Origin: Antedon mediterranea
Lineage: Eukaryota > Animalia > Echinodermata
Assembly (NCBI RefSeq): GCF_964355755.1
Contig: NC_092674.1
Coordinates: forward strand, 15,686,001-15,750,000
Direction of reading: 5' to 3'
DNA length: 64,000 nt
The translations under genes were made by a program, and so were the position numbers. Below are positions 1 through 64,000 of this stretch, one piece after another. Numbering within the stretch: the first letter of the stretch is position 1; every line of letters begins with the position of its first letter. The notes beneath the pieces were generated by a model that made no database searches, was not told the origin of the DNA, and was given only the letters and a program-made list of their open reading frames with translations.

Positions 1-707
1 TCGCTGCAATTCAAGTGGTTTATGGATTGGAGATCTAGCTCCATCGGTGCATTGCGTGATATCGTATACAGGTATGCCACCCACTCGTTGTAAGTGTTGG
101 ATGTTACGTGGTACTTCGTTCCATTCACTATAATGATATATGGCAGATAGTATTGCCAACCGTCTGTCAATCGATACCTATAACAAGAAAACAACATTAT
201 TTATTAATAACGATGATCATGTAAATAAATAATAAGGATAATCAATGGTATTTCTGTTAAAATTACAAATGTAAGGAGCATTACTAGTAAAATGACAAAA
301 GTATTGTAACCGAATAAGTAATGTAAGTAAGTTGCAGGCAGTGAGTTTTATTTAAGAAAAGGTTATTACAAATAATGTGGTAGAAAGAAGTTTCGTATCG
401 ATCATTAAATTACCTGTAAAGGCCAACATTGTTATTGCAATGAATAAGTTGGTTTAATAATGTAAATCACATACCTGTGTCTGTCAACCTTTTCGATATA
501 CGGAGATTCATTGAAGATCTGTCGAACACATTCTCTGACATTCCTCATATTATACTTCTCCGGACAAATTTTATCAATAATGTGCAGCACGTTTAGAGAA
601 CCGCTGGTAGTATCTGGACAACGGAGAAGAGCCGCCACAACAAGTTCTTGAAATGAGAGAGGCATCATCAATGTATCGGTGAGATCGGAGAACATCATGC
701 AAGACAT
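1..707 (-). CDS. Forkhead/winged-helix-like two-exon gene, partial copy (exon 1 707..475; exon 2 from 177, running off the window)
   Basis: Same structure as the 1716..2567 copy; S66N allele. Confidence 0.65.
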
Positions 708-779
708 ATTTAGGTTATTCGTCGTTCGGATAATAGTCGAATGGTAGCTTTTCAGATAATTCAGTTGACTTTAATAGTT

Positions 780-814
780 GAATGCCGTAGAAATCAAAGG
801 CACACCATTTTATA
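780..814 (-). promoter_or_regulatory. Predicted Pol II core promoter of the forkhead-like gene: TATAAAA (814..808) plus Inr-like GCATTC (A at 783); repeated in each unit
   Basis: The first T of TATAAAA is 31 nt upstream of the A in CA+1TTC, the canonical TATA-Inr spacing. ATG follows 76 nt later at 707. Confidence 0.6.
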
Positions 815-857
815 AATGTCTTTGTCGGTTAGATATTAATGAAAGAACAAGAAAAAC

Positions 858-931
858 ACAATAGAAACAATGGCTGCGTTGAGTAACGCGGGCGCAATCG
901 CAACAATAAACAATTTTAAAACAATAGAAAC
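858..931. promoter_or_regulatory. Cluster of Sox-type AACAAT motifs and one Fox-type ATAAACA in the divergent intergenic region
   Basis: AACAAT at 866, 902, 909 and 920; ACAATAGAAAC direct repeat at 858 and 921; ATAAACA at 906-912. Function is inferred only. Confidence 0.3.
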
Positions 932-1124
932 GGTAAAGCAAAGAAAGCAGATGACACTTTAATGATTTGTCGGTATGAAATTACAACTTCCAATACTATT
1001 AAAAACAACTAGCATTTAAATTTAGTTGATATGAAAATATGTTTGAGAATAGACTACAGTTAATGTAAGTTACAGAAGAGTATATTACTATTTACATTAT
1101 GACACTGTAACTGAATATAAATAC

Positions 1125-1150
1125 CAGAATGACACTTGTACAACGATACC
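1125..1150 (+). promoter_or_regulatory. Expected position of the U1 proximal sequence element (PSE)
   Basis: Positional inference (about -65 to -45 from U1 +1 at 1192). Contains ATGACACT, also found at 951 and 1099. PSE sequence is lineage-specific, so it cannot be verified by eye. Confidence 0.3.
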
Positions 1151-1191
1151 AAGCCAATATGTCAGCTAAGAAGGTGGTATGGCGTTTAAGC

Positions 1192-1357
1192 ATACTTACC
1201 TGGCACAGGAGCGACTTTGATCAGGAAGGAATGTCCTCCCAAGATGAGGCCTCAGCATTGCACACACGGCTGCGGTTGACCCTTGCGATTCCCCCAAACG
1301 TGGGGAACTCGGGTGTATAATTTATGGTAGCGGGGGACTGCGTTCGCGCTAACCCCC
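1192..1357 (+). ncRNA. U1: U1 spliceosomal snRNA
   Basis: 5' ATACTTACCTGG; SL1 GGAG-GAC-TTT/GATCAGGAAG loop/GAA-GTC-CTCC; SL2 loop ATTGCAC (U1A site); SL3 TTCCCC-CAAACGT-GGGGAA; Sm site AATTTATGG (1319-1327); SL4 GGGGGACTGCGTTCGCGCTAACCCC. 3' end uncertain by about 2 nt. Confidence 0.98.
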
Positions 1358-1715
1358 ACCCCAATTCGACATTAATATTAGATAAGCCTATGCAGTTCAC
1401 GATAATCGTTAGTTTAATTAAGAACACTTGATATATAACTATTTATGGTTACATTATCTGTTTTGAAACTTTGTTGGTTTGTAACTATTTATTTTCCCTT
1501 AACAACTATTGGTATAGCATATTGACAGGCGTTGAACGCTTCATAATTATTTCGAAGCGTACGAAGAATAATATCAAACTCTAGATTAAACAAAATCAAG
1601 TAGTCTATTATAGAACTTAGGTATTTAAATAATTTTATTACTTTCTGTTAAACGATAATTATATTTCACTTACAATATGTATTAAATGCTATTTATTTAT
1701 AGATATTTTATTTAT

Positions 1716-2567
1716 TTACATGTCATATTGTTCTTTTCGAAGAAGTTTGGCGATAGAAAACCTTTGACATTTTAGACTCAATGATGAAGACGTAGTATGT
1801 ACAGCGTTTAATTGTTCTGTTTCAGTTTGTAAGCAATGCTGTTTTTCTTCGCCATTTCTATCGCTGCAATTCAAGTGGTTTATGGATTGGAGATCTAGCT
1901 CCATCGGTGCATTGCGTGATATCGTATACAGGTATGCCACCCACTCGTTGTAAGTGTTGGATGTTACGTGGTACTTCGTTCCATTCACTATAATGATATA
2001 TGGCAGATAGTATTGCCAACCGTCTGTCAATCGATACCTATAACAAGAAAACAACATTATTTATTAATAACGATGATCATGTAAATAAATAATAAGGATA
2101 ATCAATGGTATTTCTGTTAAAATTACAAATGTAAGGAGCATTACTAGTAAAATGACAAAAGTACTGTAACCGAATAAGAAATGTAAGTAAGTTGCAGGCA
2201 GTGAGTTTTATTTAAGAAAAGGTTATTACAAATAATGTGGTAGAAAGAAGTTTCGTATCGATCAGTAAATTACCTCTAAAGGCCAACATTGTTATTGCAA
2301 TGAATAAGTTGGTTTAATAATGTAAATCACATACCTGTGTCTGTCAACCTTTTCGATATACGGAGATTCACTGAAGATCTGTCGAACACATTCTCTGACA
2401 TTCCTCATATTATACTTCTCCGGACAAATTTTATCAATAATGTGCAGCACGTTTAGAGAACCGCTGGTAGTATCTGGACAACGGAGAAGAGCCGCCACAA
2501 CAAGTTCTTGAAATGAGAGAGGCATCATCAATGTATCGGTGAGATCGGAGAACATCATGCAAGACAT
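1716..2567 (-). CDS. Predicted 184-aa divergent forkhead/winged-helix-like protein with C-terminal eh1-like motif; exon 1 2567..2335, intron 2334..2038, exon 2 2037..1716
   Basis: Donor CAG|GTATGT and acceptor TTTTCTTGTTATAG|G are both phase 2, so the 91-aa and 113-aa ORFs join in frame. PLSFQELVVAALLRCP...ICP...RECVRQIFSESPYIEKVDR resembles the forkhead pattern PYSYxxLIxxAIxxSP...FP...xNSIRHNLSxxxxFxKVxR. FSIAKLL near the C-terminus; AATAAA directly after the stop. Confidence 0.72.
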
Positions 2568-3051
2568 ATTTAGGTTATTCGTCGTTCGGATAATAGTCGA
2601 ATGGTAGCTTTTCAGATAATTCAGTTGACTTTAATAGTTGAATGCCGTAGAAATCAAAGGCACACCATTTTATAAATGTCTTTGTCGGTTAGATATTAAT
2701 GAAAGAACAAGAAAAACACAATAGAAACAATGGCTGCGTTGAGTAACGCGGGCGCAATCGCAACAATAAACAATTTTAAAACAATAGAAACGGTAAAGCA
2801 AAGAAAGCAGATGACACTTTAATGATTTGTCGGTATGAAATTACAACTTCCAATACTATTAAAAACAACTAGCATTTAAATTTAGTTGATATGAAAATAT
2901 GTTTGAGAATAGACTACAGTTAATGTAAGTTACAGAAGAGTATATTACTATTTACATTATGACACTGTAACTGAATATAAATACCAGAATGACACTTGTA
3001 CAACGATACCAAGCCAATATGTCAGCTAAGAAGGTGGTATGGCGTTTAAGC

Positions 3052-3217
3052 ATACTTACCTGGCACAGGAGCGACTTTGATCAGGAAGGAATGTCCTCCC
3101 AAGATGAGGCCTCAGCATTGCACACACGGCTGCGGTTGACCCTTGCGATTCCCCCAAACGTGGGGAACTCGGGTGTATAATTTATGGTAGCGGGGGACTG
3201 CGTTCGCGCTAACCCCC
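3052..3217 (+). ncRNA. U1: U1 snRNA
   Basis: Same as the 1192 copy. Confidence 0.97.
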
Positions 3218-3575
3218 ACCCCAATTCGACATTAATATTAGATAAGCCTATGCAGTTCACGATAATCGTTAGTTTAATTAAGAACACTTGATATATAACT
3301 ATTTATGGTTACATTATCTGTTTTGAAACTTTGTTGGTTTGTAACTATTTATTTTCCCTTAACAACTATTGGTATAGCATATTGACAGGCGTTGAACGCT
3401 TCATAATTATTTCGAAGCGTACGAAGAATAATATCAAACTCTAGATTAAACAAAATCAAGTAGTCTATTATAGAACTTAGGTATTTAAATAATTTTATTA
3501 CTTTCTGTTAAACGATAATTATATTTCACTTACAATATGTATTAAATGCTATTTATTTATAGATACTTTATTTAT

Positions 3576-4427
3576 TTACATGTCATATTGTTCTTTTCGA
3601 AGAAGTTTGGCGATAGAAAACCTTTGACATTTTAGACTCAATGATGAAGACGTAGTATGTACAGCGTTTAATTGTTCTGTTTCAGTTTGTAAGCAATGCT
3701 GTTTTTCTTCGCCATTTCTATCGCTGCAATTCAAGTGGTTTATGGATTGGAGATCTAGCTCCATCGGTGCATTGCGTGATATCGTATACAGGTATGCCAC
3801 CCACTCGTTGTAAGTGTTGGATGTTACGTGGTACTTCGTTCCATTCACTATAATGATATATGGCAGATAGTATTGCCAACCGTCTGTCAATCGATACCTA
3901 TAACAAGAAAACAACATTATTTATTAATAACGATGATCATGTAAATAAATAATAAGGATAATCAATGGTATTTCTGTTAAAATTACAAATGTAAGGAGCA
4001 TTACTAGTAAAATGACAAAAGTACTGTAACCGAATAAGAAATGTAAGTAAGTTGCAGGCAGTGAGTTTTATTTAAGAAAAGGTTATTACAAATAATGTGG
4101 TAGAAAGAAGTTTCGTATCGATCAGTAAATTACCTCTAAAGGCCAACATTGTTATTGCAATGAATAAGTTGGTTTAATAATGTAAATCACATACCTGTGT
4201 CTGTCAACCTTTTCGATATACGGAGATTCACTGAAGATCTGTCGAACACATTCTCTGACATTCCTCATATTATACTTCTCCGGACAAATTTTATCAATAA
4301 TGTGCAGCACGTTTAGAGAACCGCTGGTAGTATCTGGACAACGGAGAAGAGCCGCCACAACAAGTTCTTGAAATGAGAGAGGCATCATCAATGTATCGGT
4401 GAGATCGGAGAACATCATGCAAGACAT
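3576..4427 (-). CDS. Forkhead-like two-exon gene, intact copy
   Basis: Same splice sites and frame as 1716..2567. Confidence 0.7.
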
Positions 4428-4911
4428 ATTTAGGTTATTCGTCGTTCGGATAATAGTCGAATGGTAGCTTTTCAGATAATTCAGTTGACTTTAATAGTTG
4501 AATGCCGTAGAAATCAAAGGCACACCATTTTATAAATGTCTTTGTCGGTTAGATATTAATGAAAGAACAAGAAAAACACAATAGAAACAATGGCTGCGTT
4601 GAGTAACGCGGGCGCAATCGCAACAATAAACAATTTTAAAACAATAGAAACGGTAAAGCAAAGAAAGCAGATGACACTTTAATGATTTGTCGGTATGAAA
4701 TTACAACTTCCAATACTATTAAAAACAACTAGCATTTAAATTTAGTTGATATGAAAATATGTTTGAGAATAGACTACAGTTAATGTAAGTTACAGAAGAG
4801 TATATTACTATTTACATTATGACACTGTAACTGAATATAAATACCAGAATGACACTTGTACAACGATACCAAGCCAATATGTCAGCTAAGAAGGTGGTAT
4901 GGCGTTTAAGC

Positions 4912-5077
4912 ATACTTACCTGGCACAGGAGCGACTTTGATCAGGAAGGAATGTCCTCCCAAGATGAGGCCTCAGCATTGCACACACGGCTGCGGTTGAC
5001 CCTTGCGATTCCCCCAAACGTGGGGAACTCGGGTGTATAATTTATGGTAGCGGGGGACTGCGTTCGCGCTAACCCCC
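4912..5077 (+). ncRNA. U1: U1 snRNA
   Basis: Same as the 1192 copy. Confidence 0.97.
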
Positions 5078-5435
5078 ACCCCAATTCGACATTAATATTA
5101 GATAAGCCTATGCAGTTCACGATAATCGTTAGTTTAATTAAGAACACTTGATATATAACTATTTATGGTTACATTATCTGTTTTGAAACTTTGTTGGTTT
5201 GTAACTATTTATTTTCCCTTAACAACTATTGGTATAGCATATTGACAGGCGTTGAACGCTTCATAATTATTTCGAAGCGTACGAAGAATAATATCAAACT
5301 CTAGATTAAACTAAATCAAGTAGTCTATTATAGAACTTAGGTATTTAAATAATTTTATTACTTTCTGTTAAACGATAATTATATTTCACTTACAATATGT
5401 ATTAAATGCTATTTATTTATAGATATTTTATTTAT

Positions 5436-6287
5436 TTACATGTCATATTGTTCTTTTCGAAGAAGTTTGGCGATAGAAAACCTTTGACATTTTAGACTCA
5501 ATGATGAAGACGTAGTATGTACAGCGTTTAATTGTTCTGTTTCAGTTTGTAAGCAATGCTGTTTTTCTTTGCCATTTCTATCGCTGCAATTCAAGTGGTT
5601 TATGGATTGGAGATCTAGCTCCATCGGTGCATTGCGTGATATCGTATACAGGTATGCCACCCACTCGTTGTAAGTGTTGGATGTTACGTGGTACTTCGTT
5701 CCATTCACTATAATGATATATGGCAGATAGTATTGCCAACCGTCTGTCAATCGATACCTATAACAAGAAAACAACATTATTTATTAATAACGATGATCAT
5801 GTAAATAAATAATAAGGATAATCAATGGTATTTCTGTTAAAATTACAAATGTAAGGAGCATTACTAGTAAAATGACAAAAGTACTGTAACCGAATAAGAA
5901 ATGTAAGTAAGTTGCAGGCAGTGAGTTTTATTTAAGAAAAGGTTATTACAAATAATGTGGTAGAAAGAAGTTTCGTATCGATCAGTAAATTACCTCTAAA
6001 GGCCAACATTGTTATTGCAATGAATAAGTTGGTTTAATAATGTAAATCACATACCTGTGTCTGTCAACCTTTTCGATATACGGAGATTCACTGAAGATCT
6101 GTCGAACACATTCTCTGACATTCCTCATATTATACTTCTCCGGACAAATTTTATCAATAATGTGCAGCACGTTTAGAGAACCGCTGGTAGTATCTGGACA
6201 ACGGAGAAGAGCCGCCACAACAAGTTCTTGAAATGAGAGAGGCATCATCAATGTATCGGTGAGATCGGAGAACATCATGCAAGACAT
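5436..6287 (-). CDS. Forkhead-like two-exon gene, intact copy (E>K in exon 2)
   Basis: Same structure. Confidence 0.7.
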
Positions 6288-6771
6288 ATTTAGGTTATTC
6301 GTCGTTCGGATAATAGTCGAATGGTAGCTTTTCAGATAATTCAGTTGACTTTAATAGTTGAATGCCGTAGAAATCAAAGGCACACCATTTTATAAATGTC
6401 TTTGTCGGTTAGATATTAATGAAAGAACAAGAAAAACACAATAGAAACAATGGCTGCGTTGAGTAACGCGGGCGCAATCGCAACAATAAACAATTTTAAA
6501 ACAATAGAAACGGTAAAGCAAAGAAAGCAGATGACACTTTAATGATTTGTCGGTATGAAATTACAACTTCCAATACTATTAAAAACAACTAGCATTTAAA
6601 TTTAGTTGATATGAAAATATGTTTGAGAATAGACTACAGTTAATGTAAGTTACAGAAGAGTATATTACTATTTACATTATGACACTGTAACTGAATATAA
6701 ATACCAGAATGACACTTGTACAACGATACCAAGCCAATATGTCAGCTAAGAAGGTGGTATGGCGTTTAAGC

Positions 6772-6937
6772 ATACTTACCTGGCACAGGAGCGACTTTGA
6801 TCAGGAAGGAATGTCCTCCCAAGATGAGGCCTCAGCATTGCACACACGGCTGCGGTTGACCCTTGCGATTCCCCCAAACGTGGGGAACTCGGGTGTATAA
6901 TTTATGGTAGCGGGGGACTGCGTTCGCGCTAACCCCC
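6772..6937 (+). ncRNA. U1: U1 snRNA
   Basis: Same as the 1192 copy. Confidence 0.97.
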
Positions 6938-7295
6938 ACCCCAATTCGACATTAATATTAGATAAGCCTATGCAGTTCACGATAATCGTTAGTTTAATTA
7001 AGAACACTTGATATATAACTATTTATGGTTACATTATCTGTTTTGAAACTTTGTTGGTTTGTAACTATTTATTTTCCCTTAACAACTATTGGTATAGCAT
7101 ATTGACAGGCGTTGAACGCTTCATAATTATTTCGAAGCGTACGAAGAATAATATCAAACTCTAGATTAAACAAAATCAAGTAGTCTATTATAGAACTTAG
7201 GTATTTAAATAATTTTATTACTTTCTGTTAAACGATAATTATATTTCACTTACAATATGTATTAAATGCTATTTATTTATAGATATTTTATTTAT

Positions 7296-8147
7296 TTACA
7301 TGTCATATTGTTCTTTTCGAAGAAGTTTGGCGATAGAAAACCTTTGACATTTTAGACTCAATGATGAAGACGTAGTATGTACAGCGTTTAATTGTTCTGT
7401 TTCAGTTTGTAAGCAATGCTGTTTTTCTTCGCCATTTCTATCGCTGCAATTCAAGTGGTTTATGGATTGGAGATCTAGCTCCATCGGTGCATTGCGTGAT
7501 ATCGTATACAGGTATGCCACCCACTCGTTGTAAGTGTTGGATGTTACGTGGTACTTCGTTCCATTCACTATAATGATATATGGCAGATAGTATTGCCAAC
7601 CGTCTGTCAATCGATACCTATAACAAGAAAACAACATTATTTATTAATAACGATGATCATGTAAATAAATAATAAGGATAATCAATGGTATTTTTGTTAA
7701 AATTACAAATGTAAGGAGCATTACTAGTAAAATGACAAAAGTACTGTAACCGAATAAGTAATGTAAGTAAGTTGCAGGCAGTGAGTTTTATTTAAGAAAA
7801 GGTTATTACAAATAATGTGGTAGAAAGAAGTTTCGTATCGATCAGTAAATTACCTCTAAAGGCCAACATTGTTATTGCAATGAATAAGTTGGTTTAATAA
7901 TGTAAATCACATACCTGTGTCTGTCAACCTTTTCGATATACGGAGATTCACTGAAGATCTGTCGAACACATTCTCTGACATTCCTCATATTATACTTCTC
8001 CGGACAAATTTTATCAATAATGTGCAGCACGTTTAGAGAACCGCTGGTAGTATCTGGACAACGGAGAAGAGCCGCCACAACAAGTTCTTGAAATGAGAGA
8101 GGCATCATCAATGTATCGGTGAGATCGGAGAACATCATGCAAGACAT
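7296..8147 (-). CDS. Forkhead-like two-exon gene, intact copy
   Basis: Same structure. Confidence 0.7.
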
Positions 8148-8631
8148 ATTTAGGTTATTCGTCGTTCGGATAATAGTCGAATGGTAGCTTTTCAGATAAT
8201 TCAGTTGACTTTAATAGTTGAATGCCGTAGAAATCAAAGGCACACCATTTTATAAATGTCTTTGTCGGTTAGATATTAATGAAAGAACAAGAAAAACACA
8301 ATAGAAACAATGGCTGCGTTGAGTAACGCGGGCGCAATCGCAACAATAAACAATTTTAAAACAATAGAAACGGTAAAGCAAAGAAAGCAGATGACACTTT
8401 AATGATTTGTCGGTATGAAATTACAACTTCCAATACTATTAAAAACAACTAGCATTTAAATTTAGTTGATATGAAAATATGTTTGAGAATAGACTACAGT
8501 TAATGTAAGTTACAGAAGAGTATATTACTATTTACATTATGACACTGTAACTGAATATAAATACCAGAATGACACTTGTACAACGATACCAAGCCAATAT
8601 GTCAGCTAAGAAGGTGGTATGGCGTTTAAGC

Positions 8632-8797
8632 ATACTTACCTGGCACAGGAGCGACTTTGATCAGGAAGGAATGTCCTCCCAAGATGAGGCCTCAGCATTG
8701 CACACACGGCTGCGGTTGACCCTTGCGATTCCCCCAAACGTGGGGAACTCGGGTGTATAATTTATGGTAGCGGGGGACTGCGTTCGCGCTAACCCCC
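8632..8797 (+). ncRNA. U1: U1 snRNA
   Basis: Same as the 1192 copy. Confidence 0.97.
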
Positions 8798-9155
8798 ACC
8801 CCAATTCGACATTAATATTAGATAAGCCTATGCAGTTCACGATAATCGTTAGTTTAATTAAGAACACTTGATATATAACTATTTATGGTTACATTATCTG
8901 TTTTGAAACTTTGTTGGTTTGTAACTATTTATTTTCCCTTAACAACTATTGGTATAGCATATTGACAGGCGTTGAACGCTTCATAATTATTTCGAAGCGT
9001 ACGAAGAATAATATCAAACTCTAGATTAAACAAAATCAAGTAGTCTATTATAGAACTTAGGTATTTAAATAATTTTATTACTTTCTGTTAAACGATAATT
9101 ATATTTCACTTACAATATGTATTAAATGCTATTTATTTATAGATATTTTATTTAT

Positions 9156-9994
9156 TTACATGTCATATTGTTCTTTTCGAAGAAGTTTGGTGATAGAAAA
9201 CCTTTGACATTTTAGACTCAATGATGAAGACGTAGTATGTACAGCGTTTAATTGTTCTGTTTCAGTTTGTAAGCAATGCTGTTTTTCTTCGCCATTTCTA
9301 TCGCTGCAATTCAAGTGGTTTATGGATTGGAGATCTAGCTCCGTGATATCGTATACAGGTATGCCACCCACTCGTTGTAAGTGTTGGATGTTACGTGGTA
9401 CTTCGTTCCATTCACTATAATGATATATGGCAGATAGTATTGCCAACCGTCTGTCAATCGATACCTATAACAAGAAAACAACATTATTTATTAATAACGA
9501 TGATCATGTAAATAAATAATAAGGATAATCAATGGTATTTCTGTTAAAATTACAAATGTAAGGAGCATTACTAGTAAAATGACAGAAGTACTGTAACCGA
9601 ATAAGAAATGTAAGTAAGTTGCAGGCAGTGAGTTTTATTTAAGAAAAGGTTATTACAAATAATGTGGTAGAAAGAAGTTTCGTATCGATCAGTAAATTAC
9701 CTCTAAAGGCCAACATTGTTATTGCAATGAATAAGTTGGTTTAATAATGTAAATCACATACCTGTGTCTGTCAACCTTTTCGATATACGGAGATTCACTG
9801 AAGATCTGTCGAACACATTCTCTGACATTCCTCATATTATACTTCTCAGGACAAATTTTATCAATAATGTGCAGCACGTTTAGAGAACCGCTGGTAGTAT
9901 CTGGACAACGGAGAAGAGCCGCCACAACAAGTTCTTGAAATGAGAGAGGCATCATCAATGTATCGGTGAGATCGGAGAACATCATGCAAGACAT
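9156..9994 (-). pseudogene. Forkhead-like gene with 13-bp frameshift deletion in exon 2 (predicted 120 aa, no eh1)
   Basis: ATCGGTGCATTGC missing at 9342/9343; the frame then reads YTISRS-stop. Confidence 0.6.
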
Positions 9995-10478
9995 ATTTAG
10001 GTTATTCGTCGTTCGGATAATAGTCGAATGGTAGCTTTTCAGATAATTCAGTTGACTTTAATAGTTGAATGCCGTAGAAATCAAAGGCACACCATTTTAT
10101 AAATGTCTTTGTCGGTTAGATATTAATGAAAGAACAAGAAAAACACAATAGAAACAATGGCTGCGTTGAGTAACGCGGGCGCAATCGCAACAATAAACAA
10201 TTTTAAAACAATAGAAACGGTAAAGCAAAGAAAGCAGATGACACTTTAATGATTTATCGGTATGAAATTACAACTTCCAATACTATTAAAAACAACTAGC
10301 ATTTAAATTTAGTTGATATGAAAATATGTTTGAGAATAGACTACAGTTAATGTAAGTTACAGAAGAGTATATTACTATTTACATTATGACACTGTAACTG
10401 AATATAAATACCAGAATGACACTTGTACAACGATACCAAGCCAATATGTCAGCTAAGAAGGTGGTATGGCGTTTAAGC

Positions 10479-10644
10479 ATACTTACCTGGCACAGGAGCG
10501 ACTTTGATCAGGAAGGAATGTCCTCCCAAGATGAGGCCTCAGCATTGCACACACGGCTGCGGTTGACCCTTGCGATTCCCCCAAACGTGGGGAACTCGGG
10601 TGTATAATTTATGGTAGCGGGGGACTGCGTTCGCGCTAACCCCC
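10479..10644 (+). ncRNA. U1: U1 snRNA
   Basis: Same as the 1192 copy. Confidence 0.97.
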
Positions 10645-10911
10645 ACCCCAATTCGACATTAATATTAGATAAGCCTATGCAGTTCACGATAATCGTTAGT
10701 TTAATTAAGAACACTTGATATATAACTATTTATGGTTACATTATCTGTTTTGAAACTTTGTTGGTTTGTAACTATTTATTTTCCCTTAACAACTATTGGT
10801 ATAGCATATTGACAGGCGTTGAACGCTTCATAATTATTTCGAAGCGTACGAAGAATAATATCAAACTCTAGATTAAACAAAATCAAGTAGTCTATTATAG
10901 AACTTACGTAT

Positions 10912-11691
10912 TTAAATAGTATGTACAGCGTTTAATTGTTCTGTTTCAGTTTGTAAGCAATGCTGTTTTTCTTCGCCATTTCTATCGCGGCAATTCAAGT
11001 GGTTTATGGATTGGAGATCTAGCTCCATCGGTGCATTGCGTGATATCGTATACAGGTATGCCACCCACTCGTTGTAAGTGTTGGATGTTACGTGGTACTT
11101 CGTTCCATTCACTATAATGATATATGGCAGATAGTATTGCCAACCGTCTGTCAATCGATACCTATAACAAGAAAACAACATTATTTATTAATAACGATGA
11201 TCATGTAAATAAATAATAAGGATAATCAATGGTATTTCTGTTAAAATTACAAATGTAAGGAGCATTACTAGTAAAATGACAAAAGTACTGTAACCGAATA
11301 AGAAATGTAAGTAAGTTGCAGGCAGTGAGTTTTATTTAAGAAAAGGTTATTACAAATAATGTGGTAGAAAGAAGTTTCGTATCGATCAGTAAATTACCTC
11401 TAAAGGCCAACATTGTTATTGCAATGAATAAGTTGGTTTAATAATGTAAATCACATACCTGTGTCTGTCAACCTTTTCGATATACGGAGATTCACTGAAG
11501 ATCTGTCGAACACATTCTCTGACATTCCTCATATTATACTTCTCCGGACAAATTTTATCAATAATGTGCAGCACGTTTAGAGAACCGCTGGTAGTATCTG
11601 GACAACGGAGAAGAGCCGCCACAACAAGTTCTTGAAATGAGAGAGGCATCATCAATGTATCGGTGAGATCGGAGAACATCATGCAAGACAT
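10912..11691 (-). CDS. Forkhead-like gene, 163-bp deletion allele (predicted 160 aa, eh1 and proximal AATAAA lost)
   Basis: Junction TTTAAA-TA-GTATG at 10917-10918; ORF ends VHTI-stop. Confidence 0.6.
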
Positions 11692-12175
11692 ATTTAGGTT
11701 ATTCGTCGTTCGGATAATAGTCGAATGGTAGCTTTTCAGATAATTCAGTTGACTTTAATAGTTGAATGCCGTAGAAATCAAAGGCACACCATTTTATAAA
11801 TGTCTTTGTCGGTTAGATATTAATGAAAGAACAAGAAAAACACAATAGAAACAATGGCTGCGTTGAGTAACGCGGGCGCAAACGCAACAATAAACAATTT
11901 TAAAACAATAGAAACGGTAAAGCAAAGAAAGCAGATGACACTTTAATGATTTGTCGGTATGAAATTACAACTTCCAATACTATTAAAAACAACTAGCATT
12001 TAAATTTAGTTGATATGAAAATATGTTTGAGAATAGACTACAGTTAATGTAAGTTACAGAAGAGTATATTACTATTTACATTATGACACTGTAACTGAAT
12101 ATAAATACCAGAATGACACTTGTACAACGATACCAAGCCAATATGTCAGCTAAGAAGGTGGTATGGCGTTTAAGC

Positions 12176-12341
12176 ATACTTACCTGGCACAGGAGCGACT
12201 TTGGTCAGGAAGGAATGTCCTCTCAAGATGAGGCCTCAGCATTGCACACACGGCTGCGGTTGACCCTTGCGATTCCCCCAAACGTGGGGAACTCGGGTGT
12301 ATAATTTATGGTAGCGGGGGACTGCGTTCGCGCTAACCCCC
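12176..12341 (+). ncRNA. U1: U1 snRNA variant (C48U; SL1 loop GGUCAGGAAG)
   Basis: ttggtcagga at 12201 and cctctc. Confidence 0.95.
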
Positions 12342-12699
12342 ACCCCAATTCGACATTAATATTAGATAAGCCTATGCAGTTCACGATAATCGTTAGTTTA
12401 ATTAAGAACACTTGATATATAACTATTTATGGTTACATTATCTGTTTTGAAACTTTGTTGGTTTGTAACTATTTATTTTCCCTTAACAACTATTGGTATA
12501 GCATATTGACAGGCGTTGAACGCTTCATAATTATTTCGAAGCGTACGAAGAATAATATCAAACTCTAGATTAAACAAAATCAAGTAGTCTATTATAGAAC
12601 TTAGGTATTTAAATAATTTTATTACTTTCTGTTAAACGATAATTATATTTCACTTACAATATGTATTAAATGCTATTTATTTATAGATATTTTATTTAT

Positions 12700-13551
12700 T
12701 TACATGTCATATTGTTCTTTTCGAAGAAGTTTGGCGATAGAAAACCTTTGACATTTTAGACTCAATGATGAAGACGTAGTATGTACAGCGTTTAATTGTT
12801 CTGTTTCAGTTTGTAAGCAATGCTGTTTTTCTTCGCCATTTCTATCGCTGCAATTCAAGTGGTTTATGGATTGGAGATCTAGCTCCATCGGTGCATTGCG
12901 TGATATCGTATACAGGTATGCCACCCACTCGTTGTAAGTGTTGGATGTTACGTGGTACTTCGTTCCATTCACTATAATGATATATGGCAGATAGTATTGC
13001 CAACCGTCTGTCAATCGATACCTATAACAAGAAAACAACATTATTTATTAATAACGATGATCATGTAAATAAATAATAAGGATAATCAATGGTATTTCTG
13101 TTAAAATTACAAATGTAAGGAGCATTACTAGTAAAATGACAAAAGTATTGTAACCGAATAAGTAATGTAAGTAAGTTGCAGGCAGTGAGTTTTATTTAAG
13201 AAAAGGTTATTACAAATAATGTGGTAGAAAGAAGTTTCGTATCGATCATTAAATTACCTGTAAAGGCCAACATTGTTATTGCAATGAATAAGTTGGTTTA
13301 ATAATGTAAATCACATACCTGTGTCTGTCAACCTTTTCGATATACGGAGATTCATTGAAGATCTGTCGAACACATTCTCTGACATTCCTCATATTATACT
13401 TCTCCGGACAAATTTTATCAATAATGTGCAGCACGTTTAGAGAACCGCTGGTAGTATCTGGACAACGGAGAAGAGCCGCCACAACAAGTTCTTGAAATGA
13501 GAGAGGCATCATCAATGTATCGGTGAGATCGGAGAACATCATGCAAGACAT
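12700..13551 (-). CDS. Forkhead-like two-exon gene, intact copy (S66N)
   Basis: Same structure. Confidence 0.7.
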
Positions 13552-14035
13552 ATTTAGGTTATTCGTCGTTCGGATAATAGTCGAATGGTAGCTTTTCAGA
13601 TAATTCAGTTGACTTTAATAGTTGAATGCCGTAGAAATCAAAGGCACACCATTTTATAAATGTCTTTGTCGGTTAGATATTAATGAAAGAACAAGAAAAA
13701 CACAATAGAAACAATGGCTGCGTTGAGTAACGCGGGCGCAATCGCAACAATAAACAATTTTAAAACAATAGAAACGGTAAAGCAAAGAAAGCAGATGACA
13801 CTTTAATGATTTGTCGGTATGAAATTACAACTTCCAATACTATTAAAAACAACTAGCATTTAAATTTAGTTGATATGAAAATATGTTTGAGAATAGACTA
13901 CAGTTAATGTAAGTTACAGAAGAGTATATTACTATTTACATTATGACACTGTAACTGAATATAAATACCAGAATGACACTTGTACAACGATACCAAGCCA
14001 ATATGTCAGCTAAGAAGGTGGTATGGCGTTTAAGC

Positions 14036-14199
14036 ATACTTACCTGGCACAGGAGCGACTTTGATCAGGAAGGAATGTCCTCCCAAGATGAGGCCTCAGC
14101 ATTGCACACACGGCTGCGGTTGACCCTTGCGATTCCCCCAAACGTGGGGAACTCGGGTATAATTTATGGTAGCGGGGGACTGCGTTCGCGCTAACCCCC
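14036..14199 (+). ncRNA. U1: U1 snRNA variant with 2-nt deletion in the 3' strand of helix H
   Basis: CGGGTATAATTT instead of CGGGTGTATAATTT at about 14154-14165. Confidence 0.9.
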
Positions 14200-14557
14200 A
14201 CCCCAATTCGACATTAATATTAGATAAGCCTATGCAGTTCACGATAATCGTTAGTTTAATTAAGAACACTTGATATATAACTATTTATGGTTACATTATC
14301 TGTTTTGAAACTTTGTTGGTTTGTAACTATTTATTTTCCCTTAACAACTATTGGTATAGCATATTGACAGGCGTTGAACGCTTCATAATTATTTCGAAGC
14401 GTACGAAGAATAATATCAAACTCTAGATTAAACAAAATCAAGTAGTCTATTATAGAACTTAGGTATTTAAATAATTTTATTACTTTCTGTTAAACGATAA
14501 TTATATTTCACTTACAATATGTATTAAATGCTATTTATTTATAGATATTTTATTTAT

Positions 14558-15409
14558 TTACATGTCATATTGTTCTTTTCGAAGAAGTTTGGCGATAGAA
14601 AACCTTTGACATTTTAGACTCAATGATGAAGACGTAGTATGTACAGCGTTTAATTGTTCTGTTTCAGTTTGTAAGCAATGCTGTTTTTCTTCGCCATTTC
14701 TATCGCTGCAATTCAAGTGGTTTATGGATTGGAGATCTAGCTCCATCGGTGCATTGCGTGATATCGTATACAGGTATGCCACCCACTCGTTGTAAGTGTT
14801 GGATGTTACGTGGTACTTCGTTCCATTCACTATAATGATATATGGCAGATAGTATTGCCAACCGTCTGTCAATCGATACCTATAACAAGAAAACAACATT
14901 ATTTATTAATAACGATGATCATGTAAATAAATAATAAGGATAATCAATGGTATTTCTGTTAAAATTACAAATGTAAGGAGCATTACTAGTAAAATGACAA
15001 AAGTACTGTAACCGAATAAGAAATGTAAGTAAGTTGCAGGCAGTGAGTTTTATTTAAGAAAAGGTTATTACAAATAATGTGGTAGAAAGAAGTTTCGTAT
15101 CGATCAGTAAATTACCTCTAAAGGCCAACATTGTTATTGCAATGAATAAGTTGGTTTAATAATGTAAATCACATACCTGTGTCTGTCAACCTTTTCGATA
15201 TACGGAGATTCACTGAAGATCTGTCGAACACATTCTCTGACATTCCTCATATTATACTTCTCCGGACAAATTTTATCAATAATGTGCAGCACGTTTAGAG
15301 AACCGCTGGTAGTATCTGGACAACGGAGAAGAGCCGCCACAACAAGTTCTTGAAATGAGAGAGGCATCATCAATGTATCGGTGAGATCGGAGAACATCAT
15401 GCAAGACAT
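14558..15409 (-). CDS. Forkhead-like two-exon gene, intact copy
   Basis: Same structure. Confidence 0.7.
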
Positions 15410-15893
15410 ATTTAGGTTATTCGTCGTTCGGATAATAGTCGAATGGTAGCTTTTCAGATAATTCAGTTGACTTTAATAGTTGAATGCCGTAGAAATCAAA
15501 GGCACACCATTTTATAAATGTCTTTGTCGGTTAGATATTAATGAAAGAACAAGAAAAACACAATAGAAACAATGGCTGCGTTGAGTAACGCGGGCGCAAA
15601 CGCAACAATAAACAATTTTAAAACAATAGAAACGGTAAAGCAAAGAAAGCAGATGACACTTTAATGATTTGTCGGTATGAAATTACAACTTCCAATACTA
15701 TTAAAAACAACTAGCATTTAAATTTAGTTGATATGAAAATATGTTTGAGAATAGACTACAGTTAATGTAAGTTACAGAAGAGTATATTACTATTTACATT
15801 ATGACACTGTAACTGAATATAAATACCAGAATGACACTTGTACAACGATACCAAGCCAATATGTCAGCTAAGAAGGTGGTATGGCGTTTAAGC

Positions 15894-16059
15894 ATACTTA
15901 CCTGGCACAGGAGCGACTTTGATCAGGAAGGAATGTCCTCTCAAGATGAGGCCTCAGCATTGCACACACGGCTGCGGTTGACCCTTGCGATTCCCCCAAA
16001 CGTGGGGAACTCGGGTGTATAATTTATGGTAGCGGGGGACTGCGTTCGCGCTAACCCCC
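15894..16059 (+). ncRNA. U1: U1 snRNA (C48U variant)
   Basis: cctctc allele. Confidence 0.97.
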
Positions 16060-16417
16060 ACCCCAATTCGACATTAATATTAGATAAGCCTATGCAGTTC
16101 ACGATAATCGTTAGTTTAATTAAGAACACTTGATATATAACTATTTATGGTTACATTATCTGTTTTGAAACTTTGTTGGTTTGTAACTATTTATTTTCCC
16201 TTAACAACTATTGGTATAGCATATTGACAGGCGTTGAACGCTTCATAATTATTTCGAAGCGTACGAAGAATAATATCAAACTCTAGATTAAACAAAATCA
16301 AGTAGTCTATTATAGAACTTAGGTATTTAAATAATTTTATTACTTTCTGTTAAACGATAATTATATTTCACTTACAATATGTATTAAATGCTATTTATTT
16401 ATAGATATTTTATTTAT

Positions 16418-17256
16418 TTACATGTCATATTGTTCTTTTCGAAGAAGTTTGGCGATAGAAAACCTTTGACATTTTAGACTCAATGATGAAGACGTAGTAT
16501 GTACAGCGTTTAATTGTTCTGTTTCAGTTTGTAAGCAATGCTGTTTTTCTTCGCCATTTCTATCGCTGCAATTCAAGTGGTTTATGGATTGGAGATCTAG
16601 CTCCGTGATATCGTATACAGGTATGCCACCCACTCGTTGTAAGTGTTGGATGTTACGTGGTACTTCGTTCCATTCACTATAATGATATATGGCAGATAGT
16701 ATTGCCAACCGTCTGTCAATCGATACCTATAACAAGAAAACAACATTATTTATTAATAACGATGATCATGTAAATAAATAATAAGGATAATCAATGGTAT
16801 TTCTGTTAAAATTACAAATGTAAGGAGCATTACTAGTAAAATGACAAAAGTATTGTAACCGAATAAGTAATGTAAGTAAGTTGCAGGCAGTGAGTTTTAT
16901 TTAAGAAAAGGTTATTACAAATAATGTGGTAGAAAGAAGTTTCGTATCGATCATTAAATTACCTGTAAAGGCCAACATTGTTATTGCAATGAATAAGTTG
17001 GTTTAATAATGTAAATCACATACCTGTGTCTGTCAACCTTTTCGATATACGGAGATTCATTGAAGATCTGTCGAACACATTCTCTGACATTCCTCATATT
17101 ATACTTCTCCGGACAAATTTTATCAATAATGTGCAGCACGTTTAGAGAACCGCTGGTAGTATCTGGACAACGGAGAAGAGCCGCCACAACAAGTTCTTGA
17201 AATGAGAGAGGCATCATCAATGTATCGGTGAGATCGGAGAACATCATGCAAGACAT
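16418..17256 (-). pseudogene. Forkhead-like gene with 13-bp frameshift deletion in exon 2
   Basis: Junction at 16604/16605. Confidence 0.6.
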
Positions 17257-17740
17257 ATTTAGGTTATTCGTCGTTCGGATAATAGTCGAATGGTAGCTTT
17301 TCAGATAATTCAGTTGACTTTAATAGTTGAATGCCGTAGAAATCAAAGGCACACCATTTTATAAATGTCTTTGTCGGTTAGATATTAATGAAAGAACAAG
17401 AAAAACACAATAGAAACAATGGCTGCGTTGAGTAACGCGGGCGCAATCGCAACAATAAACAATTTTAAAACAATAGAAACGGTAAAGCAAAGAAAGCAGA
17501 TGACACTTTAATGATTTGTCGGTATGAAATTACAACTTCCAATACTATTAAAAACAACTAGCATTTAAATTTAGTTGATATGAAAATATGTTTGAGAATA
17601 GACTACAGTTAATGTAAGTTACAGAAGAGTATATTACTATTTACATTATGACACTGTAACTGAATATAAATACCAGAATGACACTTGTACAACGATACCA
17701 AGCCAATATGTCAGCTAAGAAGGTGGTATGGCGTTTAAGC

Positions 17741-17906
17741 ATACTTACCTGGCACAGGAGCGACTTTGATCAGGAAGGAATGTCCTCCCAAGATGAGGCC
17801 TCAGCATTGCACACACGGCTGCGGTTGACCCTTGCGATTCCCCCAAACGTGGGGAACTCGGGTGTATAATTTATGGTAGCGGGGGACTGCGTTCGCGCTA
17901 ACCCCC
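17741..17906 (+). ncRNA. U1: U1 snRNA
   Basis: Same as the 1192 copy. Confidence 0.97.
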
Positions 17907-18264
17907 ACCCCAATTCGACATTAATATTAGATAAGCCTATGCAGTTCACGATAATCGTTAGTTTAATTAAGAACACTTGATATATAACTATTTATGGTTA
18001 CATTATCTGTTTTGAAACTTTGTTGGTTTGTAACTATTTATTTTCCCTTAACAACTATTGGTATAGCATATTGACAGGCGTTGAACGCTTCATAATTATT
18101 TCGAAGCGTACGAAGAATAATATCAAACTCTAGATTAAACAAAATCAAGTAGTCTATTATAGAACTTAGGTATTTAAATAATTTTATTACTTTCTGTTAA
18201 ACGATAATTATATTTCACTTACAATATGTATTAAATGCTATTTATTTATAGATATTTTATTTAT

Positions 18265-19116
18265 TTACATGTCATTTTGTTCTTTTCGAAGAAGTTTGGC
18301 GATAGAAAACCTTTGACATTTTAGACTCAATGATGAAGACGTAGTATGTACAGCGTTTAATTGTTCTGTTTCAGTTTGTAAGCAATGCTGTTTTTCTTCG
18401 CCATTTCTATCGCTGCAATTCAAGTGGTTTATGGATTGGAGATCTAGCTCCATCGGTGCATTGCGTGATATCGTATACAGGTATGCCACCCACTCGTTGT
18501 AAGTGTTGGATGTTACGTGGTACTTCGTTCCATTCACTATAATGATATATGGCAGATAGTATTGCCAACCGTCTGTCAATCGATACCTATAACAAGAAAA
18601 CAACATTATTTATTAATAACGATGATCATGTAAATAAATAATAAGGAAAATCAATGGTATTTCTGTTAAAATTACAAATGTAAGGAGCATTACTAGTAAA
18701 ATGACAAAAGTACTGTAACCGAATAAGAAATGTAAGTAAGTTGCAGGCAGTGAGTTTTATTTAAGAAAAGGTTATTACAAATAATGTGGTAGAAAGAAGT
18801 TTCGTATCGATCAGTAAATTACCTCTAAAGGCCAACATTGTTATTGCAATGAATAAGTTGGTTTAATAATGTAAATCACATACCTGTGTCTGTCAACCTT
18901 TTCGATATACGGAGATTCACTGAAGATCTGTCGAACACATTCTCTGACATTCCTCATATTATACTTCTCCGGAAAAATTTTATCAATAATGTGCAGCACG
19001 TTTAGAGAACCGCTGGTAGTATCTGGACAACGGAGAAGAGCCGCCACAACAAGTTCTTGAAATGAGAGAGGCATCATCAATGTATCGGTGAGATCGGAGA
19101 ACATCATGCAAGACAT
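18265..19116 (-). CDS. Forkhead-like two-exon gene, intact copy (C48F)
   Basis: Same structure. Confidence 0.7.
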
Positions 19117-19600
19117 ATTTAGGTTATTCGTCGTTCGGATAATAGTCGAATGGTAGCTTTTCAAATAATTCAGTTGACTTTAATAGTTGAATGCCGTAGA
19201 AATCAAAGGCACACCATTTTATAAATGTCTTTGTCGGTTAGATATTAATGAAAGAACAAGAAAAACACAATAGAAACAATGGCTGCGTTGAGTAACGCGG
19301 GCGCAATCGCAACAATAAACAATTTTAAAACAATAGAAACGGTAAAGCAAAGAAAGCAGATGACACTTTAATGATTTGTCGGTATGAAATTACAACTTCC
19401 AATACTATTAAAAACAACTAGCATTTAAATTTAGTTGATATGAAAATATGTTTGAGAATAGACTACAGTTAATGTAAGTTACAGAAGAGTATATTACTAT
19501 TTACATTATGACACTGTAACTGAATATAAATACCAGAATGACACTTGTACAACGATACCAAGCCAATATGTCAGCTAAGAAGGTGGTATGGCGTTTAAGC

Positions 19601-19766
19601 ATACTTACCTGGCACAGGAGCGACTTTGATCAGGAAGGAATGTCCTCCCAAGATGAGGCCTCAGCATTGCACACACGGCTGCGGTTGACCCTTGCGATTC
19701 CCCCAAACGTGGGGAACTCGGGTGTATAATTTATGGTAGCGGGGGACTGCGTTCGCGCTAACCCCC
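19601..19766 (+). ncRNA. U1: U1 snRNA
   Basis: Same as the 1192 copy. Confidence 0.97.
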
Positions 19767-20033
19767 ACCCCAATTCGACATTAATATTAGATAAGCCTAT
19801 GCAGTTCACGATAATCGTTAGTTTAATTAAGAACACTTGATATATAACTATTTATGGTTACATTATCTGTTTTGAAACTTTGTTGGTTTGTAACTATTTA
19901 TTTTCCCTTAACAACTATTGGTATAGCATATTGACAGGCGTTGAACGCTTCATAATTATTTCGAAGCGTACGAAGAATAATATCAAACTCTAGATTAAAC
20001 AAAATCAAGTAGTCTATTATAGAACTTACGTAT

Positions 20034-20813
20034 TTAAATAGTATGTACAGCGTTTAATTGTTCTGTTTCAGTTTGTAAGCAATGCTGTTTTTCTTCGCCA
20101 TTTCTATCGCGGCAATTCAAGTGGTTTATGGATTGGAGATCTAGCTCCATCGGTGCATTGCGTGATATCGTATACAGGTATGCCACCCACTCGTTGTAAG
20201 TGTTGGATGTTACGTGGTACTTCGTTCCATTCACTATAATGATATATGGCAGATAGTATTGCCAACCGTCTGTCAATCGATACCTATAACAAGAAAACAA
20301 CATTATTTATTAATAACGATGATCATGTAAATAAATAATAAGGATAATCAATGGTATTTCTGTTAAAATTACAAATGTAAGGAGCATTACTAGTAAAATG
20401 ACAAAAGTACTGTAACCGAATAAGAAATGTAAGTAAGTTGCAGGCAGTGAGTTTTATTTAAGAAAAGGTTATTACAAATAATGTGGTAGAAAGAAGTTTC
20501 GTATCGATCAGTAAATTACCTCTAAAGGCCAACATTGTTATTGCAATGAATAAGTTGGTTTAATAATGTAAATCACATACCTGTGTCTGTCAACCTTTTC
20601 GATATACGGAGATTCACTGAAGATCTGTCGAACACATTCTCTGACATTCCTCATATTATACTTCTCCGGACAAATTTTATCAATAATGTGCAGCACGTTT
20701 AGAGAACCGCTGGTAGTATCTGGACAACGGAGAAGAGCCGCCACAACAAGTTCTTGAAATGAGAGAGGCATCATCAATGTATCGGTGAGATCGGAGAACA
20801 TCATGCAAGACAT
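20034..20813 (-). CDS. Forkhead-like gene, 163-bp deletion allele
   Basis: Same junction as 10917. Confidence 0.6.
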
Positions 20814-21297
20814 ATTTAGGTTATTCGTCGTTCGGATAATAGTCGAATGGTAGCTTTTCAGATAATTCAGTTGACTTTAATAGTTGAATGCCGTAGAAAT
20901 CAAAGGCACACCATTTTATAAATGTCTTTGTCGGTTAGATATTAATGAAAGAACAAGAAAAACACAATAGAAACAATGGCTGCGTTGAGTAACGCGGGCG
21001 CAAACGCAACAATAAACAATTTTAAAACAATAGAAACGGTAAAGCAAAGAAAGCAGATGACACTTTAATGATTTGTCGGTATGAAATTACAACTTCCAAT
21101 ACTATTAAAAACAACTAGCATTTAAATTTAGTTGATATGAAAATATGTTTGAGAATAGACTACAGTTAATGTAAGTTACAGAAGAGTATATTACTATTTA
21201 CATTATGACACTGTAACTGAATATAAATACCAGAATGACACTTGTACAACGATACCAAGCCAATATGTCAGCTAAGAAGGTGGTATGGCGTTTAAGC

Positions 21298-21463
21298 ATA
21301 CTTACCTGGCACAGGAGCGACTTTGATCAGGAAGGAATGTCCTCTCAAGATGAGGCCTCAGCATTGCACACACGGCTGCGGTTGACCCTTGCGATTCCCC
21401 CAAACGTGGGGAACTCGGGTGTATAATTTATGGTAGCGGGGGACTGCGTTCGCGCTAACCCCC
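21298..21463 (+). ncRNA. U1: U1 snRNA (C48U variant)
   Basis: cctctc allele. Confidence 0.97.
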
Positions 21464-21821
21464 ACCCCAATTCGACATTAATATTAGATAAGCCTATGCA
21501 GTTCACGATAATCGTTAGTTTAATTAAGAACACTTGATATATAACTATTTATGGTTACATTATCTGTTTTGAAACTTTGTTGGTTTGTAACTATTTATTT
21601 TCCCTTAACAACTATTGGTATAGCATATTGACAGGCGTTGAACGCTTCATAATTATTTCGAAGCGTACGAAGAATAATATCAAACTCTAGATTAAACAAA
21701 ATCAAGTAGTCTATTATAGAACTTAGGTATTTAAATAATTTTATTACTTTCTGTTAAACGATAATTATATTTCACTTACAATATGTATTAAATGCTATTT
21801 ATTTATAGATATTTTATTTAT

Positions 21822-22673
21822 TTACATGTCATATTGTTCTTTTCGAAGAAGTTTGGCGATAGAAAACCTTTGACATTTTAGACTCAATGATGAAGACGTA
21901 GTATGTACAGCGTTTAATTGTTCTGTTTCAGTTTGTAAGCAATGCTGTTTTTCTTCGCCATTTCTATCGCTGCAATTCAAGTGGTTTATGGATTGGAGAT
22001 CTAGCTCCATCGGTGCATTGCGTGATATCGTATACAGGTATGCCACCCACTCGTTGTAAGTGTTGGATGTTACGTGGTACTTCGTTCCATTCACTATAAT
22101 GATATATGGCAGATAGTATTGCCAACCGTCTGTCAATCGATACCTATAACAAGAAAACAACATTATTTATTAATAACGATGATCATGTAAATAAATAATA
22201 AGGATAATCAATGGTATTTCTGTTAAAATTACAAATGTAAGGAGCATTACTAGTAAAATGACAAAAGTATTGTAACCGAATAAGTAATGTAAGTAAGTTG
22301 CAGGCAGTGAGTTTTATTTAAGAAAAGGTTATTACAAATAATGTGGTAGAAAGAAGTTTCGTATCGATCATTAAATTACCTGTAAAGGCCAACATTGTTA
22401 TTGCAATGAATAAGTTGGTTTAATAATGTAAATCACATACCTGTGTCTGTCAACCTTTTCGATATACGGAGATTCATTGAAGATCTGTCGAACACATTCT
22501 CTGACATTCCTCATATTATACTTCTCCGGACAAATTTTATCAATAATGTGCAGCACGTTTAGAGAACCGCTGGTAGTATCTGGACAACGGAGAAGAGCCG
22601 CCACAACAAGTTCTTGAAATGAGAGAGGCATCATCAATGTATCGGTGAGATCGGAGAACATCATGCAAGACAT
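21822..22673 (-). CDS. Forkhead-like two-exon gene, intact copy (S66N)
   Basis: Same structure. Confidence 0.7.
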
Positions 22674-23157
22674 ATTTAGGTTATTCGTCGTTCGGATAAT
22701 AGTCGAATGGTAGCTTTTCAGATAATTCAGTTGACTTTAATAGTTGAATGCCGTAGAAATCAAAGGCACACCATTTTATAAATGTCTTTGTCGGTTAGAT
22801 ATTAATGAAAGAACAAGAAAAACACAATAGAAACAATGGCTGCGTTGAGTAACGCGGGCGCAATCGCAACAATAAACAATTTTAAAACAATAGAAACGGT
22901 AAAGCAAAGAAAGCAGATGACACTTTAATGATTTGTCGGTATGAAATTACAACTTCCAATACTATTAAAAACAACTAGCATTTAAATTTAGTTGATATGA
23001 AAATATGTTTGAGAATAGACTACAGTTAATGTAAGTTACAGAAGAGTATATTACTATTTACATTATGACACTGTAACTGAATATAAATACCAGAATGACA
23101 CTTGTACAACGATACCAAGCCAATATGTCAGCTAAGAAGGTGGTATGGCGTTTAAGC

Positions 23158-23323
23158 ATACTTACCTGGCACAGGAGCGACTTTGATCAGGAAGGAATGT
23201 CCTCCCAAGATGAGGCCTCAGCATTGCACACACGGCTGCGGTTGACCCTTGCGATTCCCCCAAACGTGGGGAACTCGGGTGTATAATTTATGGTAGCGGG
23301 GGACTGCGTTCGCGCTAACCCCC
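23158..23323 (+). ncRNA. U1: U1 snRNA
   Basis: Same as the 1192 copy. Confidence 0.97.
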
Positions 23324-23681
23324 ACCCCAATTCGACATTAATATTAGATAAGCCTATGCAGTTCACGATAATCGTTAGTTTAATTAAGAACACTTGATAT
23401 ATAACTATTTATGGTTACATTATCTGTTTTGAAACTTTGTTGGTTTGTAACTATTTATTTTCCCTTAACAACTATTGGTATAGCATATTGACAGGCGTTG
23501 AACGCTTCATAATTATTTCGAAGCGTACGAAGAATAATATCAAACTCTAGATTAAACAAAATCAAGTAGTCTATTATAGAACTTAGGTATTTAAATAATT
23601 TTATTACTTTCTGTTAAACGATAATTATATTTCACTTACAATATGTATTAAATGCTATTTATTTATAGATATTTTATTTAT

Positions 23682-24533
23682 TTACATGTCATATTGTTCT
23701 TTTCGAAGAAGTTTGGCGATAGAAAACCTTTGACATTTTAGACTCAATGATGAAGACGTAGTATGTACAGCGTTTAATTGTTCTGTTTCAGTTTGTAAGC
23801 AATGCTGTTTTTCTTCGCCATTTCTATCGCTGCAATTCAAGTGGTTTATGGATTGGAGATCTAGCTCCATCGGTGCATTGCGTGATATCGTATACAGGTA
23901 TGCCACCCACTCGTTGTAAGTGTTGGATGTTACGTGGTACTTCGTTCCATTCACTATAATGATATATGGCAGATAGTATTGCCAACCGTCTGTCAATCGA
24001 TACCTATAACAAGAAAACAACATTATTTATTAATAACGATGATCATGTAAATAAATAATAAGGATAATCAATGGTATTTTTGTTAAAATTACGAATGTAA
24101 GGAGCATTACTAGTAAAATGACAAAAGTACTGTAACCGAATAAGTAATGTAAGTAAGTTGCAGGCAGTGAGTTTTATTTAAGAAAAGGTTATTACAAATA
24201 ATGTGGTAGAAAGAAGTTTCGTATCGATCAGTAAATTACCTCTAAAGGCCAACATTGTTATTGCAATGAATAAGTTGGTTTAATAATGTAAATCACATAC
24301 CTGTGTCTGTCAACCTTTTCGATATACGGAGATTCACTGAAGATCTGTCGAACACATTCTCTGACATTCCTCATATTATACTTCTCCGGACAAATTTTAT
24401 CAATAATGTGCAGCACGTTTAGAGAACCGCTGGTAGTATCTGGACAACGGAGAAGAGCCGCCACAACAAGTTCTTGAAATGAGAGAGGCATCATCAATGT
24501 ATCGGTGAGATCGGAGAACATCATGCAAGACAT
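23682..24533 (-). CDS. Forkhead-like two-exon gene, intact copy
   Basis: Same structure. Confidence 0.7.
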
Positions 24534-25017
24534 ATTTAGGTTATTCGTCGTTCGGATAATAGTCGAATGGTAGCTTTTCAGATAATTCAGTTGACTTTAA
24601 TAGTTGAATGCCGTAGAAATCAAAGGCACACCATTTTATAAATGTCTTTGTCGGTTAGATATTAATGAAAGAACAAGAAAAACACAATAGAAACAATGGC
24701 TGCGTTGAGTAACGCGGGCGCAATCGCAACAATAAACAATTTTAAAACAATAGAAACGGTAAAGCAAAGAAAGCAGATGACACTTTAATGATTTGTCGGT
24801 ATGAAATTACAACTTCCAATACTATTAAAAACAACTAGCATTTAAATTTAGTTGATATGAAAATATGTTTGAGAATAGACTACAGTTAATGTAAGTTACA
24901 GAAGAGTATATTACTATTTACATTATGACACTGTAACTGAATATAAATACCAGAATGACACTTGTACAACGATACCAAGCCAATATGTCAGCTAAGAAGG
25001 TGGTATGGCGTTTAAGC

Positions 25018-25183
25018 ATACTTACCTGGCACAGGAGCGATTTTGATCAGGAAGGAATGTCCTCCCAAGATGAGGCCTCAGCATTGCACACACGGCTGCG
25101 GTTGACCCTTGCGATTCCCCCAAACGTGGGGAACTCGGGTGTATAATTTATGGTAGCGGGGGACTGCGTTCGCGCTAACCCCC
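25018..25183 (+). ncRNA. U1: U1 snRNA (SL1 stem C>U, wobble-compatible)
   Basis: gcgattttgatc instead of gcgactttgatc. Confidence 0.96.
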
Positions 25184-25541
25184 ACCCCAATTCGACATTA
25201 ATATTAGATAAGCCTATGCAGTTCACGATAATCGTTAGTTTAATTAAGAACACTTGATATATAACTATTTATGGTTACATTATCTGTTTTGAAACTTTGT
25301 TGGTTTGTAACTATTTATTTTCCCTTAACAACTATTGGTATAGCATATTGACAGGCGTTGAACGCTTCATAATTATTTCGAAGCGTACGAAGAATAATAT
25401 CAAACTCTAGATTAAACAAAATCAAGTAGTCTATTATAGAACTTAGGTATTTAAATAATTTTATTACTTTCTGTTAAACGATAATTATATTTCACTTACA
25501 ATATGTATTAAATGCTATTTATTTATAGATATTTTATTTAT

Positions 25542-26393
25542 TTACATGTCATATTGTTCTTTTCGAAGAAGTTTGGCGATAGAAAACCTTTGACATTTTA
25601 GACTCAATGATGAAGACGTAGTATGTACAGCGTTTAATTGTTCTGTTTCAGTTTGTAAGCAATGCTGTTTTTCTTCGCCATTTCTATCGCTGCAATTCAA
25701 GTGGTTTATGGATTGGAGATCTAGCTCCATCGGTGCATTGCGTGATATCGTATACAGGTATGCCACCCACTCGTTGTAAGTGTTGGATGTTACGTGGTAC
25801 TTCGTTCCATTCACTATAATGATATATGGCAGATAGTATTGCCAACCGTCTGTCAATCGATACCTATAACAAGAAAACAACATTATTTATTAATAACGAT
25901 GATCATGTAAATAAATAATAAGGAAAATCAATGGTATTTCTGTTAAAATTACAAATGTAAGGAGCATTACTAGTAAAATGACAAAAGTACTGTAACCGAA
26001 TAAGAAATGTAAGTAAGTTGCAGGCAGTGAGTTTTATTTAAGAAAAGGTTATTACAAATAATGTGGTAGAAAGAAGTTTCGTATCGATCAGTAAATTACC
26101 TCTAAAGGCCAACATTGTTATTGCAATGAATAAGTTGGTTTAATAATGTAAATCACATACCTGTGTCTGTCAACCTTTTCGATATACGGAGATTCACTGA
26201 AGATCTGTCGAACACATTCTCTGACATTCCTCATATTATACTTCTCCGGAAAAATTTTATCAATAATGTGCAGCACGTTTAGAGAACCGCTGGTAGTATC
26301 TGGACAACGGAGAAGAGCCGCCACAACAAGTTCTTGAAATGAGAGAGGCATCATCAATGTATCGGTGAGATCGGAGAACATCATGCAAGACAT
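25542..26393 (-). CDS. Forkhead-like two-exon gene, intact copy (C48F)
   Basis: Same structure. Confidence 0.7.
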
Positions 26394-26877
26394 ATTTAGG
26401 TTATTCGTCGTTCGGATAATAGTCGAATGGTAGCTTTTCAAATAATTCAGTTGACTTTAATAGTTGAATGCCGTAGAAATCAAAGGCACACCATTTTATA
26501 AATGTCTTTGTCGGTTAGATATTAATGAAAGAACAAGAAAAACACAATAGAAACAATGGCTGCGTTGAGTAACGCGGGCGCAATCGCAACAATAAACAAT
26601 TTTAAAACAATAGAAACGGTAAAGCAAAGAAAGCAGATGACACTTTAATGATTTGTCGGTATGAAATTACAACTTCCAATACTATTAAAAACAACTAGCA
26701 TTTAAATTTAGTTGATATGAAAATATGTTTGAGAATAGACTACAGTTAATGTAAGTTACAGAAGAGTATATTACTATTTACATTATGACACTGTAACTGA
26801 ATATAAATACCAGAATGACACTTGTACAACGATACCAAGCCAATATGTCAGCTAAGAAGGTGGTATGGCGTTTAAGC

Positions 26878-27043
26878 ATACTTACCTGGCACAGGAGCGA
26901 CTTTGATCAGGAAGGAATGTCCTCCCAAGATGAGGCCTCAGCATTGCACACACGGCTGCGGTTGACCCTTGCGATTCCCCCAAACGTGGGGAACTCGGGT
27001 GTATAATTTATGGTAGCGGGGGACTGCGTTCGCGCTAACCCCC
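26878..27043 (+). ncRNA. U1: U1 snRNA
   Basis: Same as the 1192 copy. Confidence 0.97.
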
Positions 27044-27310
27044 ACCCCAATTCGACATTAATATTAGATAAGCCTATGCAGTTCACGATAATCGTTAGTT
27101 TAATTAAGAACACTTGATATATAACTATTTATGGTTACATTATCTGTTTTGAAACTTTGTTGGTTTGTAACTATTTATTTTCCCTTAACAACTATTGGTA
27201 TAGCATATTGACAGGCGTTGAACGCTTCATAATTATTTCGAAGCGTACGAAGAATAATATCAAACTCTAGATTAAACAAAATCAAGTAGTCTATTATAGA
27301 ACTTACGTAT

Positions 27311-28090
27311 TTAAATAGTATGTACAGCGTTTAATTGTTCTGTTTCAGTTTGTAAGCAATGCTGTTTTTCTTCGCCATTTCTATCGCGGCAATTCAAGTG
27401 GTTTATGGATTGGAGATCTAGCTCCATCGGTGCATTGCGTGATATCGTATACAGGTATGCCACCCACTCGTTGTAAGTGTTGGATGTTACGTGGTACTTC
27501 GTTCCATTCACTATAATGATATATGGCAGATAGTATTGCCAACCGTCTGTCAATCGATACCTATAACAAGAAAACAACATTATTTATTAATAACGATGAT
27601 CATGTAAATAAATAATAAGGATAATCAATGGTATTTCTGTTAAAATTACAAATGTAAGGAGCATTACTAGTAAAATGACAAAAGTACTGTAACCGAATAA
27701 GAAATGTAAGTAAGTTGCAGGCAGTGAGTTTTATTTAAGAAAAGGTTATTACAAATAATGTGGTAGAAAGAAGTTTCGTATCGATCAGTAAATTACCTCT
27801 AAAGGCCAACATTGTTATTGCAATGAATAAGTTGGTTTAATAATGTAAATCACATACCTGTGTCTGTCAACCTTTTCGATATACGGAGATTCACTGAAGA
27901 TCTGTCGAACACATTCTCTGACATTCCTCATATTATACTTCTCCGGACAAATTTTATCAATAATGTGCAGCACGTTTAGAGAACCGCTGGTAGTATCTGG
28001 ACAACGGAGAAGAGCCGCCACAACAAGTTCTTGAAATGAGAGAGGCATCATCAATGTATCGGTGAGATCGGAGAACATCATGCAAGACAT
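27311..28090 (-). CDS. Forkhead-like gene, 163-bp deletion allele
   Basis: Same junction as 10917. Confidence 0.6.
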
Positions 28091-28574
28091 ATTTAGGTTA
28101 TTCGTCGTTCGGATAATAGTCGAATGGTAGCTTTTCAGATAATTCAGTTGACTTTAATAGTTGAATGCCGTAGAAATCAAAGGCACACCATTTTATAAAT
28201 GTCTTTGTCGGTTAGATATTAATGAAAGAACAAGAAAAACACAATAGAAACAATGGCTGCGTTGAGTAACGCGGGCGCAAACGCAACAATAAACAATTTT
28301 AAAACAATAGAAACGGTAAAGCAAAGAAAGCAGATGACACTTTAATGATTTGTCGGTATGAAATTACAACTTCCAATACTATTAAAAACAACTAGCATTT
28401 AAATTTAGTTGATATGAAAATATGTTTGAGAATAGACTACAGTTAATGTAAGTTACAGAAGAGTATATTACTATTTACATTATGACACTGTAACTGAATA
28501 TAAATACCAGAATGACACTTGTACAACGATACCAAGCCAATATGTCAGCTAAGAAGGTGGTATGGCGTTTAAGC

Positions 28575-28740
28575 ATACTTACCTGGCACAGGAGCGACTT
28601 TGATCAGGAAGGAATGTCCTCTCAAGATGAGGCCTCAGCATTGCACACACGGCTGCGGTTGACCCTTGCGATTCCCCCAAACGTGGGGAACTCGGGTGTA
28701 TAATTTATGGTAGCGGGGGACTGCGTTCGCGCTAACCCCC
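28575..28740 (+). ncRNA. U1: U1 snRNA (C48U variant)
   Basis: cctctc allele. Confidence 0.97.
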
Positions 28741-29098
28741 ACCCCAATTCGACATTAATATTAGATAAGCCTATGCAGTTCACGATAATCGTTAGTTTAA
28801 TTAAGAACACTTGATATATAACTATTTATGGTTACATTATCTGTTTTGAAACTTTGTTGGTTTGTAACTATTTATTTTCCCTTAACAACTATTGGTATAG
28901 CATATTGACAGGCGTTGAACGCTTCATAATTATTTCGAAGCGTACGAAGAATAATATCAAACTCTAGATTAAACAAAATCAAGTAGTCTATTATAGAACT
29001 TAGGTATTTAAATAATTTTATTACTTTCTGTTAAACGATAATTATATTTCACTTACAATATGTATTAAATGCTATTTATTTATAGATATTTTATTTAT

Positions 29099-29950
29099 TT
29101 ACATGTCATATTGTTCTTTTCGAAGAAGTTTGGCGATAGAAAACCTTTGACATTTTAGACTCAATGATGAAGACGTAGTATGTACAGCGTTTAATTGTTC
29201 TGTTTCAGTTTGTAAGCAATGCTGTTTTTCTTCGCCATTTCTATCGCTGCAATTCAAGTGGTTTATGGATTGGAGATCTAGCTCCATCGGTGCATTGCGT
29301 GATATCGTATACAGGTATGCCACCCACTCGTTGTAAGTGTTGGATGTTACGTGGTACTTCGTTCCATTCACTATAATGATATATGGCAGATAGTATTGCC
29401 AACCGTCTGTCAATCGATACCTATAACAAGAAAACAACATTATTTATTAATAACGATGATCATGTAAATAAATAATAAGGATAATCAATGGTATTTCTGT
29501 TAAAATTACAAATGTAAGGAGCATTACTAGTAAAATGACAAAAGTATTGTAACCGAATAAGTAATGTAAGTAAGTTGCAGGCAGTGAGTTTTATTTAAGA
29601 AAAGGTTATTACAAATAATGTGGTAGAAAGAAGTTTCGTATCGATCATTAAATTACCTGTAAAGGCCAACATTGTTATTGCAATGAATAAGTTGGTTTAA
29701 TAATGTAAATCACATACCTGTGTCTGTCAACCTTTTCGATATACGGAGATTCATTGAAGATCTGTCGAACACATTCTCTGACATTCCTCATATTATACTT
29801 CTCCGGACAAATTTTATCAATAATGTGCAGCACGTTTAGAGAACCGCTGGTAGTATCTGGACAACGGAGAAGAGCCGCCACAACAAGTTCTTGAAATGAG
29901 AGAGGCATCATCAATGTATCGGTGAGATCGGAGAACATCATGCAAGACAT
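29099..29950 (-). CDS. Forkhead-like two-exon gene, intact copy (S66N)
   Basis: Same structure. Confidence 0.7.
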
Positions 29951-30434
29951 ATTTAGGTTATTCGTCGTTCGGATAATAGTCGAATGGTAGCTTTTCAGAT
30001 AATTCAGTTGACTTTAATAGTTGAATGCCGTAGAAATCAAAGGCACACCATTTTATAAATGTCTTTGTCGGTTAGATATTAATGAAAGAACAAGAAAAAC
30101 ACAATAGAAACAATGGCTGCGTTGAGTAACGCGGGCGCAATCGCAACAATAAACAATTTTAAAACAATAGAAACGGTAAAGCAAAGAAAGCAGATGACAC
30201 TTTAATGATTTGTCGGTATGAAATTACAACTTCCAATACTATTAAAAACAACTAGCATTTAAATTTAGTTGATATGAAAATATGTTTGAGAATAGACTAC
30301 AGTTAATGTAAGTTACAGAAGAGTATATTACTATTTACATTATGACACTGTAACTGAATATAAATACCAGAATGACACTTGTACAACGATACCAAGCCAA
30401 TATGTCAGCTAAGAAGGTGGTATGGCGTTTAAGC

Positions 30435-30600
30435 ATACTTACCTGGCACAGGAGCGACTTTGATCAGGAAGGAATGTCCTCCCAAGATGAGGCCTCAGCA
30501 TTGCACACACGGCTGCGGTTGACCCTTGCGATTCCCCCAAACGTGGGGAACTCGGGTGTATAATTTATGGTAGCGGGGGACTGCGTTCGCGCTAACCCCC
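30435..30600 (+). ncRNA. U1: U1 snRNA
   Basis: Same as the 1192 copy. Confidence 0.97.
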
Positions 30601-30958
30601 ACCCCAATTCGACATTAATATTAGATAAGCCTATGCAGTTCACGATAATCGTTAGTTTAATTAAGAACACTTGATATATAACTATTTATGGTTACATTAT
30701 CTGTTTTGAAACTTTGTTGGTTTGTAACTATTTATTTTCCCTTAACAACTATTGGTATAGCATATTGACAGGCGTTGAACGCTTCATAATTATTTCGAAG
30801 CGTACGAAGAATAATATCAAACTCTAGATTAAACAAAATCAAGTAGTCTATTATAGAACTTAGGTATTTAAATAATTTTATTACTTTCTGTTAAACGATA
30901 ATTATATTTCACTTACAATATGTATTAAATGCTATTTATTTATAGATATTTTATTTAT

Positions 30959-31810
30959 TTACATGTCATATTGTTCTTTTCGAAGAAGTTTGGCGATAGA
31001 AAACCTTTGACATTTTAGACTCAATGATGAAGACGTAGTATGTACAGCGTTTAATTGTTCTGTTTCAGTTTGTAAGCAATGCTGTTTTTCTTCGCCATTT
31101 CTATCGCTGCAATTCAAGTGGTTTATGGATTGGAGATCTAGCTCCATCGGTGCATTGCGTGATATCGTATACAGGTATGCCACCCACTCGTTGTAAGTGT
31201 TGGATGTTACGTGGTACTTCGTTCCATTCACTATAATGATATATGGCAGATAGTATTGCCAACCGTCTGTCAATCGATACCTATAACAAGAAAACAACAT
31301 TATTTATTAATAACGATGATCATGTAAATAAATAATAAGGATAATCAATGGTATTTCTGTTAAAATTACAAATGTAAGGAGCATTACTAGTAAAATGACA
31401 AAAGTACTGTAACCGAATAAGAAATGTAAGTAAGTTGCAGGCAGTGAGTTTTATTTAAGAAAAGGTTATTACAAATAATGTGGTAGAAAGAAGTTTCGTA
31501 TCGATCAGTAAATTACCTCTAAAGGCCAACATTGTTATTGCAATGAATAAGTTGGTTTAATAATGTAAATCACATACCTGTGTCTGTCAACCTTTTCGAT
31601 ATACGGAGATTCACTGAAGATCTGTCGAACACATTCTCTGACATTCCTCATATTATACTTCTCCGGACAAATTTTATCAATAATGTGCAGCACGTTTAGA
31701 GAACCGCTGGTAGTATCTGGACAACGGAGAAGAGCCGCCACAACAAGTTCTTGAAATGAGAGAGGCATCATCAATGTATCGGTGAGATCGGAGAACATCA
31801 TGCAAGACAT
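30959..31810 (-). CDS. Forkhead-like two-exon gene, intact copy
   Basis: Same structure. Confidence 0.7.
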
Positions 31811-32294
31811 ATTTAGGTTATTCGTCGTTCGGATAATAGTCGAATGGTAGCTTTTCAGATAATTCAGTTGACTTTAATAGTTGAATGCCGTAGAAATCAA
31901 AGGCACACCATTTTATAAATGTCTTTGTCGGTTAGATATTAATGAAAGAACAAGAAAAACACAATAGAAACAATGGCTGCGTTGAGTAACGCGGGCGCAA
32001 TCGCAACAATAAACAATTTTAAAACAATAGAAACGGTAAAGCAAAGAAAGCAGATGACACTTTAATGATTTGTCGGTATGAAATTACAACTTCCAATACT
32101 ATTAAAAACAACTAGCATTTAAATTTAGTTGATATGAAAATATGTTTGAGAATAGACTACAGTTAATGTAAGTTACAGAAGAGTATATTACTATTTACAT
32201 TATGACACTGTAACTGAATATAAATACCAGAATGACACTTGTACAACGATACCAAGCCAATATGTCAGCTAAGAAGGTGGTATGGCGTTTAAGC

Positions 32295-32460
32295 ATACTT
32301 ACCTGGCACAGGAGCGACTTTGATCAGGAAGGAATGTCCTCCCAAGATGAGGCCTCAGCATTGCACACACGGCTGCGGTTGACCCTTGCGATTCCCCCAA
32401 ACGTGGGGAACTCGGGTGTATAATTTATGGTAGCGGGGGACTGCGTTCGCGCTAACCCCC
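32295..32460 (+). ncRNA. U1: U1 snRNA
   Basis: Same as the 1192 copy. Confidence 0.97.
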
Positions 32461-32818
32461 ACCCCAATTTGACATTAATATTAGATAAGCCTATGCAGTT
32501 CACGATAATCGTTAGTTTAATTAAGAACACTTGATATATAACTATTTATGGTTACATTATCTGTTTTGAAACTTTGTTGGTTTGTAACTATTTATTTTCC
32601 CTTAACAACTATTGGTATAGCATATTGACAGGCGTTGAACGCTTCATAATTATTTCGAAGCGTACGAAGAATAATATCAAACTCTAGATTAAACAAAATC
32701 AAGTAGTCTATTATAGAACTTAGGTATTTAAATAATTTTATTACTTTCTGTTAAACGATAATTATATTTCACTTACAATATGTATTAAATGCTATTTATT
32801 TATAGATATTTTATTTAT

Positions 32819-33670
32819 TTACATGTCATAGTGTTCTTTTCGAAGAAGTTTGGCGATAGAAAACCTTTGACATTTTAGACTCAATGATGAAGACGTAGTA
32901 TGTACAGCGTTTAATTGTTCTGTTTCAGTTTGTAAGCAATGCTGTTTTTCTTCGCCATTTCTATCGCTGCAATTCAAGTGGTTTATGGATTGGAGATCTA
33001 GCTCCATCGGTGCATTGCGTGATATCGTATACAGGTATGCCACCCACTCGTTGTAAGTGTTGGATGTTACGTGGTACTTCGTTCCATTCACTATAATGAT
33101 ATATGGCAGATAGTATTGCCAACCGTCTGTCAATCGATACCTATAACAAGAAAACAACATTATTTATTAATAACGATGATCATGTAAATAAATAATAAGG
33201 ATAATCAATGGTATTTCTGTTAAAATTACAAATGTAAGGAGCATTACTAGTAAAATGACAAAAGTACTGTAACCGAATAAGAAATGTAAGTAAGTTGCAG
33301 GCAGTGAGTTTTATTTAAGAAAAGGTTATTACAAATAATGTGGTAGAAAGAAGTTTCGTATCGATCAGTAAATTACCTCTAAAGGCCAACATTGTTATTG
33401 CAATAAATAAGTTGGTTTAATAATGTAAATCACATACCTGTGTCTGTCAACCTTTTCGATATACGGAGATTCACTGAAGATCTGTCGAACACATTCTCTG
33501 ACATTCCTCATATTATACTTCTCCGGACAAATTTTATCAATAATGTGCAGCACGTTTAGAGAACCGCTGGTAGTATCTGGACAACGGAGAAGAGCCGCCA
33601 CAACAAGTTCTTGAAATGAGAGAGGCATCATCAATGTATCGGTGAGATCGGAGAACATCATGCAAGACAT
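32819..33670 (-). CDS. Forkhead-like two-exon gene, intact copy
   Basis: Same structure. Confidence 0.7.
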
Positions 33671-34154
33671 ATTTAGGTTATTCGTCGTTCGGATAATAGT
33701 CGAATGGTAGCTTTTCAAATAATTCAGTTGACTTTAATAGTTGAATGCCGTAGAAATCAAAGGCACACCATTTTATAAATGTCTTTGTCGGTTAGATATT
33801 AATGAAAGAACAAGAAAAACACAATAGAAACAATGGCTGCGTTGAGTAACGCGGGCGCAATCGCAACAATAAACAATTTTAAAACAATAGAAACGGTAAA
33901 GCAAAGAAAGCAGATGACACTTTAATGATTTGTCGGTATGAAATTACAACTTCCAATACTATTAAAAACAACTAGCATTTAAATTTAGTTGATATGAAAA
34001 TATGTTTGAGAATAGACTACAGTTAATGTAAGTTACAGAAGAGTATATTACTATTTACATTATGACACTGTAACTGAATATAAATACCAGAATGACACTT
34101 GTACAACGATACCAAGCCAATATGTCAGCTAAGAAGGTGGTATGGCGTTTAAGC

Positions 34155-34320
34155 ATACTTACCTGGCACAGGAGCGACTTTGATCAGGAAGGAATGTCCT
34201 CCCAAGATGAGGCCTCAGCATTGCACACACGGCTGCGGTTGACCCTTGCGATTCCCCCAAACGTGGGGAACTCGGGTGTATAATTTATGGTAGCGGGGGA
34301 CTGCGTTCGCGCTAACCCCC
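34155..34320 (+). ncRNA. U1: U1 snRNA
   Basis: Same as the 1192 copy. Confidence 0.97.
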
Positions 34321-34678
34321 ACCCCAATTCGACATTAATATTAGATAAGCCTATGCAGTTCACGATAATCGTTAGTTTAATTAAGAACACTTGATATATA
34401 ACTATTTATGGTTACATTATCTGTTTTGAAACTTTGTTGGTTTGTAACTATTTATTTTCCCTTAACAACTATTGGTATAGCATATTGACAGGCGTTGAAC
34501 GCTTCATAATTATTTCGAAGCGTACGAAGAATAATATCAAACTCTAGATTAAACAAAATCAAGTAGTCTATTATAGAACTTAGGTATTTAAATAATTTTA
34601 TTACTTTCTGTTAAACGATAATTATATTTCACTTACAATATGTATTAAATGCTATTTATTTATAGATATTTTATTTAT

Positions 34679-35530
34679 TTACATGTCATATTGTTCTTTT
34701 CGAAGAAGTTTGGCGATAGAAAACCTTTGACATTTTAGACTCAATGATGAAGACGTAGTATGTACAGCGTTTAATTGTTCTGTTTCAGTTTGTAAGCAAT
34801 GCTGTTTTTCTTCGCCATTTCTATCGCTGCAATTCAAGTGGTTTATGGATTGGAGATCTAGCTCCATCGGTGCATTGCGTGATATCGTATACAGGTATGC
34901 CACCCACTCGTTGTAAGTGTTGGATGTTACGTGGTACTTCGTTCCATTCACTATAATGATATATGGCAGATAGTATTGCCAACCGTCTGTCAATCGATAC
35001 CTATAACAAGAAAACAACATTATTTATTAATAACGATGATCATGTAAATAAATAATAAGGATAATCAATGGTATTTCTGTTAAAATTACAAATGTAAGGA
35101 GCATTACTAGTAAAATGACAAAAGTACTGTAACCGAATAAGTAATGTAAGTAAGTTGCAGGCAGTGAGTTTTATTTAAGAAAAGGTTATTACAAATAATG
35201 TGGTAGAAAGAAGTTTCGTATCGATCAGTAAATTACCTGTAAAGGCCAACATTGTTATTGCAATGAATAAGTTGGTTTAATAATGTAAATCACATACCTG
35301 TGTCTGTCAACCTTTTCGATATACGGAGATTCACTGAAGATCTGTCGAACACATTCTCTGACATTCCTCATATTATACTTCTCCGGACAAATTTTATCAA
35401 TAATGTGCAGCACGTTTAGAGAACCGCTGGTAGTATCTGGACAACGGAGAAGAGCCGCCACAACAAGTTCTTGAAATGAGAGAGGCATCATCAATGTATC
35501 GGTGAGATCGGAGAACATCATGCAAGACAT
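34679..35530 (-). CDS. Forkhead-like two-exon gene, intact copy
   Basis: Same structure. Confidence 0.7.
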
Positions 35531-36014
35531 ATTTAGGTTATTCGTCGTTCGGATAATAGTCGAATGGTAGCTTTTCAGATAATTCAGTTGACTTTAATAG
35601 TTGAATGCCGTAGAAATCAAAGGCACACCATTTTATAAATGTCTTTGTCGGTTAGATATTAATGAAAGAACAAGAAAAACACAATAGAAACAATGGCTGC
35701 GTTGAGTAACGCGGGCGCAATCGCAACAATAAACAATTTTAAAACAATAGAAACGGTAAAGCAAAGAAAGCAGATGACACTTTAATGATTTGTCGGTATG
35801 AAATTACAACTTCCAATACTATTAAAAACAACTAGCATTTAAATTTAGTTGATATGAAAATATGTTTGAGAATAGACTACAGTTAATGTAAGTTACAGAA
35901 GAGTATATTACTATTTACATTATGACACTGTAACTGAATATAAATACCAGAATGACACTTGTACAACGATACCAAGCCAATATGTCAGCTAAGAAGGTGG
36001 TATGGCGTTTAAGC

Positions 36015-36180
36015 ATACTTACCTGGCACAGGAGCGACTTTGATCAGGAAGGAATGTCCTCCCAAGATGAGGCCTCAGCATTGCACACACGGCTGCGGTT
36101 GACCCTTGCGATTCCCCCAAACGTGGGGAACTCGGGTGTATAATTTATGGTAGCGGGGGACTGCGTTCGCGCTAACCCCC
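36015..36180 (+). ncRNA. U1: U1 snRNA
   Basis: Same as the 1192 copy. Confidence 0.97.
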
Positions 36181-36538
36181 ACCCCAATTCGACATTAATA
36201 TTAGATAAGCCTATGCAGTTCACGATAATCGTTAGTTTAATTAAGAACACTTGATATATAACTATTTATGGTTACATTATCTGTTTTGAAACTTTGTTGG
36301 TTTGTAACTATTTATTTTTCCTTAACAACTATTGGTATAGCATATTGACAGGCGTTGAACGCTTCATAATTATTTCGAAGCGTACGAAGAATAATATCAA
36401 ACTCTAGATTAAACAAAATCAAGTAGTCTATTATAGAACTTAGGTATTTAAATAATTTTATTACTTTCTGTTAAACGATAATTATATTTCACTTACAATA
36501 TGTATTAAATGCTATTTATTTATAGATATTTTATTTAT

Positions 36539-37390
36539 TTACATGTCATATTGTTCTTTTCGAAGAAGTTTGGCGATAGAAAACCTTTGACATTTTAGAC
36601 TCAATGATGAAGACGTAGTATGTACAGCGTTTAATTGTTCTGTTTCAGTTTGTAAGCAATGCTGTTTTTCTTCGCCATTTCTATCGCTGCAATTCAAGTG
36701 GTTTATGGATTGGAGATCTAGCTCCATCGGTGCATTGCGTGATATCGTATACAGGTATGCCACCCACTCGTTGTAAGTGTTGGATGTTACGTGGTACTTC
36801 GTTCCATTCACTATAATGATATATGGCAGATAGTATTGCCAACCGTCTGTCAATCGATACCTATAACAAGAAAACAACATTATTTATTAATAACGATGAT
36901 CATGTAAATAAATAATAAGGATAATCAATGGTATTTCTGTTAAAATTACAAATGTAAGGAGCATTACTAGTAAAATGACAAAAGTACTGTAACCGAATAA
37001 GAAATGTAAGTAAGTTGCAGGCAGTGAGTTTTATTTAAGAAAAGGTTATTACAAATAATGTGGTAGAAAGAAGTTTCGTATCGATCAGTAAATTACCTCT
37101 AAAGGCCAACATTGTTATTGCAATGAATAAGTTGGTTTAATAATGTAAATCACATACCTGTGTCTGTCAACCTTTTCGATATACGGAGATTCACTGAAGA
37201 TCTGTCGAACACATTCTCTGACATTCCTCATATTATACTTCTCCGGACAAATTTTATCAATAATGTGCAGCACGTTTAGAGAACCGCTGGTAGTATCTGG
37301 ACAACGGAGAAGAGCCGCCACAACAAGTTCTTGAAATGAGAGAGGCATCATTAATGTATCGGTGAGATCGGAGAACATCATGCAAGACAT
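36539..37390 (-). CDS. Forkhead-like two-exon gene, intact copy
   Basis: Same structure. Confidence 0.7.
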
Positions 37391-37874
37391 ATTTAGGTTA
37401 TTTGTCGTTCGGATAATAGTCGAATGGTAGCTTTTTAGATAATTCAGTTGACTTTAATAGTTGAATGCCGTAGAAATCAAAGGCACACCATTTTATAAAT
37501 GTCTTTGTCGGTTAGATATTAATGAAAGAACAAGAAAAACACAATAGAAACAATGGCTGCGTTGAGTAACGCGGGCGCAATCGCAACAATAAACAATTTT
37601 AAAACAATAGAAACGGTAAAGCAAAGAAAGCAGATGACACTTTAATGATTTGTCGGTATGAAATTACAACTTCCAATACTATTAAAAACAACTAGCATTT
37701 AAATTTAGTTGATATGAAAATATGTTTGAGAATAGACTACAGTTAATGTAAGTTACAGAAGAGTATATTACTATTTACATTATGACACTGTAACTGAATA
37801 TAAATACCAGAATGACACTTGTACAACGATACCAAGCCAATATGTCAGCTAAGAAGGTGGTATGGCGTTTAAGC

Positions 37875-38040
37875 ATACTTACCTGGCACAGGAGCGACTT
37901 TGACCAGGAAGGAATGTCCTCTCAAGATGAGGCCTCAGCATTGCACACACGGCTGCGGTTGACCCTTGCGATTCCCCCAAACGTGGGGAACTCGGGTGTA
38001 TAATTTATGGTAGCGGGGGACTGCGTTCGCGCTAACCCCC
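37875..38040 (+). ncRNA. U1: U1 snRNA variant (C48U; SL1 loop GACCAGGAAG)
   Basis: tgaccaggaa at 37901. Confidence 0.95.
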
Positions 38041-38398
38041 ACCCCAATTCGACATTAATATTAGATAAGCCTATGCAGTTCACGATAATCGTTAGTTTAA
38101 TTAAGAACACTTGATATATAACTATTTATGGTTACATTATCTGTTTTGAAACTTTGTTGGTTTGTAACTATTTATTTTCCCTTAACAACTATTGGTATAG
38201 CATATTGACAGGCGTTGAACGCTTCATAATTATTTCGAAGCGTACGAAGAATAATATCAAACTCTAGATTAAACAAAATCAAGTAGTCTATTATAGAACT
38301 TAGGTATTTAAATAATTTTATTACTTTCTGTTAAACGATAATTATATTTCACTTACAATATGTATTAAATGCTATTTATTTATAGATACTTTATTTAT

Positions 38399-38990
38399 TT
38401 ACATGTCATATTGTTCTTTTCGAAGAAGTTTGGCGATAGAAAACCTTTGACATTTTAGACTCAATGATGAAGACGTAGTATGTACAGCGTTTAATTGTTC
38501 TGTTTCAGTTTGTAAGCAATGCTGTTTTTCTTCGCCATTTCTATCGCTGCAATTCAAGTGGTTTATGGATTGGAGATCTAGCTCCATCGGTGCATTGCGT
38601 GATATCGTATACAGGTATGCCACCCACTCGTTGTAAGTGTTGGATGTTACGTGGTACTTCGTTCCATTCACTATAATGATATATGGCAGATAGTATTGCC
38701 AACCGTCTGTCAATCGATACCTATAACAAGAAAACAACATTATTTATTAATAACGATGATCATGTAAATAAATAATAAGGATAATCAATGGTATTTCTGT
38801 TAAAATTACAAATGTAAGGAGCATTACTAGTAAAATGACAAAAGTACTGTAACCGAATAAGAAATGTAAGTAAGTTGCAGGCAGTGAGTTTTATTTAAGA
38901 AAAGGTTATTACAAATAATGTGGTAGAAAGAAGTTTCGTATCGATCAGTAAATTACCTCTAAAGGACAACATTGTTATTGCAATGAATAA
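38399..38990 (-). pseudogene. Forkhead-like gene remnant (exon 2 and most of the intron only)
   Basis: The 882-bp deletion removes the donor, exon 1 and the promoter. Confidence 0.65.
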
Positions 38991-39018
38991 GCGGGGGACT
39001 GCGTTCGCGCTAACCCCC
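38990..39018 (+). pseudogene. U1 remnant (stem-loop 4 only)
   Basis: TGAATA-AG-CGGGGGACTGCGTTCGCGC junction with AG microhomology. Confidence 0.9.
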
Positions 39019-39376
39019 ACCCCAATTCGACATTAATATTAGATAAGCCTATGCAGTTCACGATAATCGTTAGTTTAATTAAGAACACTTGATATATAAC
39101 TATTTATGGTTACATTATCTGTTTTGAAACTTTGTTGGTTTGTAACTATTTATTTTCCCTTAACAACTATTGGTATAGCATATTGACAGGCGTTGAACGC
39201 TTCATAATTATTTCGAAGCGTACGAAGAATAATATCAAACTCTAGATTAAACAAAATCAAGTAGTCTATTATAGAACTTAGGTATTTAAATAATTTTATT
39301 ACTTTCTGTTAAACGATAATTATATTTCACTTACAATATGTATTAAATGCTATTTATTTATAGATACTTTATTTAT

Positions 39377-40228
39377 TTACATGTCATATTGTTCTTTTCG
39401 AAGAAGTTTGGCGATAGAAAACCTTTGACATTTTAGACTCAATGATGAAGACGTAGTATGTACAGCGTTTAATTGTTCTGTTTCAGTTTGTAAGCAATGC
39501 TGTTTTTCTTCGCCATTTCTATCGCTGCAATTCAAGTGGTTTATGGATTGGAGATCTAGCTCCATCGGTGCATTGCGTGATATCGTATACAGGTATGCCA
39601 CCCACTCGTTGTAAGTGTTGGATGTTACGTGGTACTTCGTTCCATTCACTATAATGATATATGGCAGATAGTATTGCCAACCGTCTGTCAATCGATACCT
39701 ATAACAAGAAAACAACATTATTTATTAATAACGATGATCATGTAAATAAATAATAAGGATAATCAATGGTATTTCTGTTAAAATTACAAATGTAAGGAGC
39801 ATTACTAGTAAAATGACAAAAGTACTGTAACCGAATAAGAAATGTAAGTAAGTTGCAGGCAGTGAGTTTTATTTAAGAAAAGGTTATTACAAATAATGTG
39901 GTAGAAAGAAGTTTCGTATCGATCAGTAAATTACCTCTAAAGGCCAACATTGTTATTGCAATGAATAAGTTGGTTTAATAATGTAAATCACATACCTGTG
40001 TCTGTCAACCTTTTCGATATACGGAGATTCACTGAAGATCTGTCGAACACATTCTCTGACATTCCTCATATTATACTTCTCCGGACAAATTTTATCAATA
40101 ATGTGCAGCACGTTTAGAGAACCGCTGGTAGTATCTGGACAACGGAGAAGAGCCGCCACAACAAGTTCTTGAAATGAGAGAGGCATCATCAATGTATCGG
40201 TGAGATCGGAGAACATCATGCAAGACAT
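39377..40228 (-). CDS. Forkhead-like two-exon gene, intact copy
   Basis: Same structure. Confidence 0.7.
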
Positions 40229-40712
40229 ATTTAGGTTATTCGTCGTTCGGATAATAGTCGAATGGTAGCTTTTCAGATAATTCAGTTGACTTTAATAGTT
40301 GAATGCCGTAGAAATCAAAGGCACACCATTTTATAAATGTCTTTGTCGGTTAGATATTAATGAAAGAACAAGAAAAACACAATAGAAACAATGGCTGCGT
40401 TGAGTAACGCGGGCGCAATCGCAACAATAAACAATTTTAAAACAATAGAAACGGTAAAGCAAAGAAAGCAGATGACACTTTAATGATTTGTCGGTATGAA
40501 ATTACAACTTCCAATACTATTAAAAACAACTAGCATTTAAATTTAGTTGATATGAAAATATGTTTGAGAATAGACTACAGTTAATGTAAGTTACAGAAGA
40601 GTATATTACTATTTACATTATGACACTGTAACTGAATATAAATACCAGAATGACACTTGTACAACGATACCAAGCCAATATGTCAGCTAAGAAGGTGGTA
40701 TGGCGTTTAAGC

Positions 40713-40878
40713 ATACTTACCTGGCACAGGAGCGACTTTGATCAGGAAGGAATGTCCTCCCAAGATGAGGCCTCAGCATTGCACACACGGCTGCGGTTGA
40801 CCCTTGCGATTCCCCCAAACGTGGGGAACTCGGGTGTATAATTTATGGTAGCGGGGGACTGCGTTCGCGCTAACCCCC
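40713..40878 (+). ncRNA. U1: U1 snRNA
   Basis: Same as the 1192 copy. Confidence 0.97.
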
Positions 40879-41236
40879 ACCCCAATTCGACATTAATATT
40901 AGATAAGCCTATGCAGTTCACGATAATCGTTAGTTTAATTAAGAACACTTGATATATAACTATTTATGGTTACATTATCTGTTTTGAAACTTTGTTGGTT
41001 TGTAACTATTTATTTTCCCTTAACAACTATTGGTATAGCATATTGACAGGCGTTGAACGCTTCATAATTATTTCGAAGCGTACGAAGAATAATATCAAAC
41101 TCTAGATTAAACAAAATCAAGTAGTCTATTATAGAACTTAGGTATTTAAATAATTTTATTACTTTCTGTTAAACGATAATTATATTTCACTTACAATATG
41201 TATTAAATGCTATTTATTTATAGATACTTTATTTAT

Positions 41237-42088
41237 TTACATGTCATATTGTTCTTTTCGAAGAAGTTTGGCGATAGAAAACCTTTGACATTTTAGACTC
41301 AATGATGAAGACGTAGTATGTACAGCGTTTAATTGTTCTGTTTCAGTTTGTAAGCAATGCTGTTTTTCTTCGCCATTTCTATCGCTGCAATTCAAGTGGT
41401 TTATGGATTGGAGATCTAGCTCCATCGGTGCATTGCGTGATATCGTATACAGGTATGCCACCCACTCGTTGTAAGTGTTGGATGTTACGTGGTACTTCGT
41501 TCCATTCACTATAATGATATATGGCAGATAGTATTGCCAACCGTCTGTCAATCGATACCTATAACAAGAAAACAACATTATTTATTAATAACGATGATCA
41601 TGTAAATAAATAATAAGGATAATCAATGGTATTTCTGTTAAAATTACAAATGTAAGGAGCATTACTAGTAAAATGACAAAAGTACTGTAACCGAATAAGA
41701 AATGTAAGTAAGTTGCAGGCAGTGAGTTTTATTTAAGAAAAGGTTATTACAAATAATGTGGTAGAAAGAAGTTTCGTATCGATCAGTAAATTACCTCTAA
41801 AGGCCAACATTGTTATTGCAATGAATAAGTTGGTTTAATAATGTAAATCACATACCTGTGTCTGTCAACCTTTTCGATATACGGAGATTCACTGAAGATC
41901 TGTCGAACACATTCTCTGACATTCCTCATATTATACTTCTCCGGACAAATTTTATCAATAATGTGCAGCACGTTTAGAGAACCGCTGGTAGTATCTGGAC
42001 AACGGAGAAGAGCCGCCACAACAAGTTCTTGAAATGAGAGAGGCATCATCAATGTATCGGTGAGATCGGAGAACATCATGCAAGACAT
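41237..42088 (-). CDS. Forkhead-like two-exon gene, intact copy
   Basis: Same structure. Confidence 0.7.
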
Positions 42089-42572
42089 ATTTAGGTTATT
42101 CGTCGTTCGGATAATAGTCGAATGGTAGCTTTTCAGATAATTCAGTTGACTTTAATAGTTGAATGCCGTAGAAATCAAAGGCACACCATTTTATAAATGT
42201 CTTTGTCGGTTAGATATTAATGAAAGAACAAGAAAAACACAATAGAAACAATGGCTGCGTTGAGTAACGCGGGCGCAATCGCAACAATAAACAATTTTAA
42301 AACAATAGAAACGGTAAAGCAAAGAAAGCAGATGACACTTTAATGATTTGTCGGTATGAAATTACAACTTCCAATACTATTAAAAACAACTAGCATTTAA
42401 ATTTAGTTGATATGAAAATATGTTTGAGAATAGACTACAGTTAATGTAAGTTACAGAAGAGTATATTACTATTTACATTATGACACTGTAACTGAATATA
42501 AATACCAGAATGACACTTGTACAACGATACCAAGCCAATATGTCAGCTAAGAAGGTGGTATGGCGTTTAAGC

Positions 42573-42738
42573 ATACTTACCTGGCACAGGAGCGACTTTG
42601 ATCAGGAAGGAATGTCCTCCCAAGATGAGGCCTCAGCATTGCACACACGGCTGCGGTTGACCCTTGCGATTCCCCCAAACGTGGGGAACTCGGGTGTATA
42701 ATTTATGGTAGCGGGGGACTGCGTTCGCGCTAACCCCC
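42573..42738 (+). ncRNA. U1: U1 snRNA
   Basis: Same as the 1192 copy. Confidence 0.97.
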
Positions 42739-43096
42739 ACCCCAATTCGACATTAATATTAGATAAGCCTATGCAGTTCACGATAATCGTTAGTTTAATT
42801 AAGAACACTTGATATATAACTATTTATGGTTAAATTATCTGTTTTGAAACTTTGTTGGTTTGTAACTATTTATTTTCCCTTAACAACTATTGGTATAGCA
42901 TATTGACAGGCGTTGAACGCTTCATAATTATTTCGAAGCGTACGAAGAATAATATCAAACTCTAGATTAAACAAAATCAAGTAGTCTATTATAGAACTTA
43001 GGTATTTAAATAATTTTATTACTTTCTGTTAAACGATAATTATATTTCACTTACAATATGTATTAAATGCTATTTATTTATAGATATTTTATTTAT

Positions 43097-43945
43097 TTAC
43101 ATGTCATATTGTTCTTTTCGAAGAAGTTTGGCGATAGAAAACCTTTGACATTTTAGACTCAATGATGAAGACGTAGTATGTACAGCGTTTAATTGTTCTG
43201 TTTCAGTTTGTAAGCAATGCTGTTTTTCTTCGCCATTTCTATCGCTGCAATTCAAGTGGTTTATGGATTGGAGATCTAGCTCCATCGGTGCATTGCGTGA
43301 TATCGTATACAGGTATGCCACCCACTCGTTGTAAGTGTTGGATGTTACGTGGTACTTCGTTCCATTCACTATAATGATATATGGCAGATAGTATTGCCAA
43401 CCGTCTGTCAATCGATACCTATAACAAGAAAACAACATTATTTATTAATAACGATGATCATGTAAATAAATAATGATAATCAATGGTATTTCTGTTAAAA
43501 TTACAAATGTAAGGAGCATTACTAGTAAAATGACAAAAGTACTGTAACCGAATAAGAAATGTAAGTAAGTTGCAGGCAGTGAGTTTTATTTAAGAAAAGG
43601 TTATTACAAATAATGTGGTAGAAAGAAGTTTCGTATCGATCAGTAAATTACCTCTAAAGGCCAACATTGTTATTGCAATGAATAAGTTGGTTTAATAATG
43701 TAAATCACATACCTGTGTCTGTCAACCTTTTCGATATACGGAGATTCACTGAAGATCTGTCGAACACATTCTCTGACATTCCTCATATTATACTTCTCCG
43801 GACAAATTTTATCAATAATGTGCAGCACGTTTAGAGAACCGCTGGTAGTATCTGGACAACGGAGAAGAGCCGCCACAACAAGTTCTTGAAATGAGAGAGG
43901 CATCATCAATGTATCGGTGAGATCGGAGAACATCATGCAAGACAT
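43097..43945 (-). CDS. Forkhead-like two-exon gene, intact copy (3-bp intronic deletion)
   Basis: taatgataat at about 43471 versus taataaggataat. Confidence 0.7.
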
Positions 43946-44429
43946 ATTTAGGTTATTTGTCGTTCGGATAATAGTCGAATGGTAGCTTTTCAGATAATTC
44001 AGTTGACTTTAATAGTTGAATGCCGTAGAAATCAAAGGCACACCATTTTATAAATGTCTTTGTCGGTTAGATATTAATGAAAGAACAAGAAAAACACAAT
44101 AGAAACAATGGCTGCGTTGAGTAACGCGGGCGCAATCGCAACAATAAACAATTTTAAAACAATAGAAACGGTAAAGCAAAGAAAGCAGATGACACTTTAA
44201 TGATTTGTCGGTATGAAATTACAACTTCCAATACTATTAAAAACAACTAGCATTTAAATTTAGTTGATATGAAAATATGTTTGAGAATAGACTACAGTTA
44301 ATGTAAGTTACAGAAGAGTATATTACTATTTACATTATGACACTGTAACTGAATATAAATACCAGAATGACACTTGTACAACGATACCAAGCCAATATGT
44401 CAGCTAAGAAGGTGGTATGGCGTTTAAGC

Positions 44430-44595
44430 ATACTTACCTGGCACAGGAGCGACTTTGATCAGGAAGGAATGTCCTCTCAAGATGAGGCCTCAGCATTGCA
44501 CACACGGCTGCGGTTGACCCTTGCGATTCCCCCAAACGTGGGGAACTCGGGTGTATAATTTATGGTAGCGGGGGACTGCGTTCGCGCTAACCCCC
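44430..44595 (+). ncRNA. U1: U1 snRNA (C48U variant)
   Basis: cctctc allele. Confidence 0.97.
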
Positions 44596-44862
44596 ACCCC
44601 AATTCGACATTAATATTAGATAAGCCTATGCAGTTCACGATAATCGTTAGTTTAATTAAGAACACTTGATATATAACTATTTATGGTTACATTATCTGTT
44701 TTGAAACTTTGTTGGTTTGTAACTATTTATTTTCCGTTAACAACTATTGGTATAGCATATTGACAGGCGTTGAACGCTTCATAATTATTTCGAAGCGTAC
44801 GAAGAATAATATCAAACTCTAGATTAAACAAAATCAAGTAGTCTATTATAGAACTTACGTAT

Positions 44863-45642
44863 TTAAATAGTATGTACAGCGTTTAATTGTTCTGTTTCAG
44901 TTTGTAAGCAATGCTGTTTTTCTTCGCCATTTCTATCGCTGCAATTCAAGTGGTTTATGGATTGGAGATCTAGCTCCATCGGTGCATTGCGTGATATCGT
45001 ATACAGGTATGCCACCCACTCGTTGTAAGTGTTGGATGTTACGTGGTACTTCGTTCCATTCACTATAATGATATATGGCAGATAGTATTGCCAACCGTCT
45101 GTCAATCGATACCTATAACAAGAAAACAACATTATTTATTAATAACGATGATCATGTAAATAAATAATAAGGATAATCAATGGTATTTCTGTTAAAATTA
45201 CAAATGTAAGGAGCATTACTAGTAAAATGACAAAAGTACTGTAACCGAATAAGAAATGTAAGTAAGTTGCAGGCAGTGAGTTTTATTTAAGAAAAGGTTA
45301 TTACAAATAATGTGGTAGAAAGAAGTTTCGTATCGATCAGTAAATTACCTCTAAAGGCCAACATTGTTATTGCAATGAATAAGTTGGTTTAATAATGTAA
45401 ATCACATACCTGTGTCTGTCAACCTTTTCGATATACGGAGATTCACTGAAGATCTGTCGAACACATTCTCTGACATTCCTCATATTATACTTCTCCGGAC
45501 AAATTTTATCAATAATGTGCAGCACGTTTAGAGAACCGCTGGTAGTATCTGGACAACGGAGAAGAGCCGCCACAACAAGTTCTTGAAATGAGAGAGGCAT
45601 CATCAATGTATCGGTGAGATCGGAGAACATCATGCAAGACAT
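44863..45642 (-). CDS. Forkhead-like gene, 163-bp deletion allele
   Basis: Same junction as 10917; lacks the S>R change linked to the other three copies. Confidence 0.6.
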
Positions 45643-46126
45643 ATTTAGGTTATTCGTCGTTCGGATAATAGTCGAATGGTAGCTTTTTAGATAATTCAGT
45701 TGACTTTAATAGTTGAATGCCGTAGAAATCAAAGGCACACCATTTTATAAATGTCTTTGTCGGTTAGATATTAATGAAAGAACAAGAAAAACACAATAGA
45801 AACAATGGCTGCGTTGAGTAACGCGGGCGCAAACGCAACAATAAACAATTTTAAAACAATAGAAACGGTAAAGGAAAGAAAGCAGATGACACTTTAATGA
45901 TTTGTCGGTATGAAATTACAACTTCCAATACTATTAAAAACAACTAGCATTTAAATTTAGTTGATATGAAAATATGTTTGAGAATAGACTACAGTTAATG
46001 TAAGTTACAGAAGAGTATATTACTATTTACATTATGACACTGTAACTGAATATAAATACCAGAATGACACTTGTACAACGATACCAAGCCAATATGTCAG
46101 CTAAGAAGGTGGTATGGCGTTTAAGC

Positions 46127-46292
46127 ATACTTACCTGGCACAGGAGCGACTTTGATCAGGAAGGAATGTCCTCTCAAGATGAGGCCTCAGCATTGCACAC
46201 ACGGCTGCGGTTGACCCTTGCGATTCCCCCAAACGTGGGGAACTCGGGTGTATAATTTATGGTAGCGGGGGACTGCGTTCGCGCTAACCCCC
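46127..46292 (+). ncRNA. U1: U1 snRNA (C48U variant)
   Basis: cctctc allele. Confidence 0.97.
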
Positions 46293-46650
46293 ACCCCAAT
46301 TCGACATTAATATTAGATAAGCCTATGCAGTTCACGATAATCGTTAGTTTAATTAAGAACACTTGATATATAACTATTTATGGTTACATTATCTGTTTTG
46401 AAACTTTGTTGGTTTGTAACTATTTATTTTCCCTTAACAACTATTGGTATAGCATATTGACAGGCGTTGAACGCTTCATAATTATTTCGAAGCGTACGAA
46501 GAATAATATCAAACTCTAGATTAAACAAAATCAAGTAGTCTATTATAGAACTTAGGTATTTAAATAATTTTATTACTTTCTGTTAAACGATAATTATATT
46601 TCACTTACAATATGTATTAAATGCTATTTATTTATAGATATTTTATTTAT

Positions 46651-47489
46651 TTACATGTCATATTGTTCTTTTCGAAGAAGTTTGGCGATAGAAAACCTTT
46701 GACATTTTAGACTCAATGATGAAGACGTAGTATGTACAGCGTTTAATTGTTCTGTTTCAGTTTGTAAGCAATGCTGTTTTTCTTCGCCATTTCTATCGCT
46801 GCAATTCAAGTGGTTTATGGATTGGAGATCTAGCTCCGTGATATCGTATACAGGTATGCCACCCACTCGTTGTAAGTGTTGGATGTTACGTGGTACTTCG
46901 TTCCATTCACTATAATGATATATGGCAGATAGTATTGCCAACCGTCTGTCAATCGATACCTATAACAAGAAAACAACATTATTTATTAATAACGATGATC
47001 ATGTAAATAAATAATAAGGATAATCAATGGTATTTCTGTTAAAATTACAAATGTAAGGAGCATTACTAGTAAAATGACAAAAGTACTGTAACCGAATAAG
47101 TAATGTAAGTAAGTTGCAGGCAGTGAGTTTTATTTAAGAAAAGGTTATTACAAATAATGTGGTAGAAAGAAGTTTCGTATCGATCAGTAAATTACCTCTA
47201 AAGGCCAACATTGTTATTGCAATGAATAAGTTGGTTTAATAATGTAAATCACATACCTGTGTCTGTCAACCTTTTCGATATACGGAGATTCACTGAAGAT
47301 CTGTCGAACACATTCTCTGACATTCCTCATATTATACTTCTCCGGACAAATTTTATCAATAATGTGCAGCACGTTTAGAGAACCGCTGGTAGTATCTGGA
47401 CAACGGAGAAGAGCCGCCACAACAAGTTCTTGAAATGAGAGAGGCATCATCAATGTATCGGTGAGATCGGAGAACATCATGCAAGACAT
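46651..47489 (-). pseudogene. Forkhead-like gene with 13-bp frameshift deletion in exon 2
   Basis: Junction at 46837/46838. Confidence 0.6.
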
Positions 47490-47973
47490 ATTTAGGTTAT
47501 TCGTCGTTCGGATAATAGTCGAATGGTAGCTTTTCAGATAATTCAGTTGACTTTAATAGTTGAATGCCGTAGAAATCAAAGGCACACCATTTTATAAATG
47601 TCTTTGTCGGTTAGATATTAATGAAAGAACAAGAAAAACACAATAGAAACAATGGCTGCGTTGAGTAACGCGGGCGCAATCGCAACAATAAACAATTTTA
47701 AAACAATAGAAACGGTAAAGCAAAGAAAGCAGATGACACTTTAATGATTTGTCGGTATGAAATTACAACTTCCAATACTATTAAAAACAACTAGCATTTA
47801 AATTTAGTTGATATGAAAATATGTTTGAGAATAGACTACAGTTAATGTAAGTTACAGAAGAGTATATTACTATTTACATTATGACACTGTAACTGAATAT
47901 AAATACCAGAATGACACTTGTACAACGATACCAAGCCAATATGTCAGCTAAGAAGGTGGTATGGCGTTTAAGC

Positions 47974-48139
47974 ATACTTACCTGGCACAGGAGCGACTTT
48001 GATCAGGAAGGAATGTCCTCTCAAGATGAGGCCTCAGCATTGCACACACGGCTGCGGTTGACCCTTGCGATTCCCCCAAACGTGGGGAACTCGGGTGTAT
48101 AATTTATGGTAGCGGGGGACTGCGTTCGCGCTAACCCCC
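47974..48139 (+). ncRNA. U1: U1 snRNA (C48U variant)
   Basis: cctctc allele. Confidence 0.97.
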
Positions 48140-48497
48140 ACCCCAATTCGACATTAATATTAGATAAGCCTATGCAGTTCACGATAATCGTTAGTTTAAT
48201 TAAGAACACTTGATATATAACTATTTATGGTTACATTATCTGTTTTGAAACTTTGTTGGTTTGTAACTATATATTTTCCCTTAACAACTATTGGTATAGC
48301 ATATTGACAGGCGTTGAACGCTTCATAATTATTTCGAAGCGTACGAAGAATAATATCAAACTCTAGATTAAACAAAATCAAGTAGTCTATTATAGAACTT
48401 AGGTATTTAAATAATTTTATTACTTTCTGTTAAACGATAATTATATTTCACTTACAATATGTATTAAATGCTATTTATTTATAGATATTTTATTTAT

Positions 48498-49349
48498 TTA
48501 CATGTCATATTGTTCTTTTCGAAGAAGTTTGGCGATAGAAAACCTTTGACATTTTAGACTCAATGATGAAGACGTAGTATGTACAGCGTTTAATTGTTCT
48601 GTTTCAGTTTGTAAGCAATGCTGTTTTTCTTCGCCATTTCTATCGCTGCAATTCAAGTGGTTTATGGATTGGAGATCTAGCTCCATCGGTGCATTGCGTG
48701 ATATCGTATACAGGTATGCCACCCACTCGTTGTAAGTGTTGGATGTTACGTGGTACTTCGTTCCATTCACTATAATGATATATGGCAGATAGTATTGCCA
48801 ACCGTCTGTCAATCGATACCTATAACAAGAAAACAACATTATTTATTAATAACGATGATCATGTAAATAAATAATAAGGATAATCAATGGTATTTCTGTT
48901 AAAATTACAAATGTAAGGAGCATTACTAGTAAAATGACAAAAGTACTGTAACCGAATAAGAAATGTAAGTAAGTTGCAGGCAGTGAGTTTTATTTAAGAA
49001 AAGGTTATTACAAATAATGTGGTAGAAAGAAGTTTCGTATCGATCAGTAAATTACCTCTAAAGGCCAACATTGTTATTGCAATGAATAAGTTGGTTTAAT
49101 AATGTAAATCACATACCTGTGTCTGTCAACCTTTTCGATATACGGAGATTCACTGAAGATCTGTCGAACACATTCTCTGACATTCCTCATATTATACTTC
49201 TCCGGACAAATTTTATCAATAATGTGCAGCACGTTTAGAGAACCGCTGGTAGTATCTGGACAACGGAGAAGAGCCGCCACAACAAGTTCTTGAAATGAGA
49301 GAGGCATCATCAATGTATCGGTGAGATCGGAGAACATCATGCAAGACAT
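48498..49349 (-). CDS. Forkhead-like two-exon gene, intact copy
   Basis: Same structure. Confidence 0.7.
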
Positions 49350-49961
49350 ATTTAGGTTATTCGTCGTTCGGATAATAGTCGAATGGTAGCTTTTCAGATA
49401 ATTCAGTTGACTTTAATAGTTGAATGCCGTAGAAATCAAAGGCACACCATTTTATAAATGTCTTTGTCGGTTAGATATTAATGAAAGAACAAGAAAAACA
49501 CAATAGAAACAATGGCTGCGTTGAGTAACGCGGGCGCAATCGCAACAATAAACAATTTTAAAACAATAGAAACGGTAAAGCAAAGAAAGCAGATGACACT
49601 TTAATGATTTGTCGGTATGAAATTACAACTTCCAATACTATTAAAAACAACTAGCATTTAAATTTAGTTGATATGAAAATATGTTTGAGAATAGACTACA
49701 GTTAATGTAAGTTACAGAAGAGTATATTACTATTTACATTATGACACTGTAACTGAATATAAATACCAGAATGACACTTGTACAACGATACCAAGCCAAT
49801 ATGTCAGCTAAGAAGGTGGTATGGCGTTTAAGCATACTTACCTGGCACAGGAGCGACTTTGATCAGGAAGGAATGTCCTCCCAAGATGAGGCCTCAGCAT
49901 TGCACACACGGCTGCGGTTGACCCTTGCGATTCCCCCAAACGTGGGGAACTCGGGTGTATA

Positions 49962-51459
49962 TTTATTTATTTATTTATTTGGAATTACACCTTTAGATCG
50001 GTGGCACACTTAGCACAAAGGTGCATCCTTCACAATATAAAATATAACAATTAACAGAAAAGTAAAAAAAGGCAAAAGCAACTATCAACCCCTATCCTAC
50101 CCCCCCCCCCCCCCAATTTACATCGATACATACAGTAGATCATTACTTTACACAATGAATACAAAACAAGATATAGTAAAAGTGTATAAAATAAAATAAA
50201 ATCAGCTGATAAACACAGCTTATTACGAAAAACCCCCAACTCCTCCCCCCTCCCACTTTTTTTTCAATTTACTTAATGTAGCAATGTAGATAACATAGTT
50301 ATTGAGTCATGGAATTCAGTGAATCATTTCGAAATTGCCATGCTTGTTTTAGGTATCTTTTACAAAAACTATCTAAAATATGTTCACACTCTTCATCAAT
50401 TAAATTATCTGAGTATCCCAAAATATATTTAAGTTTGTCATTTTCAAGAGAAGTATAAAAAGTATCAAACATATCTTTGCTGCCATTTCTATACATATCC
50501 ACATATAAATTAAATAATTCCTGATTACGTATATTATTTAAAGCTGGACAATTAAGGATGAAATGATGGATGTCTTCGTCCGAATTTGTACCGCACAATT
50601 TACATTTTTTATTATTATCAATATTCCAATTTGCAGTTCTATCATACAAAGGTAGAGTATTTGAACGAGCTTTAAATTTTAATGCAGCACCTTCAAAATT
50701 AGTTTTATCAATTAAGTAATTTTCAAGTCCAGGTTTTGATTTTAATGTTTCATAGATGTGGAGACTTGATTTATTTTGTAATTCAATTCTCCATTCATCT
50801 ATCATTATATAGTTAAGTTTTCTTAAGATTTCAGAAATTGGAAAGTAGACTTCTTTATAATTTGAGAGAGTGGTGAAAATATTTTTGGATTCACAATTAC
50901 ACTTCAAGAGAATATCGTTTATACAAGATAGAAACTTATACCTTAAGTCTTTAAATTCACAATTAAGTTGTAGCATTCCAATAAACATAATTTTTGGCCA
51001 TCGATAGTTTTCCATCTTTATAATTCTATGGAAGTATTTCATACGAAGAGCGTTATGAATCTCGTTAATTGGAGACCAGCCAAGCTCTCCATATAAGGCG
51101 GCACAAGGTGTATTTCGAGGTGCTTTTAAGATATAACGTGCCATTTGGAGCTGGAGACGCTCTAGTTTATCTATATCTATTCTACTTAAAGAGCACCATA
51201 CTGAACAACCATAGTTGATAGATGGGAGAACTATCGATCTCCACAGAGTATCCCCATAATATACTCTGTTAAAGTTATCAAAGCTACTGATAATTGATTT
51301 AACGTACGCTATTAATCTTTGACCTTTTTTTATAACATTCTCAATTTGTATATGGTCATTTAATTTACGAGAAATATGTACACCGAGATATTTATATGAT
51401 TCAGTTTCAGATATAAAGCCATTACCTAATTTCCATTGTCTTACTTTATCAACATCAAC
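49962..51459 (-). mobile_element. 5'-truncated non-LTR retrotransposon (LINE; tentatively RTEX-like) with (TAAA)n tail and 5-bp GTATA target-site duplication
   Basis: (ATTT)n at 49962-49980; GTATA at 49957-49961 and 51460-51464; unit length increased by 1503 bp; RT C-terminal ORF. Confidence 0.93.
50299..51459 (-). CDS. C-terminal fragment (386 aa) of LINE ORF2: end of RT/thumb and CCHC zinc knuckle
   Basis: YKYLG, LPSINYGCSVW, LERLQ..ARYIL, ALYGELGW and CKLC..EDIHHFILNC motifs. The first 15 aa of the listed ORF are antisense U1 sequence. Confidence 0.9.
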   Translation of the reverse strand, partial: VDVDKVRQWKLGNGFISETESYKYLGVHISRKLNDHIQIENVIKKGQRLIAYVKSIISSFDNFNRVYYGDTLWRSIVLPSINYGCSVWCSLSRIDIDKLERLQLQMARYILKAPRNTPCAALYGELGWSPINEIHNALRMKYFHRIIKMENYRWPKIMFIGMLQLNCEFKDLRYKFLSCINDILLKCNCESKNIFTTLSNYKEVYFPISEILRKLNYIMIDEWRIELQNKSSLHIYETLKSKPGLENYLIDKTNFEGAALKFKARSNTLPLYDRTANWNIDNNKKCKLCGTNSDEDIHHFILNCPALNNIRNQELFNLYVDMYRNGSKDMFDTFYTSLENDKLKYILGYSDNLIDEECEHILDSFCKRYLKQAWQFRNDSLNSMTQ

Positions 51460-51860
51460 GTATAATTTATGGTAGCGGGGGACTGCGTTCGCGCTAACCC
51501 CCACCCCAATTCGACATTAATATTAGATAAGCCTATGCAGTTCACGATAATCGTTAGTTTAATTAAGAACACTTGATATATAACTATTTATGGTTACATT
51601 ATCTGTTTTGAAACTTTGTTGGTTTGTAACTATTTATTTTCCCTTAACAACTATTGGTATAGCATATTGACAGGCGTTGAACGCTTCATAATTATTTCGA
51701 AGCGTACGAAGAATAATATCAAACTCTAGATTAAACAAAATCAAGTAGTCTATTATAGAACTTACGTATTTAAATAATTTTATTACTTTCTGTTAAACGA
51801 TAATTATATTTCACTTACAATATGTATTAAATGCTATTTATTTATAGATATTTTATTTAT

Positions 51861-52712
51861 TTACATGTCATATTGTTCTTTTCGAAGAAGTTTGGCGATA
51901 GAAAACCTTTGACATTTTAGACTCAATGATGAAGACGTAGTATGTACAGCGTTTAATTGTTCTGTTTCAGTTTGTAAGCAATGCTGTTTTTCTTCGCCAT
52001 TTCTATCGCTGCAATTCAAGTGGTTTATGGATTGGAGATCTAGCTCCATCGGTGCATTGCGTGATATCGTATACAGGTATGCCACCCACTCGTTGTAAGT
52101 GTTGGATGTTACGTGGTACTTCGTTCCATTCACTATAATGATATATGGCAGATAGTATTGCCAACCGTCTGTCAATCGATACCTATAACAAGAAAAGAAC
52201 ATTATTTATTAATAACGATGATCATGTAAATAAATAATAAGGATAATCAATGGTATTTCTGTTAAAATTACAAATGTAAAGAGCATTACTAGTAAAATGA
52301 CAAAAGTACTGTAACCGAATAAGTAATGTAAGTAAGTTGCAGGCAGTGAGTTTTATTTAAGAAAAGGTTATTACAAATAATGTGGTAGAAAGAAGTTTCG
52401 TATCGATCAGTAAATTACCTCTAAAGGCCAACATTGTTATTGCAATGAATAAGTTGGTTTAATAATGTAAATCACATACCTGTGTCTGTCAACCTTTTCG
52501 ATATACGGAGATTCACTGAAGATCTGTCGAACACATTCTCTGACATTCCTCATATTATACTTCTCCGGACAAATTTTATCAATAATGTGCAGCACGTTTA
52601 GAGAACCGCTGGTAGTATCTGGACAACGGAGAAGAGCCGCCACAACAAGTTCTTGAAATGAGAGAGGCATCATCAATGTATCGGTGAGATCGGAGAACAT
52701 CATGCAAGACAT
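51861..52712 (-). CDS. Forkhead-like two-exon gene, intact copy
   Basis: Same structure; G>C in the polypyrimidine tract. Confidence 0.7.
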
Positions 52713-53196
52713 ATTTAGGTTATTCGTCGTTCGGATAATAGTCGAATGGTAGCTTTTCAGATAATTCAGTTGACTTTAATAGTTGAATGCCGTAGAAATC
52801 AAAGGCACACCATTTTATAAATGTCTTTGTCGGTTAGATATTAATGAAAGAACAAGAAAAACACAATAGAAACAATGGCTGCGTTGAGTAACGCGGGCGC
52901 AATCGCAACAATAAACAATTTTAAAACAATAGAAACGGTAAAGCAAAGAAAGCAGATGACACTTTAATGATTTGTCGGTATGAAATTACAACTTCCAATA
53001 CTATTAAAAACAACTAGCATTTAAATTTAGTTGATATGAAAATATGTTTGAGAATAGACTACAGTTAATGTAAGTTACAGAAGAGTATATTACTATTTAC
53101 ATTATGACACTGTAACTGAATATAAATACCAGAATGACACTTGTACAACGATACCAAGCCAATATGTCAGCTAAGAAGGTGGTATGGCGTTTAAGC

Positions 53197-53362
53197 ATAC
53201 TTACCTGGCACAGGAGCGACTTTGATCAGGAAGGAATGTCCTCCCAAGATGAGGCCTCAGCATTGCACACACGGCTGCGGTTGACCCTTGCGATTCCCCC
53301 AAACGTGGGGAACTCGGGTGTATAATTTATGGTAGCGGGGGACTGCGTTCGCGCTAACCCCA
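53197..53362 (+). ncRNA. U1: U1 snRNA (3'-end C>A)
   Basis: taaccccaacccc. Confidence 0.96.
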
Positions 53363-53720
53363 ACCCCAATTCGACATTAATATTAGATAAGCCTATGCAG
53401 TTCACGATAATCGTTAGTTTAATTAAGAACACTTGATATATAACTATTTATGGTTACATTATCTGTTTTGAAACTTTGTTGGTTTGTAACTATTTATTTT
53501 CCCTTAACAACTATTGGTATAGCATATTGACAGGCGTTGAACGCTTCATAATTATTTCGAAGCGTACGAAGAATAATATCAAACTCTAGATTAAACAAAA
53601 TCAAGTAGTCTATTATAGAACTTACGTATTTAAATAATTTTATTACTTTCTGTTAAACGATAATTATATTTCACTTACAATATGTATTAAATGCTATTTA
53701 TTTATAGATATTTTATTTAT

Positions 53721-54572
53721 TTACATGTCATATTGTTCTTGTCGAAGAAGTTTGGCGATAGAAAACCTTTGACATTTTAGACTCAATGATGAAGACGTAG
53801 TATGTACAGCGTTTAATTGTTCTGTTTCAGTTTGTAAGCAATGCTGTTTTTCTTCGCCATTTCTATCGCTGCAATTCAAGTGGTTTATGGATTGGAGATC
53901 TAGCTCCATCGGTGCATTGCGTGATATCGTATACAGGTATGCCACCCACTCGTTGTAAGTGTTGGATGTTACGTGGTACTTCGTTCCATTCACTATAATG
54001 ATATATGGCAGATAGTATTGCCAACCGTCTGTCAATCGATACCTATAACAAGAAAAGAACATTATTTATTAATAACGATGATCATGTAAATAAATAATAA
54101 GGATAATCAATGGTATTTCTGTTAAAATTACAAATGTAAGGAGCATTACTAGTAAAATGACAAAAGTACTGTAACCGAATAAGTAATGTAAGTAAGTTGC
54201 AGGCAGTGAGTTTTATTTAAGAAAAGGTTATTACAAATAATGTGGTAGAAAGAAGTTTCGTATCGATCAGTAAATTACCTGTAAAGGCCAACATTGTTAT
54301 TGCAATGAATAAGTTGGTTTAATAATGTAAATCACATACCTGTGTCTGTCAACCTTTTCGATATACGGAGATTCACTGAAGATCTGACGAACACATTCTC
54401 TGACATTCCTCATATTATACTTCTCCGGACAAATTGTATCAATAATGTGTAGCACGTTTATAGAACCGCTGGTAGTATCTGGACAACGGAGAAGAGCCGC
54501 CACAACAAGTTCTTGAAATGAGAGAGGCATCATCAATGTATCGGTGAGATCGGAGAACATCATGCAAGACAT
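53721..54572 (-). CDS. Forkhead-like two-exon gene, intact copy (L38I, K46T)
   Basis: Same structure. Confidence 0.7.
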
Positions 54573-55056
54573 ATTTAGGTTATTCGTCGTTCGGATAATA
54601 GTCGAATGGTAGCTTTTCAGATAATTCAGTTGACTTTAATAGTTGAATGCCGTAGAAATCAAAGGCACACCATTTTATAAATGTCTTTGTCGGTTAGATA
54701 TTAATGAAAGAACAAGAAAAACACAATAGAAACAATGGCTGCGTTGAGTAACGCGGGCGCAATCGCAACAATAAACAATTTTAAAACAATAGAAACGGTA
54801 AAGCAAAGAAAGCAGATGACACTTTAATGATTTGTCGGTATGAAATTACAACTTCCAATACTATTAAAAACAACTAGCATTTAAATTTAGTTGATATGAA
54901 AATATGTTTGAGAATAGACTACAGTTAATGTAAGTTACAGAAGAGTATATTACTATTTACATTATGACACTGTAACTGAATATAAATACCAGAATGACAC
55001 TTGTACAACGATACCAAGCCAATATGTCAGCTAAGAAGGTGGTATGGCGTTTAAGC

Positions 55057-55222
55057 ATACTTACCTGGCACAGGAGCGACTTTGATCAGGAAGGAATGTC
55101 CTCCCAAGATGAGGCCTCAGCATTGCACACACGGCTGCGGTTGACCCTTGCGATTCCCCCAAACGTGGGGAACTCGGGTGTATAATTTATGGTAGCGGGG
55201 GACTGCGTTCGCGCTAACCCCA
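55057..55222 (+). ncRNA. U1: U1 snRNA (3'-end C>A)
   Basis: Same motifs. Confidence 0.96.
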
Positions 55223-55580
55223 ACCCCAATTCGACATTAATATTAGATAAGCCTATGCAGTTCACGATAATCGTTAGTTTAATTAAGAACACTTGATATA
55301 TAACTATTTATGGTTACATTATCTGTTTTGAAACTTTGTTGGTTTGTAACTATTTATTTTCCCTTAACAACTATTGGTATAGCATATTGACAGGCGTTGA
55401 ACGCTTCATAATTATTTCGAAGCGTACGAAGAATAATATCAAACTCTAGATTAAACAAAATCAAGTAGTCTATTATAGAACTTACGTATTTAAATAATTT
55501 TATTACTTTCTGTTAAACGATAATTATATTTCACTTACAATATGTATTAAATGCTATTTATTTATAGATATTTTATTTAT

Positions 55581-56436
55581 TTACATGTCATATTGTTCTT
55601 GTCGAAGAAGTTTGGCGATAGAAAACCTTTGACATTTTAGACTCAATGATGAAGACGTAGTATGTACAGCGTTTAATTGTTCTGTTTCAGTTTGTAAGCA
55701 ATGCTGTTTTTCTTCGCCATTTCTATCGCTGCAATTCAAGTGGTTTATGGATTGGAGATCTAGCTCCATCGGTGCATTGCGTGATATCGTATACAGGTAT
55801 GCCACCCACTCGTTGTAAGTGTTGGATGTTACGTGGTACTTCGTTCCATTCATTCACTATAATGATATATGGCAGATAGTATTGCCAACCGTCTGTCAAT
55901 CGATACCTATAACAAGAAAACAACATTATTTATTAATAACGATGATCATGTAAATAAATAATAAGGATAATCAATGGTATTTCTGTTAAAATTACAAATG
56001 TAAGGAGCATTAATAGTAAAATGACAAAAGTACTGTAACCGAATAAGTAATGTAAGTAAGTTGCAGGCAGTGAGTTTTATTTAAGAAAAGGTTATTACAA
56101 ATAATGTGGTAGAAAGAAGTTTCGTATCGATCAGTAAATTACCTGTAAAGGCCAACATTGTTATTGCAATGAATAAGTTGGTTTAATAATGTAAATCACA
56201 TACCTGTGTCTGTCAACCTTTTCGATATACGGAGATTCACTGAAGATCTGACGAACACATTCTCTGACATTCCTCATATTATACTTCTCCGGACAAATTG
56301 TATCAATAATGTGCAGCACGTTTAGAGAACCGCTGGTAGTATCTGGACAACGGAGAAGAGCCGCCACAACAAGTTCTTGAAATGAGAGAGGCATCATCAA
56401 TGTATCGGTGAGATCGGAGAACATCATGCAAGACAT
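55581..56436 (-). pseudogene. Forkhead-like gene with 4-bp duplication frameshift in exon 2
   Basis: CATTCATT at 55847-55854. Confidence 0.6.
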
Positions 56437-56920
56437 ATTTAGGTTATTCGTCGTTCGGATAATAGTCGAATGGTAGCTTTTCAGATAATTCAGTTGACTT
56501 TAATAGTTGAATGCCGTAGAAATCAAAGGCACACCATTTTATAAATGTCTTTGTCGGTTAGATATTAATGAAAGAACAAGAAAAACACAATAGAAACAAT
56601 GGCTGCGTTGAGTAACGCGGGCGCAATCGCAACAATAAACAATTTTAAAACAATAGAAACGGTAAAGCAAAGAAAGCAGATGACACTTTAATGATTTGTC
56701 GGTATGAAATTACAACTTCCAATACTATTAAAAACAACTAGCATTTAAATTTAGTTGATATGAAAATATGTTTGAGAATAGACTACAGTTAATGTAAGTT
56801 ACAGAAGAGTATATTACTATTTACATTATGACACTGTAACTGAATATAAATACCAGAATGACACTTGTACAACGATACCAAGCCAATATGTCAGCTAAGA
56901 AGGTGGTATGGCGTTTAAGC

Positions 56921-57086
56921 ATACTTACCTGGCACAGGAGCGACTTTGATCAGGAAGGAATGTCCTCCCAAGATGAGGCCTCAGCATTGCACACACGGCT
57001 ACGGTTGACCCTTGCGATTCCCCCAAACGTGGGGAACTCGGGTGTATAATTTATGGTAGCGGGGGACTGCGTTCGCGCTAACCCCC
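56921..57086 (+). ncRNA. U1: U1 snRNA (SL2 stem G>A at 57001)
   Basis: cggctacgg. Confidence 0.95.
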
Positions 57087-57444
57087 ACCCCAATTCGACA
57101 TTAATATTAGATAAGCCTATGCAGTTCACGATAATCGTTAGTTTAATTAAGAACACTTGATATATAACTATTTATGGTTACATTATCTGTTTTGAAACTT
57201 TGTTGGTTTGTAACTATTTATTTTCCCTTAACAACTATTGGTATAGCATATTGACAGGCGTTGAACGCTTCATAATTATTTCGAAGCGTACGAAGAATAA
57301 TATCAAACTCTAGATTAAACAAAATCAAGTAGTCTATTATAGAACTTACGTATTTAAATAATTTTATTACTTTCTGTTAAACGATAATTATATTTCACTT
57401 ACAATATGTATTAAATGCTATTTATTTATAGATATTTTATTTAT

Positions 57445-58296
57445 TTACATGTCATATTGTTCTTGTCGAAGAAGTTTGGCGATAGAAAACCTTTGACATT
57501 TTAGACTCAATGATGAAGACGTAGTATGTACAGCGTTTAATTGTTCTGTTTCAGTTTGTAAGCAATGCTGTTTTTCTTCGCCATTTCTATCGCTGCAATT
57601 CAAGTGGTTTATGGATTGGAGATCTAGCTCCATCGGTGCATTGCGTGATATCGTATACAGGTATGCCACCCACTCGTTGTAAGTGTTGGATGTTACGTGG
57701 TACTTCGTTCCATTCACTATAATGATATATGGCAGATAGTATTGCCAACCGTCTGTCAATCGATACCTATAACAAGAAAACAACATTATTTATTAATAAC
57801 GATGATCATGTAAATAAATAATAAGGATAATCAATGGTATTTCTGTTAAAATTATAAATGTAAGGAGCATTACTAGTAAAATGACAAAAGTACTGTAACC
57901 GAATAAGTAATGTAAGTAAGTTGCAGGCAGTGAGATTTATTTAAGAAAAGGTTATTACAAATAATGTGGTAGAAAGAAGTTTCGTATCGATCAGTAAATT
58001 ACCTGTAAAGGCCAACATAGTTATTGCAATGAATAAGTTGGTTTAATAATGTAAATCACATACCTGTGTCTGTCAACCTTTTCGATATACGGAGATTCAC
58101 TGAAGATCGGACGAACACATTCTCTGACATTCCCCATATTATACTTCTCCGGACAAATTTTATCAATAATGTGCAGCACGTATAGAGAACCGCTGGTAGT
58201 ATCTGGACAACGGAGAAGAGCCGCCACAACAAGTTCTTGAAATGAGAGAGGCATAATCAATGTATCGGTGAGATCGGAGAACATCATGCAAGACAT
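57445..58296 (-). CDS. Forkhead-like gene, ORF intact but TATA box disrupted by an insertion
   Basis: Substitutions M14I, N39Y, R55G, Q63P; insert at 58401. Confidence 0.6.
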
Positions 58297-58400
58297 ATTT
58301 AGGTTATTCGTCGTTCGGATAATAGTCGAATGGTAGCTTTTCAGATAATTCAGTTGACTTTAATAGTTGAATGCCGTAGAAATCAAAGGCACACCATTTT

Positions 58401-58662
58401 ATTATTATTATTATTATTGTTATTATTTATTGCCAAAAACCAGTTACAAACAAACAAAACACAGAAACTAAGGGAGTAGGCAGGAACCTAAAAGTGAACC
58501 TAATCACTATAACAAGAGTTCAGGTTCCGTACTCCCAAAGTAACAACAATGATATAAAATAAACTATATAAAAATATTTAAAAAACAAATAGACGAATCA
58601 ACAGTGTCAATATAAAATAAACGGATAAAGTACATAATAGTAAAAGTACATTATAGTAAACA
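58401..58662 (-). mobile_element. 262-bp retroposon 3' fragment with (TAA)n tail and subterminal stem-loop
   Basis: (ATT)n at the left end; inverted repeats GGGAGTA/TACTCCC and GGAACCT/AGGTTCC at 58472-58536; absent from the other units except 60523. Confidence 0.75.
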
Positions 58663-59042
58663 ATAAATGTCTTTGTCGGTTAGATATTAATGAAAGAACA
58701 AGAAAAACACAATAGAAACAATGGCTGCGTTGAGTAACGCGGGCGCAATCGCAACAATAAACAATTTTAAAACAATAGAAACGGTAAAGCAAAGAAAGCA
58801 GATGACACTTTAATGATTTGTCGGTATGAAATTACAACTTCCAATACTATTAAAAACAACTAGCATTTAAATTTAGTTGATATGAAAATATGTTTGAGAA
58901 TAGACTACAGTTAATGTAAGTTACAGAAGAGTATATTACTATTTACATTATGACACTGTAACTGAATATAAATACCAGAATGACACTTGTACAACGATAC
59001 CAAGCCAATATGTCAGCTAAGAAGGTGGTATGGCGTTTAAGC

Positions 59043-59208
59043 ATACTTACCTGGCACAGGAGCGACTTTGATCAGAAAGGAATGTCCTCCCAAGATGAGG
59101 CCTCAGCATTGCACACACGGCTGCGGTTGACCTTTGCGATTCCCCCAAACGTGGGGAACTCGGGTGTATAATTTATGGTAGCGGGGGACTGCGTTCGCGC
59201 TAACCCCA
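59043..59208 (+). ncRNA. U1: U1 snRNA variant (SL1 loop GAUCAGAAAG; SL2 C>U; 3' C>A)
   Basis: atcagaaagg; gacctttgc. Confidence 0.94.
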
Positions 59209-59566
59209 ACCCCAATTCGACATTAATATTAGATAAGCCTATGCAGTTCACGATAATCGTTAGTTTAATTAAGAACACTTGATATATAACTATTTATGGT
59301 TACATTATCTGTTTTGAAACTTTGTTGGTTTGTAACTATTTATTTTCTCTTAACAACTATTGGTATAGCATATTGACAGGCGTTGAACGCTTCATAATTA
59401 TTTCGAAGCGTACGAAGAATAATATCAAACTCTAGATTAAACAAAATCAAGTAGTCTATTATAGAACTTACGTATTTAAATAATTTTATTACTTTCTGTT
59501 AAACGATAATTATATTTCACTTACAATATGTATTAAATGCTATTTATTTATAGATATTTTATTTAT

Positions 59567-60418
59567 TTACATGTCATATTGTTCTTGTCGAAGAAGTTTG
59601 GCGATAGAAAACCTTTGACATTTTAGACTCAATGATGAAGACGTAGTATGTACAGCGTTTAATTGTTCTGTTTCAGTTTGTAAGCAATGCTGTTTTTCTT
59701 CGCCATTTCTATCGCTGCAATTCAAGTGGTTTATGGATTGGAGATCTAGCTCCATCGGTGCATTGCGTGATATCGTATACAGGTATGCCACCCACTCGTT
59801 GTAAGTGTTGGATGTTACGTGGTACTTCGTTCCATTCACTATAATGATATATGGCAGATAGTATTGCCAACCGTCTGTCAATCGATACCTATAACAAGAA
59901 AACAACATTATTTATTAATAACGATGATCATGTAAATAAATAATAAGGATAATCAATGGTATTTCTGTTAAAATTATAAATGTAAGGAGCATTACTAGTA
60001 AAATGACAAAAGTACTGTAACCGAATAAGTAATGTAAGTAAGTTGCAGGCAGTGAGTTTTATTTAAGAAAAAATTATTACAAATAATGTGGTAGAAAGAA
60101 GTTTCGTATCGATCAGTAAATTACCTGTAAAGGCCAACATAGTTATTGCAATGAATAAGTTGGTTTAATAATGTAAATCACATACCTGTGTCTGTCAACC
60201 TTTTCGATATACGGAGATTCACTGAAGATCGGACGAACACATTCTCTGACATTCCCCATATTATACTTCTCCGGACAAATTTTATCAATAATGTGCAGCA
60301 CGTTTAGAGAACCGCTGGTAGTATCTGGACAACGGAGAAGAGCCGCCACAACAAGTTCTTGAAATGAGAGAGGCATAATCAATGTATCGGTGAGATCGGA
60401 GAACATCATGCAAGACAT
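59567..60418 (-). CDS. Forkhead-like gene, ORF intact but TATA box disrupted by an insertion
   Basis: M14I, R55G, Q63P; insert at 60523. Confidence 0.6.
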
Positions 60419-60522
60419 ATTTAGGTTATTCGTCGTTCGGATAATAGTCGAATGGTAGCTTTTCAGATAATTCAGTTGACTTTAATAGTTGAATGCCGTA
60501 GAAATCAAAGGCACACCATTTT

Positions 60523-60783
60523 ATTATTATTATTATTATTGTTATTATTTATTGCCAAAAACCAGTTACAAACAAACAAACACAGAAACTAAGGGAGTAG
60601 GCAGGAACCTAAAAGTGAACCTAATCACTATAACAAGAGTTCAGGTTCCGTACTCCCAAAGTAACAACAATGATATAAAATAAACTATATAAAAATATTT
60701 AAAAAACAAATAGACGAATCAACAGTGTCAATATAAAATAAACGGATAAAGTACATAATAGTAAAAGTACATTATAGTAAACA
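60523..60783 (-). mobile_element. 261-bp second copy of the retroposon fragment (same site; duplicated with its unit)
   Basis: Near-identical to 58401..58662, one A shorter. Confidence 0.75.
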
Positions 60784-61163
60784 ATAAATGTCTTTGTCGG
60801 TTAGATATTAATGAAAGAACAAGAAAAACACAATAGAAACAATGGCTGCGTTGAGTAACGCGGGCGCAATCGCAACAATAAACAATTTTAAAACAATAGA
60901 AACGGTAAAGCAAAGAAAGCAGATGACACTTTAATGATTTGTCGGTATGAAATTACAACTTCCAATACTATTAAAAACAACTAGCATTTAAATTTAGTTG
61001 ATATGAAAATATGTTTGAGAATAGACTACAGTTAATGTAAGTTACAGAAGAGTATATTACTATTTACATTATGACACTGTAACTGAATATAAATACCAGA
61101 ATGACACTTGTACAACGATACCAAGCCAATATGTCAGCTAAGAAGGTGGTATGGCGTTTAAGC

Positions 61164-61329
61164 ATACTTACCTGGCACAGGAGCGACTTTGATCAGAAAG
61201 GAATGTCCTCCCAAGATGAGGCCTCAGCATTGCACACACGGCTGCGGTTGACCCTTGCGATTCCCCCAAACGTGGGGAACTCGGGTGTATAATTTATGGT
61301 AGCGGGGGACTGCGTTCGCGCTAACCCCA
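61164..61329 (+). ncRNA. U1: U1 snRNA variant (SL1 loop GAUCAGAAAG)
   Basis: gatcagaaag. Confidence 0.94.
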
Positions 61330-61687
61330 ACCCCAATTCGACATTAATATTAGATAAGCCTATGCAGTTCACGATAATCGTTAGTTTAATTAAGAACACT
61401 TGATATATAACTATTTATGGTTACATTATCTGTTTTGAAACTTTGTTGGTTTGTAACTATTTATTTTCCCTTAACAACTATTGGTATAGCATATTGACAG
61501 GCGTTGAACGCTTCATAATTATTTCGAAGCGTACGAAGAATAATATCAAACTCTAGATTAAACAAAATCAAGTAGTCTATTATAGAACTTACGTATTTAA
61601 ATAATTTTATTACTTTCTGTTAAACGATAATTATATTTCACTTACAATATGTATTAAATGCTATTTATTTATAGATATTTTATTTAT

Positions 61688-62539
61688 TTACATGTCATAT
61701 TGTTCTTGTCGAAGAAGTTTGGCGATAGAAAACCTTTGACATTTTAGACTCAATGATGAAGACGTAGTATGTACAGCGTTTAATTGTTCTGTTTCAGTTT
61801 GTAAGCAATGCTGTTTTTCTTCGCCATTTCTATCGCTGCAATTCAAGTGGTTTATGGATTGGAGATCTAGCTCCATCGGTGCATTGCGTGATATCGTATA
61901 CAGGTATGCCACCCACTCGTTGTAAGTGTTGGATGTTACGTGGTACTTCGTTCCATTCACTATAATGATATATGGCAGATAGTATTGCCAACCGTCTGTC
62001 AATCGATACCTATAACAAGAAAACAACATTATTTATTAATAACGATGATCATGTAAATAAATAATAAGGATAATCAATGGTATTTCTGTTAAAATTACAA
62101 ATGTAAGGAGCATTACTAGTAAAATGACAAAAGTACTGTAACCGAATAAGTAATGTAAGTAAGTTGCAGGCAGTGAGTTTTATTTAAGAAAAGGTTATTA
62201 CAAATAATGTGGTAGAAAGAAGTTTCGTATCGATCAGTAAATTACCTGTAAAGGCCAACATTGTTATTGCAATGAATAAGTTGGTTTAATAATGTAAATC
62301 ACATACCTGTGTCTGTCAACCTTTTCGATATACGGAGATTCACTGAAGATCTGACGAACACATTCTCTGACATTCCTCATATTATACTTCTCCGGACAAA
62401 TTGTATCAATAATGTGCAGCACGTTTAGAGAACCGCTGGTAGTATCTGGACAACGGAGAAGAGCCGCCACAACAAGTTCTTGAAATGAGAGAGGCATCAT
62501 CAATGTATCGGTGAGATCGGAGAACATCATGCAAGACAT
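61688..62539 (-). CDS. Forkhead-like two-exon gene, intact copy (K46T)
   Basis: Same structure. Confidence 0.7.
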
Positions 62540-63023
62540 ATTTAGGTTATTCGTCGTTCGGATAATAGTCGAATGGTAGCTTTTCAGATAATTCAGTTGA
62601 CTTTAATAGTTGAATGCCGTAGAAATCAAAGACACACCATTTTATAAATGTCTTTGTCGGTTAGATATTAATGAAAGAACAAGAAAAACACAATAGAAAC
62701 AATGGCTGCGTTGAGTAACGCGGGCGCAATCGCAACAATAAACAATTTTAAAACAATAGAAACGGTAAAGCAAAGAAAGCAGATAACACTTTAATGATTT
62801 GTCGGTATGAAATTACAACTTCCAATACTATTAAAAACAACTAGCATTTAAATTTAGTTGATATGAAAATATGTTTGAGAATAGACTACAGTTAATGTAA
62901 GTTACAGAAGAGTATATTACTATTTACATTATGACACTGTAACTGAATATAAATACCAGAATGACACTTGTACAACGATACCAAGCCAATATGTCAGCTA
63001 AGAAGGTGGTATGGCGTTTAAGC

Positions 63024-63189
63024 ATACTTACCTGGCACAGGAGCGACTTTGATCAGAAAGGAATGTCCTCCCAAGATGAGGCCTCAGCATTGCACACACG
63101 GCTGCGGTTGACCCTTGCGATTCCCCCAAACGTGGGGAACTCGGGTGTATAATTTATGGTAGCGGGGGACTGCGTTCGCGCTAACCCCA
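63024..63189 (+). ncRNA. U1: U1 snRNA variant (SL1 loop GAUCAGAAAG)
   Basis: gatcagaaag. Confidence 0.94.
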
Positions 63190-63547
63190 ACCCCAATTCG
63201 ACATTAATATTAGATAAGCCTATGCAGTTCACGATAATCGTTAGTTTAATTAAGAACACTTGATATATAACTATTTATGGTTACATTATCTGTTTTGAAA
63301 CTTTGTTGGTTTGTAACTATTTATTTTCTCTTAACAACTATTGGTATAGCATATTGACAGGCGTTGAACGCTTCATAATTATTTCGAAGCGTACGAAGAA
63401 TAATATCAAACTCTAGATTAAACAAAATCAAGTAGTCTATTATAGAACTTACGTATTTAAATAATTTTATTACTTTCTGTTAAACGATAATTATATTTCA
63501 CTTACAATATGTATTAAATGCTATTTATTTATAGATATTTTATTTAT

Positions 63548-64000
63548 TTACATGTCATATTGTTCTTGTCGAAGAAGTTTGGCGATAGAAAACCTTTGAC
63601 ATTTTAGACTCAATGATGAAGACGTAGTATGTACAGCGTTTAATTGTTCTGTTTCAGTTTGTAAGCAATGTTGTTTTTCTTCGCCATTTCTATCGCTGCA
63701 ATTCAAGTGGTTTATGGATTGGAGATCTAGCTCCATCGGTGCATTGCGTGATATCGTATACAGGTATGCCACCCACTCGTTGTAAGTGTTGGATGTTACG
63801 TGGTACTTCGTTCCATTCACTATAATGATATATGGCAGATAGTATTGCCAACCGTCCTGTCAATCGATACCTATAACAAGAAAACAACATTATTTATTAA
63901 TAACGATGATCATGTAAATAAATAATAAGGATAATCAATGGTATTTCTGTTAAAATTACAAATGTAAGGAGCATTACTAGTAAAATGACAAAAGTACTGT
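63548..64000 (-). pseudogene. Forkhead-like gene exon 2 with 1-bp insertion frameshift; exon 1 lies outside the window
   Basis: accgtcctgt at 63851-63860 (extra C; could be a sequencing error). Confidence 0.5.

Follow-up and report, generated by a model that had tools for sequence, protein, structure and literature searches.

A predicted forkhead-fold protein gene co-amplified with U1 snRNA genes in a tandem array of the crinoid Antedon mediterranea

Introduction

Unrelated genes can be co-amplified within one repeat unit, as in tandem arrays where snRNA or histone genes are linked with 5S rDNA. What, then, is to be made of a repeat in which a U1 snRNA gene lies head to head with what looks like a gene for a regulatory protein? 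A sequence-only reading of a 64,000-bp stretch of the Antedon mediterranea genome (hereafter the window) proposed such a unit, with a forkhead-like transcription factor gene opposite U1, and saw in it either a module for a joint burst of both products or a protein gene hitch-hiking on the U1 array. Here we ask whether the array and its protein gene are real, what kind of protein is predicted and which forces may hold the two genes together.

Results and discussion

A homogenized array of U1 units

The proposed macrosatellite was borne out. With the Rfam U1 covariance model (RF00003), 33 U1 snRNA genes were found on the plus strand of the 64-kb window in head-to-tail units of 1,860 bp, all 33 matches exceeding the gathering score (69.5 bits; 118-130 bits for 32 copies, and 87 bits for one split by a LINE). 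The "34+ copies" of the sequence-only reading are what one obtains on dividing the length of the window by that of the unit; the count is 33 U1 genes in 32 whole and two partial units. The main features of the array are:

1..64000, no strand: tandem array of the 1,860-bp unit (32 complete, two partial) bearing 33 U1 genes
1192..1358, plus strand: first U1 snRNA gene (RF00003, 130.4 bits, model positions 1-166)
3052..3218, plus strand: U1 gene (RF00003) lying head to head with the example protein gene
3052, 4912 ... 63024, plus strand: starts of further U1 copies (RF00003)
38012..38989, no strand: partial duplication of the unit, 978 bp, containing the U1 3' end, exon 2 and part of the intron
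49957..51459, minus strand: 5'-truncated non-LTR retrotransposon, 1,503 bp, interrupting the Sm site of a U1 copy
58401..58662, minus strand: (TAA)n-tailed insertion, 262 bp, inside the TATA box; a second copy lies at 60523-60783

Both window ends cut through the array, which continues past each. Most of the 32 whole U1-to-U1 units are exactly 1,860 bp long; units differ pairwise by 0.42% on average (maximum 1.1%), with no higher-order period evident at lags 1-12, and thus the array has the kb-sized, head-to-tail, homogenized and gene-bearing units of macrosatellites of the D4Z4/RNU2 type. The 5' splice-site-pairing end and the U1A loop are present in 33/33 U1 copies and an uninterrupted Sm site in 32/33; two copies are damaged, one by a 2-bp deletion and the other by the LINE (zf-RVT, E=2.7e-7), whose family is abundant in the sequencing runs. 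The U1 body varies among copies about as much as the protein gene's intron (8/167 vs 17/297 sites, p=0.84), so that within the unit only the promoter speaks for an array kept for U1.

The unit was also found in sequencing contigs from two studies, and one unit-length contig in run X1 joins head to tail. Contigs of that run, the one presumed to be RNA among five runs, span the intron, the spacer and the LINE, with no spliced joint listed, and are not informative on expression. The LINE-U1 junctions and two deletions within the protein gene (13 and 163 bp) were absent from the contigs of the runs, which drop rare variants. A second U1 type, differing by 16 substitutions and 4 gap letters, occurs in listed contigs of three of four runs (X1, X4 and X5); as in early or embryonic arrays, the genome thus has a U1 type other than the tandem one. 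Switching between U1 types during development has been described (PMC4291461). The depth of the array relative to other U1 genes was ~1.7 in sample S1 vs ~7-12 in S2, suggesting that the array may vary several-fold between the two samples, contig depth being a relative measure and not copy number.

A conserved gene on the minus strand

The example unit holds a two-exon gene model of 184 aa that begins at an ATG at 2567, with the following features:

2644..3051, no strand: 408-bp stretch separating the predicted start sites, where the unit varies least
2668..2674, minus strand: putative TATA box, with an Inr-like site (2643) 31 bp downstream
2335..2567, minus strand: exon 1 coding sequence, aa 1-77, coding for helices 1-3 plus the first strand of the wing in a predicted forkhead-fold domain
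2038..2334, minus strand: predicted intron, 297 bp, GT-AG, phase 2, inside the wing
1716..2037, minus strand: exon 2 coding sequence, aa 78-184; wing end, extension, variable linker, eh1-type motif and stop
2024-1917, minus strand: hairpin-plus-helix extension, aa 83-118, within exon 2 and conserved in homologues
1740..1760, minus strand: eh1-type motif of the Groucho/TLE-binding kind, aa 171-177, shared by the window protein and both homologues

The predicted donor and acceptor are identical in the 28 units scored of 32. As previously counted, the spliced frame is intact in 24/32 whole units, which also means that not every unit carries a complete gene, as had been claimed: eight frames are broken (three by the 13-bp deletion, four by the 163-bp deletion and one by a 4-bp insertion), and in two further units a 261/262-bp insertion interrupts the TATA box. 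Frame and TATA are both intact in 22/32 units and one or the other is broken in 10/32, while frame, TATA and U1 are all intact in 20/32. Truncated copies that keep the domain and lose the eh1 tail are found in 7/32 units.

Word-index searches and a full HMMER search with exon 1 retrieved only two homologues from the protein libraries, each recorded on one contig: an uncharacterized 204-aa protein of the crinoid Anneissia japonica (P0002; LOC117100230, XP_033095719.1; contig of 1,392,118 bp) and an unnamed 250-aa protein (P0001; contig of 2,283 bp). Both are continuous across the predicted splice junction, with 59-64% identity over exon 1; the Anneissia protein is 59% identical to exon 1 and 45% identical to exon 2. 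The three proteins are alike in their start, domain, extension and eh1-type tail and differ in linker length, P0001 being most diverged in helices 2-3. Positions identical in all three fall in blocks (domain 26/68, extension 19/36, linker 4/47, around eh1 6/13), a pattern that, judged from the alignment, is that of purifying selection. By this homology the minus-strand gene is real. No related locus was confirmed among 51 and 223 pattern hits from two scans of metagenome contigs, and to date the gene family can be tied to crinoids alone, the lineage sister to the remaining echinoderms.

A predicted forkhead fold below the reach of Pfam

The label "forkhead-like" did not hold at the level of sequence and did hold at that of predicted fold. 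Neither exon 1, exon 2, P0001 nor P0002 matched the Pfam Forkhead family (PF00250) at E up to 10, and sequence searches of the PDB gave only weak formin and receptor matches, which we dismissed as chance. A structure model of P0002 (mean pLDDT 49, 65-85 in the domain) has helices at 18-27, 36-46 and 53-66 and strands at 70-72 and 79-81, and its best structural matches are Fox domains, which take ranks 1-39 of 998 re-aligned chains and VIA ranks 1-9 of 48,161 representatives. The best match has a Z of 7.6 and an rmsd of 2.5 over 84-85 aligned residues; with Z under 8, support for the fold is moderate. Foldseek gave a probability of 1.00, with E above 0.01, and an ESM feature search placed forkhead clusters on top with scores of only 0.77-0.78; the same search with residues 10-118 of P0001 returned only unrelated prokaryotic clusters (0.76-0.77). 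The viral fold library yielded nothing below E 0.1. We set aside a model built from exon 1 by itself as a single sequence, which reached pLDDT 57.5 and a best Z of 4.3 and lacked the wing. As Fox structures match best and Pfam is blank, we describe the protein as having a predicted forkhead fold and not as a canonical Fox member, which makes "transcription factor" a prediction as well.

Fox proteins are described as reading bases from helix 3 with Asn(i), Arg(i+3) and His(i+4) (PMC9701222). In a register placed by hand from forkhead spacing, the corresponding residues are Glu59, Arg62 and Gln63 in the window protein and Gln, Arg and Lys in the Anneissia protein, with a gap in P0001, so that seemingly one of the three is kept and the Asn and His of the recognition helix are replaced. 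An acidic residue in helix 3, a folded extension and the first ESM match had suggested FoxH1; FoxH1 structures (Z 5.5-6.4) score below other Fox structures, and no Fox class can thus be assigned. Searching for an eh1 pattern (Phe at 0, Ser/Thr at 1, hydrophobic at 2, 5 and 6; PMC1939712), we found one match per protein at the aligned position in all three proteins, the pattern occurring in 1-2% of shuffles of each. This tail is predicted to recruit Groucho/TLE co-repressors.

A winged helix of other than Fox origin, such as the globular domain of a linker histone, would concern ancestry only and be compatible with any explanation of the array. Besides the lack of a Fox match in sequence, it would account for the higher identity of linker histones to the P0002 model (15-18%, compared with 8-14% for Fox rows) at Z 5.3-5.8. 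Fox rows are nonetheless ahead by ~2 Z units (7.6 vs 5.8), the protein lacks the lysine-rich tail of H1/H5 and its predicted domain is scarcely basic (10 K+R to 9 D+E), while a C-terminal eh1 is described as typical of Fox proteins (PMC1939712). We rejected H1/H5 itself and hold a non-Fox origin in general to be quite unlikely.

Variation among copies and between the start sites

Among copies, 12 variants change an amino acid and 3 are silent (pN/pS 1.06), and there is no sign of net purifying selection. Individual lesions have spread to 3-4 copies each, and these per-copy data fit the hitch-hiking alternative at least as well as a selected module. Codons 15-36 and 68-118, blocks picked post hoc, carry no substitution in 219 bp where 7.1 are expected, a hint that the gene copies are under selection; an invariant-column test set up a priori gave no significant result (2/12, p=0.36). 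Half of the amino-acid changes (7/14) fall within helices 2-3 (31/184 codons, p=0.004), a cluster that sits in a generally variable stretch taking in the intron.

The two predicted start sites do face away from each other, as proposed (783 and 1192 in the first unit, ~410 bp apart), and the region between them measures 408 bp. It holds 5 variant sites where 13.2 are expected (p=0.001 against intron variability; p=0.03 in a rotation control), with none in the 222 bp preceding U1 (2830-3051) across 32 units. This shared upstream region is the most constrained part of the unit, which fits a regulatory function. The TATA box of the protein gene (814 in unit 1) and the Inr-like site from which its start is predicted find support, such a pair 31 bp apart occurring in 1.4% of 3,000 shuffles under a relaxed TATA pattern; a stricter pattern missed the predicted TATA. 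The AATAAA after the stop, also counted among the gene's signals, is at chance level (39% of shuffles). In unbiased tests, neither an 8-mer occurring three times in the region (2811, 2959 and 2989; 15% of shuffles) nor clusters of Sox- and Fox-like motifs beside the TATA (p=0.08-0.32) were significant.

What holds the two genes together

Our best reading is that a real, lineage-specific gene was co-amplified with an early-type U1 array and that the two are likely co-expressed. The tandem array would evolve in concert, U1 and the divergent protein gene being copied together by unequal crossing-over, and would probably be kept for U1 dosage. Its conserved, lineage-restricted protein gene is likely forkhead-derived and would encode a Fox-type winged helix, as inferred from the model, and the putative Groucho/TLE-recruiting tail. 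Each gene may have its own core promoter on the shared 408-bp region, PSE-type for U1 and TATA/Inr for the mRNA. Because no other copy is seen and the conserved blocks are intact, the gene may owe its function to the array as a whole, with each single copy under relaxed selection, so that broken copies drift. By analogy with the early U1 genes of sea urchins and Xenopus, early co-expression of U1 and the protein gene, in oocytes or embryos, is expected; it would be a by-product of shared chromatin, the pairing itself unselected. To this account as a whole (concerted array, U1 dosage, a divergent co-repressor-recruiting forkhead-derived gene and by-product co-expression) we give a probability of roughly one half.

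The pairing could instead be old and kept by selection, since one control region would give a joint burst of U1 and a repressor in the oocyte or at zygotic activation. The low variability of the 408-bp region and the substitution-free coding blocks, post hoc as these are, favor such a cassette, as does the array being the only home seen for the gene, and DUX4, as described, is a precedent for a zygotic factor borne on a macrosatellite. The neutral pN/pS, the 10/32 units broken in frame or TATA, the position of the invariant stretch on the U1 side, the non-significant Sox- and Fox-like clusters and the possible several-fold difference between samples in relative depth (not copy number) all weigh against it, and we regard it as possible but doubtful. 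A bolder version, a conserved two-gene cassette present in high copy number in crinoids, in which the divergent region fires early-type U1 together with a forkhead-derived, Groucho-recruiting repressor of rewired or lost base specificity in an invertebrate counterpart of the DUX4 burst, is in our estimation unlikely.

It is also conceivable that the array was amplified for the protein gene, through dosage or diversifying selection on helices 2-3 in the style of genetic conflict, with U1 as passenger. The clustering of changes in helices 2-3, where P0001 is also most diverged, and the presence of other U1 genes in the genome point this way; the inclusion of that cluster in a variable stretch with the intron, a ratio of changes that is neutral and not above 1 and the invariant U1-proximal 222 bp make it very unlikely. 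Most improbable, we think, is that a functional single-copy gene elsewhere is the parent and that the copies in the array are silent passengers in decay. Neutral variation and five independent lesions (deletions of 13 and 163 bp, insertions of 4 and 1 bp, and the insertion into the TATA box) would suit decay, set against an intact majority sequence in which splice sites and motif are conserved. The 3 contigs of run X1 that were examined yielded no further copy of the coding sequence (identity of at least 85%); since contigs can show that a sequence is present but not that it is missing, a parent gene elsewhere is still conceivable.

Relation to known repeats and Fox genes

No description of U1 paired with such a gene in one repeat unit was found in the searchable literature. 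Like the array reported here, the early U1 arrays of sea urchins and Xenopus and the primate RNU2 array consist of homogenized kb-sized units with one snRNA gene each, and the sea-urchin and Xenopus arrays are likewise accompanied by another U1 type outside the array; we know of no protein gene in the sea-urchin or Xenopus spacers. In units linked with 5S rDNA the partner belongs to a housekeeping multigene family, whereas here it is a lineage-restricted gene of regulatory type. For the RNU2 unit, the account in PMC5687341 describes an Alu, an LTR and a microsatellite, and no protein gene. The same source lists D4Z4/DUX4, RS447/USP17, TAF11-Like and CT47 as tandem units with one protein gene each and variable copy number, listed there without an snRNA gene, unlike the unit described here. 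DUX4 is a retrogene, whereas the window gene is interrupted by an intron and encodes a repression motif.

The predicted winged helix is nearest to Fox domains; several Fox proteins (FoxQ2/QD, FoxH1, FoxA-E and L) likewise carry an eh1 motif C-terminal to the domain, and FoxH1 is described as having a folded extension after the core (PMC9701222), as the conserved extension of the window protein may be. Lineage-specific tandem expansions are reported for foxQ2 (PMC9539403). The window protein differs from known Fox genes and fast-evolving orphan ones in lying below Pfam detection and in having 30+ near-identical copies.

Conclusions

An snRNA array that carries a regulatory-type gene implies that the dosage of the regulator could shift whenever U1 copy number does, and a forkhead-fold family that is unannotated and invisible to Pfam would be missed by standard Fox surveys. 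Should the genes turn out to be expressed early and their linkage to be conserved, the locus would offer a compact test of how TATA and snRNA promoters share a control region and of macrosatellite-borne zygotic regulators outside mammals. Were the conserved crinoid cassette to prove true, spliceosome supply would be coupled to a regulator of the egg-to-embryo transition, and the truncated copies that lack eh1 could serve as built-in antagonists.

A U1 tandem array with a gene on the opposite strand

A search of the 64-kb window with Rfam models identified 33 full-model U1 genes, all on the + strand. The entire window is a single tandem array with a U1-to-U1 spacing of mostly 1,860 bp (variants 1,697-3,363 bp); the 34+ copies of the sequence-only reading become 33 U1 genes and 32 whole units, the tandem array itself being borne out. 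Divergence among these 32 whole units averages 0.42% and does not exceed 1.1%, and no higher-order period stands out clearly. The unit is present in contigs of five sequencing runs from two studies of one organism, and in run X1 one contig of 1,890 bases joins up head to tail and contains U1, spacer, intron and the two exons; because of this recurrence and closure, an assembly artefact is an unlikely source of the linkage, with the proviso that the best-matching run could come from the same sample as the window. The unit would be duplicated as one piece, through unequal crossing-over and gene conversion, and this fits both a 978-bp partial duplication and lesions shared across different backgrounds.

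On the minus strand, each intact unit carries a two-exon gene with a spliced frame of 184 residues. The gene model and its recurrent lesions are as follows (window coordinates).

Features of the minus-strand gene
2567-2335, minus strand, exon 1
between exons 1 and 2, minus strand, GT-AG intron of 297 bp
2037-1716, minus strand, exon 2
9341, 16603, 46836, 13-bp deletions
10916, 20038, 27315, 44867, 163-bp deletions
58401-58662 and 60523-60783, (TAA)n-tailed insert of 261/262 bp exactly inside the protein gene's TATA box, in two neighbouring units

The GT-AG model and the count of 24 intact frames proposed earlier both hold, for 24 of the 32 whole units, while the accompanying claim of a complete Pol II gene in every unit does not: frames are broken by the 13-bp deletion in three units, by the 163-bp deletion, which takes away the 3' end of the gene, in four and by a 4-bp insertion in one, and in the last, partial unit the gene has a 1-bp insertion. 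The TATA-box insert has been copied into two neighbouring units, and frame and TATA are both intact in 22/32 units, with U1 intact too in 20/32. The 13-bp and 163-bp deletions (7/32 units) lead to predicted products of 120 and 160 residues that keep the domain and extension and lose the eh1 motif; these stem from two events only, and the pattern is possibly chance. As for the signals first read around the gene, the TATA/Inr pair, with its 31-bp spacing, exceeds chance modestly under a relaxed pattern (1.4% of shuffles) and was missed under a stricter one, and the AATAAA poly(A) signal is not beyond chance (39% of shuffles).

The predicted starts of the two genes lie ~410 bp apart and point in opposite directions; an snRNA-type promoter immediately upstream would drive U1, and the TATA/Inr pair, at that distance from the U1 start, would drive the mRNA. 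Upstream of U1 there are three copies of one 8-mer (2811, 2959, 2989), the third ~63 bp before the U1 start, where a PSE is expected, and a loose contig end belonging to another locus contains a similar word. A 42-bp intergenic stretch (2765-2806) matches other loci in contigs of sample S2 (several loose ends) and may be a dispersed element or a shared regulatory motif. CpG observed/expected is 1.12 in unit 1192-3051, and this absence of CpG depletion is consistent with an unmethylated array.

One U1 copy carries a 1,503-bp LINE fragment and another a 2-bp deletion. The LINE (49957-51459) is 5'-truncated; its tail is (TAAA)n, and an open stretch of 386 codons matches zf-RVT. It sits at the Sm site with an apparent 5-bp target duplication, and its family is abundant in all four runs with aligned contigs. 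The organism also has a second U1 type, with 16 substitutions and four gap letters, mostly in stem-loop II (contigs aligned on 3051-3208). Sample S1 gives a contig depth of array U1 relative to this type of ~1.7, and sample S2 one of ~7-12, a hint that copy number varies. The last units (53197-64000) belong to a haplotype group of their own, and its alleles predominate in contigs of runs X1 and X2; this suggests either that units of that type continue the array past the window or that the X1/X2 samples differ from the window's.

Homologues and predicted fold

Among 5.8 billion and 1.84 billion proteins searched, the protein has exactly two relatives, Anneissia japonica XP_033095719.1 (P0002, 204 aa, annotated "uncharacterized") and an unnamed protein of 250 aa (P0001). 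Both share the start Met, and in both exon-1 sequence continues unbroken into exon-2 sequence, so the intron is supported independently of the window, by homologues that are themselves predictions. By homology, the predicted protein gene is real. That the sole named relative of a gene evolving this fast belongs to a crinoid points to a crinoid source for the window. Columns identical in 3/3 proteins number 26/68 in the domain, 19/36 in the following extension, 4/47 in the linker and 6/13 in the C-terminal motif. The P0001 linker (residues about 140-215) has a Cys-containing tandem repeat expansion with the eh1 motif still kept, and it comes from a contig of just 2,283 bp, near repeat-unit length.

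The label "forkhead-like" fails at the level of sequence, as Pfam (exon 1, exon 2, P0001 and P0002) and PDB sequence searches gave no forkhead match, and is retained for the predicted fold. The AlphaFold model of P0002, built from a 4-row alignment (mean pLDDT 49; 65-85 across residues 21-90), has three helices and a two-strand wing. Foldseek places Fox domains at the top (probability 1.00, E 0.016-0.1), and VIA-align puts them at ranks 1-9 among 48,161 representatives (best Z 7.6, with 84 aligned at rmsd 2.5) and at 1-39 among 998 re-aligned chains, where linker histone follows at Z 5.8. Top ESM Atlas feature matches are forkhead clusters, under its reliability bar; a search with part of P0001 gave unrelated clusters only.

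In a helix-3 register set by hand from what we take to be the forkhead spacing, the family keeps only the Arg of the Asn/Arg/His set, the window protein having Glu59/Arg62/Gln63, and P0001 has a gap in this helix. Fox domains read bases through helix-3 Asn(i), Arg(i+3) and His(i+4), according to PMC9701222. One eh1-type motif lies close to the C-terminus in 3/3 proteins (1-2% of shuffles each) and fits the definition in PMC1939712. Canonical Fox membership was not adopted, given the missing Pfam match and the single helix-3 residue kept. We infer a forkhead-derived protein, predicted to recruit Groucho, with base specificity altered or lost.

Selection among copies and maintenance of the array

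The 24 intact copies hold 12 amino-acid-changing and three silent variants (pN/pS 1.06, from small numbers), and all 32 units hold 14 and four. Of the amino-acid changes, 2/12 hit invariant columns, which is not a significant avoidance (p=0.36); 7/14 fall in helices 2-3 (p=0.004, a cluster picked after looking), and codons 15-36 and 68-118, blocks chosen post hoc, have 0 changes in 219 bp vs 7.1 expected, with two frameshifts in or at them. Variant density varies by region (chi-square p=0.008), at 5.7% in the intron, 5.2% in exon 1, 4.8% in U1, 1.9% in exon 2 and 1.2% between the start sites (p=0.001 against the intron, 0.03 in a rotation control), with zero variants in the 222 bp upstream of U1; the U1 body is not better conserved than the intron (p=0.84). 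The promoter region therefore looks constrained, and neither gene body gives a clear sign of per-copy selection.

We favor, at a probability of about 0.5, co-amplification of the gene with U1 in an array whose maintenance is U1-driven. A cassette of U1 and protein gene selected together, which the low variation between the start sites would fit, we regard as possible but less likely. Amplification driven by the protein gene is improbable, and the idea that the gene copies are silent passengers slightly more so. A second coding-region copy was not seen among three X1 contigs at 85% likeness, contigs being unable to show absence, and on this ground the array as a whole probably provides the gene's function while individual copies decay.

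In Xenopus and sea urchins, the tandem U1 genes are those of the early type. Both change U1 type in the course of development (PMC4291461), and given the second U1 type here, early co-expression of array U1 and the protein gene would be a reasonable expectation, not a result. The original interpretation, a burst module of U1 and a regulator in early development or a hitch-hiking gene, is partly supported.

In known macrosatellites, the gene carried is either an snRNA (RNU2) or protein-coding (DUX4, USP17, TAF11-Like, CT47) (PMC5687341). In the available text of the RNU2/CCDC200 preprint, the protein gene neighbours the array, whereas the Antedon array has one per unit. Orphan Fox genes and tandem expansions of Fox genes have been described (PMC9539403, PMC13666137). 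The open literature yielded no description of a U1 plus forkhead-fold unit, nothing combining U1 snRNA, tandem repeat, forkhead and head-to-head, and no naming of the Anneissia gene; as this covered open papers, many of them by title or abstract start, such absence is weak evidence. What the Antedon array adds to known snRNA macrosatellites is a real protein gene, lineage-restricted and of predicted forkhead fold. A conserved U1-repressor cassette driving a DUX4-like early burst is unlikely; early burst expression and conserved U1 linkage, if true, would make the array remarkable.

Follow-up and report, generated by a model that had tools for sequence, protein, structure and literature searches.

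Fox factors of classes A, B, C, D, E, H, I, L and Q are known to combine a forkhead domain with an eh1 motif (PMC1939712). The eh1 pattern FS(I/V)XX-phi-phi-X has been tied to Groucho/TLE binding, and eh1-like motifs were described in more than half of the Fox proteins, in most cases at a C-terminal position 30–180 residues from the domain (PMC1939712). Within the FOX domain, whose elements follow the order H1-S1-H2-H3-S2-wing1-S3, N and H of the motif N(S/A)IRH (N54c and H58c) make the usual direct hydrogen bonds to bases (PMC8501956), and the base-contacting residues are described as strictly conserved even where specificity differs (PMC7062188). Lineage-specific divergent Fox genes have been described in echinoderms and spiralians, namely the fast-evolving foxY genes and the expanded foxQ2 paralogs; copies of foxQ2 occur in clusters, and a C-terminal eh1-like motif is present in one of its clades (bioRxiv 10.1101/2022.03.02.482670). 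Kilobase tandem units with a protein gene or an snRNA gene are represented by the human macrosatellites D4Z4 (DUX4), RS447 (USP17) and RNU2, and DUX4 is a transcription factor encoded in such a unit (PMC5687341). In sea urchin, a repeated U1 gene has also been reported to undergo a developmental switch (Santiago and Marzluff 1989; Nash et al. 1989, cited in PMC4291461).

The window, that is, the whole stretch of 64,000 nucleotides of Antedon mediterranea DNA that was analysed, is a tandem array (1..64000) of a 1,860-bp unit, the copies of which are about 99–100% alike and which runs past both window ends. Each unit holds a U1 snRNA gene and a spliced gene for a protein with a predicted forkhead-like winged helix and an eh1 motif. 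This protein resembles the eh1-bearing Fox factors in predicted fold, in the C-terminal position of eh1 and in the variable linker; it differs from them in giving no match to PF00250, in carrying ECVRQ or QCVRK for N(S/A)IRH, in its length of only 184 aa, in a shorter wing 1 (model residues 11–94 span FOXN1 270–364) and in a conserved extension of 37 residues after the domain. The foxY and foxQ2 proteins are set apart by their description, since they can still be identified as Forkhead-containing and assigned positions in trees, and no snRNA array is described for them in the part of the preprint cited; none of them surfaced in the homolog searches with this gene family. In the table of PMC5687341 no unit holds both kinds of gene, whereas the 1.86-kb unit described here pairs an snRNA gene head-to-head with a spliced protein gene. 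The sea urchin repeat is likewise a case of repeated U1 in an echinoderm. Neither an snRNA array with a protein gene nor the locus of the homolog from Anneissia was found in the open-licence literature; subscription journals or supplements may list the gene. It is unusual for each unit of an snRNA array to contain a spliced protein gene.

The copy of the protein gene at 2567–1716 is encoded on the minus strand. Coding exon 1 (2567–2335, 233 nt) encodes residues 1–77 plus two bases and corresponds, on the basis of the homologs and of the model described below, to the predicted helices 1–3 and strand 2 of the winged helix. It is followed by a GT-AG intron in phase 2 (2334–2038, 297 nt; GTATGT...TTATAG) and by coding exon 2 (2037–1716, 322 nt with the stop), which contains the last strand of the domain, the conserved extension (residues 86–122; 1905..2015, minus strand), the variable linker and the eh1 motif. 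The joined frame comprises 184 aa and a stop. An initial annotation of this DNA had placed the donor at 2335/2334 and the acceptor at 2038/2037, both in phase 2, and had joined ORFs of 91 aa and 113 aa (stop-to-stop lengths 112 and 114 aa) into a protein of 184 aa; coordinates and phases were found as given there, and the joining was borne out by the frame, by shuffling and by both homologs. In 300 dinucleotide shuffles of the non-U1 part, read on both strands, a two-exon frame of at least 184 aa was never obtained (median 43, maximum 110). The donor matches the 5′ end of the U1 of its own unit at 8/9 positions and is the top match among 1,693 non-U1 bases on both strands, in which seven other sites match at 7/9. 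The acceptor is the sole AG within the final 60 nt of the intron, and a branch-like TTAAT places its A at −27 (position 2064). The GC content of the exons (0.425 and 0.391) exceeds that of the intron (0.269) and of the 3′ spacer (0.252). The splice donor and acceptor ends are unaltered in all 33 array copies. Because the two homologs each carry both halves in one chain, the splice is well supported, and we judge it almost certain that the gene is really spliced as described.

A TATAAAA box (2668..2674, minus strand) at 107 nt upstream of the ATG is a candidate promoter, and AATAAA hexamers (starting at 1716, 1712 and 1697; 1692..1716, minus strand) just behind the stop are candidate polyA signals; the TATA box and the hexamers are consensus matches only, the latter in AT-rich DNA. 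In sequencing runs that consisted of contigs throughout (five runs from two samples) no join of the two exons was observed, and run X1 spans the intron and the spacers in one piece, as DNA would. Expression of the gene from the U1 array is, in our judgement, rather likely.

When the exon-1 frame was compared with all of 1.84 billion representatives, two proteins were returned, P0001 (E 2e-19) and P0002 (E 3.5e-16). P0001 (XP_033095719.1) is the uncharacterised LOC117100230 of the crinoid Anneissia japonica and may itself be a predicted gene model; P0002 is an ENA protein on a contig of 2,283 bases. The size of that contig is near that of one repeat unit. Over the domain the window protein is about 60% identical to the two homologs, and the alignment with P0002 crosses the exon junction without a gap. 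Exon 2 is also matched by P0001 and P0002 (41% and 40%); the search with exon 2 itself gave no match at E ≤ 0.1. Identity to P0001 amounts to 66/107 over residues 16–122 (44/70 in the winged-helix part and 22/37 in the extension), to 5/42 in the linker and to 8/13 in the eh1 block. In the extension (residues 86–122), 20/37 residues are identical in P0002. For the contrast between domain, linker and eh1 in the comparison with P0001, Fisher tests gave p values of 2e-8 and 8e-4, the segment limits having been picked after the alignment was seen; the contrast between linker and domain is weaker for P0002, whose linker shares more residues with that of the window protein (15/42). The conservation relative to P0001 is the pattern expected of a protein under long-term selection. 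Searches with P0001 (among proteins of 112–357 residues) and with the family alignment (among proteins of 42–438 residues) yielded no third relative, and no phage match was found. In P0002 the linker is expanded by short cysteine-containing repeats (residues about 139–216), with eh1 still at the very end. A metagenomic match, L001 (36% over 33 residues), was put down to chance and rejected, since the DNA around it is prokaryote-like. A match of the exon-1 frame to the formin INF2 (E 0.008) was likewise rejected, because part of it came from reading through into the intron and the family profile gave it no better than E 0.6; Pfam rows for TraP, Glyco_hydro_81, PMG and Mu-conotoxin were all beneath their cut-offs and were discarded.

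The fold was assessed with a predicted model of the Anneissia homolog P0001, which stands in for the spliced window protein. P0001 was folded with AlphaFold from a four-row alignment (mean pLDDT 48.8, pTM 0.48); in residues 21–90 the block pLDDT was 62–85. Three helices (18–27, 36–46 and 53–66) are followed by two strands (70–72 and 79–81), so that the model shows the winged-helix order of helices and strands of the FOX domain. The extension was modelled with low confidence as a hairpin and a helix, which occupy the place of wing 2. Foldseek listed 33 rows for this model, 31 of them forkhead domains (highest probability 1.00, highest target TM 0.74), with nothing at E ≤ 0.001 (best 0.016). In a VIA-align search of 48,161 PDB representatives the best nine matches were all forkhead domains, with Z values of 7.6–6.1, in a range (under 8) that may reflect a common arrangement or fold; the best match was FOXM1 (Z 7.6, rmsd 2.5, 84 aligned), and the first non-forkhead chain was MTF2 (Z 5.7). 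The best 39 rows of a second-look structure comparison were also forkhead domains. Sequence identity in the structural matches was only 8–17%. The exon-1 frame of the window, folded alone from its single sequence (pLDDT 51.7), gave no clear fold match, with FoxP4 and FOXP3 at Z 3.6 beneath unrelated rows. The forkhead-like reading is based on rank order, in that a single family comes before numerous other winged-helix chains. The forkhead/winged-helix character proposed in the initial annotation is supported by the AlphaFold and Foldseek check suggested there, as applied to the homolog's model, and by VIA-align. By our judgement a winged-helix fold is very probable from the model, and descent from a Fox gene is likely.

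Comparisons of sequence gave a different picture. Pfam Forkhead (PF00250), the profile against which the initial annotation had proposed to check the protein, gave no row for the exons or for the two full-length homologs, and no forkhead match was returned by sequence searches of the PDB. A forkhead HMM was built from six domains collected by motif scans (PF00250 E 9e-18 or better); the scans had given ten loci, from which L002, L006, L008 and L011 were dropped for lack of an open forkhead frame. With this HMM the spliced protein scored 0.7 bits, a value equalled or exceeded by 332 of 2,000 shuffles, and profile–profile alignment with hhalign gave a probability of 0.2, both profiles being shallow. 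The HMM nevertheless aligns the protein in the register proposed initially and needs just one gap, of one residue, to place the first three helices; the register stands in this respect, but its score is not significant. Since a forkhead profile match is missing and the N(S/A)IRH motif is replaced, the protein is described as forkhead-like and is not classed as a Fox member.

In this non-significant register, W, N, S, I, R and H of the forkhead domain correspond to V57, E59, C60, V61, R62 and Q63, and the codons for E59-C60-V61-R62-Q63 (2379..2393, minus strand) take the place of N(S/A)IRH. Replacement of W, N, S and H (by V57, E59, C60 and Q63), which had been read from the sequence beforehand, agrees with this alignment, and R is kept as R62. 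The motif reads ECVRQ in the window and QCVRK in Anneissia; in P0002, where three to four residues of the recognition helix are missing, it is partly deleted. NSIRH is invariant in all six control forkhead domains. With the base-reading N and H replaced and R retained, the specificity for DNA would probably be altered, as the initial annotation had proposed, and would be other than RYAAAYA, which along with GACGC is a target of Fox proteins.

The eh1 motif FSIAKLLR (residues 171–178; 1737..1760, minus strand) fits the pattern FS(I/V)XX-phi-phi-X exactly, as do FSIDELLK and FSIDELIR in the homologs; in all three proteins it lies near the C-terminal end behind a variable linker, and the gap between domain and eh1 is about 85 residues. 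It is probably a repressor motif that would recruit Groucho/TLE, and to this extent it supports an origin from Fox and a role as a repressor. Neither eh1 nor the U1 array is mentioned in the initial annotation.

The window contains 33 full-length U1 matches (Rfam RF00003), all on the plus strand (87.3–130.4 bits; gathering threshold 69.5), and 33 starts of the protein gene, one per U1 unit. The gene at 2567–1716 lies tail-to-tail with the U1 gene of the same unit (1192..1358, plus strand), 357 bp from its stop, and head-to-head with the next U1 gene (3052..3218, plus strand; 130.4 bits), from which its ATG is separated by a spacer of 484 bp (2568..3051). The protein genes of the array are all placed in this way between the previous and the next U1. 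A unit with a deletion is followed by a unit with an identical six-change haplotype three times (10479/12176, 19601/21298 and 26878/28575), and these recurring pairs suggest unequal crossing-over. The unit, with intron and open frames, was recovered from the second sample in run X1 with five differences. Among the listed matches in runs X1–X4 (80% likeness) the coding exons had no second, diverged counterpart, so that the array may be the only home of the protein gene, with the reservation that contigs cannot show absence.

We favour, with modest confidence, a Fox gene ancestor that gave rise to a crinoid forkhead-derived winged-helix protein. This protein would bind DNA through its re-coded helix 3 and repress transcription by recruiting Groucho/TLE through the C-terminal eh1. 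Its gene would be transcribed by polymerase II from the TATA box of the spacer that gene and U1 have in common, and would have been multiplied with U1 by unequal crossing-over between units. Variation among the copies bears on a somewhat improbable alternative, in which a genuine gene became trapped among the U1 copies and was multiplied as a passenger only because U1 dosage is under selection, most or all of its copies now being silent or decaying. Coding substitutions (14 missense, 4 silent, no nonsense) do not differ from neutral expectation (P 0.54 and 0.39), and eh1 is lost from 8 of the 32 complete copies through three indel events (a 163-bp deletion in four, a 13-bp deletion in three and a 4-bp insertion in one); 7 of these 8 retain the domain to about residue 118. 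In two neighbouring units (58403–58663 and 60525–60784) a 261-bp insertion with an ATA-repeat tail disrupts the TATA box, and the same two copies hold the most amino-acid changes (5 and 4). The neutral-looking substitutions, the losses of eh1 and the broken TATA box would suit a passenger. Against it, 24 of the 32 copies encode the full 184 aa with eh1, the splice-site ends are the same in every copy, and the gene may have no home outside the array. Moreover, U1 (8 substitutions in 167 bp) varies as much as the protein gene (18 in 555 coding bp), and variation inside the array therefore cannot separate functional from silent DNA.

The other alternatives concern the protein itself. A Fox-derived protein that no longer reads DNA sequence-specifically, and instead serves Groucho as an adaptor or sink or behaves on chromatin like a linker histone, is quite unlikely in our view. 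The equivalents of N54c and H58c are replaced in both the window and Anneissia, the helix is shortened in P0002, and linker histone H1/H5 domains come next in the structure search (Z 5.0–5.8, with no Pfam row); however, forkhead domains score up to 1.8 Z higher, and the R of the motif, with which FOXC2 can read bases in place of N and H (PMC8501956), is kept in the window and in Anneissia. Most improbable is a winged helix of separate origin, the likeness to forkhead being convergent or a bias of the predictor and eh1 having been gained independently. It would account for every sequence test against forkhead being negative, and eh1 may arise many times independently (PMC1939712); yet three structure searches rank forkhead ahead of many other winged-helix chains, and the HMM places the three helices with one single-residue gap. 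An extension of the favoured reading, which we consider unlikely, is that a crinoid-specific Fox-derived repressor with a re-coded helix has been hard-wired into the U1 array, that the 484-bp spacer as a two-way promoter and the copy number set both doses, and that copies without eh1 that retain the domain act as inbuilt competitors. If this were true, a spliceosome RNA and a transcription factor would be dosed jointly, for example in eggs or early embryos.

A Fox-like protein that is invisible to profile searches would be missed by echinoderm Fox inventories based on PF00250. A natural family with replaced base-contacting residues would allow a direct test of how the forkhead fold changes its specificity, and the dose of a putative transcription factor would be tied to the copy number of U1. 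Arrays of this kind are likely to be collapsed or masked in assemblies.

Several further features of the array were recorded. Part of one unit is present twice through an internal duplication of 978 bp (about 38013–38990) that starts within a U1 gene. In runs X2 and X4, contigs enter the unit at 2767 and exit at the 3′ end of U1 (3218); these loose ends are either ends of the array or a lone U1 that has this promoter but lacks the protein gene. Runs X2 and X5 also contain a second U1 sequence, which is divergent. A 42-bp AT-rich stretch (2765–2806), about 290–245 bp upstream of U1, begins with a forkhead-type ATAAACA site, and a copy with six differences was found on another contig in X2, X3 and X4; the stretch could be a shared snRNA distal element or a product of chance. 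One U1 gene is interrupted just before the Sm site by an antisense LINE-like fragment of 1,503 bp (49961–51463) with a 281-aa frame (50299–51144; zf-RVT, E 1.8e-7), a TAAA-repeat tail and GTAT duplicated at its ends; as there is one copy only, it gives no evidence that U1 is targeted by this element.

The six forkhead domains from the motif scans lie on contigs of varied size. Loci L003 and L005, on MAG contigs of 2–2.5 kb, look like eukaryotic contamination. L004, L007, L009 and L010, each around 401–429, contain forkhead domains (PF00250 E 9e-18 to 6e-31) on contigs of 13–515 kb from an Endozoicomonadaceae MAG, Kistimonas asteriae, K. scapharcae and Sansalvadorimonas verongulae, and may be horizontally acquired genes of eukaryotic type; the frame of L007 has stops in helix 1.
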